This document shows positions 1 to 64,000 of a stretch of 64,000 bases of DNA, piece after piece. Location: positions 124,001-188,000 of IMG/VR virus record IMGVR_UViG_3300044630_006293. One strand, written 5' to 3'. The notes beneath the pieces were generated by a model that worked only from the letters and a program-made list of their open reading frames with translations, made no database searches and had not been told where the DNA came from. The translations under genes and the position numbers were made by a program. Positions within the stretch are counted from its first letter, which is position 1, and the number at the start of each line of letters is the position of its first letter.

Positions 1-560
1 TTCATTAAGAATATTATTATTTAAATCTTTAATAAAAAACTTAATAGAACCCATAGAAGTTCTGTGAAAATCTACTGTGTATACTGCAGTTTGGTCTTTG
101 ACGGTAAACTTAGCATATTCGCCGGCATCTGCAACATAGGATGGACATGTTACATGTACAGAACCAGCAGAACAGTAAATACCATAAGGTGAGTCAGGGT
201 GAGAACAAGTTGAAATGTTAACTGGATTTGCATATTTATAATGTACAGAAAGGTTTTCTGCACAACTAAAATATTTACAAGAAACACAAGAAGACTGAAT
301 TGGTTCAACTAATTGGGCTGAAACAATATTGCCCTTTTCAATTCCTTGAATAGATAAAGATGTAATATCTACGTTAGTTATTTCGCGAATTCTAGTAATT
401 GCTTTAGAATTAAAAACATCTACAGGATGTAAATCTGATTCAATTATGCTAACTAAGAGATCAATTAGATCAAAATCTTCAGAATTATTTTCAGTTTGAA
501 TCTGAGAAAGTAAATTACGAAAATGAGCAACAACAACACTTTTTTTTAATGTTCCCACAA

Positions 561-1223
561 TTATCTCCAAGTAGTTTGATAAACAGAATAAATTTTTTTA
601 TTTAAATCATCTATTTGTTGATTAAGTTCTTTTATTTTAAGATCTTTCAGATCAAGTTGATTTAATAAATAACTATTATCAACAAGAGAATTACTTAAAT
701 GAGAAATAGACAGAGAAATTTGAGAAAGAATTTCTTCTGGAGAATTAGTGGTAGAAATCATTTCTAGATGGGATTCGGTAAATTCTTGAGATTTGATTAC
801 AAAAGCTTTTCCAGAACCAGCACCAATTTGAGTAATTCTACCAGATGATTTAAGAAGATTAAAAATTGATTCAGAAATAGAAGGAAGAAGATCAGAAAAG
901 AAAGTAGAAATAAATTCTTTCTTAGAAAAAGGAAAAAAGAAATAGTCAATACCCTCTGAAGAAGGCGCATACAACTCTAAAGTAGAGATAATAGAAGAAG
1001 ATGTACATAAAGCCGTTAGAGAAGTATCTTCTGATATTAAATCAGAATAATCAGATAAAGAACTCCCATCAGCAAGATATGATCTAAACCGAGAGTAATC
1101 TCCAGTGTTTATTACATGTGCTGCTAAACAGTTAAATTCTGTAGACTTTGTATTATGTTCTGAAGAAAACCGTTGGTAGGTAATAGAATTTAAAGTTTCT
1201 AAGTTATCAATATTAGTTATCAT
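561..1223 (-). CDS. hypothetical protein
   Basis: 220-aa ORF in a tightly packed minus-strand gene train; no recognised motif. Confidence 0.7.
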   Translation of the reverse strand: MITNIDNLETLNSITYQRFSSEHNTKSTEFNCLAAHVINTGDYSRFRSYLADGSSLSDYSDLISEDTSLTALCTSSSIISTLELYAPSSEGIDYFFFPFSKKEFISTFFSDLLPSISESIFNLLKSSGRITQIGAGSGKAFVIKSQEFTESHLEMISTTNSPEEILSQISLSISHLSNSLVDNSYLLNQLDLKDLKIKELNQQIDDLNKKIYSVYQTTWR

Positions 1224-1509
1224 ATTTTTGAGCCTCTACTGAGTGAAAGGATAGTGTTTTAGATTCAATGAACTTCTTTACGGGAAGTGAAAGTACATGT
1301 AAAGAAGTCATTTGTGGATACATTGATTTAACAATAGGGTATATTTTGTTAATGCATGATATATCTTTTATAATATCAATTGAATGAGAGTCTACAAAAA
1401 GTAGACAATGACCATTGCTCTCAGAGGTCAGATGACTTTGATTCAACCACGTCATTAATGGCTGAGGCAAGTCTTTCATCCTGTTGGGCCACGAGTGTTT
1501 TAGATCCAT
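1213..1509 (-). CDS. hypothetical protein
   Basis: 98-aa ORF overlapping neighbours. Confidence 0.5.
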   Translation of the reverse strand: MDLKHSWPNRMKDLPQPLMTWLNQSHLTSESNGHCLLFVDSHSIDIIKDISCINKIYPIVKSMYPQMTSLHVLSLPVKKFIESKTLSFHSVEAQKYDN

Positions 1510-1801
1510 CTTGCATAACCTTTAGCATTTCTCGTCTAGCTTGGCTGACGTTATTTTGAAAAACTTTTTGCTGATCTTCAGTAGCAAAAGAAATTTGAGC
1601 TAGAAGCGCTTCCAAAAACACAGCTTGCTCACCAAATCCTACGACCAAGGTGGCAATCTGCTTTTCAAAAGATTCAAGCTTATCATCAATTTCTTTAATT
1701 CTTGAATCTGTGAGCTTAGATAAGCTGATAATAACTTCTTCAACGTAAGACTTTAGTTCTTCAGTTGACATAGAAGAATCATTATTATTTTGATCAGACA
1801 T
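1421..1801 (-). CDS. hypothetical coiled-coil protein
   Basis: ORF track 1421..1813; start moved to MSDQ (1801), which abuts the upstream stop. Confidence 0.65.
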   Translation of the reverse strand: MSDQNNNDSSMSTEELKSYVEEVIISLSKLTDSRIKEIDDKLESFEKQIATLVVGFGEQAVFLEALLAQISFATEDQQKVFQNNVSQARREMLKVMQDGSKTLVAQQDERLASAINDVVESKSSDL

Positions 1802-1802
1802 T

Positions 1803-2444
1803 TTATACCTCATACCAGTGTTGGTTATTTGCTACATAAGAGTATAGCGCAAGATCAACAATATAGGAAATAGAAGAAATATCTTGGCGTGTTACTTTGA
1901 TAGAATCAACAGAAATTGGAGACTTCATATCAGGAATATAAGCTCCAGTATCTGAAACTCGTGCAGTAAAATGGCCAGCTTTCCATACAAAAGCATTAGA
2001 ATCATAAGTATCACCAGAAGACCAGTGATGTGCCTTGAAGATTCTAGATACAGGCTTTCCATCAATCTTTCCGCCACCATAGGAAGCATAAGCTTCTGGT
2101 GTAGGTATTCCTAATCTATCATTTGCAGGATATATATCAGCTGCAGTTCCAAGAGTAATTGATTTAAGATAAGCAGCAAAGTCAACAGCGTCAACATAAA
2201 GCTGAGTGTGTCCTAATAACTTTCCATCAGGAGAAGTTTTACCAATATCTATTTTAAATTTCATACCAGTAAACCAAGGGCGAATAGAAAGAAATCCGCT
2301 TTGGGTTTTAGATCTAAACCACTTCTTATAAAGATCATTTTCGTAATCTTTATCATCTTTAGAAAAGACTTTTTCAGGGGAATTAGAATCGTCATCAAGG
2401 GTAGTTAAAAACTCTTGAACAGATTCATAAACTTCATCTGACAT
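1803..2444 (-). CDS. hypothetical protein
   Basis: 213-aa ORF with AAAGGAGA SD upstream. Confidence 0.75.
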   Translation of the reverse strand: MSDEVYESVQEFLTTLDDDSNSPEKVFSKDDKDYENDLYKKWFRSKTQSGFLSIRPWFTGMKFKIDIGKTSPDGKLLGHTQLYVDAVDFAAYLKSITLGTAADIYPANDRLGIPTPEAYASYGGGKIDGKPVSRIFKAHHWSSGDTYDSNAFVWKAGHFTARVSDTGAYIPDMKSPISVDSIKVTRQDISSISYIVDLALYSYVANNQHWYEV

Positions 2445-2459
2445 TTTTATATCTCCTTT

Positions 2460-4073
2460 TTAATTTGAAATAGGAATCTTTGCGAAGGAATTCCTGGCAA
2501 TTGAACGATTTGGATTAAGTACATTTTGTGCTTCTGTGTATTGATCAGTAGAAGCCCAGTCCCACTGATCAAGAGCTGTTCTATACAATTCTTGAATCAT
2601 TGGTCGAGACTTATTCCAAAGAATATTTCTCATTTTAGAAACATGAGAAAGTATATCTTGAGTATTGATTGCTCTGAGCTCAGAGGAACTAACAAAGAAT
2701 TTAACTTCTGAAATAAGACTCTTAATTTCTGCACCGGTAAAGTACTGAGTTGCATTTGCTAATGCTTCAGTATTATACACATGGGGTGTATTTATTCCAG
2801 AAAGGTAAATTGAAAAGATAGATTGACGCTCTTCAAGAGAAGGAAGGCCAACAAATAAAATTTTATCAAAACGATCTGCGCGTAACATCTCTGGCTTAAG
2901 ATGCTCAAGCTGATTAGCTGCACACATCAAGAAAACATTTTCAGGAAGTTCCTGAAGACCAGTAAGAAATTCTCCATGAACACGATCAGTCGTGCCACCA
3001 TCTACCTGGGAAGAACTTTGTCCACCAGATAGATCTCGACCAAATTCGTCAATCCAAACACATAATGGGGCCATAGCATTGATCTGTTTAAATACTGCGC
3101 GCATATTAGCTTCTGATTGACCGATATAAGAGTTCATGACTTGACTAATGCCGGTGCGAGCAAGATCTAGACCAAGAGCATTTGCAGTTGCCTCACAGAT
3201 GGCAGATTTACCAGTGCCCGGAATACCAACCATAAGCATGCGTCTGATTGGGGAAATTCCAAATTGCTTAGCTTGTTCAGGATTATGCCAAAGGTTAGCG
3301 TTTCTAGAAATAAGATCTTTAATAAAATCAAGACCACCAATATTATCAAAAGTAATTTGAGGTTTAATAATCTCTAGGATGCCGTTCTTCTTGACTGAGC
3401 TCATTTTCTGCTCATAAATATAATCAGCAGAAACTTCACCAGTTTCAAGAACAGAGGTCAAAGCAAGATTAATAAACTCAGTTTCAGAAAGGCCCAAAGC
3501 AGAAGAAGCAATAGCTTTGTAATCAGATGTAACAAGTTGATTATTAGAAGAAGAATTTATGTGAGCAAGTACTGTAACAAAATCTTCTATAGAAGGATAC
3601 TCAGTTTCTATAGAGTTAAACAAATGAGCAAAATTTTCTGGAGCAGAAAAATGAGAAACAATAATATATTGAATAGGCATAGAAGCAAGATCATTAGACC
3701 AAAATGCTTCACGATAAGTTACATTAGCGTTATTAAAAAGACCTGCGTACATTTCTACAAAGCCATCAGGATTTGAAAAAACATCAAACATAAATGTCTT
3801 TTGAGTTTCTATTTCATATTTAGAAATAAAATCATGAGCAACAGAAAAATCAAAAGTTACTTTCTTAATAACCTGAGCTGGATCATCTGGACTAGGCATG
3901 TCGACTAGAACGGGTTTCCATGATCCGTTTTTATATTGACAAAAACCGTTGATAGGATCAATGATAAAGTAACTACGATCAGAAAAATTAACGATTGATT
4001 CTAAAGCCTTAGAGGTATCCATCGTCTTAACCCACAAAGATGGGTAACCAAGTTTAATTTGAGAAAAAAGCAT
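2460..4073 (-). CDS. AAA+ ATPase (Ycf46/SpoVK/Cdc48-like; degenerate N-terminal part plus one intact AAA module)
   Basis: Walker A GIPGTGKS, Walker B VWIDE, second region of homology MLRADRFD, NIGGLD lead-in. Confidence 0.9.
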   Translation of the reverse strand: MLFSQIKLGYPSLWVKTMDTSKALESIVNFSDRSYFIIDPINGFCQYKNGSWKPVLVDMPSPDDPAQVIKKVTFDFSVAHDFISKYEIETQKTFMFDVFSNPDGFVEMYAGLFNNANVTYREAFWSNDLASMPIQYIIVSHFSAPENFAHLFNSIETEYPSIEDFVTVLAHINSSSNNQLVTSDYKAIASSALGLSETEFINLALTSVLETGEVSADYIYEQKMSSVKKNGILEIIKPQITFDNIGGLDFIKDLISRNANLWHNPEQAKQFGISPIRRMLMVGIPGTGKSAICEATANALGLDLARTGISQVMNSYIGQSEANMRAVFKQINAMAPLCVWIDEFGRDLSGGQSSSQVDGGTTDRVHGEFLTGLQELPENVFLMCAANQLEHLKPEMLRADRFDKILFVGLPSLEERQSIFSIYLSGINTPHVYNTEALANATQYFTGAEIKSLISEVKFFVSSSELRAINTQDILSHVSKMRNILWNKSRPMIQELYRTALDQWDWASTDQYTEAQNVLNPNRSIARNSFAKIPISN

Positions 4074-4108
4074 AAAATCCTAAAAATAACGGGTGGCTTT
4101 ATAAAAAA

Positions 4109-4150
4109 GTGGGGGAGCGTATCCAGCTAAAAGCCAATACACTCCCCCAC
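4109..4150 (-). terminator. hairpin, probable terminator/attenuator between Ubl gene and AAA ATPase
   Basis: gtgggggag...ctcccccac inverted repeat followed on minus strand by a T-run. Confidence 0.6.
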
Positions 4151-4181
4151 GAATGGGATGCTAGTGAGGGAAAAAGGTTAA

Positions 4182-4439
4182 TTAACCCTTTTCGCCTGCA
4201 CGGCGGTGGAACTCTACGTTGTCATTTGCTCCAACAACATAGTCTTCATCAAGCTTATCTTTACCTTTGTAAGCTACAGCGTCTGAAGGAATTCCCCAAA
4301 GCTTGGAAAACTGTTCACGGATATCCTTTACAGTCTTTCCTGAAACTGGAGCAGGCTGTGTGTAAACACCAAAGCGAACGTTGGCCATCTGACCAGACGA
4401 AGGCTGTGATGCTGCACCGGAATTGTTAATTGCAGTCAT
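4182..4439 (-). CDS. prokaryotic ubiquitin-like (beta-grasp) protein, PRTRC protein C-like
   Basis: 85 aa ending EFHRRAGEKG (C-terminal Gly); directly downstream of E1, JAB and E2 genes. Confidence 0.85.
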   Translation of the reverse strand: MTAINNSGAASQPSSGQMANVRFGVYTQPAPVSGKTVKDIREQFSKLWGIPSDAVAYKGKDKLDEDYVVGANDNVEFHRRAGEKG

Positions 4440-4452
4440 TTTATTCTCCTAA

Positions 4453-5208
4453 TTAGTTATTAACAGTAGATACTAGAGATGGACGACGATCATAAGGTTC
4501 TGCTTTGCCAATTGCAAGGTCAAAGTAAATCTCTGCTTCGTCAGGGCTTTGTTTGGCAACAATTGTTTTCTGAACTCTTCCAAGCAAATATGCAGCAACA
4601 GCCATATTTGTAGCAAGAATTTGAGTCCCTCCTTCAATTGATGCGCGTTCCTGGCAAGATAACTCTCCTGGATTTTTATCAGGAGGATTATCATATTCAG
4701 GATGGTTATTCACTGGATGGTCAGTAACGTCATAGCCGTCACGACGTTGATAATGATAGATGCTACCAAAAAGAGCATCATCATTTCCACCAGTAAAAAT
4801 ATCAATATTATTTAATTGAGATGCAGCGTCAAACAAAATTTTACGAGCAGCAAAATTATCTACAACTGCAAATACAACATCATTCTCAGAGATTAAAGAA
4901 GAAGCTTTAATCTTAGGAGACTCTTCATCTGCAACACCAGCAAAGTTGTCATCAACAACCCATTTAGGAACTGGAATAAAAGTTGTATTGTCAAATTGTT
5001 GAGTTAATCTATGAGCTGTAGCAATTGCTTTATTTCCCATTTGAGTAAAAGATTGACGTTCTTTATTGCGCTCTTCATAAGTATCGCCATCAACAATTAT
5101 AAGAGCAGAACCAGGATACTTATACTCTAATAAACGAGCAAGACCGTCAGCAAGCCATGTGCCAATGCCTCCAGCTCCAACAAGAACAAACCTTTTTTGC
5201 TCAGTCAT
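4453..5208 (-). CDS. ThiF/E1-like Ubl-activating enzyme
   Basis: GAGGIG nucleotide-binding loop, VDGD..EERNKERQ, MGNKA, VDNFAARK; candidate catalytic Cys in ELSCQER. Confidence 0.92.
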   Translation of the reverse strand: MTEQKRFVLVGAGGIGTWLADGLARLLEYKYPGSALIIVDGDTYEERNKERQSFTQMGNKAIATAHRLTQQFDNTTFIPVPKWVVDDNFAGVADEESPKIKASSLISENDVVFAVVDNFAARKILFDAASQLNNIDIFTGGNDDALFGSIYHYQRRDGYDVTDHPVNNHPEYDNPPDKNPGELSCQERASIEGGTQILATNMAVAAYLLGRVQKTIVAKQSPDEAEIYFDLAIGKAEPYDRRPSLVSTVNN

Positions 5209-6874
5209 AATAATATTCTCTTTCTGCTATATAGTCAAATTCACTTTTTGAATTTTTGTAATGAACAAATGAAGCACAAACATCAATTGGATCATTTATT
5301 GTGAATCCTTCTTGAACAAAATCTACGATAGCTTCTTTAAAAGAAGGGCAAGAAACATCATAATAATTTACACAATTAAAACAATCAGTTTCTATTTGAT
5401 AAACAAATCTTTTTTTGTGAGCTTCATCAAACTCTTTAATGTTAGATTCTGTAACAGTTTTCTTACATGAACAAAGATGAACATCAGTAAGGTTAACACC
5501 ACAGCAAAGAGTTTTTTCTTCATAAACAAAATCATCATCTGGAACAACATCGGATCCAGCTGCAAAAGGATCTAATCCTTGAGGTTTAATATTTAAAAGA
5601 AAATTAGAAACAGGATTATGTTCATCTACACAGTAGATATAATAACCAACATTGGGATCCAGTGCTCTACTGGAACAATAGTGATGAATCATAGTGATGA
5701 TGTCATACTGTCCCATATCTTGAGTAATTATAGGAGTGTCGCAAGTTGGACAAAATCCAGACTTAATTGCTTGAAGTTCTAAAGGAAAAGAACAAATCAA
5801 GCAATCAGCTGACATAACAGATTCAAGATCAATCTCAATTGCAACAATAGAATCATGAGGAATAGAATCTAATTCTTTTAGAAAAATAGATTTATCAAAT
5901 GATTTATGGGTAGTAGTTTCCGTACCAGCTGTCGTAGGTTGCGAGTTGGGAGGTTGTTGAGCCCACATCTTTTGGTACGACTGGGTTTGTGTAAGAGTAG
6001 CCTGAGTAGCCTGAGTAGCCGAACCCCCCATATTGAGGGGTTGGACTTTTTTTACTTTTTGGGTCCATTCTACAACCTCAGGATCAGGTGATTTAGATAC
6101 AAAAAGTGGCTCAAAAACATCTTCTGGCTTAAGGGTAAAAGCAGTTCCGCCCATTTGAAGCTCTATATGATATTGAGTTGCTCCATTGTTAACAGTCTTT
6201 TGCCAACCATAAGTAATATGAATGCCATCAAAGTCTGCTTGATCTTCATGATCTGTGCCAGATGCATATGCAGGCATATCAGGATGAGAGTGAACAGAAC
6301 CAACAATCATAGCTTCATCTGGTTTAATAGCAACAATGCTATCAGCATCGTACTTGCAATGAACAGAAGTGTTTTGTTGTTCAGGAACTAGCACACCCCA
6401 TCCATCAGGTCCTTCTTTAGTTGGATCATAAGTAAGTATTACGATAGATTCAGTATGATGTTGCGCGTCAACTAAGCGGAAGAATTCATCAAGCTTATCT
6501 ACAATAGTCCGAGGAATGTAAGGCATTGTATATTGTGCAACTTCTTCAACAGATGCAAAGTTTGAACCTAAAGGATCAGAAGAATCTGATACAGAACGAC
6601 CAACAAAGTTATTGACAACTTTAAGAATAGAAGGAGCATAACTTACAGAAGTAGACTGTGTTACAACTCCTTTTGAATCTTTAGTCTGAACATTTTTGTA
6701 AGTTGCTTTATCGCAAATTAAATAATAAATTTGAAATCCAAATGATTCAATTACTTCACAAATATCATCTACGACTTCCCAGTTGTTTGCAACGAAACAA
6801 GGGGCACCGTTAGACATCCAGAAATAATTCATATCATCTAGAGTGTAGTTAACTACATTCTCTACTGTAGACAT
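5201..6874 (-). CDS. JAB/MPN+ metalloprotease (deconjugase) with Cys-rich C-terminal extension
   Basis: E...GSVHSHPDMPAYASGTD JAMM motif; several CxxC motifs in the C-terminal half. Confidence 0.88.
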   Translation of the reverse strand: MSTVENVVNYTLDDMNYFWMSNGAPCFVANNWEVVDDICEVIESFGFQIYYLICDKATYKNVQTKDSKGVVTQSTSVSYAPSILKVVNNFVGRSVSDSSDPLGSNFASVEEVAQYTMPYIPRTIVDKLDEFFRLVDAQHHTESIVILTYDPTKEGPDGWGVLVPEQQNTSVHCKYDADSIVAIKPDEAMIVGSVHSHPDMPAYASGTDHEDQADFDGIHITYGWQKTVNNGATQYHIELQMGGTAFTLKPEDVFEPLFVSKSPDPEVVEWTQKVKKVQPLNMGGSATQATQATLTQTQSYQKMWAQQPPNSQPTTAGTETTTHKSFDKSIFLKELDSIPHDSIVAIEIDLESVMSADCLICSFPLELQAIKSGFCPTCDTPIITQDMGQYDIITMIHHYCSSRALDPNVGYYIYCVDEHNPVSNFLLNIKPQGLDPFAAGSDVVPDDDFVYEEKTLCCGVNLTDVHLCSCKKTVTESNIKEFDEAHKKRFVYQIETDCFNCVNYYDVSCPSFKEAIVDFVQEGFTINDPIDVCASFVHYKNSKSEFDYIAEREYYYD

Positions 6875-6915
6875 AAAACTCCTAAAATATTAATTGGTTG
6901 TGTTTTTTATTGATA

Positions 6916-8760
6916 TTAAAATGGATTATCGTAATCAATAACAGGATCATAAGAATAACTATGATTTTTGTCATGAGAATTTTTATTGTAGTTTTCAACA
7001 TGAAACTTATTAAAATTATCAAATGAAACAGGAGTAAAACTAATAGTTGGAGAAGAGTCTGGAGCAAAATTAATTATTGCACAAGATTTACAAACTCCAA
7101 ATACATCTATATCAAAAGTTTCATCATCGTTTAATGGAACAGTCATTGTAGTTTTGGGGCATTCAATAGAATCTTCTAAGAGATTATTCTTAAGAATTCC
7201 ACAAGGACAAACATAAGATTTTGCTTTGCAATTGTTACAGAAATAAATTTTATTTATATTTGTACTAGCAAATGGTTCATCTCCAGAGTAATCTAGAAAT
7301 GGAACAGAAACAATTTGCTCAAATGCTTGAGATTCTAAAATAGATTTTTTACAAGTATTGCAAGAGTAACACTCAAGAGAGTTATCCTTAGCATATTGCT
7401 CTACACAGTTTTGACAAATAGTGGATTCGGAATCTTCAGGATGCCAAACTTCTTTAATTACTTTGTTGGTACCGCTGTCTGCCCAGTCTTCGCCACATGT
7501 GTCGCAGGAAACAATAGTATCAAATGTCTTATGATAATACTCATTAGAAGTTTCAACATAATAAACAGAGTCATCATCTACATTGAAATGGGCATCAACC
7601 GATTTGATGTGAATAAAATACTCTTCGAAACATCCTTGACAAATTGAATTTTCATAATAATCTTTATTTTCATATTCATCTTTCTCATAAGATTCTCCAC
7701 AAGCATCGCAATTAAAATAAGCTGTTTCAGGAAGATTTGTATGATCAGTAGGTGAATCAAGTAAAGAAGAGTTAGAAAAAATAGAAGATCCAGTTTTATT
7801 CTTAATGTCTTCAGAAGACTGAAATGTATTATTTAATAAAGAGTTTTTCTTAGATGCGCTATTGTAAGATAGTGCAAAGTAAGAAAGAACAGACTCAGAA
7901 GCAAGTTCTTTGTCCGGGCGGATCACAGCATTGATAGGTTTGGTTTTAGTACTATCATGATAGTATGCTTGGTAATCGCCAACTAAAGCGTCAGCAAAAG
8001 TTAAATGCTGACCGTTAGGGTCATGCTTATCTTGATTATCCATTGATTCTACAAGAACTGGTATCCAAAGAGATTCATCTAAGGTCCATGCATAACCTTC
8101 ATTATTAGATTTATCTTGCCATTCAGTAGGGTTTGATAAATAAGATGGTTTATTATTTTCAATATAAAAACGAGTTCCATCAGTCTCAGACATGTTAGCA
8201 TCGTTGTAAGTTTCTACACCTGAACAACGCTCAATAAACCTTGAAATTCTCTCATTAAGTGGAAGTTCAGACCAATCTTCATTCCTATATAAACAAATCC
8301 ATCCAACACCATTTCCGCGATAACCCTTGCAATTAATGTTTGGAAGATTTACATGGTAAAGCTTTTGAGTAGGATGAGTTATAGGATAAGGAGAGTAGAA
8401 CATCCTTGCACCTAAAAGGTTGCCATGTTCCATATCGCAGATAATAATACGATATGGTTGAGCAACGTAGTACGCTGTTGCAGGAGCACCCTCTGCAGCA
8501 GCCCAGTTTACGTGATATAAACCTGGCTTATGCTGATAGGCAAACTGGCTATAAGTGCCAGCTGTGCGAATTGAAAGGGTTCCAGTTCCGTCTACTGGAA
8601 GTAGTCCGGTATCCCAAGCAGCATACTGAGAGAAATGAGAATAAAAAGAAACAATATCTTTTTCGGTAACATGGTCAAGGTTAAAAGACTTGACAGTAGA
8701 TTGAACGGATATATTCCCCTCTTCTTTATGAACAATGGAATAGTTTATTTTATCAGACAT
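6916..8760 (-). CDS. prokaryotic E2-like (family D / PRTRC protein B-like) enzyme fused to a multi-CxxC region
   Basis: LYHVNLPNIN...GWICL resembles the E2_D catalytic-Cys region; operon context; more than 6 CxxC pairs C-terminally. Confidence 0.75.
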   Translation of the reverse strand: MSDKINYSIVHKEEGNISVQSTVKSFNLDHVTEKDIVSFYSHFSQYAAWDTGLLPVDGTGTLSIRTAGTYSQFAYQHKPGLYHVNWAAAEGAPATAYYVAQPYRIIICDMEHGNLLGARMFYSPYPITHPTQKLYHVNLPNINCKGYRGNGVGWICLYRNEDWSELPLNERISRFIERCSGVETYNDANMSETDGTRFYIENNKPSYLSNPTEWQDKSNNEGYAWTLDESLWIPVLVESMDNQDKHDPNGQHLTFADALVGDYQAYYHDSTKTKPINAVIRPDKELASESVLSYFALSYNSASKKNSLLNNTFQSSEDIKNKTGSSIFSNSSLLDSPTDHTNLPETAYFNCDACGESYEKDEYENKDYYENSICQGCFEEYFIHIKSVDAHFNVDDDSVYYVETSNEYYHKTFDTIVSCDTCGEDWADSGTNKVIKEVWHPEDSESTICQNCVEQYAKDNSLECYSCNTCKKSILESQAFEQIVSVPFLDYSGDEPFASTNINKIYFCNNCKAKSYVCPCGILKNNLLEDSIECPKTTMTVPLNDDETFDIDVFGVCKSCAIINFAPDSSPTISFTPVSFDNFNKFHVENYNKNSHDKNHSYSYDPVIDYDNPF

Positions 8761-8775
8761 ATAAAAACCTCGTTG

Positions 8776-9165
8776 TTATAGTTCGATTATATTAGAAAGA
8801 TCTTCGTCAATCTCGTTTGAATAATCAGAAAAAGTAGTGGTAAACCAAATAGGATCGGCTTCAAGAAGTTTAAGAACATTCATTCTAGATTTAAGATCTT
8901 CTTGAATATTAACAAGATCAGCAAGACGATCAATAGCTTTAGCCATCTTCTTTAAATCAGATTTTTGATTGGTAGCTCTCAATACAAAATGTAGAACAGG
9001 AACATCGTCATAAACAAAATGTTCTATTATTTTATTTACTCTAGAGTTAACTTGTTCAAGTTGAGATTCAAGATTCTTTTGAGCTGTTTTACCAGCAGCA
9101 AAAGAAAATGGAAACTTATCAATAGCAGTAATTCCTTGTGGAATTTTTTCTGGATAAGAATTCAT
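8776..9165 (-). CDS. hypothetical protein
   Basis: 129-aa ORF immediately upstream of the E2 gene. Confidence 0.7.
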   Translation of the reverse strand: MNSYPEKIPQGITAIDKFPFSFAAGKTAQKNLESQLEQVNSRVNKIIEHFVYDDVPVLHFVLRATNQKSDLKKMAKAIDRLADLVNIQEDLKSRMNVLKLLEADPIWFTTTFSDYSNEIDEDLSNIIEL

Positions 9166-9392
9166 CGTTTAGGCTTTCTCGAGTTACTAAATATCTCTTT
9201 AGCATATTGCTTTAGGGATAAAGATGTTGTGATTAAAGTTGCAGCACTTACAGCTATTCGAGTAAGAAGCTTAGCAAGATGGGCTTCATCAATTATAAAT
9301 TTAGATGAAGAAGGAGTTGCTCCAATGTCAAAATAACATTCTTGCAAATAAGTTTTTATTTTTTCGTGTAACTCTTTGTTAGCTATGTTCAT
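9162..9392 (-). CDS. hypothetical protein
   Basis: 76-aa ORF, 4-nt overlap with next gene. Confidence 0.6.
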   Translation of the reverse strand: MNIANKELHEKIKTYLQECYFDIGATPSSSKFIIDEAHLAKLLTRIAVSAATLITTSLSLKQYAKEIFSNSRKPKR

Positions 9393-9462
9393 ATCACTCG
9401 TACCTTTTTAGGTTGTTGGTTTAAGAATAGCAATAAATGCTATTTGTTTATTTATGTATAAA

Positions 9463-9918
9463 CTATGCTAATTGAGCTTTAGCTGAACGATACTTGTTAC
9501 CGTCAGAACCAAAATAGTTAGAAACTATTTCAAAAGCAAGGATAAATAAGAGTGGAAAAATAGAGAATAAATTATAGTAAAAATTAAATATTATAAAGAA
9601 TAAAGTAAAAAGAATAGCAAAAGCCGGACCGGCAATTAAGACTGCTGGAGAATCTTTTATGTTTAAATTTTTAATCCTTGTAATTCCAATAACAAATGGA
9701 AATAAAGGAATAAAGTATGGGAGATCAGGATTTGCTTTTCTTTTGCGCGCAACAAAATAATGGCCAAGCTCGTGAACGAACAAGGCCATAATCATTACGA
9801 AAATTACAGGGTTATTAAAAATAGCATAATTAATACCTGCAGTACCCATAAGGGTACCTATCATTAAAAAAAAATGAGATAATGTTTTTCTATTTGTTTT
9901 TTGAAAATATCTCTTCAA
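9463..9918 (-). CDS. M50 / site-2 protease family membrane metalloprotease
   Basis: HELGH (HExxH) in a hydrophobic segment, IAGP motif, SDG motif. Confidence 0.8.
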   Translation of the reverse strand: MKRYFQKTNRKTLSHFFLMIGTLMGTAGINYAIFNNPVIFVMIMALFVHELGHYFVARKRKANPDLPYFIPLFPFVIGITRIKNLNIKDSPAVLIAGPAFAILFTLFFIIFNFYYNLFSIFPLLFILAFEIVSNYFGSDGNKYRSAKAQLA

Positions 9919-10582
9919 TGTTCCTCTCCAAAGTCTCTTTTAAGTTATCGTGATCCTTCGTAAAGTGCTTGATGTACAAATCATTAATCACTTGAGATGA
10001 ATCAGTAATAGTTTCGGAGTCTTTAGTTAGGTCGCAAAGATCTTCATTAATTTCAGTGCCACTTACTTGACAAAGAGACTTGTACAATGCAACCTCATGC
10101 CAGAATGTGTGAACTTGAATGTTATAATAACTTCTAAAAAACATAGCAAAATAGTTTTTTGTAAAATTAATATCTTCAGAATTAGCTTTAATAACTGTAT
10201 CTGCAGTATCGCTATTTAAAACAATGTTGAGAAAACTAATAATAGTCTTCTTACGAGCAAGAGATTCTTTGCAAAGTTCTATGCGATGGCGATAAACAAA
10301 TTGACCATTTGTAATTAATACAAGTTCATTTAGAATAGCGGAAGTATTTGCTTCCCGGTATCCCTGATTAACCCACTCGTGAGCAGCACGGTAAAAAGCT
10401 TCGCTGAAATTTACCTTGAGTGAAGAATCCCGGAGCAAAGATTTAAATGGTGAATCTATATCAGAGAATACTTTATCTACAGTGTTAGCATTTAGATCAC
10501 TATCGTAGGAGGAATTAGTTGAAGAATCAGAATCAACATATTCCTCAAAGAGGTCATCGTCGTTTGAATAAATGTTAGACAT
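9890..10582 (-). CDS. hypothetical protein
   Basis: 230-aa ORF; contains two in-frame CGG-G codons in an uninterrupted frame. Confidence 0.75.
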   Translation of the reverse strand: MSNIYSNDDDLFEEYVDSDSSTNSSYDSDLNANTVDKVFSDIDSPFKSLLRDSSLKVNFSEAFYRAAHEWVNQGYREANTSAILNELVLITNGQFVYRHRIELCKESLARKKTIISFLNIVLNSDTADTVIKANSEDINFTKNYFAMFFRSYYNIQVHTFWHEVALYKSLCQVSGTEINEDLCDLTKDSETITDSSQVINDLYIKHFTKDHDNLKETLERNIEEIFSKNK

Positions 10583-10985
10583 TAAGTTCCATATCTGTAA
10601 GTTTATAATTTAAAATATCTGCTATTGCTGTATTTTTGGTTTTACCAATACGGTCAATATAAGACAAAAGATAATCTGATTGATCTTTATTGAAAGATGA
10701 TAAATCTGAATTTAATACATTTCTAACAAGAACAAATCTTTGTTCTTCAGTAGAGCCACCCCATACTCCATAGTATGAGTATGTCATTGCTTCATAAAAG
10801 CATTCGGATCTTACTGGACAAGATTTACAAAGATTTATAGCAGAATTTATTAATTCTGATTTTGGAGTAACAAAGAATAAATCTGTAGCTTCAGTGGCAC
10901 AAGCAGATCTATCTCTCCATTTCATTTCTGAAGGAGCGATTGAAAAAGGATCTTTGGTGCCTTTTATTTTAGGACTGCGATTCAT
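10575..10985 (-). CDS. whiB: WhiB-family transcription factor
   Basis: C...DLFF...CKSCPVRSEC...GVWGG four-Cys Wbl signature. Confidence 0.92.
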   Translation of the reverse strand: MNRSPKIKGTKDPFSIAPSEMKWRDRSACATEATDLFFVTPKSELINSAINLCKSCPVRSECFYEAMTYSYYGVWGGSTEEQRFVLVRNVLNSDLSSFNKDQSDYLLSYIDRIGKTKNTAIADILNYKLTDMELNV

Positions 10986-11253
10986 CTGATTGACTTAAAA
11001 TAGATTGAAGTTTTAAGATGCTTTCTACAAGATTCTTATTTATATCCACAAAAGTAGATAAAGATTCTAGTAACATTTTATAAGCTAATGTAGGATTACC
11101 TTGTTGCATTATGGACTTAGATAATTGCACATTTGCTCTAACTGAATTTACAGAATTCATAAGAATGGCAAACTCTGAAACAACAGAGTCTGCGGTAGCT
11201 ATTCGAGCGGACAAGTAAGATATCTCTTCTTCGACTAAGTTGTCTACATTCAT
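10969..11253 (-). CDS. hypothetical protein
   Basis: ORF start trimmed to MNVD to avoid the tRNA; SD AAGGAG. Confidence 0.6.
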   Translation of the reverse strand: MNVDNLVEEEISYLSARIATADSVVSEFAILMNSVNSVRANVQLSKSIMQQGNPTLAYKMLLESLSTFVDINKNLVESILKLQSILSQSDESQS

Positions 11254-11266
11254 GATTTTCTCCTTG

Positions 11267-11340
11267 TACCGCACACGGGAATTGAACCCGTCGATGGATG
11301 TTTATAAGACATCTGTGTTCAACCAGCTCACCCGTGCGGT
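11267..11340 (-). tRNA. tRNA-Ile(UAU)
   Basis: ACCGCAC/GTGCGGT acceptor stem, GATGT-CTTATAA-ACATC anticodon arm, GGTTCAATTCC T loop; CCA not encoded. Confidence 0.85.
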
Positions 11341-11681
11341 GCGCGAACACATAGCATCTATGTTATTTTGTTTAGATATTATATAAGATATAAAAAAGAA
11401 AAACAACCTGAGATCATTTTTTGTATGAATAAAGAAAAAATAAATTGATGGTAGGTAGTGTGGCGATATGGGGCCACTGACATCACTACTTTGTCCGTCA
11501 TGAAGTCATTGAATCTTTGCTTTTTTAAAAGTTTTGAATAAATGATTACATAGTCAGCTACCATCAAACTTAATTAGTTAGCGGTGATGCCAGGAGATAT
11601 GGGTCCCACGTGCTTAAGTACATCATTCACGTATTTCATAAGTCATAAACTTAAGTTGAACACGCCACTAACTAAAATCAG

Positions 11682-12059
11682 TTAATTCTTTTTTCTTGGA
11701 CGAGGAACATCCTCGCCGGCAGCCCATCGCTCAAAAAGCTCTGGGGATAGATCGTTTACCCAAAGAGGAAAACCAAATCTATCATTTCTAACAATAAAAT
11801 CTTCTCTAGTGAGAAGTCTCCTGAGTTTTGGATTTCCATCTTTATCTAAGATGGGACGACCATTTTTATCATAACCTTGATATTTTAGATGAGGATTATC
11901 TTTGCAATAAAGAAAATGCATAGAAGTATTGTATGATACATACGCATCTATTCTATCCATAATTTCAAGGTTCTTGTAGTATTGATCTAGTATTTTATTT
12001 CTAGCAGAAAGAGATGGGATGGTTATATTGCTTTTATAAGAAGAACTTCTATTTAGCAT
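11682..12059 (-). CDS. hypothetical protein
   Basis: 125-aa ORF. Confidence 0.7.
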   Translation of the reverse strand: MLNRSSSYKSNITIPSLSARNKILDQYYKNLEIMDRIDAYVSYNTSMHFLYCKDNPHLKYQGYDKNGRPILDKDGNPKLRRLLTREDFIVRNDRFGFPLWVNDLSPELFERWAAGEDVPRPRKKN

Positions 12060-12523
12060 ATTTGAAATCCACCACAGTTTTCTAAAAACTGTTGAAATTC
12101 AACAACAAGATCATAGTCCATATGATAATGAGTTGAAAAATTAGATACTTTTAAAGTGCCATTACAAGAATTGCATTGAAGAGTCTTAGATGTTCCATCA
12201 GCTTGAAGCCAAACACGAACGCCTAATCCTTCGCAGTATTGACAATCTTCTAATGGTAAAGAATCAAGATCAGCTTTATATTTTTTTATGTATGATTGTA
12301 TGGTTCCATCTTCTAAATCTTTTTTTAAAAGTTTAGAAAGAGTTATAGAATCTTTAGCATTTAAACCAGAACCAGAATTGTCATGAGGAGATTCACATTT
12401 GCGACAAATATTGGGATGAAGTTCTTCTAGGCAATCCCATAAAGGGTGCCAGTACCAAACATTAGCGCGAAAGTATTCGCCCTGTTCGTTCTTTGGCTTT
12501 GTGCCATAAACATCCATTCCCAT
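12053..12523 (-). CDS. hypothetical protein with DnaJ-type CxxCxGxG zinc finger
   Basis: CQYCEGLG...CNSCNGT. Confidence 0.7.
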   Translation of the reverse strand: MGMDVYGTKPKNEQGEYFRANVWYWHPLWDCLEELHPNICRKCESPHDNSGSGLNAKDSITLSKLLKKDLEDGTIQSYIKKYKADLDSLPLEDCQYCEGLGVRVWLQADGTSKTLQCNSCNGTLKVSNFSTHYHMDYDLVVEFQQFLENCGGFQIC

Positions 12524-12532
12524 AGTTAACTC

Positions 12533-12796
12533 CTATACAGTATAAACGTCGCCATTTTCTTTGATTTTTATATCTTCATATGGAGCTGCAATTCGACGAT
12601 AAAGTTCAAGCTTTGCACATTCTAAAACTCCAATAACATCATTTATAGAAGAGTAAGATTTACCTTTACTATAGATGTATTGATCAATTGCGCGAGTGAC
12701 TAAATAGTTAAGCTCTCCTGGAGTTTCAATACTACGTCCTGCATAAACAAGTTTTTGGTTGATGTCAGATCTTTTTTTCTTAGATACGTATGGCAT
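12533..12796 (-). CDS. conserved phage hypothetical protein
   Basis: PGELNY...LECAKLELYRR..APYED.KI.ENGDVY pattern recalled from many phages; no function. Confidence 0.75.
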   Translation of the reverse strand: MPYVSKKKRSDINQKLVYAGRSIETPGELNYLVTRAIDQYIYSKGKSYSSINDVIGVLECAKLELYRRIAAPYEDIKIKENGDVYTV

Positions 12797-13050
12797 TATT
12801 CATCCTTGTTATTATAGAAGCTCCAAATTTGATCATCATAAACAACAGGAATAATCTCTGTTTCTAAATGAGTAATTTCAACTGGAGTTGTATCGACATT
12901 TTGATTGGTTGAGTTTATTTTATTTTGAAGACGTAAAATTAAACGACGAATTCTATCTTGTTCTTTTGGAATCCAAGATACATCAGATCTTTTATTTAAA
13001 GCTTCAACAATAATTTCAATATCATCTTGGTTAAGATTATATCTAGGCAT
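12796..13050 (-). CDS. hypothetical protein
   Basis: ORF, probable start MPRY. Confidence 0.55.
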   Translation of the reverse strand: MPRYNLNQDDIEIIVEALNKRSDVSWIPKEQDRIRRLILRLQNKINSTNQNVDTTPVEITHLETEIIPVVYDDQIWSFYNNKDE

Positions 13051-13354
13051 TGAGTTCCTCACGATAATAAAGGTCAGGATACTTGTCTCGAAGAATGTCA
13101 ATGGGATTGTACCAGTACTGGTCCTTAGGACAGGTTGGTGAAATCAAAAGCTCTACAGCGCAATGAATGCGTTGATTTTTTGGATCTTCAAAGAAATCAT
13201 CAAGTTCTTTGTAGTTTTTAAAAGGGCCAAAGAAAACACGGTCGGTTGACCGACAATGATGAACTATCCATTGATAATGAGGAAGTTCTTCTTCTTGTTT
13301 ATTTAATTCTTGTTTTTTATTTAAGTTGAATAAATTATAAATAAATTTTTTCAT
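13043..13354 (-). CDS. hypothetical protein
   Basis: ORF start trimmed to MKKF just after the tRNA. Confidence 0.6.
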   Translation of the reverse strand: MKKFIYNLFNLNKKQELNKQEEELPHYQWIVHHCRSTDRVFFGPFKNYKELDDFFEDPKNQRIHCAVELLISPTCPKDQYWYNPIDILRDKYPDLYYREELNA

Positions 13355-13356
13355 AG

Positions 13357-13430
13357 TGGGCTCTGTGGGACTTGAACCCACGACCAACGGATTATGAGTC
13401 CGGCGCTCTAACCAACTGAGCTAAGAGCCC
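13357..13430 (-). tRNA. tRNA with CAU anticodon (probably Ile2, lysidine-modified; elongator Met not excluded)
   Basis: GGGCTCTTAGCTCAGTTGGTTAGAGC...GACTCATAATCC...GGTTCAAGTCC...AGAGCCCA cloverleaf. Confidence 0.9.
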
Positions 13431-13434
13431 GTAT

Positions 13435-13599
13435 TTATTTGTAACCGTTTTTGGAGTTTCTTGCTCCGTATGTACATTTATGATTTTCGTGCCACATTTG
13501 CACATGTTCCCATTTGTGCCAGCGAAATGATTTCCGGCGACACTTTGTACACATTCCACGAAAGCTTTTATTAATACTTATATTTAATAGTGTTTCCAT
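13435..13599 (-). CDS. small Cys/His-containing protein (54 aa)
   Basis: Manually translated METLL...CTKC...HKC...GYK*; contains an in-frame CGG-A. Confidence 0.4.
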   Translation of the reverse strand: METLLNISINKSFRGMCTKCRRKSFRWHKWEHVQMWHENHKCTYGARNSKNGYK

Positions 13600-13689
13600 T
13601 TACTTAATTTTATTCTGTTTATAAAACAAATTAACTCGGAAAAATTAACATGATTGTATGTCACTGCATAACATTAATCAAATGTAATA

Positions 13690-13890
13690 TTAAAGCTTAC
13701 CAGCTCCTGGAAAGTAGCTTTTTAATTGTACAGACAAGAACATAAGTTCAGGGTATTCATACTTGTCATAGGAAGTATTTACTTCAAGTAAATCTTCAAG
13801 CTCTTTAGTGATCATCCGAACTGCAAGAGCGTCATCTTGAAATTCACCAGGAATGTTCATGGTTATTTCAGCAGTAAATTTAACTTTCAT
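13690..13890 (-). CDS. hypothetical protein
   Basis: 66-aa ORF. Confidence 0.55.
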   Translation of the reverse strand: MKVKFTAEITMNIPGEFQDDALAVRMITKELEDLLEVNTSYDKYEYPELMFLSVQLKSYFPGAGKL

Positions 13891-14043
13891 GAGTAGGTGT
13901 AGCCTCTTCTGATAATAATAAATAAAGACGAATATCCAATAATAAGTCAGTCATCTCAGATGACGAAACAAGCTGTTGACCTGAAATGTCTTTAATAGCT
14001 TGATCAACAAGTTGAACAGCATTCTTGTTTGGGTCTAATACCA

Positions 14044-14322
14044 TTATGCTTCTCCCCCGCGTTTTTTATACATAGTAACCGCTTCTTCTATATTAAGGCA
14101 ATAGTCACCAGATTCGCAAGACCATCCTTCTGGCCTAGCTATGATAGTCCATACTACGTATGGGTGATATTCAGCTTCTAAAGTGCATATAGCAATCCAA
14201 CTAGCGTAAGAATCGTTTTTAACTCTTTCTCTCATTTTAGTGAGAGCAATAACTATACGGTCGGTGTGACCAACAACATCGCCAATGCGAAGTTCTTTAT
14301 CCTCGTTAAGAGTATCAATCAT
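14044..14322 (-). CDS. hypothetical protein
   Basis: 92-aa ORF with GAGG SD. Confidence 0.65.
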   Translation of the reverse strand: MIDTLNEDKELRIGDVVGHTDRIVIALTKMRERVKNDSYASWIAICTLEAEYHPYVVWTIIARPEGWSCESGDYCLNIEEAVTMYKKRGGEA

Positions 14323-14324
14323 TT

Positions 14325-14510
14325 TTAATTACCTCGAAAAGATGTTTCATTCTTTTTAGATTTTTTTATCTTATAACCATTACGTTTAAGATCAGCAATA
14401 ATTTTTTCTGGAATATCTTGCCAAATAGGAATTCCGCAAGAAGTTAAAGTATGAGCAATGATGTCACACTTTTTTTTATGATGTAAATTAATCATGAGAA
14501 TTGCCTCCAA
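14325..14510 (-). CDS. hypothetical protein
   Basis: 61-aa ORF. Confidence 0.5.
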   Translation of the reverse strand: MEAILMINLHHKKKCDIIAHTLTSCGIPIWQDIPEKIIADLKRNGYKIKKSKKNETSFRGN

Positions 14511-14811
14511 AGTTAACTTTAATTACATTATCAGAAGAAGATTCTTCTGGCTTATCGTAAGAGTGATAGTACACCAATCTGGCGTCAGAACAATAATATG
14601 AACTAGAAGCTGGGTGATTTCTCTTTGATTCTAAAAGATTTTCTTCTAAAAAATCATCACGGTAAATATGTAATACTTTTTCGTTAGATATAATGATATC
14701 TAAACGATATCCATCTGGAGAGACAAAACAAGAAAGTGCTTCTTGAATATCTTCTTGATGATGATGTACTTGGCCATCATTAGTTCTAGTAGAAAAATTA
14801 GCTTTTGTCAT
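14488..14811 (-). CDS. hypothetical protein
   Basis: ORF start trimmed to MTKA after tRNA-Asn. Confidence 0.55.
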   Translation of the reverse strand: MTKANFSTRTNDGQVHHHQEDIQEALSCFVSPDGYRLDIIISNEKVLHIYRDDFLEENLLESKRNHPASSSYYCSDARLVYYHSYDKPEESSSDNVIKVNFGGNSHD

Positions 14812-14813
14812 AG

Positions 14814-14886
14814 CTCCCAGAGTAGGGGTCGAACCTACGACAAGCGGATTAACAGTCCGCTGCTCTGCCAACTGAGCTATCTGGGA
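14814..14886 (-). tRNA. tRNA-Asn(GUU)
   Basis: TCCCAGA/TCTGGGA acceptor, GCGGA-CTGTTAA-TCCGC anticodon arm, GGTTCGACCC T loop. Confidence 0.93.
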
Positions 14887-15000
14887 ATGCATTAAGAGTT
14901 TCTTAGCAAACTGCTGCACGAATAAGTGCACCAATATAAAGACCGACAGAGATTCCAGTAATGAATACTAATACATATAAGACATTGTGTTTTTGCATAG

Positions 15001-15084
15001 TACCCGAGACCGGACTTGAACCGGTACGCCCTTTCGAGCGAGAGAGTTTAAGTCTCTTGCGTCTGCCTATTCCGCCACTCGGGT
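15001..15084 (-). tRNA. tRNA-Leu(UAA)
   Basis: ACCCGAG/CTCGGGT acceptor, AGAGA-CTTAAAC-TCTCT anticodon arm, long variable arm. Confidence 0.92.
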
Positions 15085-15096
15085 TAGTAATTTAAA

Positions 15097-15438
15097 CTAC
15101 TCAGATTGGTACTTTAAATATAATTCGCCTTTAAACCATAATTGAGATTCTGGATTAATTTCTAAACCAAAATTAGTTTTAATATTTGGTTCAATATAAT
15201 TGATAGATTGTATATCTTCTCCACTGTGTAGATTTCCTCCATTATAAAGAATAGAAAGAATATCGTCAAACCATTTTGAAGCTTTGTCAATTTCGCTTTG
15301 TGTATAATGTTTATCAGATAAAATAGAATTATTATCTTTATCATTTATTAAGTCAGAAATAAAACTAGTAACATCTTTAGCTATTTGAAGATTTTTGATG
15401 TCATCAGTATTAGAACCGACGGATACTAAAATAGACAT
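15097..15438 (-). CDS. hypothetical protein
   Basis: 113-aa ORF with AAGGA SD. Confidence 0.65.
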   Translation of the reverse strand: MSILVSVGSNTDDIKNLQIAKDVTSFISDLINDKDNNSILSDKHYTQSEIDKASKWFDDILSILYNGGNLHSGEDIQSINYIEPNIKTNFGLEINPESQLWFKGELYLKYQSE

Positions 15439-15636
15439 ATTAACATCCTTGTAATATTTTGTTGGTATGATTACTCTGTATCTTTGGATGGATTTTGGGA
15501 ACTAATTATTAGTTCTTTTAAACAATCCATACATAAATTTTTATTATATTTAACAGATTTGTTAACAGACTTAGAAATAACACCACAGTCAGAACATTCT
15601 CTATTCTTGTCATGATATAAATAAGAAGGCTTTATT

Positions 15637-15993
15637 TTATCGAAGGACATAAGGATTATTTACATAGTGTGATATTACTTGTTCTACAAAGTATTGTGGA
15701 ACAGATGAATTAACAAGATGAGGAAGATTTTGACTAGAAGAATAAACTAAAACGTCTCCTCTAATAGAGTTTTTAACAACGTAATTTTTAGTGTACAGTC
15801 TTTTAAGAAATGTAGCAACAACATTAGTTGGCTTAGATAAGCTAGAGTAATATTCTAAATGTACATAATTTACCGTACCGTCAAAAGTTGAAACTATTGT
15901 ACGTTGATTTTTAAAAATCATAAGTTCAACCTCATTTATATCTTCATATAATATTTCAGGAAAACCAGAAGTTGGAATTAGCAATCCTCGCAT
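15637..15993 (-). CDS. hypothetical protein
   Basis: 118-aa ORF coupled to the protease gene. Confidence 0.65.
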   Translation of the reverse strand: MRGLLIPTSGFPEILYEDINEVELMIFKNQRTIVSTFDGTVNYVHLEYYSSLSKPTNVVATFLKRLYTKNYVVKNSIRGDVLVYSSSQNLPHLVNSSVPQYFVEQVISHYVNNPYVLR

Positions 15994-15994
15994 T

Positions 15995-17425
15995 TTAACC
16001 TCTAGATAAAAAAATAGATGAACTAACAGCGGATTTATTTCCGTCTTTCATAATAGCATACATGCTACAAAAAGAAAATTCTGGCTTAAAAGGAACCTTA
16101 TAAACATGGGTTGTAACAAATGGTTCATAAGGTATGTCATATTGTTTCGTAGAACAATCAAGAATATATTTTACTATAGAATTCTTTGGAGCAAATGTAT
16201 CTTGATATCTAATGTAGAAGAAAGAAGACTGTAAAGTTGGAGTATATATCTTCATAAGATAAGGCTTAAAAGAAGGAAGAGGTGGAAGAGATGGGATGGA
16301 AGGAGTTTCAGGAGGAAGGTACACAGGAAGAGTACTAGGGGGTGATGAGGGAATTGTAGTTGTGGTTACAGTTGGATTTTCAACTGAGTTAAATAATGAT
16401 GAGACATTAATAGAAGGAATACTTAACCTTGAATAAGGGTCAATAGCTTTAGGGCTTATTGATACAAGGTTAGCAACAGCTGTTGCTATAGAATGATTTG
16501 GAAACTTTTGTTTATACAAAGCAAAAATTCCAGAAACATGAGGTGCAGACATAGAAGTTCCAGAAGCTTGTCTGTAATCTTGATAATCAGCAGAGGATAT
16601 AATCTTATATCCAGGAGCAGCAAATGTTGTATTTTCTGAAAGGTTAGAAAAAGATGTAATTCTTCCATCTAGAGTAAGTGCAGCAACTGAAACAACTTTA
16701 GATATGCATGCAGGATGAGACATTCCTAATGAATAGGAATTACCAGCAGCAACAACAACAGGAATGTTTTTGTTATAAAGTTGATGAATAAGAGAAGTTA
16801 ATGTAGGGGATACATTATCGCAGTAACCTCTAAATATTCTAGAAGTTCCTAAACTCATATTTATAGCAGCAATATTGTAATTTGATGAAATGGACAATAC
16901 CCATTTTAATGAGTTAATAAGAGATGTCTCAGAAGATGAATCATCTTTATCAAATACATTAATAGGTATAATTGATGCATCCGGAGCAACTCCAACTAAA
17001 GTTGAAGATTTGCCGGCTGCAATACCTGCAACATGAGTACCATGCCAATCAACTTGATTAGCAGCGTTACCACCAATTTGTTTATTAGTGGAGTTAGGAC
17101 AAGAAGAGTTAACAGTAAAACAAGCTTGTAAAGCTATTTTACTAGATACCATTGGATGAGTAGAGTTGATGCCACTATCTATGACAACAACATGGGTTCC
17201 TTTTCCAGTAACTGAAAGAGCGTGAACTTTGTCTGCTCCAATATATGGTACAGATGTATTTAAAAATTTACGATAAACAATCTTATTGTTTTTCTTTTCT
17301 AGCTTTTTATTCTTGAATAACCGAATATCATTCTTAGTTGAAGCAGATGCATCAACAGAAGACATATGGGTTATGAAAGAAATAAACAAAGAAAATATAA
17401 TTATAAATTTAATTTTACTTTTCAT
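15995..17425 (-). CDS. subtilisin-like S8 serine protease with signal peptide and Pro-rich linker
   Basis: Catalytic triad motifs VVIDSG, HGTHVAG, GTSMSAPHV; AAGN; N-terminal hydrophobic segment. Confidence 0.95.
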   Translation of the reverse strand: MKSKIKFIIIFSLFISFITHMSSVDASASTKNDIRLFKNKKLEKKNNKIVYRKFLNTSVPYIGADKVHALSVTGKGTHVVVIDSGINSTHPMVSSKIALQACFTVNSSCPNSTNKQIGGNAANQVDWHGTHVAGIAAGKSSTLVGVAPDASIIPINVFDKDDSSSETSLINSLKWVLSISSNYNIAAINMSLGTSRIFRGYCDNVSPTLTSLIHQLYNKNIPVVVAAGNSYSLGMSHPACISKVVSVAALTLDGRITSFSNLSENTTFAAPGYKIISSADYQDYRQASGTSMSAPHVSGIFALYKQKFPNHSIATAVANLVSISPKAIDPYSRLSIPSINVSSLFNSVENPTVTTTTIPSSPPSTLPVYLPPETPSIPSLPPLPSFKPYLMKIYTPTLQSSFFYIRYQDTFAPKNSIVKYILDCSTKQYDIPYEPFVTTHVYKVPFKPEFSFCSMYAIMKDGNKSAVSSSIFLSRG

Positions 17426-17500
17426 GAAGTCATTTCAGAATAGAGGGTTAGATATATAAATATTAAGAATACAATAATGATCTAGTGCCTTTTTAAAAAT

Positions 17501-19183
17501 TTAAAAGGTTCTTCTGTTAGAAGCAATTTTATTTTCTAACCATTTAGGTTTAGGATTATTCTCGTAGTAACGAGAAATTATTTGACTAGCAGTACCTTTA
17601 CTCATGTCAGATGTAACTGGAACGCCAATTCTTTTTAAGAACTTTTGTTGTTTATCTGTTGGAGAATCAGATCTCCAAGCTGAGTTAGAATCTAAAAGAT
17701 TAAGATTACTTGCTCTGTTATTTTGAATCCACTTATCAGTGCGCGCAAATGATTCTCTCATAGAATCAGCAGTGCCAATAACTTTAGTGGTAAAGTCTTT
17801 GCCAGATTTTATATTTAATTCAGTAGTCCATCTTCCAAGGGCATCGGAGTATATCTTCATAGACTCATAGGAATTGAGTCCAAGATAGAACTCGTTCTCT
17901 GCGATCTCTGCCCAAACAAGTTTGGAATATTCTTGCACTACTGGATTAGGAGGAGGAGGCATAAACAAGTTGATGCGCGTATATGCAAGTTCAATATCTT
18001 GAGGATTAAGAACACGAATGGCTTCACCTGGACAGAAGTTTTCAAGCTCTTCAAACTTCTTAGCAACTTCAGTTAAAGACTGACCTTCTAGGTCAAAGTC
18101 TGCAGGTAAACCAAGCAGTGTCGGTAAACCAATAGGTTTCTTACCTCTAGTTGTATCAGCAATATCAATGATCTTGCAAGATTCTTTACTCTCATGTAAG
18201 CGAGTGCCTCGACCAACTATTTGAGTATACAACAAAGTAGACCTAGTAGGCTTAGCGAGGATGATAGCCTGTATAGAAGGCTCATCAAAGCCCTCAGTTA
18301 AAACGCCAACATTTACAACCACTCGAAGGCTTCCCTCCGCAAATCGAGCAAGGATAGAATCTCGCTCTTCTCGCGGAGTTGTTCCTATTATTACTTCCGC
18401 TTCTACCGACGCTTGTCTAAAGGATAAGGCCAGGTTTTGGGCGTGTCGTACTCCGGCAGCGAAAACAATGGCTTTTTGATCCATCGCCAAACTGCGATAA
18501 GTAGCGACGATATGAGCATTGCGCTCAGGATTATCAATTTTGTCTTCAAGTTTACCTTGGGCATAGTCGCCATTTACTATCTCCACTTCTGATATGTCTG
18601 TGCTAGTTTTGACTCTGTAGCCAACTAATGGACAAAGCCAACCATCTTCAATTAGATCTTGAATAGATTTATAGTAGACGATTTCTTCAAATACATCCAC
18701 TAACCTAACCGAATCTGATCGTTGAGGAGTTGCTGTAACCCCAAGTAAAAACTCGGGATTAAAGTAATCAATAATTCTACGATACGTTGGAGCAGCTGCA
18801 TGGTGAGCTTCATCAATAACTATTGTTTTAAAATAGTTTTGAGGGTAGGCTATAATACGGGGGGTATTATTACGGCCTAATGTTGCTACGGAAGCAACAA
18901 CAACGTCTACATGACCAGCTCTACGTTCTGCTTGCTCTATCTCTACGGATAGAGTAGGATTAGAATCTATAATTTTGGTTCTAGCTTGATCTAATAGTTC
19001 AGACCTGTGAGCCAATACTAGCATTGGGAGTGAGTTACTTTTAATTTTTGGTAAGTGAGAAAATATAACAGTTTTTCCTGCGCCAGTTGGTAATACAACA
19101 AGCTGTTTATTAATTCCCTTTTCAGAGAAAGTAACAATTGAATCTAAAGCTTCTTGTTGATATGGTCGTAGAGAAAAAGTCAT
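17501..19183 (-). CDS. superfamily 2 DEAH helicase (SSL2/IRC3-like)
   Basis: LPTGAGKT, DEAHH, TATP, LTEGFDEP, QIVGRGTR. Confidence 0.95.
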   Translation of the reverse strand: MTFSLRPYQQEALDSIVTFSEKGINKQLVVLPTGAGKTVIFSHLPKIKSNSLPMLVLAHRSELLDQARTKIIDSNPTLSVEIEQAERRAGHVDVVVASVATLGRNNTPRIIAYPQNYFKTIVIDEAHHAAAPTYRRIIDYFNPEFLLGVTATPQRSDSVRLVDVFEEIVYYKSIQDLIEDGWLCPLVGYRVKTSTDISEVEIVNGDYAQGKLEDKIDNPERNAHIVATYRSLAMDQKAIVFAAGVRHAQNLALSFRQASVEAEVIIGTTPREERDSILARFAEGSLRVVVNVGVLTEGFDEPSIQAIILAKPTRSTLLYTQIVGRGTRLHESKESCKIIDIADTTRGKKPIGLPTLLGLPADFDLEGQSLTEVAKKFEELENFCPGEAIRVLNPQDIELAYTRINLFMPPPPNPVVQEYSKLVWAEIAENEFYLGLNSYESMKIYSDALGRWTTELNIKSGKDFTTKVIGTADSMRESFARTDKWIQNNRASNLNLLDSNSAWRSDSPTDKQQKFLKRIGVPVTSDMSKGTASQIISRYYENNPKPKWLENKIASNRRTF

Positions 19184-19390
19184 ATTATTATTATATCCTA
19201 TATTTATGTATATTAATAATAAGAATAGTCAGGATCACCATAAAATGGTTCTTCCTGCATGTAAAATTCTATTGTTTTAAATAAATAATCCTTATCGTAT
19301 TTAAGGATAACATTATTTATAATTGATTCAGCCTCCCACAGAATCACATTTTGGTTTTCTAAAATTAGCATAGTTTCTGATTTCTATTAT

Positions 19391-20002
19391 TTAAACTGAA
19401 AGGTTTTCAGTATTTTCTTTTTCAATGAATGAAACGAATTCAAAATTGTTTAATTCAAAGAAAGATTTAATTTTGGAATAGTCAAAAGGTTTAAGATCCA
19501 TATGAGTATGGAGATATAAAGCCTCGAAAACTTCAAGAGTAGCATGAAGATTTTTACTAGAATCATATACTTGTTCAAGAGATTCTAAAGTGTGAGTAGA
19601 GAATTTATCTTCTAGCCAAGTAAATTTCTGTTCTTGATCAATTACATAGGGCATGGAGTAAATAGTGCAATGTTCTTCACAAGCAGCATAGATCTCAAGA
19701 AGATCATAGCTTAAATCATTCATAGATTTAGTTGCATCAATTGCAAATATTACAGAAGTTGAATTAAGAGTAGAGTATGAGAAAAGCATTTCTGAAATAG
19801 CAGTATAATAATCAGATTCATCTTCAACTGGTCGAGAAGTAATGACTAAAGATTTTGTTTCAGGATCTGAAAAGAAAACAGCAAAAGGCCTAAATGAGTT
19901 AGGCGTTTCTTCTGTAGTTGTAGCAAAGGAATGCTTGATTGCTGATATGTGTAATTCAATATCAGAAATCTTAGCTTTAACATCATCAGAATAAATTAAC
20001 AT
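19391..20002 (-). CDS. hypothetical protein
   Basis: 203-aa ORF. Confidence 0.7.
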   Translation of the reverse strand: MLIYSDDVKAKISDIELHISAIKHSFATTTEETPNSFRPFAVFFSDPETKSLVITSRPVEDESDYYTAISEMLFSYSTLNSTSVIFAIDATKSMNDLSYDLLEIYAACEEHCTIYSMPYVIDQEQKFTWLEDKFSTHTLESLEQVYDSSKNLHATLEVFEALYLHTHMDLKPFDYSKIKSFFELNNFEFVSFIEKENTENLSV

Positions 20003-20012
20003 AATTATCTTT

Positions 20013-20366
20013 CTACCGCATAATTTGATTTACTACACTGAATGTAGCATACGTATGTAGTGCAAGCATAGACAAAGCTAGCGTAAGAGCTAAAGTATTT
20101 GTACTTGTTAGAATAAGGAATAAGGCAATCAGAGTGTCTGCTGCCCAGTATGAAAGCAAAGTAGCTGCTTTAGTTTCTGTTTTAGAAAAAAAGCTTTTAA
20201 CAGAACCAAGAGTTCTACCAAAAGTTTTAGCGGTGCGAAGAGAAAATGATTTATTTTCATAGACATTATTATAAATTTGTGGAAAATATTTATTAATAAA
20301 ATCTACCATAACAGGATCTTCTGCAATTGTATTAATATCTAAAGAGTGTGTAGGAGTAAAAAACAT
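20013..20366 (-). CDS. hypothetical membrane protein
   Basis: 117 aa, hydrophobic C-terminus. Confidence 0.65.
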   Translation of the reverse strand: MFFTPTHSLDINTIAEDPVMVDFINKYFPQIYNNVYENKSFSLRTAKTFGRTLGSVKSFFSKTETKAATLLSYWAADTLIALFLILTSTNTLALTLALSMLALHTYATFSVVNQIMR

Positions 20367-20401
20367 TTTGAATCCTAGCTTGTAAAGTGTTTAAAAATAA
20401 A

Positions 20402-20435
20402 AGTCGGGAGGAGAGACTGAGCCCTCCTCCCAACT
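20402..20435 (-). terminator. probable intrinsic terminator
   Basis: agt.gggaggag...ctcctccc.act inverted repeat with T-run on minus strand. Confidence 0.6.
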
Positions 20436-20448
20436 TTGTATTTGAGTA

Positions 20449-22980
20449 TTAAAGATTACGGTTAGATGTAGTATGAACGATACCGGAATATTTAGAATGA
20501 TACTTCTGATATTCAATAATGTCAGTAAAAGTTTTTGATTCTTGATTCTCAGGAGAATAAGTCCAAGACTCAGGTTTTACTTGATTAATGGTAATAGTTC
20601 CATCAGGATTGCGATCAACAATTAATCTAGCTGCAATACCATAATGTTGAAGAGCACGCTCTAAATATGGATATACAACACGATTCATTACAATTTGATC
20701 ACTAATTTTACCACCAGAGGTAGTCATGTTTAGTGATACAGAGTAAAGGGCAAGAACAAAGTCATGCCTATCTTGTGGTTTAAGATTGCTCTCAATGGTA
20801 TCTATGATAGAAGTGTAAAGAGATTCCCAAGCATCTCTTTGAACTGCTGCATTATTTTGAATCAACTCAGGAGAATTTGCATTATAAATGCCCATTCGGA
20901 ACCTGCGTAGATGTGGTAATGCATGGAAGTACAAGCGTGAACCAAGTTGGTTAACAACTTCAGGTGGACGAGAATTTTCTTGAGACCAAGAAACTACTCT
21001 TTGACGGTAAGCTTGAAAATACTTAGAACACAAATCATAAATTTGAGTAATTTTACCATCATAAAGTTGAACTGACTCGTTTTCTTTCAATGAGTTTTGA
21101 AAGTTACGAGACTGCCAAAAGGCACGGTCGATTGGACGTCCAGATTCAATAACTTCACGAACAAGCTTTTTAGCTTCTTCGTCAATAGCAGCACGGTCAG
21201 CAGGGTCAACTGTTTGAGTGCAGCCATCAATGGCGTCTTCCAAAGAACAAAGTTGAACTTTGCGGTGATTTGGAAATACCATAGCATGAAGCATTGCTGC
21301 GTTGACATATCTGCCAACATTGCCACCATTCATAGCAGCTAATAAATCTGCCATTACTTGGTTTTGGTCATAGAATTCTGATACGTGAGCACTACTTTTG
21401 TAGTGAGTAGAAGGAAGACCTGAATAAGATACTTGTTTATTATTAATAGCCACGGAAAGGCGCATAGGCCATCCTCGTCCATTTATAACAGGAAACTTAA
21501 CAGGAGTTCCATCTGACATCATCCATGTTGGAGACCATTGATCTTCAACATATTTGAATACAGAATACTCGCCTTTGCCATTCGGAGAACGAATAGCAAT
21601 GACTACTTTTTGTCCGTCGAGTTCTCCGCCTTCAATCGTACGATAGAAGACTTTAAAGAAATCGTCGGCATCGTGGCCACCATGAGATTCATACATCTCA
21701 AGCCAATCAATATCGTCCACAACATGGACTCCAATTTCATTGATTCGCTTAATAGTTCCTGGACTTACATTTATATCATATCCTGCCATGCGAGCAATGG
21801 ATTCGGAAATGATTTGTTCGTAAACAGAACAAGGAATAGGTATGCGTTTTTGAAGTGGCATAGCGTGAGAGACAGCAAGGTTTTCGAAGAGCCACGGAGA
21901 ATCCGTAATCTTCATACCTGCAGCTACCCAACGATATGCAACATAATTCATTCGAGATTGAATTTCTTTATCTTCAATATCTTCAGAGTCTCGCCACATA
22001 CGCGTATATACAGACTTCCAGTTCTGCAATAGCTTACCATTAATTGCGTCTTGAAACATCTTTTCGTATTCTTCTTTGAGCCACATTTCCATGTCAGACT
22101 TGCGGAACAACTTGGGAAAGTTGATAACAGTCTGATCGTCGGTGATAACACGCAACTTTGGGCCTTGAGGCTCAGCCAATAAACGGTAGCCACCAGTATA
22201 GGTGACTTCCTTTTTGATATTGGCAGCAGAAGTAATAACGTCTACATCCAAAGGCAGATTGTCAGAAACAATCATATTGCCTTTTATGATACCAAGATCA
22301 CAAAGAATGCGAGCATTGTATACCTTAGATGTTGCAAGAAAGTCTTGCAAATGACGACGAATATTAGGATCGTAATAATATTCATCTGTGTCAGTAGACT
22401 TAGATGGTTCATATACAGGAAGGTTTTCAATTCCTGCAGCCATTAAACGGCTAGATACAATAAAGCATCCGTCGAGTAAACGTTCCAGTATATCTGGAGT
22501 GTTATACTCTGGAGCATCTTCATCATATATATATTTACTAAATTCAATAGGTTCAGCTATTTTAATATTAAGATTATCATAGTGTGCGTTGAAAAGAGTT
22601 GGGCGATGAAAAGATTTCATGCGCTTAGCACTTTTGCCACCGCCTTTAACAGTGAAGCCCATATGATTAAGCGTTGACATCCAGCCATTAGACTGTCCGT
22701 CAAGTAGTGTGACAACAAGTTTATTTTTGTCAACAATAGCATATTCTACGGAAGGATGACTAATGATGGTTTTAGCTTTCTGCATCTCTTCATCATTTTG
22801 AGGAATAGGCAAAGAAGCTACACGGTATTCAGAAAAAGATCCATTATCCATAGCGTCACGAAGAACTCCAATATCATAGAATCCAAACTGATAGTTATTA
22901 ACGGACCGAAGTGGTCCATTAGGTTTAGATTTAAGCCTGACGGCAGGGGAATAAGTACGGTTTGTACGGCGATTAACCAT
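20449..22980 (-). CDS. two-barrel (YonO/cellular RdRP-like) RNA polymerase-related protein, paralog 1
   Basis: R...GIIKGNM, S..NIKKE, GGHDADD, GNVGRYVN, EDAID in an order resembling RdRP/YonO motifs; shares these with 33174..35954. Confidence 0.55.
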   Translation of the reverse strand: MVNRRTNRTYSPAVRLKSKPNGPLRSVNNYQFGFYDIGVLRDAMDNGSFSEYRVASLPIPQNDEEMQKAKTIISHPSVEYAIVDKNKLVVTLLDGQSNGWMSTLNHMGFTVKGGGKSAKRMKSFHRPTLFNAHYDNLNIKIAEPIEFSKYIYDEDAPEYNTPDILERLLDGCFIVSSRLMAAGIENLPVYEPSKSTDTDEYYYDPNIRRHLQDFLATSKVYNARILCDLGIIKGNMIVSDNLPLDVDVITSAANIKKEVTYTGGYRLLAEPQGPKLRVITDDQTVINFPKLFRKSDMEMWLKEEYEKMFQDAINGKLLQNWKSVYTRMWRDSEDIEDKEIQSRMNYVAYRWVAAGMKITDSPWLFENLAVSHAMPLQKRIPIPCSVYEQIISESIARMAGYDINVSPGTIKRINEIGVHVVDDIDWLEMYESHGGHDADDFFKVFYRTIEGGELDGQKVVIAIRSPNGKGEYSVFKYVEDQWSPTWMMSDGTPVKFPVINGRGWPMRLSVAINNKQVSYSGLPSTHYKSSAHVSEFYDQNQVMADLLAAMNGGNVGRYVNAAMLHAMVFPNHRKVQLCSLEDAIDGCTQTVDPADRAAIDEEAKKLVREVIESGRPIDRAFWQSRNFQNSLKENESVQLYDGKITQIYDLCSKYFQAYRQRVVSWSQENSRPPEVVNQLGSRLYFHALPHLRRFRMGIYNANSPELIQNNAAVQRDAWESLYTSIIDTIESNLKPQDRHDFVLALYSVSLNMTTSGGKISDQIVMNRVVYPYLERALQHYGIAARLIVDRNPDGTITINQVKPESWTYSPENQESKTFTDIIEYQKYHSKYSGIVHTTSNRNL

Positions 22981-23051
22981 TTTGATTTACCTCCTAAAGT
23001 AAATAATGAATGAAAAAGATTTATATTTATGTTTTTTTTGTATAGAAATAA

Positions 23052-23489
23052 CTAAAGAGCTGAAAGCTTACGTTGTTTATTCTCATATATCTTTTTATTG
23101 AGGACACGAAGTCCCCAAATTGGAAAAGTAATAACACGAATAACTTTGTAGATAATTCTAAATAAATCTGAAAAAGCTGTAGTCCATTTATGGCGGGAGT
23201 TTTTCATTATATTTCCACCTAATTTCTTAGCCTGAGGACTATCATAATTCCAGTAAAGGAATTGATAACCAGGCACAGAGAGTACAGTTGATATTACACC
23301 TGCACCCATGGCAACAAGGCCAGCTGCACCAAATGCTATACCCATTACAAATGAAATAAACAATGAGTTTAATAAATTGAATAAGGGACTTTTGGCAGAT
23401 AGCCTACGCCATGCTGGAACTTTAGATGCAATCATCAACTCCAAAAGAGTTGAAGTGACTGCTAGGATTAACATCATTGAAAGTAGCAT
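23052..23489 (-). CDS. hypothetical membrane protein
   Basis: 145 aa with hydrophobic helices. Confidence 0.7.
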   Translation of the reverse strand: MLLSMMLILAVTSTLLELMIASKVPAWRRLSAKSPLFNLLNSLFISFVMGIAFGAAGLVAMGAGVISTVLSVPGYQFLYWNYDSPQAKKLGGNIMKNSRHKWTTAFSDLFRIIYKVIRVITFPIWGLRVLNKKIYENKQRKLSAL

Positions 23490-23577
23490 AATTCTCCTAC
23501 GTGTAGAGAGTTGATTTTTTAATTAAATATAAAATAAAAGTTTTTAAGATTTTTCTAGATGGTAATCTAGAGTAATA

Positions 23578-23811
23578 TGATTCATTTGAGTTATATGTTA
23601 TTAGTTAGTTGCTATGATTCATTTTCCTTTAATGGTACATAATTATTGAAGTTGATTCATTCTGCTTAAATGTTACATAATCATTGGGTGTGATTCATTC
23701 ACTTCATGTGTTACTTATTGAATATGGTGATTCATTTATCCGATGTGTTACTTGTCCGACTATCTGATTCATTCTACTTAAATGATACATAATCATGAGG
23801 TGTGATTTAAA
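23578..23811 (-). ncRNA. TIGR-type array (six 37-38-nt units; edge repeat AATGAATCA, loop repeat ~ATWAKTAACA, two 9-nt spacers per unit)
   Basis: tgattcatt at 23578, 23615, 23653, 23691, 23728, 23765 and degenerate at 23803; second repeat between two 9-nt variable blocks; immediately downstream of a Nop-domain gene. Confidence 0.88.
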
Positions 23812-23818
23812 GTTTAGA

Positions 23819-23840
23819 GTTGGGGGAATAAACCCCCAAC
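23819..23840. terminator. perfect hairpin between Tas gene and array
   Basis: gttggggg-aataaa-cccccaac. Confidence 0.55.
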
Positions 23841-23843
23841 TAA

Positions 23844-24701
23844 CTAAACAAATGGGTTATTAGGAATTGCAATCTCGTGTACATGATCGCCATGGGCAAT
23901 AATGTAGGGACGAGGTGCAGGAGTGCCATGATGAGCCTGATATGCTACAGCATGGTAGTGACTAAGGAAGATTTTTACAGCAAATCGTCTTGCTTGCGCG
24001 TCAATCTGAGCGTCAGAAAGTTTACCAGATTCTAAAGTCTTACGAGTTTGATTCTGTTTAAAGTTTTTCTTTTCTAAGATTGAACTAGCAAATTCAGAGT
24101 AATCTCCTGTTTGATTCTTCTCAGTACGGCGTTGTTTATCTTGCTTATAAAGCTTGCCATAGAAGCATTCTTCTTTGCCAGAGAATTTCATAAAACTCTG
24201 GCCAATTTTCCAGCACAAAGTTTTTAGTTCTGCGTTATAAGGACGCTTCTGTCCTTTCTCCCACACAACGGTGGGATCAAGCCCAGCATATCGCCAAACG
24301 CTACCTGCAGTAGGAGCTTTTGTGATATCGATATGTGATAGAAGTCCAGCAGCAAGTACGGGACCAATGCCAAATTGGCCAATGGCCCATGAACCTACAG
24401 TAGTAGATTCGGCATATGTCTGCAAAGGAGCCTTGAGAGACTTTTCCATTAATCGAAGATTGTAGGAAAGAAATTTCACAAGTTCACTTGGTGATTCTTG
24501 CTTCTCAAGCTCACGAGCCTGAGCAGCAAATGCCATACGATTTTCCTGGAGATTATAGTAGGCAGATACTACTTCACGCGCAGAGCGTGAATCAAGTTCA
24601 ACAGTTAGCGTACGAAGGTCTCGTGCAAACCGGTTGAACATAGGGAAGTCGAAGTCATTAGGATCGGTAGTTTCAGATAAATTTGATACGGGATTGTTCA
24701 T
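23844..24701 (-). CDS. tasA: TIGR-associated Nop-domain protein (TasA-like; IS110 C-terminal-domain homolog with no RuvC/HNH)
   Basis: GIGPVLAAGLL..ID...SVWRYAGLDP, YNAELKTLCW, AQARRFAVKIFL resemble the IS110/Nop domain; no DEDD motif seen; adjacent array. Confidence 0.8.
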   Translation of the reverse strand: MNNPVSNLSETTDPNDFDFPMFNRFARDLRTLTVELDSRSAREVVSAYYNLQENRMAFAAQARELEKQESPSELVKFLSYNLRLMEKSLKAPLQTYAESTTVGSWAIGQFGIGPVLAAGLLSHIDITKAPTAGSVWRYAGLDPTVVWEKGQKRPYNAELKTLCWKIGQSFMKFSGKEECFYGKLYKQDKQRRTEKNQTGDYSEFASSILEKKNFKQNQTRKTLESGKLSDAQIDAQARRFAVKIFLSHYHAVAYQAHHGTPAPRPYIIAHGDHVHEIAIPNNPFV

Positions 24702-24931
24702 GATGGTTCCTTGTATTGTATAAATAAAAAGTACTGTTATTCTTTGTATAGACTAGAATGGTTCTTCATCATTTTGTGGCAGAAAGATGATTAGATCATC
24801 ATCTGGAATTTCGCCAAACATTTTTTCAGAAATCCATTCTGGATCTAGCTGTTCATCTTGAGGGTTGGACATAGTTAGATAGCCTCTCTATGTTAAATAA
24901 TAATTAAGTTATTTCTTTGTATGAAAATAAA

Positions 24932-24963
24932 AAAGGGGAGAGTCAAAAGACTCTCCCCTTTTC
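24932..24963. terminator. bidirectional-type intrinsic terminator
   Basis: aaaaaggggagagtc-aaaa-gactctcccctttt. Confidence 0.75.
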
Positions 24964-24985
24964 TTGTATGAACTGATTACTTGTA

Positions 24986-25333
24986 TCAGTTAGTAAGCAT
25001 AATCCATACATCAAACATTTTGGTAGTGTCGTTGAACACTGAGGATGTTTGAGTACGTAGATTATCTTTAGCTGCTCGTGAGTACAGAGATGCACGAAGA
25101 GCAGCAAGATGTTTAGCTGTCATGATAGGAATTTCAATATGAAACCAAACGTTCCTGTTTTGTAGAAGCTCTCCGTAGATAGTTCCAATAACAGGATTGC
25201 GACGTCTGCCACGTCCAGCGTTGATCGGTGGTTCGCCGTTGATACGCTTAAGAAGTTTGGTAGGCTGTTGTGCAGCTGCAAACTTTCTTGGATTGCGATT
25301 CAATTGGGTTTCGGTACTTTCGATGATTGCCAT
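24986..25333 (-). CDS. hypothetical basic protein
   Basis: 115 aa; AAGGAG SD. Confidence 0.7.
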   Translation of the reverse strand: MAIIESTETQLNRNPRKFAAAQQPTKLLKRINGEPPINAGRGRRRNPVIGTIYGELLQNRNVWFHIEIPIMTAKHLAALRASLYSRAAKDNLRTQTSSVFNDTTKMFDVWIMLTN

Positions 25334-25387
25334 CGGTTGATACTCCTTGCTAATTACTGAGTTTAATGGTCAGATTTATGTATGAAC

Positions 25388-26242
25388 TTAAGAGGCTCTT
25401 ATACTCCAGTTGCCAAGTCTGCCTGAAGTATTGTGTAGAATCCAGCTAGCAAATAAAGCATTTGCTTCTGGATTATACAAGTCTTCTGGTTCATAGCCTG
25501 TATAGTCCCTTAACGTACGGAACCATGACGAGTTAATCTGCAAGAGACCATTGTCATAGGTTCCATTACTGTTTAAGGTCCATGTAATTTTGCCATTTTT
25601 AAATTTAGCATTTACTGCACCAGGGTTGCATCGTGATTCACGATATGCTATGTAAGAAAAGACTTTTACAGGAAGATTATACTTTCTGAAAAGATCTTCA
25701 TACTTTGGGCAGTACAAAGATTCATCGGTAGGAAGACTTACTGAGTAAGTATTCTTGTAATAAGGTTGAAGTTTCTTTGATACTAAGCATGGCCATGGTT
25801 CGTATCCGAGTGGTTTTTTATTATAGCGAATTCTTTGATAAAGAATAGGATCGCCAGCTTCAGATACTCTTTTAACTATGACAGTTTTAAAGCCAAGATT
25901 GGCAATACGATTAGCTATGAGAACTTGTTCATGTTTAGTGGCCTTGTCAGGAGATGGAGCAAATTGCTCCCCACCGTACATTTCCCACATTCCCATATCA
26001 GTATCGCCAAATTGGCCTTGATGTTGTATGGTCAAACCTCCGGCGTATTCACCGGATTTAGACCAATCTATTTGGGCAACTGATTTTCCTGTTCCACAGG
26101 ATGCAATCTGTTCCCAGTACTTAGTTGGTGCCCCCATTTTAAATGACACTTTTTTCCATGTTCCTGCCTGAGCAGGAGAGCTGGGTAGTGTCATAGATAT
26201 GAGGATAACAAGTGCTGTAATAATAGATGTAAGCTTGCGCAT
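25388..26242 (-). CDS. secreted cell-wall hydrolase: Rpf-like domain plus SLT/lysozyme-like domain
   Basis: Signal peptide; WEQIASC...YAGGL...W..YGG...A...EQV.IA (Rpf); AYRES...GLLQIN...YNPEAN (SLT). Confidence 0.85.
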   Translation of the reverse strand: MRKLTSIITALVILISMTLPSSPAQAGTWKKVSFKMGAPTKYWEQIASCGTGKSVAQIDWSKSGEYAGGLTIQHQGQFGDTDMGMWEMYGGEQFAPSPDKATKHEQVLIANRIANLGFKTVIVKRVSEAGDPILYQRIRYNKKPLGYEPWPCLVSKKLQPYYKNTYSVSLPTDESLYCPKYEDLFRKYNLPVKVFSYIAYRESRCNPGAVNAKFKNGKITWTLNSNGTYDNGLLQINSSWFRTLRDYTGYEPEDLYNPEANALFASWILHNTSGRLGNWSIRAS

Positions 26243-26343
26243 TTTGGTGTCGCTCCTTTCGTATTGGGTTTGCTAGTCTAAGTTGAAGACCAGCATTAGC
26301 ATCGCGCAGGTTGCGAAACCGAAGATGAACGGACAAATACGAA

Positions 26344-26439
26344 ATGCCCGCTCGACACTTAGCAGTGGTGCCTTCTCCGACTTCACAGTATAACTGTTAG
26401 GTGGGGATTCTCCCCCTGCCCGGATTGTGTTGCGGGCAT
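26344..26439 (-). promoter_or_regulatory. structured 5' leader, c-di-AMP (ydaO)-like riboswitch candidate
   Basis: 8-bp closing stem ATGCCCGC/GCGGGCAT; AATCC, GGGGGAGAATC and CTGCTAA elements; extended -10 TGCTATACT just upstream; precedes the Rpf gene. Confidence 0.45.
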
Positions 26440-26480
26440 GGTATTAGTATAGCACATTCGTGGGTTGGTTACACGTATGT

Positions 26481-26702
26481 TCAGTTATTTTCCTCCTGTT
26501 TGGGACTGACCACTTCTGCAAGAAGAGATTCAATTCTACTTATGGTAGAATTTAAATCATTGATCTTCTGAAGAAGTAATAGGAGAGCTTTAAGTATGTT
26601 TTCGGAATGTGGTTCCATAACATAAGCCTCCTTTAGATCAGTCAAACGGAACGGGCTGGTAGCTTTTAATAAAGCATCAACCCGTGCGCTAATCACACAC
26701 AT
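26481..26702 (-). CDS. hypothetical protein (true start probably MEPH)
   Basis: ORF; GGAGG SD before internal ATG. Confidence 0.45.
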   Translation of the reverse strand: MCVISARVDALLKATSPFRLTDLKEAYVMEPHSENILKALLLLLQKINDLNSTISRIESLLAEVVSPKQEENN

Positions 26703-26769
26703 TAGTGATGATTAGAAATAGTACCGTAGATTTTTAAATTATCTACAGTTTGATGAGGAAAAATGTAAA

Positions 26770-26988
26770 TTAATTAGCGTTGTATTGAGTGGAGATTACA
26801 GCTGCAAGTACACGATACTTGCCGGCAGAAATCTTCTCAAAACGATGTGAATTGTTTTTGATATGTGCATAAGCAGTTGGAGCAGTACATTGCACAGCTT
26901 CGATAATATCTGAAGGTGAAATGATTGTTCCAATTTTTGTATTAATATATGTTTCAATGATTGCATTGAATTTAGCTGGCTTTGCCAT
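26770..26988 (-). CDS. small protein, possibly winged-helix
   Basis: 72 aa; AAAGG SD. Confidence 0.6.
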   Translation of the reverse strand: MAKPAKFNAIIETYINTKIGTIISPSDIIEAVQCTAPTAYAHIKNNSHRFEKISAGKYRVLAAVISTQYNAN

Positions 26989-27192
26989 CTTTATGTTACC
27001 TTTCTGTCAAACCGCAAAGCGGTTGTTGTAGTTTTTTATGGTATATAAAGGTGTATAAATATGAGATTAAAAATACACTTTAAATTAAGTTATGTTAGTA
27101 TATCATAAAATGACATTACAAACATAGACAATTATAGTGTATTTAAGAGTAAAGGTATATAATATTAGAGGGTGAACAACGTTAGTTGTTGA

Positions 27193-27453
27193 TTATGGTT
27201 GAAGAGTAGTTTTATCTAGACTAATTCCATAAGCTTTGGCATTGTGCCAGTAAGCTTCTTTAAAGTAATGTAGTCCTTGTTCAATCTCTTGAATGAAGTT
27301 ATAATATGATTGTATCATATCTTCATTGGTGAAATCGAGATAAATGATTAACTCATTTAACTTATTCATTGATTGGCGAGCCAAGTCAACGGTGTTCATA
27401 AGATTTGAAAAGAGTTCGATTTTAGTTGATTCTAGTTGATCATAAGTTGTCAT
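27193..27453 (-). CDS. hypothetical protein
   Basis: 86-aa ORF. Confidence 0.6.
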   Translation of the reverse strand: MTTYDQLESTKIELFSNLMNTVDLARQSMNKLNELIIYLDFTNEDMIQSYYNFIQEIEQGLHYFKEAYWHNAKAYGISLDKTTLQP

Positions 27454-27471
27454 AAGATTTGGTTCCTGTGT

Positions 27472-27882
27472 TTAGTAAGCCGACTTCGCCGGCATAAATT
27501 TTGGATCACTATGATACAAGGTGATTGTACCATGTGAGGTGTATTGTTCTATTAGGTCAAATTCTTCAGTAGTGTGAATTAGACCTATGTAGTTTGTGTC
27601 TCTTTGAGAAGGATCTATGATCCAGGTAATACGGTATGTCTTACCTAGTTTTGCTGCACGTTGAATAGCTAGAGTGCCATAGTTTGATTCGTTAAGATCT
27701 TGTGTCATATAGATAATGTTTTTGCCAGATTTTCCAGGAAGTAAAACCCGGGAAAAGCTCTTATCTTCAGACTTGTAAACCTTATAGGTATTGCCAAAGT
27801 ACTGTACTTCATCACACATATCCCATAGGGAATTGTGTAGGGTTAAAAGCTCAGATATAACATCAGGCTTTTTAGTTGTCAT
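27472..27882 (-). CDS. hypothetical protein
   Basis: 136-aa ORF; AAAGGG SD. Confidence 0.7.
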   Translation of the reverse strand: MTTKKPDVISELLTLHNSLWDMCDEVQYFGNTYKVYKSEDKSFSRVLLPGKSGKNIIYMTQDLNESNYGTLAIQRAAKLGKTYRITWIIDPSQRDTNYIGLIHTTEEFDLIEQYTSHGTITLYHSDPKFMPAKSAY

Positions 27883-28679
27883 TATCTGGTCCCTTTCTAA
27901 AAAAAATAGTTAAATAAACTATTGAGTATTAAGATGCGGTTCCCAGAAATTTCTCTACGTTGTTAGGAGGTACAAAACCCAACGGAGAATCCTGTCAGTG
28001 GAAGATAGGTTGATGGAGCATTGTGGGGGTAATGCATATTATCAAATTACTGAGAACCACATCTCGATACTCAAGATGTTATGTTCGGGATTTTGTTTAA
28101 ACCGCCGGCAATGAAATATTATCTATTTGTCCAAGTAAGGAGTCAACTACTTCTAGATGCTCTAAGACATAAGATGCCTTAGGCAAAGAAGATAGTCGTA
28201 TCTTGTATTCGCTGAGAGCTATATAGAGTATATTTAGACTTTGTGGATCGCCGGCAAGAATCAATGCATTGTTCATTATTCTTTTATATATAGATATAAG
28301 TATAGAGTAAGTATATAGGGGAGTGATAGGTGGACAGGAGTGGGGGATAGTGGGGAGGATGCCCACATATGTTCCTGTTTTATATCCATTTTATATCCAT
28401 TTTATACTGAGGATTAATTAAATTATACTGGGTACCCCTTTGAGAGGTGACAATAATAGCTTTAATTTAACAATTATCTTAGCATTATGTTATCTCTATA
28501 TACAGTTCCTTATATACTCTCTATATATAGTCTATATGATATCTCTATATATAGGGGATAGATAGTGTGTTGTTGTTTGGCGGATTTGATAATAAAAAAT
28601 ATTATTATTTAAATAAGAAAACGTCCCAACTCAACTAACCACCAAGTTGAGAAGGAACGCTTTCACTAGCAATAAATTT

Positions 28680-28979
28680 TTACAATCGGAGTTCTACTCC
28701 ATACATCCGCTTGAAATCTCGTCTCATAGGATGAAGAGCCGATTCAGTTCCATGCGTTGTATACATTGGTCCATTGATACTCGGAGGGGGGAGTATCTTA
28801 TAGACCCCTGATTTACAGCGACTTACTTCGAAACCTAACCGTTGAAGCTCAGCCATGACATTCTTCATGGATTTTGACTGATGCTGTTTGGGCATCTGTA
28901 TTTCTCCTCTTGTAATCTGGTATATTGCCAGGTAAGACAAGTATATCAGTACATGAGGATGTTTGCAACACCCAGACAC
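28680..28979 (-). CDS. hypothetical protein (probable start MPKQ), HicA-like size and pattern
   Basis: LQRLGFEV...GVYKI...TTHGT; GAGGAG SD before MPKQ. Confidence 0.5.
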   Translation of the reverse strand: MSGCCKHPHVLIYLSYLAIYQITRGEIQMPKQHQSKSMKNVMAELQRLGFEVSRCKSGVYKILPPPSINGPMYTTHGTESALHPMRRDFKRMYGVELRL

Positions 28980-29176
28980 GACATTTCTAAGTTCGGCGGT
29001 CTGGGGCCTATTTTAAAAAATAATCATTTAGAAATGATCTTCTCACTTCGGCGGTCTGGGGTTTATAAATAAAAATAAAAAAGAATATTATCTAGTAAGT
29101 AGATACACTATATAAGCATACCTACTCACTAGATTTGTAATGTTCCGCGTTCTTTGCATGAATTAAAAAATAACAG

Positions 29177-29295
29177 TGGAGAAGGCAGGACTCGAACCTG
29201 CTAACAATCTATATAGATATATGGATATTATCGCCATGTTAACTTATGTTAAATGCGCATTATCTATTTAAGAGTTGTTATTCCCATACATCCCC
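29177..29295 (-). ncRNA. tRNA-Ala/tmRNA-like element: acceptor stem plus T arm, no normal D or anticodon arms
   Basis: T arm GCAGG-TTCGAGT-CCTGC, then CTTCTCC-A; 5' GGGGATG pairs with it (G3:U70 wobble, one mismatch). Confidence 0.35.
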
Positions 29296-29333
29296 GTGGG
29301 TGGACAGTTTATCTACATGTCCAGGTAGGAACC

Positions 29334-30371
29334 TCAGAAAGGAAGTTCTTCGTCAGTGTCATCAACACTAACAGCGTTTGCAGCAACACCAACAGGAGTT
29401 GATTCTGCACGTGCTGAGTTCTTCCACAGATCGATAGCAATAGACTTGTTATCTACAACCATGGTAAAACGACCACAAGGTGCATTGACTGCAGCGTACT
29501 GATCTTTAGGAACCAGATTGCCACCTTCATCAACAGTGATGATTTGTTGAGCGCCAGCCCAGTTAGTTGTCCATTGACGACTCATGTTGCCAATAGCCTT
29601 GATGCGGTCTTCAGCTTTCTTGACTTTAACCTGTGACCAGCTTGTTTGTGCTGCGAGTTCAGCTTTAAGCAACGCTGCTTCTTTACGAAGACGAACGATA
29701 CGACTAAACTGATCAACGCTTGCATCAACGAGGTTCAAGAAGCCCTGACCAGTGCGAGACTGATTACGGTCAACAGTACCAAGTTCAAAGCTGGTAATAG
29801 GAATGCCTGCTTCGTGAGCATATGCTGCTACGATGTTTCCGCGATTCTGCATTGTACCAAGAACGTCAACGGCACCTGCAGCTTTAAAAGCATCAAATGC
29901 GTGTTGGATTCCTGATTCAGATGCACCAAATTGCTGGAACAACAAGGGCATACCCTCATTAAATTTCAAGCCAATGCGTGAAGCTGTATCGAGGAACGTT
30001 TGTTCGTCGAGTGGCTTAGCAGCAGAAGCATTTACAGTTGCGCGTAGCAATTCAGGTAAAGTCATTGTTTCACCATCAACAATAAGCTCAACTTCCATCT
30101 TTACAGGCTTGAAAATACCAGTAACGATTTTGTAAGTTTCACCAGTGTATGGGGACTTTTGCTGAATTACGCTCATGCGGGTGAGGCTTGCTTCATGAAG
30201 AGTTGCATATGCCGGCACTTCAATACCGTTAACGCTACCTTTGAATGCAATCCGACGACCTGCGTGGAGTGTAGTGGTACGACCAGTAGTCTCAAAGACT
30301 TCAGGTGTATCAGCTACGGATGAGAAAAGCTCGGCATCAAAACCAAACTTTGAAAGTATGTTATTGCTCAT
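29334..30371 (-). CDS. hypothetical protein with acidic C-terminal tail (..DEELPF)
   Basis: 345-aa ORF; tail resembles those of SSB-like proteins. Confidence 0.8.
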   Translation of the reverse strand: MSNNILSKFGFDAELFSSVADTPEVFETTGRTTTLHAGRRIAFKGSVNGIEVPAYATLHEASLTRMSVIQQKSPYTGETYKIVTGIFKPVKMEVELIVDGETMTLPELLRATVNASAAKPLDEQTFLDTASRIGLKFNEGMPLLFQQFGASESGIQHAFDAFKAAGAVDVLGTMQNRGNIVAAYAHEAGIPITSFELGTVDRNQSRTGQGFLNLVDASVDQFSRIVRLRKEAALLKAELAAQTSWSQVKVKKAEDRIKAIGNMSRQWTTNWAGAQQIITVDEGGNLVPKDQYAAVNAPCGRFTMVVDNKSIAIDLWKNSARAESTPVGVAANAVSVDDTDEELPF

Positions 30372-30400
30372 GATATAAATATTCCTTTTTGTTGTGTTTC

Positions 30401-30601
30401 TTACTGTTGTGTTTCTTCAGCATTGTGAATAGGGGGCTGATTCCCCTTTTCTTTGGTGGAACCGCTAGTTTCAGCGAATCCAGCTAAGAACTCATCTTTA
30501 AGACTCTTGCTCGTTGAAGCTGTCTTATTTGGAAGTGACTTTGCACCAGCGAATACTTTGCCAGTAATAGAGCCAATTTTCTTAGATGTAATATTCTTCA
30601 T
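30401..30601 (-). CDS. hypothetical protein
   Basis: 66 aa; AGGAGA SD. Confidence 0.6.
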   Translation of the reverse strand: MKNITSKKIGSITGKVFAGAKSLPNKTASTSKSLKDEFLAGFAETSGSTKEKGNQPPIHNAEETQQ

Positions 30602-30949
30602 GTGTTTCTCCTGTGTTAATTATCGTAAAAAGAACCGAATAGTGTATCGAGTAGGTCTAGTAGCCAGTCAAACATTTAACGTTTTCCTCCATTTTTAGGT
30701 CCCCTTTTCTTGAATGAACCTTGAATGTAGAGAACGCTTAGAAAAGATACTAGACCTACTACGATATATATACTTAATGTGATCATGCAGAGCGTTTAAT
30801 TTCGCCAGACAAGTCCTGATCATAAATACGAACAGGAGCAAGGTTGACGCGTTTACGCCATTTGATTGTTCCATTAGCTAGTGCGATGTTTAGAATGACT
30901 GATTGTACAAAAAGTAAACTAAACATTCCGCTGAAGTACCAATACCACA

Positions 30950-31249
30950 TTAGACTGATTCCATTTCTGCTATTTTAATGCTATTGTTGTACCATTCGAC
31001 TAGTGTGTTACCTATTTTTCCGTAGCGGGTAATGTTTTCGTTGTAGCCGGCGTAATCAATAAAGTATTGAGTACCATCCATAAGCTCAATTTTAACTTCA
31101 CCATGAGTAGTATGATCAATAATCATAAGAGCGTTTAGATTCATGTCTAGGCGAATGTAAGCTTGACCACCGTTGTAGTGATAAAGTCTATATTCTGCTG
31201 CAGCAAGGTCAATAAGTTCCAATGATTGTAGAAATGTAATCTTATTCAT
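30950..31249 (-). CDS. hypothetical protein
   Basis: 99 aa; GGAGG SD. Confidence 0.65.
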   Translation of the reverse strand: MNKITFLQSLELIDLAAAEYRLYHYNGGQAYIRLDMNLNALMIIDHTTHGEVKIELMDGTQYFIDYAGYNENITRYGKIGNTLVEWYNNSIKIAEMESV

Positions 31250-31556
31250 TATATTCCTCCTGATAGTTAGTTTATTTTTTTGTTACGAAGCCGGCGATGT
31301 ATGCACCGAAGATGCGTACGCGTTGGCTAATTGCAATAATAGTATTTTTAATGAAAAACATGATTATTTATGCTTTCTTGAGACGAGTTTGTTGCCGGCA
31401 AAGTAACCGATAACGAAACATATTGTTGTTATAAGGATTGATATATTCTTCTTTAAGTTATTCATTTTGCCTTTCTTGGTTTAGAATAAAAATAAAAGTG
31501 AGTGGCTAGTAAGACACTAACCACCCACTGATATTTGTGGAGGTGCTCGCAAAATG

Positions 31557-31787
31557 CTAGTTGCCAAACATTTTATCCCAACATTTAGGATGTATGCCTG
31601 TCATAAAGATTTCACGTTCATCTGGACCTAGGAATGGGAAAGCGTCTTGAATAAGAAGAGTTCCAGAATTCCAAGATTCATACTTAGATTTATCCACAAT
31701 AATTTTATTATCTTCCTTACATACATAGCATGCAGGTGATGTAACAATAATTGTATCTGTTGAGTTATTTGAGTAGTTATATTCCAT
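31557..31787 (-). CDS. conserved phage Zn-binding small protein
   Basis: CxxC...IQDAFP.L...EREI.MTG....CW. Confidence 0.7.
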   Translation of the reverse strand: MEYNYSNNSTDTIIVTSPACYVCKEDNKIIVDKSKYESWNSGTLLIQDAFPFLGPDEREIFMTGIHPKCWDKMFGN

Positions 31788-32373
31788 GTTAGTCTCCCTT
31801 TTCTTGGGTAGTTTGGTTTATGTACTTTGGGTCCTATAGTTTTTAAAACATTTTTTTAGAATATTTAGCTCCGCGTGTCTTGAAGTTCACCGAGAACTTA
31901 AGCATACTGCGAAGCATTTGATTATGAAGTGGCTCCGGAGGAGTCGCTGATTAATCAAAACAAAAAATAGGTATTAGTACTCCCGCAGACCAGAGTTGCA
32001 AGTCCGCGAGAGTACTAATTGGGGGATACCTATTTGGTTACGAATTTCCATTTAATGGAATCTAAGATAACCATGTTATTAATAACACGAGCAAAGAAAG
32101 GATCAGCTTTCCGCGCGTTGATTAGAGCAATCTGTAGAGTCTGTGACGATTCTTCAGACATTAGCTCACGGATAGGATATGTATTCACGTTGCACCTCCT
32201 AGTGCTACTATGGGAAAGTCGCAAAGGACAATCCCCTTTTCTTGGGTAGAGGGGGGTTGAGCAGTTTTGCGCAGAGCATACTCAGGCTCCGTCTGTGCAT
32301 TTTACCAAGGACTACAGATATCCTTGAACCCCGTCGGGTAAGCAGTTTAAAGACATACTCAGGTCTTCACGAG

Positions 32374-32805
32374 TCACCAAGGTTCGTCGTTATCATCCAC
32401 AACTGGAGACTGGAATTCAAGTTCTGTTACCAAACCCTTAAGGTCGGTAAAGAACTCGTCTTCTTCTTCAGTTGTAGCAACGACTACTTGCTTGTCAGTG
32501 ACACGCATAGCAGCCTTGAGTGCAGCAAAGTCCGCGAATTTGATATTCATGGAACCGTTGCTGGTTGCTTGGATGGCGGTCAAATCAATGACCAACGTGG
32601 CTACCTTTTTGCCGAAGATTTCCCGCAAGAAATTAGCCATGTTAACTTGAGCCGACTTAGTAGGTAGATTAACCCACACAGTAGACTCAGGAAACAGTGG
32701 GCTAGTTTTGCCAGAAATAGGCTTGAGCCACAAGGAAGACTTGTTCACGTCCGGAGAAGTGTTCAAGTAGACCTCAGTTTGCATTGCGTTGAGTGTATCA
32801 CTCAT
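32374..32805 (-). CDS. hypothetical protein with acidic C-terminal tail (..NDEPW)
   Basis: 143 aa; GGAGG SD. Confidence 0.7.
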   Translation of the reverse strand: MSDTLNAMQTEVYLNTSPDVNKSSLWLKPISGKTSPLFPESTVWVNLPTKSAQVNMANFLREIFGKKVATLVIDLTAIQATSNGSMNIKFADFAALKAAMRVTDKQVVVATTEEEDEFFTDLKGLVTELEFQSPVVDDNDEPW

Positions 32806-32907
32806 TTTGGCACCTCCAAGTGCTTGATGTTGTGGGTATCGGTTGATATCCCTTTTCTTGGATAGACCACGCCGAAGCGCAACTACCCGAGATTTTGCTG
32901 TGAGTCT

Positions 32908-33061
32908 TGCGTGGACTTTCCGCGCAGTGACTTTAGAATATACGCTTAGCGAGCCCCCACAGGGCGAGCGTAGCGTTGGCAGATAAGTGTTGCGTGGGGT
33001 TTCCGCGCAGTGACTTTAGAATGTAGGCGTAGCGAGTCCTCACGGGACGAGCGTAGCGTTG
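32908..33061. repeat. two 71-bp direct repeats (period 83) containing a hairpin with compensatory changes
   Basis: 32908-32978 and 32991-33061; gccc/gggc versus gtcc/ggac. Confidence 0.85.
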
Positions 33062-33173
33062 ATAGGGGAGTGTGAACCACGAAGGTAGCCCGGAGTTGTT
33101 CCGGAGACTCGAGGTAGGCCCTTTCTGGGGACTGATTGAGTCCTCCCCTAGGGTTTTAGAATAACTCTAACTA

Positions 33174-35954
33174 CTACTTGTCCCTGTTACGGAACCAGAG
33201 CATTGCCTCATAGAAGTACTCAAGGACCATATGGTCAGAGTTCTTGGGAGAGGTGAAGAGCCAACGATCAAAGTTATTCCGGTCGTCGTGCTTGAGCTTG
33301 ACTGACTCAGACTTCCTGATGTAGGACATGCGAGTCATGCTCAGGATGAACTTGTGGAACTTGACATCGTCGTTGAGCCTTTCCTTGTAGGAGGCAAAAC
33401 GATCAGCTATGGCAATTGCTACATTGTCATAGTGCTCAGAGATTGCAGCTTTGTCGTTCTTGATGTTTGCAGGAACGGTGAACTGGTTCTTGAGCTCCGT
33501 AACGAGTTTGCGGAAACGATCCTCATTCTGGCCATGGATGGTGATGTTCAACTCAGGGATCTCCTTGATGTTGACGTTCAGCCAGCTAATCATCTTGTTG
33601 TGAGTCTCACGCACCATCATTTCACGAGGGATCATGAAGTCACGAACAATCGGAGACTGCTCAGGAGAAAGATTGCCAAGCCAGCTATTGATGGCCCTGC
33701 TCTGCTTGAGGCGAATACATGCAGCATTCATGTTGCGACTGTACCACCAGTAGGCATCGATCTTCTTCTCAGTTACGAGAGTTGCAAGAGTATTGTCAGA
33801 CCACTTGACCAAAGTACTGAGGTCGTTCTTGTCACCCTTGCACTGTTGCAGAGCGTCAATCATATCCTCGTTTGCACATGGCAGAGTGTTGAATGGGGAA
33901 TCGTAGGTGCTATACCAAAGCATCTTGGTCTTAACTTGACCACCAACTCCTGCTCCCTTATAGAGAGAGGTGTTATAGTTGTAGCGAGTAAGTTCCCAGT
34001 TCCAAACAGGGTGCTGAGGACGGTCAGATCCACGAACCTTGGATGGAAGCTTGCCATTGCGAGCAGTGCTGTTGAACTTGTCAAAGTCCTTCTCGTAGAT
34101 GGTAGGAAGGTTGATTCCGTCATCCTTACCAAGGAAAACAGGTCCAAACCCGTCTACATCCATGATATGAAACTCACTCCAGTCATTTGGGGTGCGAACA
34201 ATGAATGCCACAAGGCGAGTATTGTTATCCTTAGTCACCATTAGGCGAATATGAACTCCAATCTCATCATCAAGGTCTGCACCACCAAGTTTGCCAAGGA
34301 TCTCAGCAGCTTGATTACCAGGGATCATGAATGTCTGAGTTTCCTCATGGTACATGCCCTCGTCGCTTGTAAGGTCTACATCATAGCCAGCAAGGTAAAC
34401 AACCTCTTTGGTCATGACATAAGCACGATAAGCCCATGGCATGAAGACGAATGACTTCTTTGACTTGGACGGAGCTTTCCAACAGGTGCCTACTTTACGA
34501 AGGCTGCCAGTGTTGTCATACTCATCCAGGAACATCTTCTTGAGTCCATTTGCTCGCATGAACATCATAGTCTGGCTGATACCAATACCAAGGTCAAGAT
34601 CATTAAGCATTGCTGCCATCTTGTTTGTCTTGGACGTGAACTGGCCATCATTGATGTGAGAGATCTTCTCAGCCTCAGTGGTTGCACGTTCTGGCATGAT
34701 GTTATTGAGCATCTCGATATCCTTGCCCTCTACCATGTCGTCGAAAGCTTTATCCAGCACAACCTGGAAGGTATCAAGCATCTCGCCAAACTCAAATACA
34801 CCAGGAATTCCCTGATATTGAGCAAGCATCTGATCATTAGTCTTGACTATGCCAGGACCATGGTGTGGTTCCAGTGTAATCATTTCCCAAGTACCATCAG
34901 TGCCAAACTCCTTCTTGAAGTTATCCACAGATGTAAAGATGTCATATGTCTCACCTTTACCAATGATACCAAGCTTACGAAAGCGAGCATTGATCTTATC
35001 ACGTTGTCCAGTGATGAGGTTACCCTTGATCAAGCCAGCTACACCATTCACGTTTGTAACAATACGAACGGTATGGTTGGTGATCTTATTATCATTTATC
35101 TGACGCACAATGTGACCATGGCCACTATTGCGATAGACATACCGTACTGTTTCTACGGCACCGATAGAGATACCATCCATAGTCTTCTCAGCAGCAAGGT
35201 CATCAACCAGGTGAGGAAGAGCTTTGCGGATCTCCTGATAGGACAAGACCTTGATACGGAGCTTCTTGCTGTCACCTTTGTGAACTGCATATCCACTAAC
35301 GGACTTGACTAGTTCCACAAGACGCTTTACCATCTTATCGGAGTTGCCAATAACAAAGCCATACTTAGCCATGTTGACATAGTCTTTGCTGTTGTAGCCC
35401 TTGATACGGATGGTGGTTTCTGCATCGAAGTCAGCATAACCAAAGATGATATCCTTAGGCTTGCTGATAAGAGATGAATCAACCTTCTGATGGTCACCAG
35501 TGAATGGGTTCTTGAAAGCTGTGATGGTTACACAAAAGCTCTCATGAGAAAACCGATCCTCAAGCATGGCAAACTTGTAGTTACCACGGTTGATTTCGTG
35601 AACGATGACAACACCTATCTTGGTGAGCCAATAATCAGGATCGTTAGTAATAACACGGCTGATTACTGTGTCGTTAATTGTGGTAGTTTCAATCAAGTAT
35701 TCCTTGATCATAGCACCTCCTTGGGTAGTGGTCTTTACCATGTTTGGCTCCTTTTTGTTGTCCTGAATATTTACATCAGGGTTAAGGTGGTTAGTGGTCC
35801 GGTCAAAAGGCTGAGTGACCTCTTGCTTGGGAGCACCTTTGATTGTGCCGGACTTCTGGTCCAAGAGAAGCTGGGAAGCAACTGCATAGCTGCTATCAGC
35901 CTCAACGGGGATCCATATATCGGATCCGGTATACTTGACGAGATATGTCTTCAT
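33174..35954 (-). CDS. two-barrel (YonO/cellular RdRP-like) RNA polymerase-related protein, paralog 2
   Basis: R...GLIKGNL, SVDNFKKE, GGADLDD, RTPN, GVGGQV, EDMID match 20449..22980. Confidence 0.55.
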   Translation of the reverse strand: MKTYLVKYTGSDIWIPVEADSSYAVASQLLLDQKSGTIKGAPKQEVTQPFDRTTNHLNPDVNIQDNKKEPNMVKTTTQGGAMIKEYLIETTTINDTVISRVITNDPDYWLTKIGVVIVHEINRGNYKFAMLEDRFSHESFCVTITAFKNPFTGDHQKVDSSLISKPKDIIFGYADFDAETTIRIKGYNSKDYVNMAKYGFVIGNSDKMVKRLVELVKSVSGYAVHKGDSKKLRIKVLSYQEIRKALPHLVDDLAAEKTMDGISIGAVETVRYVYRNSGHGHIVRQINDNKITNHTVRIVTNVNGVAGLIKGNLITGQRDKINARFRKLGIIGKGETYDIFTSVDNFKKEFGTDGTWEMITLEPHHGPGIVKTNDQMLAQYQGIPGVFEFGEMLDTFQVVLDKAFDDMVEGKDIEMLNNIMPERATTEAEKISHINDGQFTSKTNKMAAMLNDLDLGIGISQTMMFMRANGLKKMFLDEYDNTGSLRKVGTCWKAPSKSKKSFVFMPWAYRAYVMTKEVVYLAGYDVDLTSDEGMYHEETQTFMIPGNQAAEILGKLGGADLDDEIGVHIRLMVTKDNNTRLVAFIVRTPNDWSEFHIMDVDGFGPVFLGKDDGINLPTIYEKDFDKFNSTARNGKLPSKVRGSDRPQHPVWNWELTRYNYNTSLYKGAGVGGQVKTKMLWYSTYDSPFNTLPCANEDMIDALQQCKGDKNDLSTLVKWSDNTLATLVTEKKIDAYWWYSRNMNAACIRLKQSRAINSWLGNLSPEQSPIVRDFMIPREMMVRETHNKMISWLNVNIKEIPELNITIHGQNEDRFRKLVTELKNQFTVPANIKNDKAAISEHYDNVAIAIADRFASYKERLNDDVKFHKFILSMTRMSYIRKSESVKLKHDDRNNFDRWLFTSPKNSDHMVLEYFYEAMLWFRNRDK

Positions 35955-35959
35955 GACAT

Positions 35960-36380
35960 TCTCCTTTCCCTCAGCTTTATACTGAGAAGATAACAGGAAC
36001 CGCCTGTTGACGGGGATTCAGGGATCTCTACCCTATCCGTAAAAAAAGAGCTCCCCCAGAGCCGAAGCCCTGAGGGAGACACGTTTCTTATATACTTCTG
36101 AGGATAGTTAGTCCTCGTCAGCAGGGTCACAGATGCAGCCTTCAAAGCCACAATCCTGACACCTGCCAGTGTAGTATTCTTCGCTAGACACACAATCAAT
36201 ATCACATTGATCGATGGTGTGCAAGCAGTCTGGACAGTACCTCATGGCACTCTCCTTTCCCCCAGCTTGATACTGAGAAAGTAACAGGAACCGCCTGTTG
36301 ACGGGGATAAGAGATCGGTCTCCTATCCATAAAAAAAAAGTTCCCCCAGAGCCGAAGCCCCAGGGGAACAATTTTCTTAT
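35960..36380 (-). repeat. duplicated ~130-bp cassette: UUCG-capped terminator, hairpins, SD
   Basis: Copies at ~35960-36090 and ~36251-36380 share ctcctttccc..cagc..atactgagaa..taacaggaaccgcctgttgacgggga and ccccagagccgaagccc. Confidence 0.85.
36108..36245 (-). CDS. small Cys-rich protein (start MRYC)
   Basis: CPDC...CDIDC...CQDC...CIC; AAAGGAGA SD from the cassette. Confidence 0.65.
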   Translation of the reverse strand: MRYCPDCLHTIDQCDIDCVSSEEYYTGRCQDCGFEGCICDPADED

Positions 36381-36409
36381 TTTTAATTAACCTTATTTAC
36401 TAATAGGTA

Positions 36410-36685
36410 TTAGTAGCAACGTTGACACAAAAGCATGTCAGCATTTGCTACAGTACTAGGGTCGTACAATCCACTACACATGGAGCAACGCTCTGCTGTG
36501 ATGGTGGGCTGTGACTTAGCTACCTTTGTAAGCCTTTTCTTTACCGATGCTTTCGGAAAGATCCGGACATAACATGCGTCACAGTAGGACCACATCCTGC
36601 TGCGATGACCCTCTGGATACTTTGGCAGTAGTGGATTACCACACCTGCATCCAGGGTTAGTGCATGTATAGGAGTAAAGCTTCAT
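36410..36685 (-). CDS. Cys-rich zinc-finger protein
   Basis: Several CxxC motifs; AAAGGA SD. Confidence 0.65.
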   Translation of the reverse strand: MKLYSYTCTNPGCRCGNPLLPKYPEGHRSRMWSYCDACYVRIFPKASVKKRLTKVAKSQPTITAERCSMCSGLYDPSTVANADMLLCQRCY

Positions 36686-36697
36686 GCTTATTCCTTT

Positions 36698-36934
36698 CTA
36701 TTGGTTACCAGGAAGCTGGATTAGCTGACCTGGGGTGATGTCACTACCGTACTGCAGGACAAGCTGATCGATAGCTACTTCGATGTTGCTTGTGCAGTGT
36801 AGCTGTGCAATAGCTACGATGGTATCCCCACTACGAACAGTGTGGATTGAACCGTCGCAAACTGCAACCTTGCTTGAACAACCCATTACAGTGACTGTAA
36901 GGACTGAGATGAGTATGACAATAGCTTTACGCAT
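36698..36934 (-). CDS. LysM-domain (lipo)protein
   Basis: Signal peptide with MGC lipobox-like Cys; HTVRSGDTIVAIA...ITPGQLIQLP. Confidence 0.85.
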   Translation of the reverse strand: MRKAIVILISVLTVTVMGCSSKVAVCDGSIHTVRSGDTIVAIAQLHCTSNIEVAIDQLVLQYGSDITPGQLIQLPGNQ

Positions 36935-37184
36935 TGTTCTCCTTTGTTAGTGATGGTAAGACCCCATACCCGGGTGGGCATGTTAAAAGGTCAAAGGACA
37001 CGTATGTATCCACTATTACCACCCTAAAATTTTTCCCTTATTTTTACCCTAGTATGACTTTATATACATTTATATATGTTTCTCAAAAAAGTTTTCCCTA
37101 CAGGTTGCAATCTATACTCACACCTGATAGGTTCTGGGTATTCGGGAAGGCCCCGGGAAATAAAAAACCATAAAGGATAAATCA

Positions 37185-37382
37185 ATGAACTTCATGAACT
37201 GCGATAAGTGTGTATCAGAATTCATCATTAAAGATGCTATGTCTAGCTCTGTACGTTGTCCTGATTGCTCTATGTGGGTAGATACAGAGCCGGCAGAGAA
37301 TTATTCTTCTAGACACTATGGAAAAGGATATGTAGACGAGTATGTGGATTTTGACATGGATAATTATGGGTATGCAAACTGA
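37185..37382 (+). CDS. small zinc-ribbon protein
   Basis: CDKC...CPDC; AAAGGA SD. Confidence 0.65.
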   Translation: MNFMNCDKCVSEFIIKDAMSSSVRCPDCSMWVDTEPAENYSSRHYGKGYVDEYVDFDMDNYGYAN

Positions 37383-37396
37383 AGGGCACACAGACA

Positions 37397-37933
37397 ATGC
37401 TTAATAAAACAAATAGAAAACTTATAGTAGCATCAGAGAAGTTGTTCTCATCAAACAGTCTTTTACAAGAGTTCATGAAAGATCATGATATTCTAACTTT
37501 TAATTACGATACTTCTATAGACCTAGAGGAAAACTCTAGAGAAGTCTGGAAGAAGTTCAAAATGATCCAGGACTACTCCTATGAAAAAGTTGTTTTAATG
37601 GCTCATGGAGTTGACTGTAATATTATTTATCCCTTGTATCGAAACAAGAAGCTCGACTTTGATGCGGCGGTTTTTGTAGATTATAAGAATCCAGACACAT
37701 TACTTATTCCTCCTTCTTATGAGCAAGCTTTGAAAAAGTCTAAAGTAAAGATTTATTCTTTTTCTACAAGAAATAAAAAAGAAACACCATGTGCAGTTAT
37801 ACAAAGCCACCAATCGTTACCATGGTACTACACCATTAGGTCACGCAGACTAGCACAGGAAATATATGGATGTGTTGTGTATGACACGTACCAAGAGAAC
37901 TACTTGAGTGGAGCTAACTCAAAGTTAATCTAA
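37397..37933 (+). CDS. hypothetical protein (weak alpha/beta-hydrolase-like pattern)
   Basis: VVLMAHG segment; 178 aa. Confidence 0.6.
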   Translation: MLNKTNRKLIVASEKLFSSNSLLQEFMKDHDILTFNYDTSIDLEENSREVWKKFKMIQDYSYEKVVLMAHGVDCNIIYPLYRNKKLDFDAAVFVDYKNPDTLLIPPSYEQALKKSKVKIYSFSTRNKKETPCAVIQSHQSLPWYYTIRSRRLAQEIYGCVVYDTYQENYLSGANSKLI

Positions 37934-37937
37934 GTAA

Positions 37938-38219
37938 CTAGCCTCGGTTCGGACCAATGTAAAGCTGATGAGCTTCTTCCGGACCGAGGTCTTTTACTAT
38001 TTCTTCTACATCTTTTTTAATAATACGAGACATTTCCAAAATGAGTTCCCATTGTTCCATGGGAAATACTGAAAAGACTATTTCACCTCGATCAGAGATG
38101 TGACCTGTGATCATCTTGTCTTCGTCTTCTTCGAGACCTTCTGGCAGTAAGAAGTCCATGAATTCTTGTCGAGATGTTTCGCTTTCAAAAAAGCTCATAA
38201 ATCTATTGAAAAAATCCAT
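37938..38219 (-). CDS. hypothetical protein
   Basis: 93-aa ORF. Confidence 0.6.
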   Translation of the reverse strand: MDFFNRFMSFFESETSRQEFMDFLLPEGLEEDEDKMITGHISDRGEIVFSVFPMEQWELILEMSRIIKKDVEEIVKDLGPEEAHQLYIGPNRG

Positions 38220-38424
38220 ATATACTAGAATCTCCTATACATATAAACTTATAGTAACGCCAGTAATTTGAAAAAAATCCAAAAAAATTTGTCGGCGGAA
38301 AGTTGGTTACTTTTCGAGCTTCTTAAACAAGTCGTAGTAATCTACGTAAGAACCTATCTGACTGACCTGAAGCTTTGTTGAGCTGTTATCTTTCTTTGGA
38401 TCCTGTCTTACGACCTTAAAGCAT

Positions 38425-38586
38425 TTAATTTTCTTCTTCATCAATCTCCACCCAAAAATCGTCACAGTCTCTACACCTTACACTATATCTTTGTTTATTG
38501 TCTTCATAATCTTCTTTTGGAAGAGCCGTAAGAATAAACTTAGGGGGATAATTACAATCAGGACACAGTGTCGGGTTGAAACCCAT
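38425..38586 (-). CDS. small zinc-ribbon protein
   Basis: CPDC...CRDC. Confidence 0.6.
   Translation of the reverse strand: MGFNPTLCPDCNYPPKFILTALPKEDYEDNKQRYSVRCRDCDDFWVEIDEEEN

Positions 38587-64000: not shown

What the first reader, a model, noticed from the sequence alone, without database searches (positions are those of the whole stretch)
4182..8760. Phage-encoded complete ubiquitin-like conjugation operon (E2, JAB, E1, Ubl)
Seen: four co-oriented, tightly spaced genes with an E2_D-like Cys motif, JAMM HSH..S..D, ThiF/E1 GxGGxG plus SC, and a beta-grasp protein ending AGEKG. Established: such cassettes (PRTRC-like) occur on bacterial mobile elements with unknown function, and related Bil/Bub systems are host anti-phage defences. 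Inference: a lytic phage carrying the whole cascade may tag host proteins, tag competitor virions, or counter host Ubl/Pup pathways.
Basis: partly seen in the sequence, partly recalled or inferred. Interest (0 to 1): 0.8.

Follow-up and report, generated by a model that had tools for sequence, protein, structure and literature searches.

The report
Phage ubiquitin-like tagging gene cassette
A large freshwater phage carries four adjacent genes that together look like a small ubiquitin-style protein-tagging machine. It is a very divergent version of an already catalogued but never tested bacterial and plasmid cassette, and relatives sit in cultured phages where its function could now be tested.

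Summary
On the minus strand of 4182-8760 lie four tightly packed genes. They encode a 614-aa protein with an E2-like N-domain, a JAB/JAMM peptidase with an intact E...HxHx7SxxD site, a ThiF/E1 adenylyltransferase, and an 85-aa beta-grasp protein ending in an invariant ...GEKG.

E1, JAB and the Ubl are solid. The E2 call is only indirect. There is no Pfam hit and no E2 match in a PDB fold search. However, a profile comparison links it (96.6%) to Bacillus phage WH1 gp214, whose relatives match Pfam Prok-E2_D, and the invariant Cys156 aligns with that family's Cys.

The cassette is a divergent relative of the PRTRC / "6d" Ubl-JAB-E1-E2 operons predicted in 2006 and never tested. Phage copies are already public, including a full PRTRC annotated in Ralstonia phage Dina. 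In WH1 the Ubl gene is a five-repeat polyubiquitin-like gene.

In all 37 full-length related jumbo-phage loci the order g129-E2-JAB-E1-Ubl-AAA+-g213 is kept. The host is probably a freshwater actinobacterium, because the phage encodes WhiB.

The most likely function is real Ubl conjugation to unknown targets during infection. I rate it a new variant of a known, uncharacterised kind.

The parts
6916..8760 (-). 614-aa protein with an E2-like N-domain followed by a Cys-rich C-terminal half
   Evidence: ORF. There are 483 homologues, all without a Pfam domain, forming 202 clusters at 50% identity.
7861..8760 (-). E2-like N-domain (aa 1-300), a divergent relative of Prok-E2_D
   Evidence: hhalign against the WH1 gp214 family gives 96.6%, E 6.7e-10, over 214 columns. 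Five of 9 members of that family hit PF14460, best 5.3e-10. hhalign against PRTRC_B gives P 0.005. The Atlas lead is Prok-E2_D. The AF2 model has pLDDT 75, with no PDB E2 match.
8287..8361 (-). Putative active-site loop LYHVNLPNINCKGYRGNGVGWICLY, with candidate catalytic Cys156
   Evidence: C156 is invariant in 50 diverse family members, while C144 is not. C156 aligns with the invariant Cys of the gp214 family; that Cys aligns with the invariant Cys of PRTRC_B in a separate, non-significant comparison (E 0.039, 38 columns).
6916..7860 (-). Variable Cys-rich C-terminal half of the E2-like protein, with seven CxxC pairs that look like zinc ribbons
   Evidence: CxxC positions. Two CxxC...CxxC units are kept in at least 80% of homologues. 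Median identity is 17% against 60% for the N-domain. No family hit.
5201..6874 (-). 557-aa JAB/JAMM metallopeptidase with a variable Cys-rich C-terminal half
   Evidence: Pfam Prok-JAB 1.7e-5 over aa 128-225. NCBIfam PRTRC_A 0.0021. Catalytic residues are invariant in 38 homologues.
6251..6292 (-). JAMM zinc site HSHPDMPAYASGTD (HxHx7SxxD); the upstream Glu is at 6440-6454 (TESIV)
4453..5208 (-). 251-aa E1-like ThiF-family adenylyltransferase
   Evidence: Pfam ThiF 1.4e-13. PRTRC_ThiF 8.8e-9 is the best NCBIfam hit. A profile search of the PDB finds MccB, ThiF, SUMO-E1 and UBA enzymes at about 1e-10. GxGGxG, R51, Q52, D117, R122 and S184-C185 are invariant across the phage and PRTRC E1s.
4182..4439 (-). 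85-aa ubiquitin-like beta-grasp protein ending ...EFHRRAGEKG
   Evidence: The AF2 core has pLDDT about 89. The top 50 Foldseek PDB matches are all ubiquitin, NEDD8 or Ubl structures, prob 1.0. The C-terminal Gly is invariant; 28 of 32 sequences end at that Gly and 4 carry a 2-aa extension. hhalign against one WH1 Prok_Ub repeat gives 77%, E 2e-5.
8776..9165 (-). Conserved 129-aa ORF directly upstream of the E2-like gene; function unknown and membership uncertain
   Evidence: Present upstream of the E2-like gene in every related locus that covers that position, including all 37 full-length ones. No family hit. No similarity to PRTRC E/F or WH1 gp212/213.
2460..4073 (-). Classic-clade AAA+ ATPase (537 aa), syntenic downstream neighbour; functional link unproven
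   Evidence: Pfam AAA 3e-24; PAN/CDC48/FtsH-type hits in NCBIfam; phrog_8638 3.5e-68. It follows the Ubl in all 37 full-length loci, but about 2 kb of other genes intervene in L054 and L057. Homologues are common in phages without the cassette.
1803..2444 (-). Conserved 213-aa ORF downstream of the AAA+ gene; function unknown, probably not part of the system
   Evidence: Synteny. The only lead is a Whirly/PurA-like fold.

Best explanation
The four genes encode a self-contained ubiquitin-like protein-conjugation module of the PRTRC / '6d' lineage, made by a freshwater jumbo phage during infection.

Proposed steps (all inferred unless marked):
1. The E1 (ThiF fold; ATP site GxGGxG, R51, D117) adenylates the exposed C-terminal Gly85 of the 85-aa beta-grasp protein. 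It probably then holds the protein as a thioester on the invariant Cys185.
2. The Ubl passes to the invariant Cys156 of the E2-like N-domain.
3. From there it is transferred to a lysine of one or more target proteins. The fast-evolving Cys-rich C-terminal halves of the E2 and JAB proteins are the best candidates for target recognition, acting as a built-in E3-like or adaptor function.
4. The JAB metallopeptidase removes short C-terminal extensions where they exist and reverses or edits the conjugates.

Shown here: the folds and families, the catalytic motifs and their invariance, the free C-terminal Gly, and the conserved gene order. Inferred: every chemical step, the E2 role, and the existence of protein targets.

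The target and biological purpose are unknown. The cassette sits in a long leftward operon of non-structural genes (WhiB, helicase, tRNAs) and has a conserved catalytic core with variable recognition parts. I therefore lean towards modification of host or phage proteins during takeover rather than virion building.
For: - E1: Pfam ThiF 1.4e-13; the best NCBIfam hit is PRTRC_ThiF; adenylation residues and the SC cysteine are invariant across phage and PRTRC E1s; it belongs to the E1 superfamily by PDB profile search.
- JAB: full JAMM motif, invariant in 38 homologues.
- Ubl: predicted ubiquitin fold. The C-terminal ...GEKG is invariant; 28 of 32 sequences end at the Gly and 4 carry 2-aa extensions, as Ubl precursors do.
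- Ubl homology: it is homologous to the repeat unit of WH1 gp211. That protein is five head-to-tail Prok_Ub repeats, each ending AGTKG, plus a C-terminal cap. This polyubiquitin-like layout implies cleavage after the Gly.
- E2: homologous to the gp214 family (96.6%), whose members match Prok-E2_D, with the invariant Cys aligned.
- Gene order E2-JAB-E1 is the same as PRTRC B-A-ThiF.
- JAB and E1 overlap by 8 nt.
- The block is kept in all 37 full-length loci, with E1 and Ubl the most conserved at 51-84% and 42-85% identity.
- There are no sulfur-transfer partner genes among the neighbours scanned.
Against: - No direct E2 evidence exists. There is no Pfam or NCBIfam hit for the window protein or for 50 diverse relatives. 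Foldseek against the PDB found no E2 (best E 0.095). The loop that holds Cys156 has pLDDT below 50.
- No Prok-E2_D structure or biochemistry exists to anchor the assignment.
- The His downstream of the Cys that is conserved in PRTRC-type E2s (Iyer 2006) is replaced by Asn here.
- The Ubl tail is ...GEKG, not GG.
- No E3, target or conjugate is known.
- Archaeal SAMP and Urm1 systems conjugate with an E1 alone, so an E2 step is not obligatory.
- Transcription evidence is only four short contigs in one lake RNA library.
Confidence: 0.6

Rival explanations
1. E2-independent tagging or sulfur-carrier chemistry. The E1 activates the Ubl, which is then either thiocarboxylated to deliver sulfur (ThiS/MoaD/TtuB-like, for example for thiolation of the phage's tRNAs or a cofactor) or attached to proteins directly from the E1, as in archaeal SAMPylation or urmylation. 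The JAB only matures the Ubl, and the 'E2-like' protein has another role such as adaptor or Ubl binder.
For: The Atlas places the Ubl nearest to ThiS-family clusters. E1 hits include ThiF, MoeB and the SAMP E1 UbaA at 1e-4 to 1e-5. JAB-processed sulfur carriers are established from my own knowledge of CysO/Mec+ and QbsE/QbsD. The phage encodes 4 tRNAs. E2 status is not directly demonstrated.
Against: No rhodanese, cysteine desulfurase, ThiG/MoaE, or tRNA thiolase was found among the neighbours scanned. The E1 lacks a rhodanese domain. The E2-like N-domain is strongly conserved (median 60% identity) with an invariant Cys that aligns to the Prok-E2_D Cys. The closest named relatives are PRTRC-type, not biosynthetic, ThiF proteins. 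A five-fold poly-Ubl in WH1 fits a conjugated tag better than a cofactor carrier.
Confidence: 0.17
2. The module is coupled to the adjacent AAA+ ATPase as a phage-encoded tag-and-unfold (proteasome-like) pathway. Ubl-tagged host or phage proteins are recognised by the variable N-domain of the PAN/Cdc48-type AAA+ and are unfolded or passed to a protease.
For: A classic-clade AAA+ (PAN, CDC48, FtsH and Mpa-type hits) follows the Ubl gene in all 37 full-length loci. Its N-domain is variable (37% identity) while the ATPase is conserved (68%). The same window also encodes a Clp-type ATPase and an S8 protease.
Against: In distant relatives L054 and L057 about 2 kb of unrelated genes separate the Ubl and AAA+ genes. 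WH1, Arash and Dina carry the cassette without this AAA+. Homologous AAA+ genes are common in phages that lack the cassette. A 108-nt gap separates the two genes here. No Ubl-binding domain is recognisable.
Confidence: 0.1
3. The cassette is a conflict system: superinfection exclusion against competing phages (Bil-like tagging of their virion proteins) or counter-defence against host Ubl or Pup-type systems. These are the first reader's ideas.
For: Bil and CBASS show that bacterial Ubl systems act in phage conflicts (PMC11601603, PMC10557695, bioRxiv 10.1101/2023.09.04.556158). The recognition parts are hypervariable. The likely actinobacterial host (WhiB) belongs to a phylum that uses Pup, from my own knowledge.
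Against: The module looks like a fixed core block rather than a patchy accessory. It is present wherever a related contig covers the region, and its E1 and Ubl are very conserved. There is no sequence link to Bil, Bub or CBASS components beyond the shared E1 Rossmann fold. Countering a host tag would need only the peptidase.
Confidence: 0.13

Closest known systems
PRTRC system (NCBIfam TIGR03734-03742), equal to operon type '6d' of Iyer, Burroughs & Aravind 2006 (PMC1779556): Ubl (Prok_Ub), E2-like (Prok-E2_D), JAB and ThiF-type E1 on plasmids, ICEs and some phages
   Same: It shares the four-protein core and the gene order E2-JAB-E1. PRTRC_ThiF and PRTRC_A are the best NCBIfam hits. The invariant SC cysteine in the E1 is shared. 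The Ubl ends in a ...KG motif, as PRTRC_C domains do: GRKG|A in Dina and VQVKG|A in Ahniella. The E2 Cys aligns.
   Different: All scores lie far below the curated cut-offs (35 against 144.75 bits; 17.6 against 101.8 bits). There is no ParB and there are no PRTRC D, E or F proteins. The JAB lacks the DUF2016 N-domain. The E2 lacks the conserved downstream His and does not hit PF14460. The Ubl gene lies after the E1 and ends at the Gly instead of carrying a long C-terminal extension. Both E2 and JAB have long variable Cys-rich C-terminal halves. It lies in jumbo-phage genomes of about 160-210 kb (one contig of 268 kb looks chimeric). PRTRC itself has no experimentally known function.
E2_D-JAB-ThiF cassette of Bacillus jumbo phages vB_BceM_WH1, Edson and KLEB27-3 (gp211-gp216 in WH1); also Salmonella phage Arash gp248c-246c and Acinetobacter phage ME3
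   Same: These phages belong to the same distant lineage (portal 34-39% identity). The E2 N-domain is homologous (96.6%; Foldseek BFVD finds a 241-aa protein at E 3.7e-7). JAB and E1 are detectable by tblastn. The Ubl unit is homologous. The order E2-JAB-E1 is the same.
   Different: In WH1 the Ubl is a 5-repeat polyprotein placed upstream, with two extra genes (gp212, gp213) between it and the E2. The E2 is only 241 aa, without the Cys-rich half. There is no adjacent AAA+ or g213. The hosts are Bacillota or Proteobacteria, not the probable Actinobacteria of this phage.
Bil (BilABCD), Bub and type II CBASS Cap2/Cap3: the bacterial Ubl-conjugation pathways with experimental proof (PMC11601603, PMC11601596, PMC10557695, PMC10097602)
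   Same: The logic is the same: E1 adenylation, E2-like cysteine, JAB-type or other peptidase, and a Ubl or Ubl-like C-terminus. All are carried on mobile DNA and act in phage-host biology.
   Different: There is no family-level match. Only the E1 Rossmann region gives weak hits to CBASS E1-E2 models (best 4.6e-5, residues 4-74). E1 and E2 are separate proteins here. Those systems are host defences, whereas this one is a conserved phage module.
ThiS/MoaD-ThiF/MoeB sulfur-carrier pairs and archaeal SAMP/UbaA
   Same: A small beta-grasp protein with a C-terminal Gly is activated by a compact ThiF-type E1 of about 250 aa.
   Different: The tail is GEKG, not GG. There is no sulfurtransferase or synthase partner nearby. 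An E2-like protein and a JAB are present in one operon.

Membership tests
PRTRC system (NCBIfam TIGR03734-03742) | ThiF-family protein reaching the PRTRC_ThiF model cut-off | tested here: not met
   35 bits against a cut-off of 144.75, although it is the best NCBIfam hit at E 8.8e-9.
PRTRC system (NCBIfam TIGR03734-03742) | PRTRC_A (DUF2016 plus JAB) reaching its cut-off | tested here: not met
   17.6 bits against 101.8. Only the JAB part aligns and there is no DUF2016.
PRTRC system (NCBIfam TIGR03734-03742) | ParB-family protein and PRTRC proteins D, E and F in the cassette | tested here: not met
   No NCBIfam or Pfam hit for the flanking conserved ORFs g76, g129 and g213. There is no hhalign similarity of g129 or g213 to Dina PRTRC E/F or to the Ahniella neighbours.
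PRTRC system (NCBIfam TIGR03734-03742) | Gene order B (E2) - A (JAB) - ThiF | tested here: met
   The window order is E2-JAB-E1, matching Ahniella and phage Dina B-A-ThiF.
Pfam Prok-E2_D (PF14460), UBC-like E2 | HMM match at or above the gathering score | tested here: not met
   No hit at E<=0.1 for the window protein or for any of 50 diverse family members.
Pfam Prok-E2_D (PF14460), UBC-like E2 | Homology to bona fide members by profile-profile comparison | tested here: met
   A3 against the WH1 gp214 family gives 96.6%, E 6.7e-10, over 214 columns. Five of 9 members of that family hit PF14460, best 5.3e-10 (precomputed hits). The direct comparison with PRTRC_B is weaker: P 0.005, probability 7%.
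Pfam Prok-E2_D (PF14460), UBC-like E2 | Invariant cysteine at the family's catalytic position | tested here: met
   C156 is invariant in the 50 sequences. It aligns with gp214 C147 and with PRTRC_B C174 (P 0.005; the gp214-to-PRTRC_B alignment is non-significant, E 0.039).
Pfam Prok-E2_D (PF14460), UBC-like E2 | Absolutely conserved His C-terminal to the Cys (Iyer 2006, row 6d) | tested here: not met
   FTHxNH of PRTRC_B (H203, H206) aligns to YNDxNM in the phage family.
Pfam Prok-E2_D (PF14460), UBC-like E2 | UBC-like three-dimensional fold | tested here: inconclusive
   In the AF2 model (pLDDT 75, pTM 0.76) the order of secondary-structure elements (helix, beta-meander, long loop, helices) is compatible. 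Foldseek against the PDB gives no E2 (best E 0.095). No Prok-E2_D structure is in the PDB.
Pfam Prok-E2_D (PF14460), UBC-like E2 | Thioester formation with the Ubl | not testable with these tools
   Needs biochemistry.
JAB/JAMM metallopeptidase | E ... HxHx7SxxD zinc site and a family HMM match | tested here: met
   Prok-JAB scores 25.1 bits against a cut-off of 25. The motif lies at aa 141-145 and 195-208 and is invariant in 38 homologues.
E1 / ThiF / MoeB adenylyltransferase superfamily | Rossmann-type ATP site (GxGGxG), Arg finger and catalytic Asp; HMM above the cut-off | tested here: met
   ThiF scores 51 bits against a cut-off of 28.1. G11-G16, R51, D117 and R122 are invariant. PDB E1s match at about 1e-10.
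E1 / ThiF / MoeB adenylyltransferase superfamily | Catalytic cysteine forming an E1~Ubl thioester | tested here: inconclusive
   S184-C185 is invariant in phage and PRTRC E1s. Its equivalence to the catalytic Cys of canonical E1s was not shown, because the PDB alignments stop before it.
Ubiquitin-like beta-grasp modifier (Prok_Ub, PF14454) | Beta-grasp fold | tested here: met
   The AF2 core has pLDDT about 89. The top 50 Foldseek matches are all ubiquitin, NEDD8 or Ubl structures, prob 1.0, TM 0.5-0.7.
Ubiquitin-like beta-grasp modifier (Prok_Ub, PF14454) | Exposed, conserved C-terminal Gly | tested here: met
   ...GEKG is invariant. 28 of 32 distinct sequences end at the Gly and 4 carry +2 aa.
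Ubiquitin-like beta-grasp modifier (Prok_Ub, PF14454) | HMM match to PF14454 | tested here: not met
   No hit at E<=0.1. The link is indirect: hhalign 77%, E 2e-5, to a WH1 gp211 repeat, which hits PF14454 (3.4e-27 for the whole protein).
Bil / Bub / CBASS Cap2-Cap3 | Family-level matches to their E1, E2 or peptidase models (E1-E2 fusion for Cap2) | tested here: not met
   Only weak E1-Rossmann hits to PADLOC E1-E2 models and to NCBIfam 6A-MBL cap2_3 at 0.0019. E1 and E2 are separate genes. PADLOC 2023 may lack Bil and Bub models.
ThiS/MoaD sulfur-carrier pathway | Partner sulfurtransferase or synthase (ThiG, MoaE, rhodanese, desulfurase) in the neighbourhood | tested here: not met
   None among the 18 neighbouring proteins scanned. 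The rest of the genome of about 211 kb was not scanned.

The most novel reading that the evidence does not exclude
A whole clade of freshwater jumbo phages, together with cultured Bacillus, Salmonella and Acinetobacter phages, depends on its own orthogonal ubiquitin-like conjugation pathway as a core infection function. The enzymes carry built-in, fast-evolving zinc-ribbon recognition modules. In this clade the pathway is coupled to a neighbouring PAN/Cdc48-type AAA+ unfoldase. This would amount to a virus-encoded tag-and-unfold system that remodels host or phage proteins, and it would be the first assigned function for the PRTRC/6d family.
Probability: 0.1. Interest if true: 0.9.

Novelty: new variant of a known kind. 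Interest (0 to 1): 0.58.

Why it matters
Ubl-E1-E2-JAB operons of the PRTRC/6d type were predicted in 2006 and are spread over plasmids, ICEs and phages. I found no experimental work on them, and the proven bacterial Ubl pathways (CBASS, Bil, Bub) are all host defences.

Here the cassette is a fixed, strongly conserved block in a large group of environmental jumbo phages, which points to a job in the phage's own infection cycle. The link I found to cultured phages gives tractable systems in which to ask what a virus of bacteria does with its own ubiquitin-like tag. These include WH1, Edson and KLEB27-3 with a polyubiquitin-like gene, as well as Arash, Dina and ME3.

If conjugation is confirmed, this would add a virus-side ubiquitin-like system to bacterial biology and give the PRTRC family its first function. 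If it is only sulfur transfer or an adaptor, the finding is an ordinary auxiliary gene set.

Tried and rejected
- Direct family assignment of the E2-like protein failed. Pfam, NCBIfam, PHROGs and PADLOC gave nothing. A Pfam scan of 50 diverse relatives gave no PF14460 hit. PDB profile searches found only a chance hit at E 1.3. Foldseek of the AF2 model against the PDB found nothing.
- hhalign of the E2 family against a single PRTRC_B sequence and against WH1 gp213 was not significant.
- The near-DNA search against GenBank phages gave no match.
- A single-sequence PDB search with the E1 gave no hit, so a profile was needed.
- I looked for shared accessory proteins. g129 and g213 show no similarity to PRTRC E/F, WH1 gp212/213/218, Arash gp249c-251c or the Ahniella neighbours.
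- The C-terminal Cys-rich halves of E2 and JAB are not similar to each other or to any Pfam family.
- The promoter and terminator scan was uninformative, with fewer promoter-like sites than in shuffled sequence.
- I rejected 'virion structural' as evidence. The WH1 gp211 annotation has no traceable basis. The Arash 'structural proteome' lists 116 of 272 proteins, including ribonucleotide reductases (PMC10585845), so it shows expression at most.
- I rejected prophage or host-gene origin. Only 3 short, probably mis-binned MAG contigs among 185,579 species genomes carry the E2 family.
- Literature searches for PRTRC, Prok-E2 or phage-encoded E1/E2/JAB function found no experimental study.

Full report
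**What is in the sequence**

The window is low-GC (about 35%) phage DNA.
- It encodes a portal protein (phrog_9232, 6.7e-53), a tail protein and a DNA helicase, and four tRNAs.
- It is identical over the region examined to IMG/VR contig 3300044630_006293, which is 210,831 bp.
- The portal is 34-39% identical to those of Bacillus jumbo phages 0305phi8-36, WH1, Edson and KLEB27-3 and of Moorella phage MTATph1.
- A WhiB gene (Pfam 6e-16) suggests an actinobacterial host, as for other freshwater whiB phages (PMC10914622).

On the minus strand, 4182-8760 holds four ORFs of 614, 557, 251 and 85 aa. They are separated by 41 nt, an 8-nt overlap, and 13 nt. They lie inside a longer leftward run of genes. 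No intrinsic terminator or convincing promoter separates them.

**The three secure components**

*E1 (251 aa).*
- It is a ThiF/E1 adenylyltransferase: Pfam 1.4e-13, above the cut-off.
- Its best NCBIfam hit is PRTRC_ThiF at 8.8e-9.
- A profile of it finds MccB, ThiF, SUMO-E1 and UBA enzymes in the PDB at about 1e-10.
- I aligned it with homologues from true PRTRC systems (Ahniella plasmid, Ralstonia phage Dina) and from phages WH1 and Arash. The GxGGxG loop, D42, N48, R51, Q52, K60, D117, R122 and an S184-C185 pair are invariant.

*JAB (557 aa).*
- It has a Prok-JAB domain (1.7e-5).
- It carries a complete JAMM site: Glu in TESIV, then HSHPDMPAYASGTD. The site is invariant in 38 distinct homologues.

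*Ubl (85 aa).*
- It has no family hit.
- Its AlphaFold2 model (core pLDDT about 89) matches only ubiquitin, NEDD8 and Ubl domains among its top 50 PDB hits (prob 1.0, TM 0.5-0.7).
- Among 32 distinct homologues the tail EFHRRxGEKG is invariant. Twenty-eight end exactly at the Gly and four carry two further residues. This is the pattern of a modifier whose C-terminal Gly is the reactive end.

**The E2 question**

- The 614-aa protein has a highly conserved N-domain (aa 1-300). It has 483 close hits, which fall into 202 clusters at 50% identity among 1.84 billion representatives.
- Neither it nor 50 diverse relatives hit any E2 family in Pfam or NCBIfam.
- An AF2 model (pLDDT 75, pTM 0.76) found no E2 in the PDB (best E 0.095).

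The positive evidence is transitive.
- The protein-language Atlas pointed to viral clusters that partly carry PF14460, Prok-E2_D.
- Foldseek against viral models found a 241-aa protein at E 3.7e-7 and an Acinetobacter phage ME3 protein at 8e-4.
- Bacillus phage WH1 has a 241-aa gene (gp214) directly upstream of its JAB (gp215) and ThiF (gp216).
- Five of the 8 relatives of gp214 carry PF14460 (best 5.3e-10 in my own scan).
- The profile of the window's family aligns to the gp214 family with 96.6% probability, E 6.7e-10, over 214 columns.
- A direct comparison with a PRTRC_B profile is collinear over 188 columns but weak (P 0.005).
- In all these alignments the motif L-Y-H-x-N-L-P-N pairs with L-F-H-A-P-L-P-N.
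- In the alignments with the gp214 family and with PRTRC_B, Cys156 (GWICLY) pairs with the invariant Cys of the partner family. Cys156 is the only Cys invariant in 50 diverse members. The gp214-to-PRTRC_B alignment that closes the chain is itself non-significant (E 0.039, 38 columns).

The His that Iyer et al. describe as absolutely conserved after the Cys in this E2 class is Asn here. No structure of any Prok-E2_D protein exists in the PDB.

I therefore accept 'divergent Prok-E2_D homologue with a conserved Cys'. The claim 'E2 enzyme' remains an inference that rests on an earlier computational classification.

**What family this is**

- The gene order E2-JAB-E1 equals the B-A-ThiF order of PRTRC systems on an Ahniella plasmid and in Ralstonia phage Dina.
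- The window cassette fails every curated PRTRC cut-off. It also lacks ParB, the D/E/F proteins and the DUF2016 domain.
- It is therefore a distant variant, not a member.
- It is not a Bil, Bub or CBASS system.

**A useful by-product**

- WH1 gp211 lies two genes upstream of the WH1 E2-like gene. It consists of five near-identical 57-aa repeats, each ending AGTKG, followed by a 15-aa cap.
- It matches Pfam Prok_Ub at 3.4e-27 in five stretches. It is a polyubiquitin-like gene.
- The window's Ubl aligns end to end with one repeat (77%, E 2e-5).
- PRTRC_C proteins end their Ub domain with the same ...KG before an extension.
- This supports both the Ubl identity and a processing role for the JAB peptidase.

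**Distribution**

- E2-based searches of IMG/VR returned 50 loci. All 37 that are long enough keep the order g129-E2-JAB-E1-Ubl-AAA+-g213. They come from contigs of up to about 210 kb, plus one probably chimeric contig of 268 kb.
- Identity to the window proteins runs as follows:

| Protein | Identity range |
|---|---|
| E1 | 51-84% |
| Ubl | 42-85% |
| g213 | 36-82% |
| AAA+ | 43-73% |
| E2 | 39-66% |
| JAB | 37-57% |

- In a portal-based search, every related contig long enough and oriented to include the region also appears in the E2 list. Only three contigs were evaluable.
- Cellular genomes lack the family, apart from three short MAG contigs.
- ThiF relatives with adjacent JAB and E2-like genes occur in cultured phages: WH1, Edson, KLEB27-3, Arash, Dina, Vibrio D69/D148/D181 and ME3.
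- The Arash proteins were detected by MS in phage preparations (PMC10585845), which shows expression only.
- One lake metatranscriptome holds four short contigs identical to the Ubl, to the JAB/E1 junction and to the JAB 5' end. This is weak evidence of transcription.

**Anatomy beyond the core**

- The C-terminal halves of the E2 and JAB proteins are Cys-rich (seven and three CxxC pairs).
- They are far more variable than the catalytic parts: median identity 17% and 23% against 60% and 59%.
- They match no family and do not match each other.
- I read them as candidate recognition modules; this is inference.
- The downstream AAA+ is of the PAN/Cdc48/FtsH clade with a variable N-domain.
- Other genes intervene between it and the Ubl in distant relatives. 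The cultured phages lack it, and similar ATPases are common in phages without the cassette. Coupling is therefore only a possibility.

**Mechanism and verdict**

The best-supported reading (about 0.6) has five parts:
- The E1 adenylates Gly85 of the Ubl.
- The Ubl is passed through Cys185 of the E1 and Cys156 of the E2-like domain.
- It is then attached to unknown proteins.
- The JAB matures the Ubl and reverses the conjugates.
- The module works in the non-structural, early or middle part of the infection programme.

The rivals are E2-independent tagging or sulfur transfer (0.17), coupling to the AAA+ as a tag-and-unfold pathway (0.10), and a phage-phage or anti-defence conflict role (0.13). 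The last two are special cases of conjugation rather than alternatives to it.

Novelty is moderate. The kind has been known on paper since 2006 and phage copies are already deposited. What is new is a strongly diverged variant, fixed in a large jumbo-phage clade, with enzyme-fused zinc-ribbon arrays and traceable cultured relatives.

Noticed in passing
L001:781-1680 (Bacillus phage vB_BceM_WH1 gp211; also phages Edson and KLEB27-3): This protein, annotated 'virion structural protein', is five head-to-tail 57-aa Prok_Ub repeats, each ending AGTKG, plus a 15-aa C-terminal cap. It is a polyubiquitin-like gene two genes upstream of an E2_D-JAB-ThiF cassette in a cultured phage.
   Followed up: partly
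L007 and L037 (IMG/VR contig 3300042868_009074, 267,766 bp, at 6-28 kb and 222-241 kb): One contig carries two different copies of the whole cassette, with E1 84% and 74% identical to the window. It is either a chimeric assembly of two related phages or a real duplication.
   Followed up: no
window 10575-10985 (-): A WhiB-family transcription factor (Pfam 6e-16) lies in the same leftward gene run. It points to an actinobacterial host, probably freshwater (PMC10914622).
   Followed up: partly
window 9463-9918 (-): A small membrane protein with an HExxH motif gives a partial Peptidase_M50 (site-2 protease) match at 3.5e-5, below the cut-off. It lies three genes upstream of the E2-like gene.
   Followed up: no
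window 11266-15084 (-): Four tRNA genes (Ile-TAT, Met-CAT, Asn-GTT, Leu-TAA) are interspersed with small ORFs.
   Followed up: no
window 15995-17425 (-) and 40167-41615 (+): The phage also encodes an S8 subtilase (2.1e-41) and a Clp-type AAA_2 ATPase with a ClpB_D2-small domain (8.5e-53). Together with the AAA+ at 2460-4073, these are three protein-remodelling or proteolysis genes in one 64-kb window.
   Followed up: no
window 1803-2444 (-): A very conserved 213-aa ORF (36-82% identity across the clade) has no family. The only lead is a weak Whirly/PurA-like ssDNA-binding fold.
   Followed up: partly
L063, L064, L065 (GTDB MAG contigs labelled Cyclobacteriaceae, Bacillota, Ectothiorhodospiraceae): The only 'cellular' hits to the E2 family are short contigs in MAGs of three unrelated phyla. 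They are most likely phage contigs binned by mistake.
   Followed up: no
L054:13601-15635 and L057:10083-12002: In the two most distant relatives, about 2 kb of extra genes sit between the Ubl and the AAA+. They comprise a 390- or 243-aa protein, a conserved 172-178-aa helical protein and a 75-85-aa protein.
   Followed up: no
L061:1519-4539 (Salmonella phage Arash gp248c-gp246c): These genes are annotated only as 'structural protein', 'hypothetical protein' and 'structural protein'. They are a weak Prok-E2_D (0.024), a JAB (1.4e-7) and a ThiF (7.8e-15) in the same order as in the window. The 'structural' label comes from a virion-preparation proteome that lists 116 of 272 proteins.
   Followed up: partly

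What the first reader, a model, noticed from the sequence alone, without database searches (positions are those of the whole stretch)
20449..35954. Two paralogous two-barrel RNA-polymerase-like proteins with a non-canonical DxDD catalytic loop
Seen: the 843-aa (20449..22980) and 926-aa (33174..35954) proteins share, in order, GxIKGN, SxxNxKKE, GGxDxDD, RxPN, GxVG and EDxID. Established: YonO and cellular RdRP have a KG motif and a DxDGD Mg-binding loop. Here the loop is DADD/DLDD, and an RxP motif follows it rather than preceding it. Inference: a divergent single-subunit polymerase family, duplicated for different infection stages. Paralog 2 sits in the high-GC first-transcribed block.
Basis: partly seen in the sequence, partly recalled or inferred. 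Interest (0 to 1): 0.65.

Follow-up and report, generated by a model that had tools for sequence, protein, structure and literature searches.

The report
New phage two-barrel RNA polymerase family
Two unannotated genes of a 211-kb lake-water jumbo phage fold like the single-chain 'two-barrel' RNA polymerases (QDE-1/RDR2, phage P23-45 gp64). They belong to a virus-only family whose metal-binding loop reads DxDD instead of the near-universal DxDxD, and the phage carries a third, tail-module copy, so it probably transcribes itself without the host enzyme.

Summary
Both ORFs exist on the minus strand (843 aa and 926 aa). They are collinear paralogs (BLASTP E 8e-15), and all six motifs are present.

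Pfam, PHROGs, NCBIfam, PDB-sequence and GenBank-phage searches find nothing. AlphaFold2 models (pLDDT 87 and 86) match only single-chain two-barrel RNA polymerases:
- QDE-1: Foldseek E 7e-10.
- RDR2: VIA-align Z 12.6 over about 570 residues.
- P23-45 gp64 and gp96, and crAss-like gp66.

The invariant residues are the expected active-site ones: R, KG and KxE in the first barrel, and helix-GGxDxDD-strand followed by RxP and E in the second.

New findings:
- A third paralog of about 1,650 aa has the same DxDD loop. It lies in the tail module outside the window and is probably a virion polymerase.
- A sister lineage of paralog 2 carries the canonical DxDGD at the same position.
- Paralog 1 and the tail-module copy were found in all 12 related phage genomes searched. 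Paralog 2 is variable, sits here in a GC3-anomalous island, and elsewhere is fused to Pif1/RecD helicases or SLOG domains.
- No sigma factor, RNA polymerase beta subunit or primase was detected.

Stage-specific roles and catalysis are inferred, not shown. This is a new variant of a known kind.

The parts
20449..22980 (-). RNAP-A (P0001, 843 aa): conserved single-chain two-barrel polymerase, candidate non-virion RNA polymerase
   Evidence: ORF and translation. AF2 model pLDDT 87.3, pTM 0.84. Foldseek QDE-1 E 7e-10. VIA-align RDR2 Z 12.6, QDE-1 Z 10.2, P23-45 gp64 Z 9.4. 217 metagenomic relatives. Found in all 12 related genomes searched.
22162..22593 (-). RNAP-A first barrel (DPBB-B, residues 130-273) with R224, K233-G234 (22279-22284) and N254-x-K256-x-E258 (22207-22221)
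   Evidence: This stretch alone matches generic double-psi beta-barrels: formate dehydrogenase, p97-N and designed DPBB 7dvf. Invariant columns. Coordinates checked.
21541..21843 (-). RNAP-A second barrel (DPBB-A, about residues 380-480) with loop GGHDADD (21661-21681) and RSPN (21580-21591)
   Evidence: Secondary structure is helix 423-432, loop, strand 441-450. G, D, D, D, R, P and E are invariant across 60 sequences of three paralog families. Coordinates checked.
33174..35954 (-). RNAP-B (P0002, 926 aa): variable second paralog; KG at 35022-35027, loop GGADLDD at 34266-34286, RTPN at 34185-34196
   Evidence: AF2 pLDDT 86.2, pTM 0.80. Foldseek QDE-1 E 2e-7, gp62/gp64 about 1e-3. 35 relatives, several with an N-terminal Pif1/RecD helicase or DUF4326+YpsA/SLOG.
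32374..36934 (-). GC-rich island holding RNAP-B and four small ORFs
   Evidence: GC3 0.46-0.54 (z +2.4 to +3.4) against a genome mean of 0.26. RNAP-A has GC3 0.286.
17501..19183 (-). SF2 helicase (ResIII + Helicase_C, weak SWI2/SNF2), syntenic with RNAP-A
   Evidence: Pfam E 2.5e-31. phrog_16 DNA helicase E 7e-91. Found 1-2 kb downstream of RNAP-A at 62-80% identity in most related loci.
23052..23489 (-). orf145, conserved gene that in many related loci lies just upstream of RNAP-A; possible accessory factor, function unknown
   Evidence: No Pfam or PHROG hit. Present upstream of RNAP-A in most related loci at 43-72% identity, directly adjacent in many.
19391..20002 (-). orf203, conserved gene between RNAP-A and the helicase; function unknown
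   Evidence: No family hit. Syntenic in many loci at 24-53% identity.
35955..36077 (-). Leader cassette copy 1: terminator-like hairpin with T-run, then about 85 nt of conserved leader ending at the RNAP-B start codon
   Evidence: Repeat families D3 and D4. Sequence read. Only two copies in the genome.
36246..36367 (-). Leader cassette copy 2, in front of a 45-aa Cys-rich ORF (36108-36245, minus strand)

Best explanation
P0001 (RNAP-A) and P0002 (RNAP-B) are paralogous single-chain nucleotide polymerases built on two double-psi beta-barrels. That architecture is shared with cellular RNA polymerase beta/beta-prime, the eukaryotic RNAi polymerases QDE-1 and RDR2, Thermus phage P23-45 gp64 and gp96, and crAss-like phage gp66. 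They belong to an unannotated family found almost only on virus contigs. It is typical of a clade of 170-270-kb lake-water jumbo myophages.

Likely mechanism. The first barrel supplies invariant basic residues (R224, K233, K256 in RNAP-A) that hold the substrate phosphates. The second barrel supplies three invariant aspartates (D437, D439, D440) on the loop between a helix and a strand. These would bind the catalytic Mg ions for template-directed RNA synthesis. The third aspartate is one residue nearer than in the canonical DxDxD. A sister lineage of RNAP-B still has DxDGD at that spot.

The phage has a third paralog, RNAP-C. It is about 1,650 aa, lies in three frames in this assembly, and is one 1,661-1,696-aa gene in four related phages. 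It sits in the tail module where tape-measure and ejection proteins sit. It is probably packed in the virion and starts transcription on entry.

RNAP-A lies in a conserved gene neighbourhood next to an SF2 helicase and is the main non-virion enzyme. RNAP-B is a variable accessory paralog, here in a foreign-looking GC-rich island.

Shown: paralogy, fold, conservation pattern, gene context, and absence of other detected RNA polymerase genes. Inferred: catalysis, DNA template, division of labour, and virion packaging.
For: Paralogy:
- BLASTP E 8e-15.

Fold:
- RNAP-A model pLDDT 87.3.
- Foldseek hits with E <= 0.001 are all two-barrel RNA polymerases; the listed ones are QDE-1 at 7e-10, RDR2, and P23-45/P74-26 gp64/gp62 at 7.5e-6. 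crAss-like phi14:2 gp66 follows just above that cut at 1.3e-3.
- VIA-align gives Z 12.6 with 567 aligned residues for RDR2. The 19 best rows are all such polymerases and the next rows have Z <= 4.8.
- RNAP-B model pLDDT 86.2 gives the same hit list.

Active site:
- The invariant columns are the motif residues.
- GGxDxDD...RxP...E is invariant in 60 sequences from three families.
- The canonical WDQDGDQ loop aligns to it in syntenic paralogs of two related phages.

Third paralog:
- Profile hit at G000 20112-20267, E 2.4e-6.
- HHalign of family A/B against family C gives probability 96.4, E 1.1e-9, spanning both barrels.
- Collinear invariant residues.
- The pieces form one frame of 1,661-1,696 aa in four relatives.
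- It lies between tail sheath and baseplate wedge genes.

No other RNA polymerase machinery detected:
- No RNAP beta subunit and no sigma70 region 2.

Context and distribution:
- Synteny with the SF2 helicase.
- RNAP-A and RNAP-C are present in all 12 related genomes searched.
- Precedent: P23-45 has a tape-measure-fused virion polymerase plus a non-virion paralog that arose by duplication (PMC10770324).
- Short contigs 99-100% identical to RNAP-A occur in three lake metatranscriptome runs.
Against: - No biochemistry, and no cultured phage or host.
- The fold rests on AlphaFold2 models. I could not read coordinates, so the clustering of the three aspartates at a metal site is inferred from topology and conservation, not measured.
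- No sequence method links the family to any known polymerase.
- No recurrent promoter-like motif was found upstream of genes with a simple k-mer count.
- Timing of expression is unknown.
- The metatranscriptome contigs may be carried-over DNA.
- The fusions of RNAP-B relatives to Pif1/RecD helicases and DprA-like SLOG domains, and the lack of any recognisable primase, fit a replication or recombination role at least as well as transcription for that paralog.
- The T7-type RNA polymerase scan is uninformative because its control did not ring.
Confidence: 0.7

Rival explanations
1. RNAP-B, and possibly another paralog, is not a transcriptase but a helicase-coupled RNA polymerase. It would make primers or R-loops for phage DNA replication or recombination-dependent replication, filling the place of the missing primase.
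For: - Relatives of RNAP-B carry N-terminal Pif1/RecD-type helicases or DUF4326+YpsA/DprA-like SLOG domains.
- RecA lies 2.6 kb upstream on the same strand.
- The genome has DnaE and a DnaB-like helicase.
- No DnaG_N, Toprim_3 or Prim-Pol was found in any of 13 related genomes. Toprim_2 was scanned in this genome only and was also absent.
Against: - RNAP-B was not detected in two related contigs scanned by HMM. One (G010) was scanned except for a 2-kb gap; the other (G008) ends before the expected position. An essential primase should be universal.
- Failure to detect a primase by three or four Pfam models is weak evidence, and many phages use the host primase.
- A helicase could equally serve promoter opening for a polymerase that cannot melt duplex DNA.
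Confidence: 0.2
2. The proteins are RNA-dependent RNA polymerases, like the cellular RdRPs they resemble most. They would make double-stranded or antisense RNA for regulation or counter-defence.
For: The best structural matches are RDR2 and QDE-1.
Against: [quoted passage not shown] The QDE-1 structure paper's abstract describes both DNA- and RNA-dependent activity (PMC9508822).
- The phage relatives with solved structures (gp64, gp96, gp66) are DNA-dependent (PMC10770324).
- A 211-kb phage with no other detected RNA polymerase needs a transcriptase.
Confidence: 0.05
3. One or both paralogs are catalytically dead structural or regulatory relics, because the universal DxDxD triad is broken.
For: The canonical spacing is absent.
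Against: - Three acidic residues, both lysines and the flanking GG, RxP and E are invariant down to 14-20% identity across three families. This is the pattern of purifying selection on an active site.
- Dead paralogs usually lose these residues first.
Confidence: 0.03
4. They are two-barrel DNA polymerases of the PolD DP2 kind.
For: PolD shares the two-barrel core (PMC4996933).
Against: - No PolD chain appears among the listed structural matches.
- The phage already has a DnaE-type replicase.
Confidence: 0.02

Closest known systems
Eukaryotic cellular RdRPs: Neurospora QDE-1, plant RDR2 (PDB 2j7n, 7w84, 7eu1)
   Same: Single chain with the lysine-bearing barrel first and the aspartate-bearing barrel second. 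Best structural matches over about 570-600 residues: Z 10-12.6, Foldseek E down to 7e-10. From my recollection of RdRP sequences, a small-residue pair also precedes the aspartate loop there (SG before DLDGD, versus GGxDxDD here); this was not tested.
   Different: About 10% sequence identity and no Pfam RdRP hit. The loop is DxDD, not DxDGD. These are phage proteins with no RNAi context.
Thermus phage P23-45 gp64 (non-virion) and gp96 (tape-measure-fused virion) RNA polymerases (PDB 8f72, 8h2m; PMC10770324)
   Same: A phage encoding more than one single-chain two-barrel RNA polymerase that arose by duplication, one of them in the tail tape-measure position. Structural matches Z 9.4 and 7.6.
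   Different: P23-45 enzymes keep DxDxD. gp64 is about 590 aa. Here there are three paralogs in a jumbo myophage, and the tail-module copy is about 1,650 aa rather than the N-terminus of a 5,002-aa protein. No sequence similarity is detectable.
crAss-like phage phi14:2 gp66 virion RNA polymerase (PDB 6vr4)
   Same: A virion-delivered two-barrel RNA polymerase encoded among giant virion proteins, with a non-canonical middle of the loop (DFDID).
   Different: Weak structural match: Z 5.0, Foldseek E 1.3e-3. The DxDxD spacing is kept. It is a 2,180-aa protein.
YonO of Bacillus prophage SPbeta and YonO-like enzymes of two jumbo phages
   Same: Single-chain two-barrel DNA-dependent RNA polymerase of phages (PMC5467207, PMC7824862).
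   Different: No YonO chain appeared among the PDB matches, so it was not compared directly. No sequence similarity was found in GenBank phages.
[quoted passage not shown]
   Same: Jumbo phages with a virion and a non-virion set of two-barrel polymerases, no sigma factor, and an associated SF2 helicase (PMC7824862).
   Different: Here each enzyme is one chain of the RdRP-like clade.

Membership tests
Two-barrel (double-psi beta-barrel) polymerase superfamily, single-chain RdRP-like clade | Two DPBB domains in one chain, lysine barrel before aspartate barrel, forming a crab-claw core | tested here: met
   AF2 models of both paralogs match only such enzymes over most of their length. Residues 130-273 of RNAP-A alone match generic DPBB domains.
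Two-barrel (double-psi beta-barrel) polymerase superfamily, single-chain RdRP-like clade | DxDxD metal-binding triad on the loop of the aspartate barrel | tested here: not met
   The loop is DxDD in RNAP-A, RNAP-B and RNAP-C, invariant in 60 sequences. Three aspartates are kept, but the third is shifted by one residue. A sister lineage of RNAP-B has DQDGD at the aligned place.
Two-barrel (double-psi beta-barrel) polymerase superfamily, single-chain RdRP-like clade | Two invariant basic residues in the other barrel | tested here: met
   K233 and K256, plus R224, are invariant in families A and B. Their counterparts R501, K521 and K546 are invariant in family C. Equivalence to the beta-subunit lysines is inferred from fold, not from superposed coordinates.
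Two-barrel (double-psi beta-barrel) polymerase superfamily, single-chain RdRP-like clade | Bridge helix and trigger loop after the aspartate barrel | tested here: inconclusive
   Conserved helices 539-568 (G553 V555 G556 V559 M563) follow the barrel, and the structural alignments run to about residue 800. I could not inspect residue-level superposition.
Two-barrel (double-psi beta-barrel) polymerase superfamily, single-chain RdRP-like clade | Template-directed NTP polymerisation | not testable with these tools
   Needs purified protein.
Pfam RdRP (PF05183) and other curated polymerase families | Sequence match over the curated threshold | tested here: not met
   No Pfam family at E <= 1, no meaningful PHROG or NCBIfam hit, and no PDB sequence hit with full-length or barrel profiles.
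Virion-packaged phage RNA polymerases (P23-45 gp96, crAss gp66 type), for RNAP-C only | Encoded in the virion or tail module and present in particles | tested here: inconclusive
   The gene lies between tail sheath and baseplate wedge genes, beside 2,500-aa and 1,472-aa proteins. Presence in particles is not testable here.
PolD DP2-type two-barrel DNA polymerases | Structural similarity to DP2 and association with a DP1 exonuclease | tested here: not met
   No PolD chain among the listed matches. The replicase present is DnaE. DP1 was not searched.

The most novel reading that the evidence does not exclude
This clade of lake jumbo phages runs entirely on three single-chain two-barrel polymerases that use a re-spaced DxDD metal site. 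A tail-delivered enzyme starts transcription and RNAP-A carries it on. The helicase-linked RNAP-B acts as the phage's missing replicative primase or R-loop maker. That would be the first two-barrel, RNA-polymerase-type primase known in a virus of bacteria, and a living example of the proposed overlap between transcription and replication enzymes.
Probability: 0.13. Interest if true: 0.9.

Novelty: new variant of a known kind. Interest (0 to 1): 0.72.

Why it matters
The DxDxD triad is treated as the signature of two-barrel polymerases, and it is how P23-45 gp64/gp96 and crAss gp66 were first spotted. A large, conserved virus family that keeps the fold and three aspartates but changes their spacing has several consequences:
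- Motif-based searches miss whole families.
- It offers a natural experiment on the geometry of two-metal catalysis, since DxDD and DxDGD versions exist within one family.
- It adds a third independent case of phages pairing a virion-delivered polymerase with non-virion paralogs.
- It identifies an abundant group of freshwater jumbo phages as probably independent of host RNA polymerase.
- The helicase and SLOG fusions of paralog B may show how such enzymes gain access to single-stranded templates.

Tried and rejected
Searches that found nothing:
- Pfam, PHROGs and NCBIfam scans of both proteins gave nothing meaningful.
- Profiles of the full-length family and of the aspartate barrel against PDB sequences gave nothing. 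The only hit was a His-tag/enterokinase DDDDK artefact.
- tblastn against 50,697 GenBank phage records found no match for either protein.
- ESM Atlas feature search scored 0.83, which is noise level.
- ESM Atlas shape search returned only unannotated clusters, TM 0.45/0.56.
- BFVD returned two uncharacterized proteins of uncultured phages.
- Paper searches for DxDD or for this family returned nothing relevant.

Analyses that led nowhere:
- A 9-mer count in 89 upstream regions gave no clear phage promoter.
- The leader cassette before RNAP-B is not a genome-wide promoter; it has only two copies.
- The T7-type RNA polymerase scan is uninformative because its control rang nowhere.

Considered and rejected:
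- That the high G+C marks early transcription. GC3 of the island points to foreign origin instead.
- That RNAP-B is universal. It was not found in G008 or G010, although both contigs are incomplete.

Not used:
- The large representative search (search of protein representatives), because the claim does not rest on absence of relatives and the operators flagged its cost.
- Complex prediction, because I make no binding claim.
Full report
SETTING

The window is bases 124001-188000 of a 210,831-bp IMG/VR virus record with direct terminal repeats, rated complete. Genome G+C is 35.8%.

The phage is a contractile-tailed jumbo phage:
- Tail sheath, baseplate wedge and portal genes are recognisable.
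- It also encodes DnaE, a DnaB-like helicase, a class II ribonucleotide reductase and RecA.
- Near-identical DNA is held by at least 17 lake-water metagenome runs.

THE OBSERVATION

Both ORFs are present on the minus strand exactly as described: 20449-22980 (843 aa, P0001) and 33174-35954 (926 aa, P0002).
- BLASTP aligns them collinearly over about 800 residues at 20% identity, E 8e-15.
- All six motifs are present in both proteins, in the same order.
- P0001 has 217 metagenomic relatives and P0002 has 35. None has Pfam domains on the polymerase part itself (domains occur only on N-terminal fusions of some P0002 relatives), and the few that carry a source name are called 'hypothetical protein'.
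- In an 84-sequence alignment of both families the invariant columns are the motif residues: K233 G234, N254 K256 E258, G434 G435 D437 D439 D440, R464 P466 N467 E471, E581 D585.

WHAT THE PROTEINS ARE

No sequence method gives a name. Pfam, PHROGs and NCBIfam are empty. Profiles against all PDB sequences find nothing. tblastn against 50,697 GenBank phage records finds nothing.

Structure gives a clear answer.
- The AlphaFold2 model of P0001 has pLDDT 87.3 and pTM 0.84.
- In Foldseek against the PDB it matches QDE-1 (E 7e-10), maize and Arabidopsis RDR2, P23-45/P74-26 gp64/gp62 (7.5e-6, 6e-5), crAss-like phi14:2 gp66 (1.3e-3) and P23-45 gp96. Unrelated folds start at E about 0.1.
- VIA-align gives Z 12.6 for RDR2 with 567 aligned residues spanning model residues 35-820. 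It gives Z 10.2 for QDE-1, 9.4 for gp64, 7.6 for gp96 and 5.0 for gp66. Every other row has Z 4.8 or less.
- Residues 130-273 alone hit generic double-psi beta-barrels, including a designed one.
- The P0002 model (pLDDT 86.2) returns the same list.

The fold is there.

THE ACTIVE SITE

The first barrel (about residues 130-273) carries R224, K233-G234 and K256-x-E258. The second barrel (about 380-480) carries helix 423-432, the loop GGHDADD (434-440), strand 441-450, then R464-x-P466-N467 and E471. This is the order found in RdRP-type enzymes: lysine barrel first, aspartate barrel second. From my own knowledge of the E. coli sequence, the helix-loop-strand setting matches that of NADFDGD in beta-prime.

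In a 60-sequence alignment of this barrel from three paralog families, with identities down to 14%, the invariant columns are G, D, D, D, R, P and E, and the second G is nearly invariant. That gives GGxDxDD...RxP...E. The fifth position, where the canonical third aspartate would be, varies by family:
- F in family A.
- E or S in family B.
- K in family C.
So the third ligand must be the aspartate at position four.

Strong support for homology of the loop comes from a sister lineage of paralog B. It is found in two related phages (G003 and G011), and the two copies are 43% identical to each other. It lies at the syntenic place and reads WDQDGDQ, the canonical DxDGD, at the aligned columns. It keeps KG, KxE and RSPNG.

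I could not read model coordinates. That the three aspartates cluster at a metal site is therefore inferred from topology and conservation, not measured.

A THIRD PARALOG

Searching the whole genome with the family profile gave a weak third hit at G000 20112-20267, at the start of a 949-aa ORF. Its N-terminus reads LGGFDLDDE, followed by FRQPTGPAE.
- In four related phages the two upstream ORFs and this ORF form one frame of 1,661-1,696 aa.
- In this assembly the homology runs through three frames, switching near 19.5 kb and 20.0 kb. I did not test whether that is real or an assembly error.
- The family has 84 relatives of mostly 1,550-1,760 aa.
- Its invariant residues are K240 K243 R244 D435 G436 R501 K521 K546 G758 D761 D763 D764 R787 P789 E794. 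These are collinear with those of P0001.
- HHalign between the families gives probability 96.4%, E 1.1e-9, over 310 columns spanning both barrels.
- The gene lies between tail sheath genes and the baseplate wedge, beside 1,614-aa, 2,500-aa and 1,472-aa proteins. That is where tape-measure and ejection proteins are encoded.

The closest precedent is P23-45. Its virion RNA polymerase is the N-terminus of the tape-measure protein, and its non-virion polymerase arose from it by duplication (PMC10770324).

DISTRIBUTION AND CONTEXT

- Paralog A and paralog C are present in all 12 related IMG/VR genomes searched.
- Paralog A sits in a conserved neighbourhood, orf145 - RNAP-A - orf203 - SF2 helicase. 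The helicase is 62-80% identical across loci.
- Paralog B is variable.
  - A DxDD form of 804-815 aa sits at the syntenic place in four genomes.
  - The DxDGD form is in two genomes.
  - Nothing was found in two contigs scanned by HMM, both of them incomplete.
- In this genome paralog B lies in a 4.6-kb island (window 32374-36934) whose GC3 is 0.46-0.54 against a genome mean of 0.26. Paralog A has native composition. This argues for replacement from a higher-G+C relative rather than for early transcription.
- Members of family B elsewhere carry an N-terminal Pif1/RecD-type helicase or DUF4326 plus a YpsA/DprA-like SLOG domain. P0002 has a small N-terminal domain and a disordered linker at that place.
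- Two members are in UniProt/BFVD, both as uncharacterized proteins of uncultured phages.
- Among 185,579 prokaryote species' genomes, only two MAG contigs hold the family. The family is essentially viral.

HOW IT MOST LIKELY WORKS

The genome shows no RNA polymerase beta subunit and no sigma70 region 2. The T7-type scan was uninformative. A 211-kb phage with three two-barrel polymerases and no sigma factor most simply transcribes itself. By analogy with P23-45, N4 and phiKZ-type phages:
- RNAP-C would be delivered with the DNA and read the first genes.
- RNAP-A, perhaps with the SF2 helicase and the small conserved neighbours, would read later classes.
- RNAP-B would be an accessory enzyme.

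I put 0.7 on 'active DNA-dependent RNA polymerases that transcribe the phage'. I am less sure of the exact division of labour.

The main rival concerns RNAP-B only. Three things fit a primer- or R-loop-making role:
- The helicase and DprA-like fusions of its relatives.
- The nearby RecA.
- The lack of any recognisable primase. DnaG_N, Toprim_3 and Prim-Pol were absent in 13 genomes, and Toprim_2 was absent in this genome.
I give this 0.2.

Short contigs 99-100% identical to RNAP-A occur in three lake metatranscriptome runs. This does not prove transcription.

COMPARISON AND NOVELTY

In function and fold these proteins are single-chain two-barrel RNA polymerases of the RdRP-like clade. They fail two membership tests. 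There is no sequence match to any curated family, and the defining DxDxD spacing is not met.

The papers I could search describe no such family and no DxDD loop in an RNA polymerase. The P23-45 paper treats DxDxD as the signature used to find such enzymes, and the crAss preprint does the same with DFDxD.

I therefore rate it a new variant of a known kind: a new family with a re-spaced catalytic loop, present in three paralogs in an abundant freshwater phage clade.

LIMITS

- Residue-level superposition on QDE-1 was not possible.
- The large representative search and complex prediction were not used.

Noticed in passing
outside the window: G000 18028-19578, 19499-20047, 20085-22934 (+); loci L003/L004: Third two-barrel paralog (RNAP-C) with LGGFDLDDE, lying in three reading frames in this assembly. 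It is one gene of 1,661-1,696 aa in four related phages. It sits in the tail module between sheath and baseplate genes.
   Followed up: yes
L089:8785-11478 (G003) and L092:8928-11525 (G011): Syntenic paralog-B genes of 898 and 866 aa whose loop reads WDQDGDQ, the canonical DxDGD. They have a roughly 30-residue insertion before RSPNG. The family therefore holds both spacings.
   Followed up: partly
window 32374-36934: Compositional island: five minus-strand ORFs including RNAP-B with GC3 0.46-0.54 against a genome mean of 0.26. It looks like acquired or replaced DNA.
   Followed up: partly
window 35955-36077 and 36246-36367 (-): Duplicated cassette of a terminator-like GC hairpin with a T-run, followed by an 85-nt conserved leader ending in AAGGAGA and ATG. 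One copy precedes RNAP-B and one precedes a 45-aa Cys-rich ORF (36108-36245). Only two copies exist in the genome.
   Followed up: partly
window 32903-33068: Two tandem copies of an 83-nt GC-rich unit (82-86% alike) just downstream of RNAP-B. No Rfam family matches.
   Followed up: no
window 23570-23796: Array of 37-38-nt repeats (TGATTCATT...GTTAC), about 90-300 nt upstream of the orf145 - RNAP-A operon. Next to it is an IS110-like transposase gene (23844-24701, phrog_4285 E 1.6e-38) that sits at different places in related loci.
   Followed up: no
whole genome G000 and related records G001-G012: DnaE and a DnaB-like helicase were found in G000; the relatives were not searched for them. No DnaG_N, Toprim_3 or Prim-Pol primase was detected in any of the 13 genomes, and Toprim_2 was absent in G000, the only genome scanned for it.
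   Followed up: partly
proteins P0142, P0154, P0155 and P0135, P0152, P0153: Relatives of RNAP-B with an N-terminal Pif1/RecD-type SF1 helicase, or with DUF4326 plus a YpsA/DprA-like SLOG domain, fused in front of the polymerase.
   Followed up: partly
window 11266-15084 (-): Four tRNA genes: Ile-TAT, Met-CAT, Asn-GTT and Leu-TAA.
   Followed up: no
window 2460-8760, 15995-17425, 38558-41615: An AAA ATPase, a JAB-domain protein, an S8 subtilase, RecA and a ClpB-like AAA_2 ATPase are encoded around the polymerase genes.
   Followed up: no
L013 and L037 (contig IMGVR_UViG_3300042868_009074, 267,766 bp): One contig holds two RNAP-A genes, 76% and 52% identical to P0001. It may be a join of two related phages.
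   Followed up: no
L119, L120: The only two hits in 185,579 prokaryote genomes are MAG contigs, from a Cyclobacteriaceae bin and an Acidibacter bin. They are probably phage contigs binned with bacteria and give at most a weak host hint.
   Followed up: no
window 20451-21348: Three lake metatranscriptome runs hold 183-257-nt contigs 99-100% identical to parts of RNAP-A. These could be transcripts or carried-over DNA.
   Followed up: partly
G006 (231,459 bp; L065, L087, L088): A more distant jumbo phage also has three paralogs, in frames of 897, 975 and 1,470 aa, all with GGxDLDD.
   Followed up: partly

Follow-up and report, generated by a model that had tools for sequence, protein, structure and literature searches.

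A Probable Dual-Repeat TIGR Array with a TasA Effector in an Uncultured Tailed Jumbo Phage

Introduction

TIGR-Tas systems, which bind DNA under RNA guidance, are compact and PAM-free, and they are of current interest for genome engineering. The TIGR array is defined by two alternating repeats of 8–12 nt and by spacers of 9 nt (Faure et al. 2025, PMC12045711). [quoted passage not shown] Each spacer is preceded by a box C (CCA) and followed by a box D (UG) (PMC12045711). The solo-Nop form of the protein is denoted TasA, 9MTY is the TasR structure of Faure et al., and the published tigRNA-guided cleavage leaves 8-nt 3′ overhangs (PMC12045711). A set of 6,685 annotated TIGR arrays was reported by Xu et al. 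(2026). The origin of the spacers and the natural targets of TIGR systems are stated open questions in the field.

The dual-repeat TIGR-TasA systems, of which FpTasA from Flavonifractor plautii is an example, combine a solo coiled-coil and Nop protein that has no nuclease domain with an adjacent array of edge and loop repeats. Each unit of the array holds two 9-nt spacers, the first edge repeat is truncated, and the host genome is that of a phage. The locus described here is alike in all of these respects. The TasH and TasR proteins, represented by SpTasH from Salicola phage CGphi29 (9W03, 9W04, and 21KL) and TaTasR (9MTY), carry an N-terminal HNH or RuvC domain and cut DNA, whereas the TasA protein of this locus has neither domain. 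The Y and H residues of SpTasH are reported to cut the pre-tigRNA without metal ions, and conservation of this dyad in the dual-repeat systems is also reported (PMC13421893). The nuclease-less proteins MbTasA and PlTasA, which belong to stem-loop TasA systems, exhibit RNA-guided DNA binding and repress transcription, and they serve as the functional model for the present system (10.64898/2026.09.09.750476, 10.64898/2026.08.11.744272). MbTasA was identified as an RNA-guided repressor using EMSA, a reporter assay, and gene silencing in E. coli (bioRxiv 10.64898/2026.09.09.750476). PlTasA (Faure et al., PMC12045711) uses a stem-loop tigRNA, whereas the system described here is of the dual-repeat type. 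The stem-loop Tas proteins (Xu et al.) do not contain the Y/H loop, whereas the TasA of this locus retains the Y/H pair.

A Nop-type RNA-binding fold and a two-part guide logic are also common to the IS110/IS621 recombinases and to the archaeal and eukaryotic box C/D snoRNPs that contain Nop5 or Nop56/58. The IS110 transposases possess an N-terminal DEDD RuvC-like domain and a C-terminal catalytic Ser domain and use a bridge RNA. Unlike the IS110/IS621 proteins, the TasA described here has no DEDD/RuvC or recombinase catalytic domain. It differs from the box C/D snoRNPs in having no fibrillarin or L7Ae partner and in a predicted target that is DNA rather than rRNA, and, unlike both of these groups, its guides are organized in a tandem array.

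Results

Organization of the Array

The window, which is the entire 64-kb stretch of DNA that was analyzed, contains six TIGR units on the minus strand. Each unit consists of spacer A (9 nt), a loop repeat of 10–11 nt that ends in NCA, spacer B (9 nt), and the edge repeat AATGAATCA. The features of the array are as follows.

23803–23810, minus strand: 5′-truncated edge repeat, TTAAATCA, which opens the array
23578–23802, minus strand: TIGR array of six units
23802–23774, 23764–23737, 23727–23700, 23690–23662, 23652–23624, and 23614–23587, minus strand: bodies of the six units
23773–23765, 23736–23728, 23699–23691, 23661–23653, 23623–23615, and 23586–23578, minus strand: six identical copies of the edge repeat AATGAATCA

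An earlier reading of this DNA from its letters alone (the sequence-only reading) had described a six-unit dual-spacer array on the minus strand, and all of the spacer pairs and loop repeats that it listed were recovered exactly. The array starts 34 nt past the stop codon of the tas gene, directly 3′ of it as that reading had stated, and its architecture fits the dual-repeat definition of Faure et al. 2025 (PMC12045711) with two softer points, namely the degenerate box D of the loop repeat and the 3′ end of the array, where a small hairpin is found instead of a clear terminator. The sequence AATGAATCA occurs nine times in the 64-kb window relative to an expected value of 1.9, and nine copies were reached in 0 of 100 shuffles. 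Six of these nine copies belong to the array, where they are regularly spaced at intervals of 37–38 nt, and periods of 37 and 38 are reported for the array by Tandem Repeats Finder. The array pattern is more than chance. A k-mer periodicity scan of the 64-kb window revealed no second array of the TIGR type. An Rfam scan returned four tRNAs only, and the array matches no family.

CRISPR-Cas loci contain a single repeat of ~25–36 nt that alternates with one spacer of similar size, together with cas genes. A CRISPR-Cas assignment was rejected for this array, in which each unit has a pair of 9-nt spacers and two distinct repeats, both of them short; the neighboring ORFs gave no cas-like match.

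The loop repeats are degenerate, with five variants among the six units of the window array. Units 1, 4, and 5 have a common loop, ATTATGTAnCA, and similar spacers, and from their sequences these three of the six units look like diverged duplicates. For comparison, 40 units from the window phage and its relatives were pooled. The consensus of the pooled loop repeats is A-Y-W-W-R-U-A-N-C-A (in RNA letters, with T for U in the DNA), in which the TA is nearly invariant. The box C dinucleotide CA is found at the end of the loop in all 40 of the pooled units, and NCA is found in each of the six units of the window. The edge repeat ends in UCA at the position of box C and carries AAUG at the position of box D. 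At the box D position of the loop repeat, G is found in 27 and A in 10 of the 40 pooled units, and the G is absent from unit 6 of the window. The ninth base is a purine in both spacers of 39 of the 40 units, and therefore the freely variable portion of each spacer may be 8 nt. The same loop degeneracy is found in the long arrays of the relatives, and at the level of sequence it is therefore characteristic of the clade rather than a product of local decay.

The array differs from those of the published dual-repeat TIGR-TasA systems in four respects. The units measure 37–38 nt instead of 36, the degree of degeneracy in the loop repeat is unusual, box C is UCA/NCA rather than CCA, and the ninth base of the spacers is constrained to a purine in the clade of the window.

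Identification of the Tas Protein

The gene that precedes the array is located as follows.

23844–24701, minus strand: tasA, 285 residues, coiled-coil and Nop domain, no nuclease domain

A phmmer search of the PDB sequences returned just two matches, SpTasH (E = 3.5e-11) and TaTasR 9MTY (E = 7.5e-11). With a profile of 52 family members, E-values of 8.6e-32 and 6.1e-19 were obtained for TasR and TasH, respectively. The alignment of the same 52 members was used to generate an AlphaFold2 model, which has a mean pLDDT of 89.1 and a pTM of 0.84. The model consists of helices only, with a long coiled-coil hairpin at approximately residues 21–98 that is followed by a helical domain. When this model was compared with the PDB using Foldseek, the best 11 matches were all TasH or TasR chains (probability of 1.0, E-values of 1e-7 to 4e-4, and target TM-scores of up to 0.74), and the IS621 bridge-RNA recombinase appeared next. 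SpTasH and TaTasR are the best matches in both sequence and fold; they have the Nop domain and the coiled-coil in common with the window TasA, at 17–22% identity over the structural alignment. The Tas/Nop identity proposed in the sequence-only reading is thus upheld by structure prediction.

The Pfam search returned Transposase_20 only, below the cutoff (E = 7.6e-4), for residues 111–145 in the helix-hairpin region of the Nop domain. The match in PHROGs is phrog_4285 (E = 1.6e-38), which is labeled “transposase”. In view of these two matches, the term “IS110/Nop-like” that had been applied to the gene is fair. No nuclease domain was detected in the Pfam search of TasA. A Pfam match to HNH_3 (E = 0.21) was rejected; the segment in question is the conserved His-rich C-terminal processing loop of the Tas proteins, and it aligns with TasR and TasH. 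No β-strands appear in the AlphaFold2 model, which argues that neither a RuvC nor an HNH domain is present and hence for the TasA type, as had been proposed. From its sequence and its predicted fold, the 285-residue protein is assigned as the Tas protein of the TasA subtype.

Residue Y266 aligns with Y289 of SpTasH, and H273 aligns with H296. Within the alignment of the 52 family sequences, Y266 is conserved in 45 and H273 in 49. From this alignment, Y266 and H273 are the predicted dyad for the processing of pre-tigRNA.

The Tas family contains 2,621 clusters at 50% identity (E ≤ 1e-3), and thousands of matches are found in the 90% database. A close relative of the window protein, MGYP006268298043, is part of the seed alignment in the supplementary data of PMC12045711, and therefore this clade already lies within the published family. 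The locus is a normal member of the family described in 2025 and is nothing new in kind.

Flanking Elements and Transcription Signals

The elements that surround the tas gene and the array are listed below.

24929–24964, minus strand: terminator-like hairpin with a T-run (16-pair stem, 7 GC pairs) that ends the upstream gene (24986–25333)
24897–24925, minus strand: weak candidate for a sigma-70-like promoter, TTCATA-17-TATTAT, 9 of 12 matches
24753–24872, minus strand: acidic ORF of 39 residues between the terminator and tas
23812–23849, minus strand: strong hairpin with the core GTTGGGGG/CCCCCAAC that overlaps the tas stop codon, no U-run
23554–23571, minus strand: 7-bp hairpin after the last edge repeat, no U-run, kept in the centroid structure

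On its upstream side, the tas transcription unit is bounded by the hairpin at 24929–24964. Sites that resemble sigma-70 promoters are no more frequent in the tas region than in shuffled sequences, and the site at 24897–24925 is a candidate only. In the related phage L003, a gene for a membrane protein is found where the window has the acidic 39-residue ORF. This ORF thus lacks conservation upstream of tas in L003 and probably does not belong to the TIGR system. No conserved partner gene was found: in addition to the absence of the 39-residue ORF from L003, the flanking genes that were examined gave no match to ParB.

The hairpin at 23812–23849 is one of only two elements that are kept in the centroid fold of the region, and a hairpin of different sequence is found at the equivalent place after tas in both L003 and L024. 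Situated between tas and the array, the hairpin at 23812–23849 could halt transcription. At its 3′ end the array closes with a full edge repeat, which is followed by the hairpin at 23554–23571. This hairpin may represent the end of the array transcript; it was not called in the terminator scan, which identified no clear terminator after the array.

Phage Context and Host

The window originates from a large uncultured freshwater tailed phage. The genes in the window include those for portal and tail proteins, a Lon-like protease, a subtilase, a transglycosylase, a helicase of the ResIII/Helicase_C (SNF2-like) type, and four tRNAs, and the GC content is 36.7%. A megablast search with 10 kb of the window gave no match among cultured phages. 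The tblastn search with TasA gave only distant matches, to Salicola phage CGphi29 and Microcystis phage Mvi-JY20. The tas locus occupies a syntenic but variable stretch between the transglycosylase gene and a conserved gene of 843 residues. Genes of the WhiB family are located between tas and the array in the relatives (identified by motif in L003). Together with the hairpins that contain no U-run, these genes provide a hint of an actinobacterial host. The scan of genome contigs gave a single match, to a contig of 1.6 kb that falls in the bin of a Lake Erken Bacteroidetes MAG, which is too weak a basis for assigning a host.

Arrays in Related Phages

The Tas genes and arrays of the relatives are as follows, with the identity of each Tas protein to that of the window.

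L002 (210,831-bp IMG/VR contig): Tas 100%; array identical to that of the window
L001: Tas 100%; four units
L024 (Lake Erken contig): Tas 95% over the C-terminal 55 residues present in the contig; three units, same edge repeat
L028: Tas 83%; ~9 units, same edge repeat
L026: Tas 81%; 12 units, same edge repeat
L003/L004: Tas 73%; 14 units with the same edge repeat, located ~2 kb downstream, past five small genes
L005: Tas 47%; ~20 units, different edge repeat, GAGTGAACCA
L006: Tas 47%; two-unit remnant

Contigs L027 and L029 end before an array could be reached. Arrays are thus found with the orthologs in L003/L004, L005, L006, L024, L026, and L028, and a lack of such arrays, which had been named at the outset as part of what would refute a TIGR system, was therefore not observed. 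The relatives with Tas proteins that are 47–83% identical carry arrays of 2 to ~20 units. The array of L001 differs from that of the window by two exact one-unit indels of 37 nt (units 3 and 6) and by three point changes, with an identical leader. There are 0 spacer pairs in common between the window and the arrays found at 73–95% Tas identity. This complete replacement of the spacers is more in keeping with external targets that change rapidly, for example competing mobile elements or strains of the host, than with conserved self-regulation.

These comparisons also bear on whether the locus is decaying or inactive, with an intact tasA and a short, partly duplicated array that yields no useful guides. 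The window has six units relative to 9–14 in the relatives, and the resemblance among units 1, 4, and 5, the loss of two units in the sister phage, and the two-unit remnant in L006 relative to the ~20 units in L005 are what such decay would look like. The Tas ORF is, however, intact and 100% identical in three contigs, and it retains the catalytic Y/H pair. The six edge repeats are identical and the box C CA is intact in every loop, and the degeneracy of the loops is equally present in the long arrays of the relatives. Decay is accordingly given a slim chance, and an intact dual-repeat TIGR array with a TasA effector is the preferred reading.

Searches for Targets

For the preferred TIGR-TasA reading, the expected site is 18 bp in length and consists of spacer A and then spacer B in reverse complement. 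This geometry, which is the one put forward in the sequence-only reading, was derived from, and agrees with, the published 8-nt 3′ overhangs. The same reading had suggested a search for adjacent matches of this kind, and chance-level matches only were obtained from IMG/VR and a metagenome.

Within the window, the six 18-mers were searched in four arrangements with up to 4 mismatches; there was no self-target with 2 or fewer, and the best sites outside the array have 3–4. The 42 units from six arrays were compared with ~125 kb of related jumbo-phage DNA; outside the arrays, no unit came within 2 mismatches of any site. IMG/VR was scanned for exact matches to the [A][rcB] arrangement, and neither unit 2 nor unit 3 has one there. 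For units 1/4, the only IMG/VR match to the degenerate pattern was a hybrid, which is found in two contigs with a GC content of 57%. The degenerate pattern for unit 5 likewise matched in IMG/VR only as a hybrid, which differs by 1 mismatch from each of the two known variants. These matches are mostly inside an ORF that adjoins a DNA methyltransferase, in contigs of ~28% GC, one of which is named as a giant-virus MAG.

For unit 6, an 18/18 match was found in IMG/VR in three related phage contigs of ~30% GC, located 64–81 nt into an ORF of 582 residues beside a virion structural gene. The wrong-geometry control for unit 6 gave 0 matches in IMG/VR, and a control hybrid of A3 and A1 gave 1 unrelated match. 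The other spacers of the clade have no match in the three contigs. One independent match among six units is the number expected by chance, and the site was rejected as evidence of a target and retained as a weak lead. Unit 2 gave two unrelated matches in one metagenome scan, within a helicase-like gene and a methyltransferase-like gene, and these were also attributed to chance. Overall, no credible target was found in the window, the ~125 kb of related phage DNA, IMG/VR, or the one metagenome scan. The same problem of false positives with short spacers was described by Xu et al. (2026).

The phage’s own 210-kb contig is part of IMG/VR, and therefore exact self-targets are excluded there for all six units. 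This result is relevant to a role other than repression, in which RNA-guided binding would bend or mark the DNA in aid of recombination or integration, partition, packaging, or the control of replication of the phage’s own genome. Such options were raised by Faure et al., who described a DNA bend of ~180° and TasA loci associated with ParB (PMC12045711). The lack of an exact self-target in the 210-kb contig argues against this role, as does the lack of a ParB or integrase match among the nearest genes examined on both sides. The spacers also differ between close relatives, which would not be expected if their sites were in conserved phage DNA, and the chance given to a role of this kind is slimmer still than that given to decay.

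Discussion

The locus is, with high probability, a dual-repeat TIGR array with a TasA effector that is carried by an uncultured tailed jumbo phage. The alternative of an IS110-family element or remnant, with repeats that resemble a bridge RNA or transposon ends, or of iterons for a DNA-binding protein, is highly improbable: it draws on the sub-cutoff match to Transposase_20, the “transposase” label in PHROGs, and the more distant structural match to IS621, whereas the best matches are Tas proteins, the model contains no β-strands and hence no N-terminal DEDD/RuvC domain, the gene is syntenic in the related phages rather than at varying sites, and a four-part unit with two variable 9-mers is the pattern of neither a bridge RNA nor an iteron. 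The IS110 reading is effectively refuted by the missing catalytic domain, as judged from the structural model.

From the anatomy of the array and the homology of the protein, we infer the following pathway of transcription, processing, binding, and repression for the TIGR-TasA system. The tas gene and the array would be transcribed on the minus strand from a start downstream of the terminator at 24929–24964, which would require either read-through of the hairpin at 23812–23849 or a separate promoter for the array. By homology with TasR and TasH, a dimer of TasA, via its coiled-coil and Nop domains, would then bind the box C-like NCA before each spacer and, as in the TasR and TasH structures, the box D-like UG/RG after it. 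Residues Y266 and H273, as aligned with SpTasH, would cut the precursor inside the edge repeats to yield tigRNAs of 37–38 nt. Each tigRNA would guide the dimer to a site of 18 bp whose sequence, on one strand, is spacer A and then spacer B in reverse complement, with spacer A paired to one strand of the DNA and spacer B to the other. Stable binding would finally block transcription or replication without cleavage, as was demonstrated for another TasA.

The absence of a nuclease domain leads to the expectation of binding and steric repression rather than cleavage. By analogy with the characterized proteins, TasA most likely blocks transcription by binding DNA under RNA guidance, with no cleavage. 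A programmable system for DNA binding and repression had been suggested in the initial reading, and for a different TasA it has been demonstrated by experiment (10.64898/2026.09.09.750476); its extension to the window protein is by analogy.

The array may also hold a record of the origin of TIGR units and of their targets, although this proposal is unlikely to be correct; it draws on the two exact 37-nt unit indels between phages with identical TasA proteins, on the resemblance among units 1, 4, and 5, and on a match between two spacers. The reverse complement of spacer B in unit 3 is identical to spacer A of unit 1 at 8 of 9 positions, for which the chance probability is roughly estimated at ~0.01–0.03. 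With this match, units 3 and 1/4 would tile a single 27-bp site. The reverse strand of the putative 27-bp site resembles a ribosome-binding site with a start codon. If the proposal is true, the clade could provide the first natural target of a TIGR system and a duplication-and-drift model for the origin of spacers.

The recognition of this array also indicates that a tool-free reading of raw sequence can correctly identify TIGR arrays. The locus and its relatives form a clean natural series for two questions posed in the literature, namely the gain and loss of units in TIGR arrays and the natural targets of these arrays. In this series, phages with identical TasA proteins have arrays that differ by whole units, and phages with TasA proteins that are 73–95% identical have the same edge repeat and wholly different spacers.

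Change in the Array by Whole Units

The array of the window (23578-23802) was aligned with that of phage contig L001 (3938-4050), in which the TasA protein is 100% identical to that of the window. The L001 array lacks exactly units 3 and 6 of the window array, at 37 nt apiece. Whole-unit insertion or deletion is a mode of array change. The arrays differ at three further positions: unit 4 has one change in its loop, and unit 5 has two in spacer A, whose ninth base remains a purine. In the pooled set of 40 units, drawn from the window and the related contigs L003, L024, L026, and L028, both spacers carry a purine at position 9 in 39 units. The variable spacer may effectively be 8 nt in length, or the repeats may start one base earlier than parsed.

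Array content was also compared between two phages, L005 and L006, whose Tas orthologs (47% identity to TasA) are near-identical to each other and whose arrays are very unlike. The array of L005 (5750-6400) contains about 20 units with the edge repeat GAGTGAACCA, whereas that of L006 (4240-4310) is a two-unit remnant located nearer to tas.

Sequence similarities occur among the following units of the window array:

23774-23802, unit 1
23700-23727, unit 3
23662-23690, unit 4
23624-23652, unit 5

The spacers of units 1 and 4 are near-identical (7/9 and 8/9), and the loop ATTATGTAnCA is common to units 1, 4, and 5. These sequence similarities suggest that units 1, 4, and 5 originated by unit duplication. 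When spacer B of unit 3 is reverse-complemented, it is identical to spacer A of unit 1 at 8/9 positions, and thus units 3 and 1 could possibly recognize one 27-bp site in a tiled fashion. No occurrence of this candidate site was found in IMG/VR.

Match to the Unit 6 Target

Three related phage contigs with a GC content of approximately 30% contain a perfect match to the 18-mer target of unit 6: L021 (6000-6017), L022 (7683-7700), and L023 (346-363). The match occupies nt 64-81 of an ORF of 582 residues that adjoins a virion structural gene. No other spacer supports the match in these contigs, and its presence there is compatible with chance.

Surroundings of tas and the Array

A hairpin lies directly 3' of the tas stop codon at the following positions:

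window 23812-23849
L003, about 3857-3880
L024, about 170-195

The hairpin is kept in all three with differing stem sequences and without a U-run. Its role between tas and the downstream sequence may be that of attenuator, processing signal, or stability element.

The neighboring genes are as follows:

window 20449-22980 (-), ORF of 843 residues
window 23052-23489 (-) and L003 2498-2959, membrane-protein gene of 145 residues
window 24753-24872 (-), strongly acidic ORF of 39 residues, between the upstream terminator and tas

The 843-residue ORF has no match in Pfam or PHROG; its counterparts (844-848 residues) are conserved in L026 and L028 just 3' of the tas/array region. The membrane-protein gene is downstream of the array in the window and upstream of tas in L003, and a membrane-protein gene replaces the acidic ORF at its position in L003. 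The region that holds the tas/array module undergoes local rearrangement.

At 11266-15084 (-) in the window, four tRNA genes are clustered (Ile-TAT, Met-CAT, Asn-GTT, and Leu-TAA), as is typical of large phages.

Small regulator-like genes are carried by the relatives, either between tas and the array or immediately after tas:

L026 7583-7819, WhiB-family gene, with a Pfam hit on record
L003 5570-5815, WhiB-like ORF, assigned by motif
L028 6855-7184, RNA polymerase alpha-CTD-like gene

An actinobacterial host is hinted at by the WhiB genes of L026 and L003.
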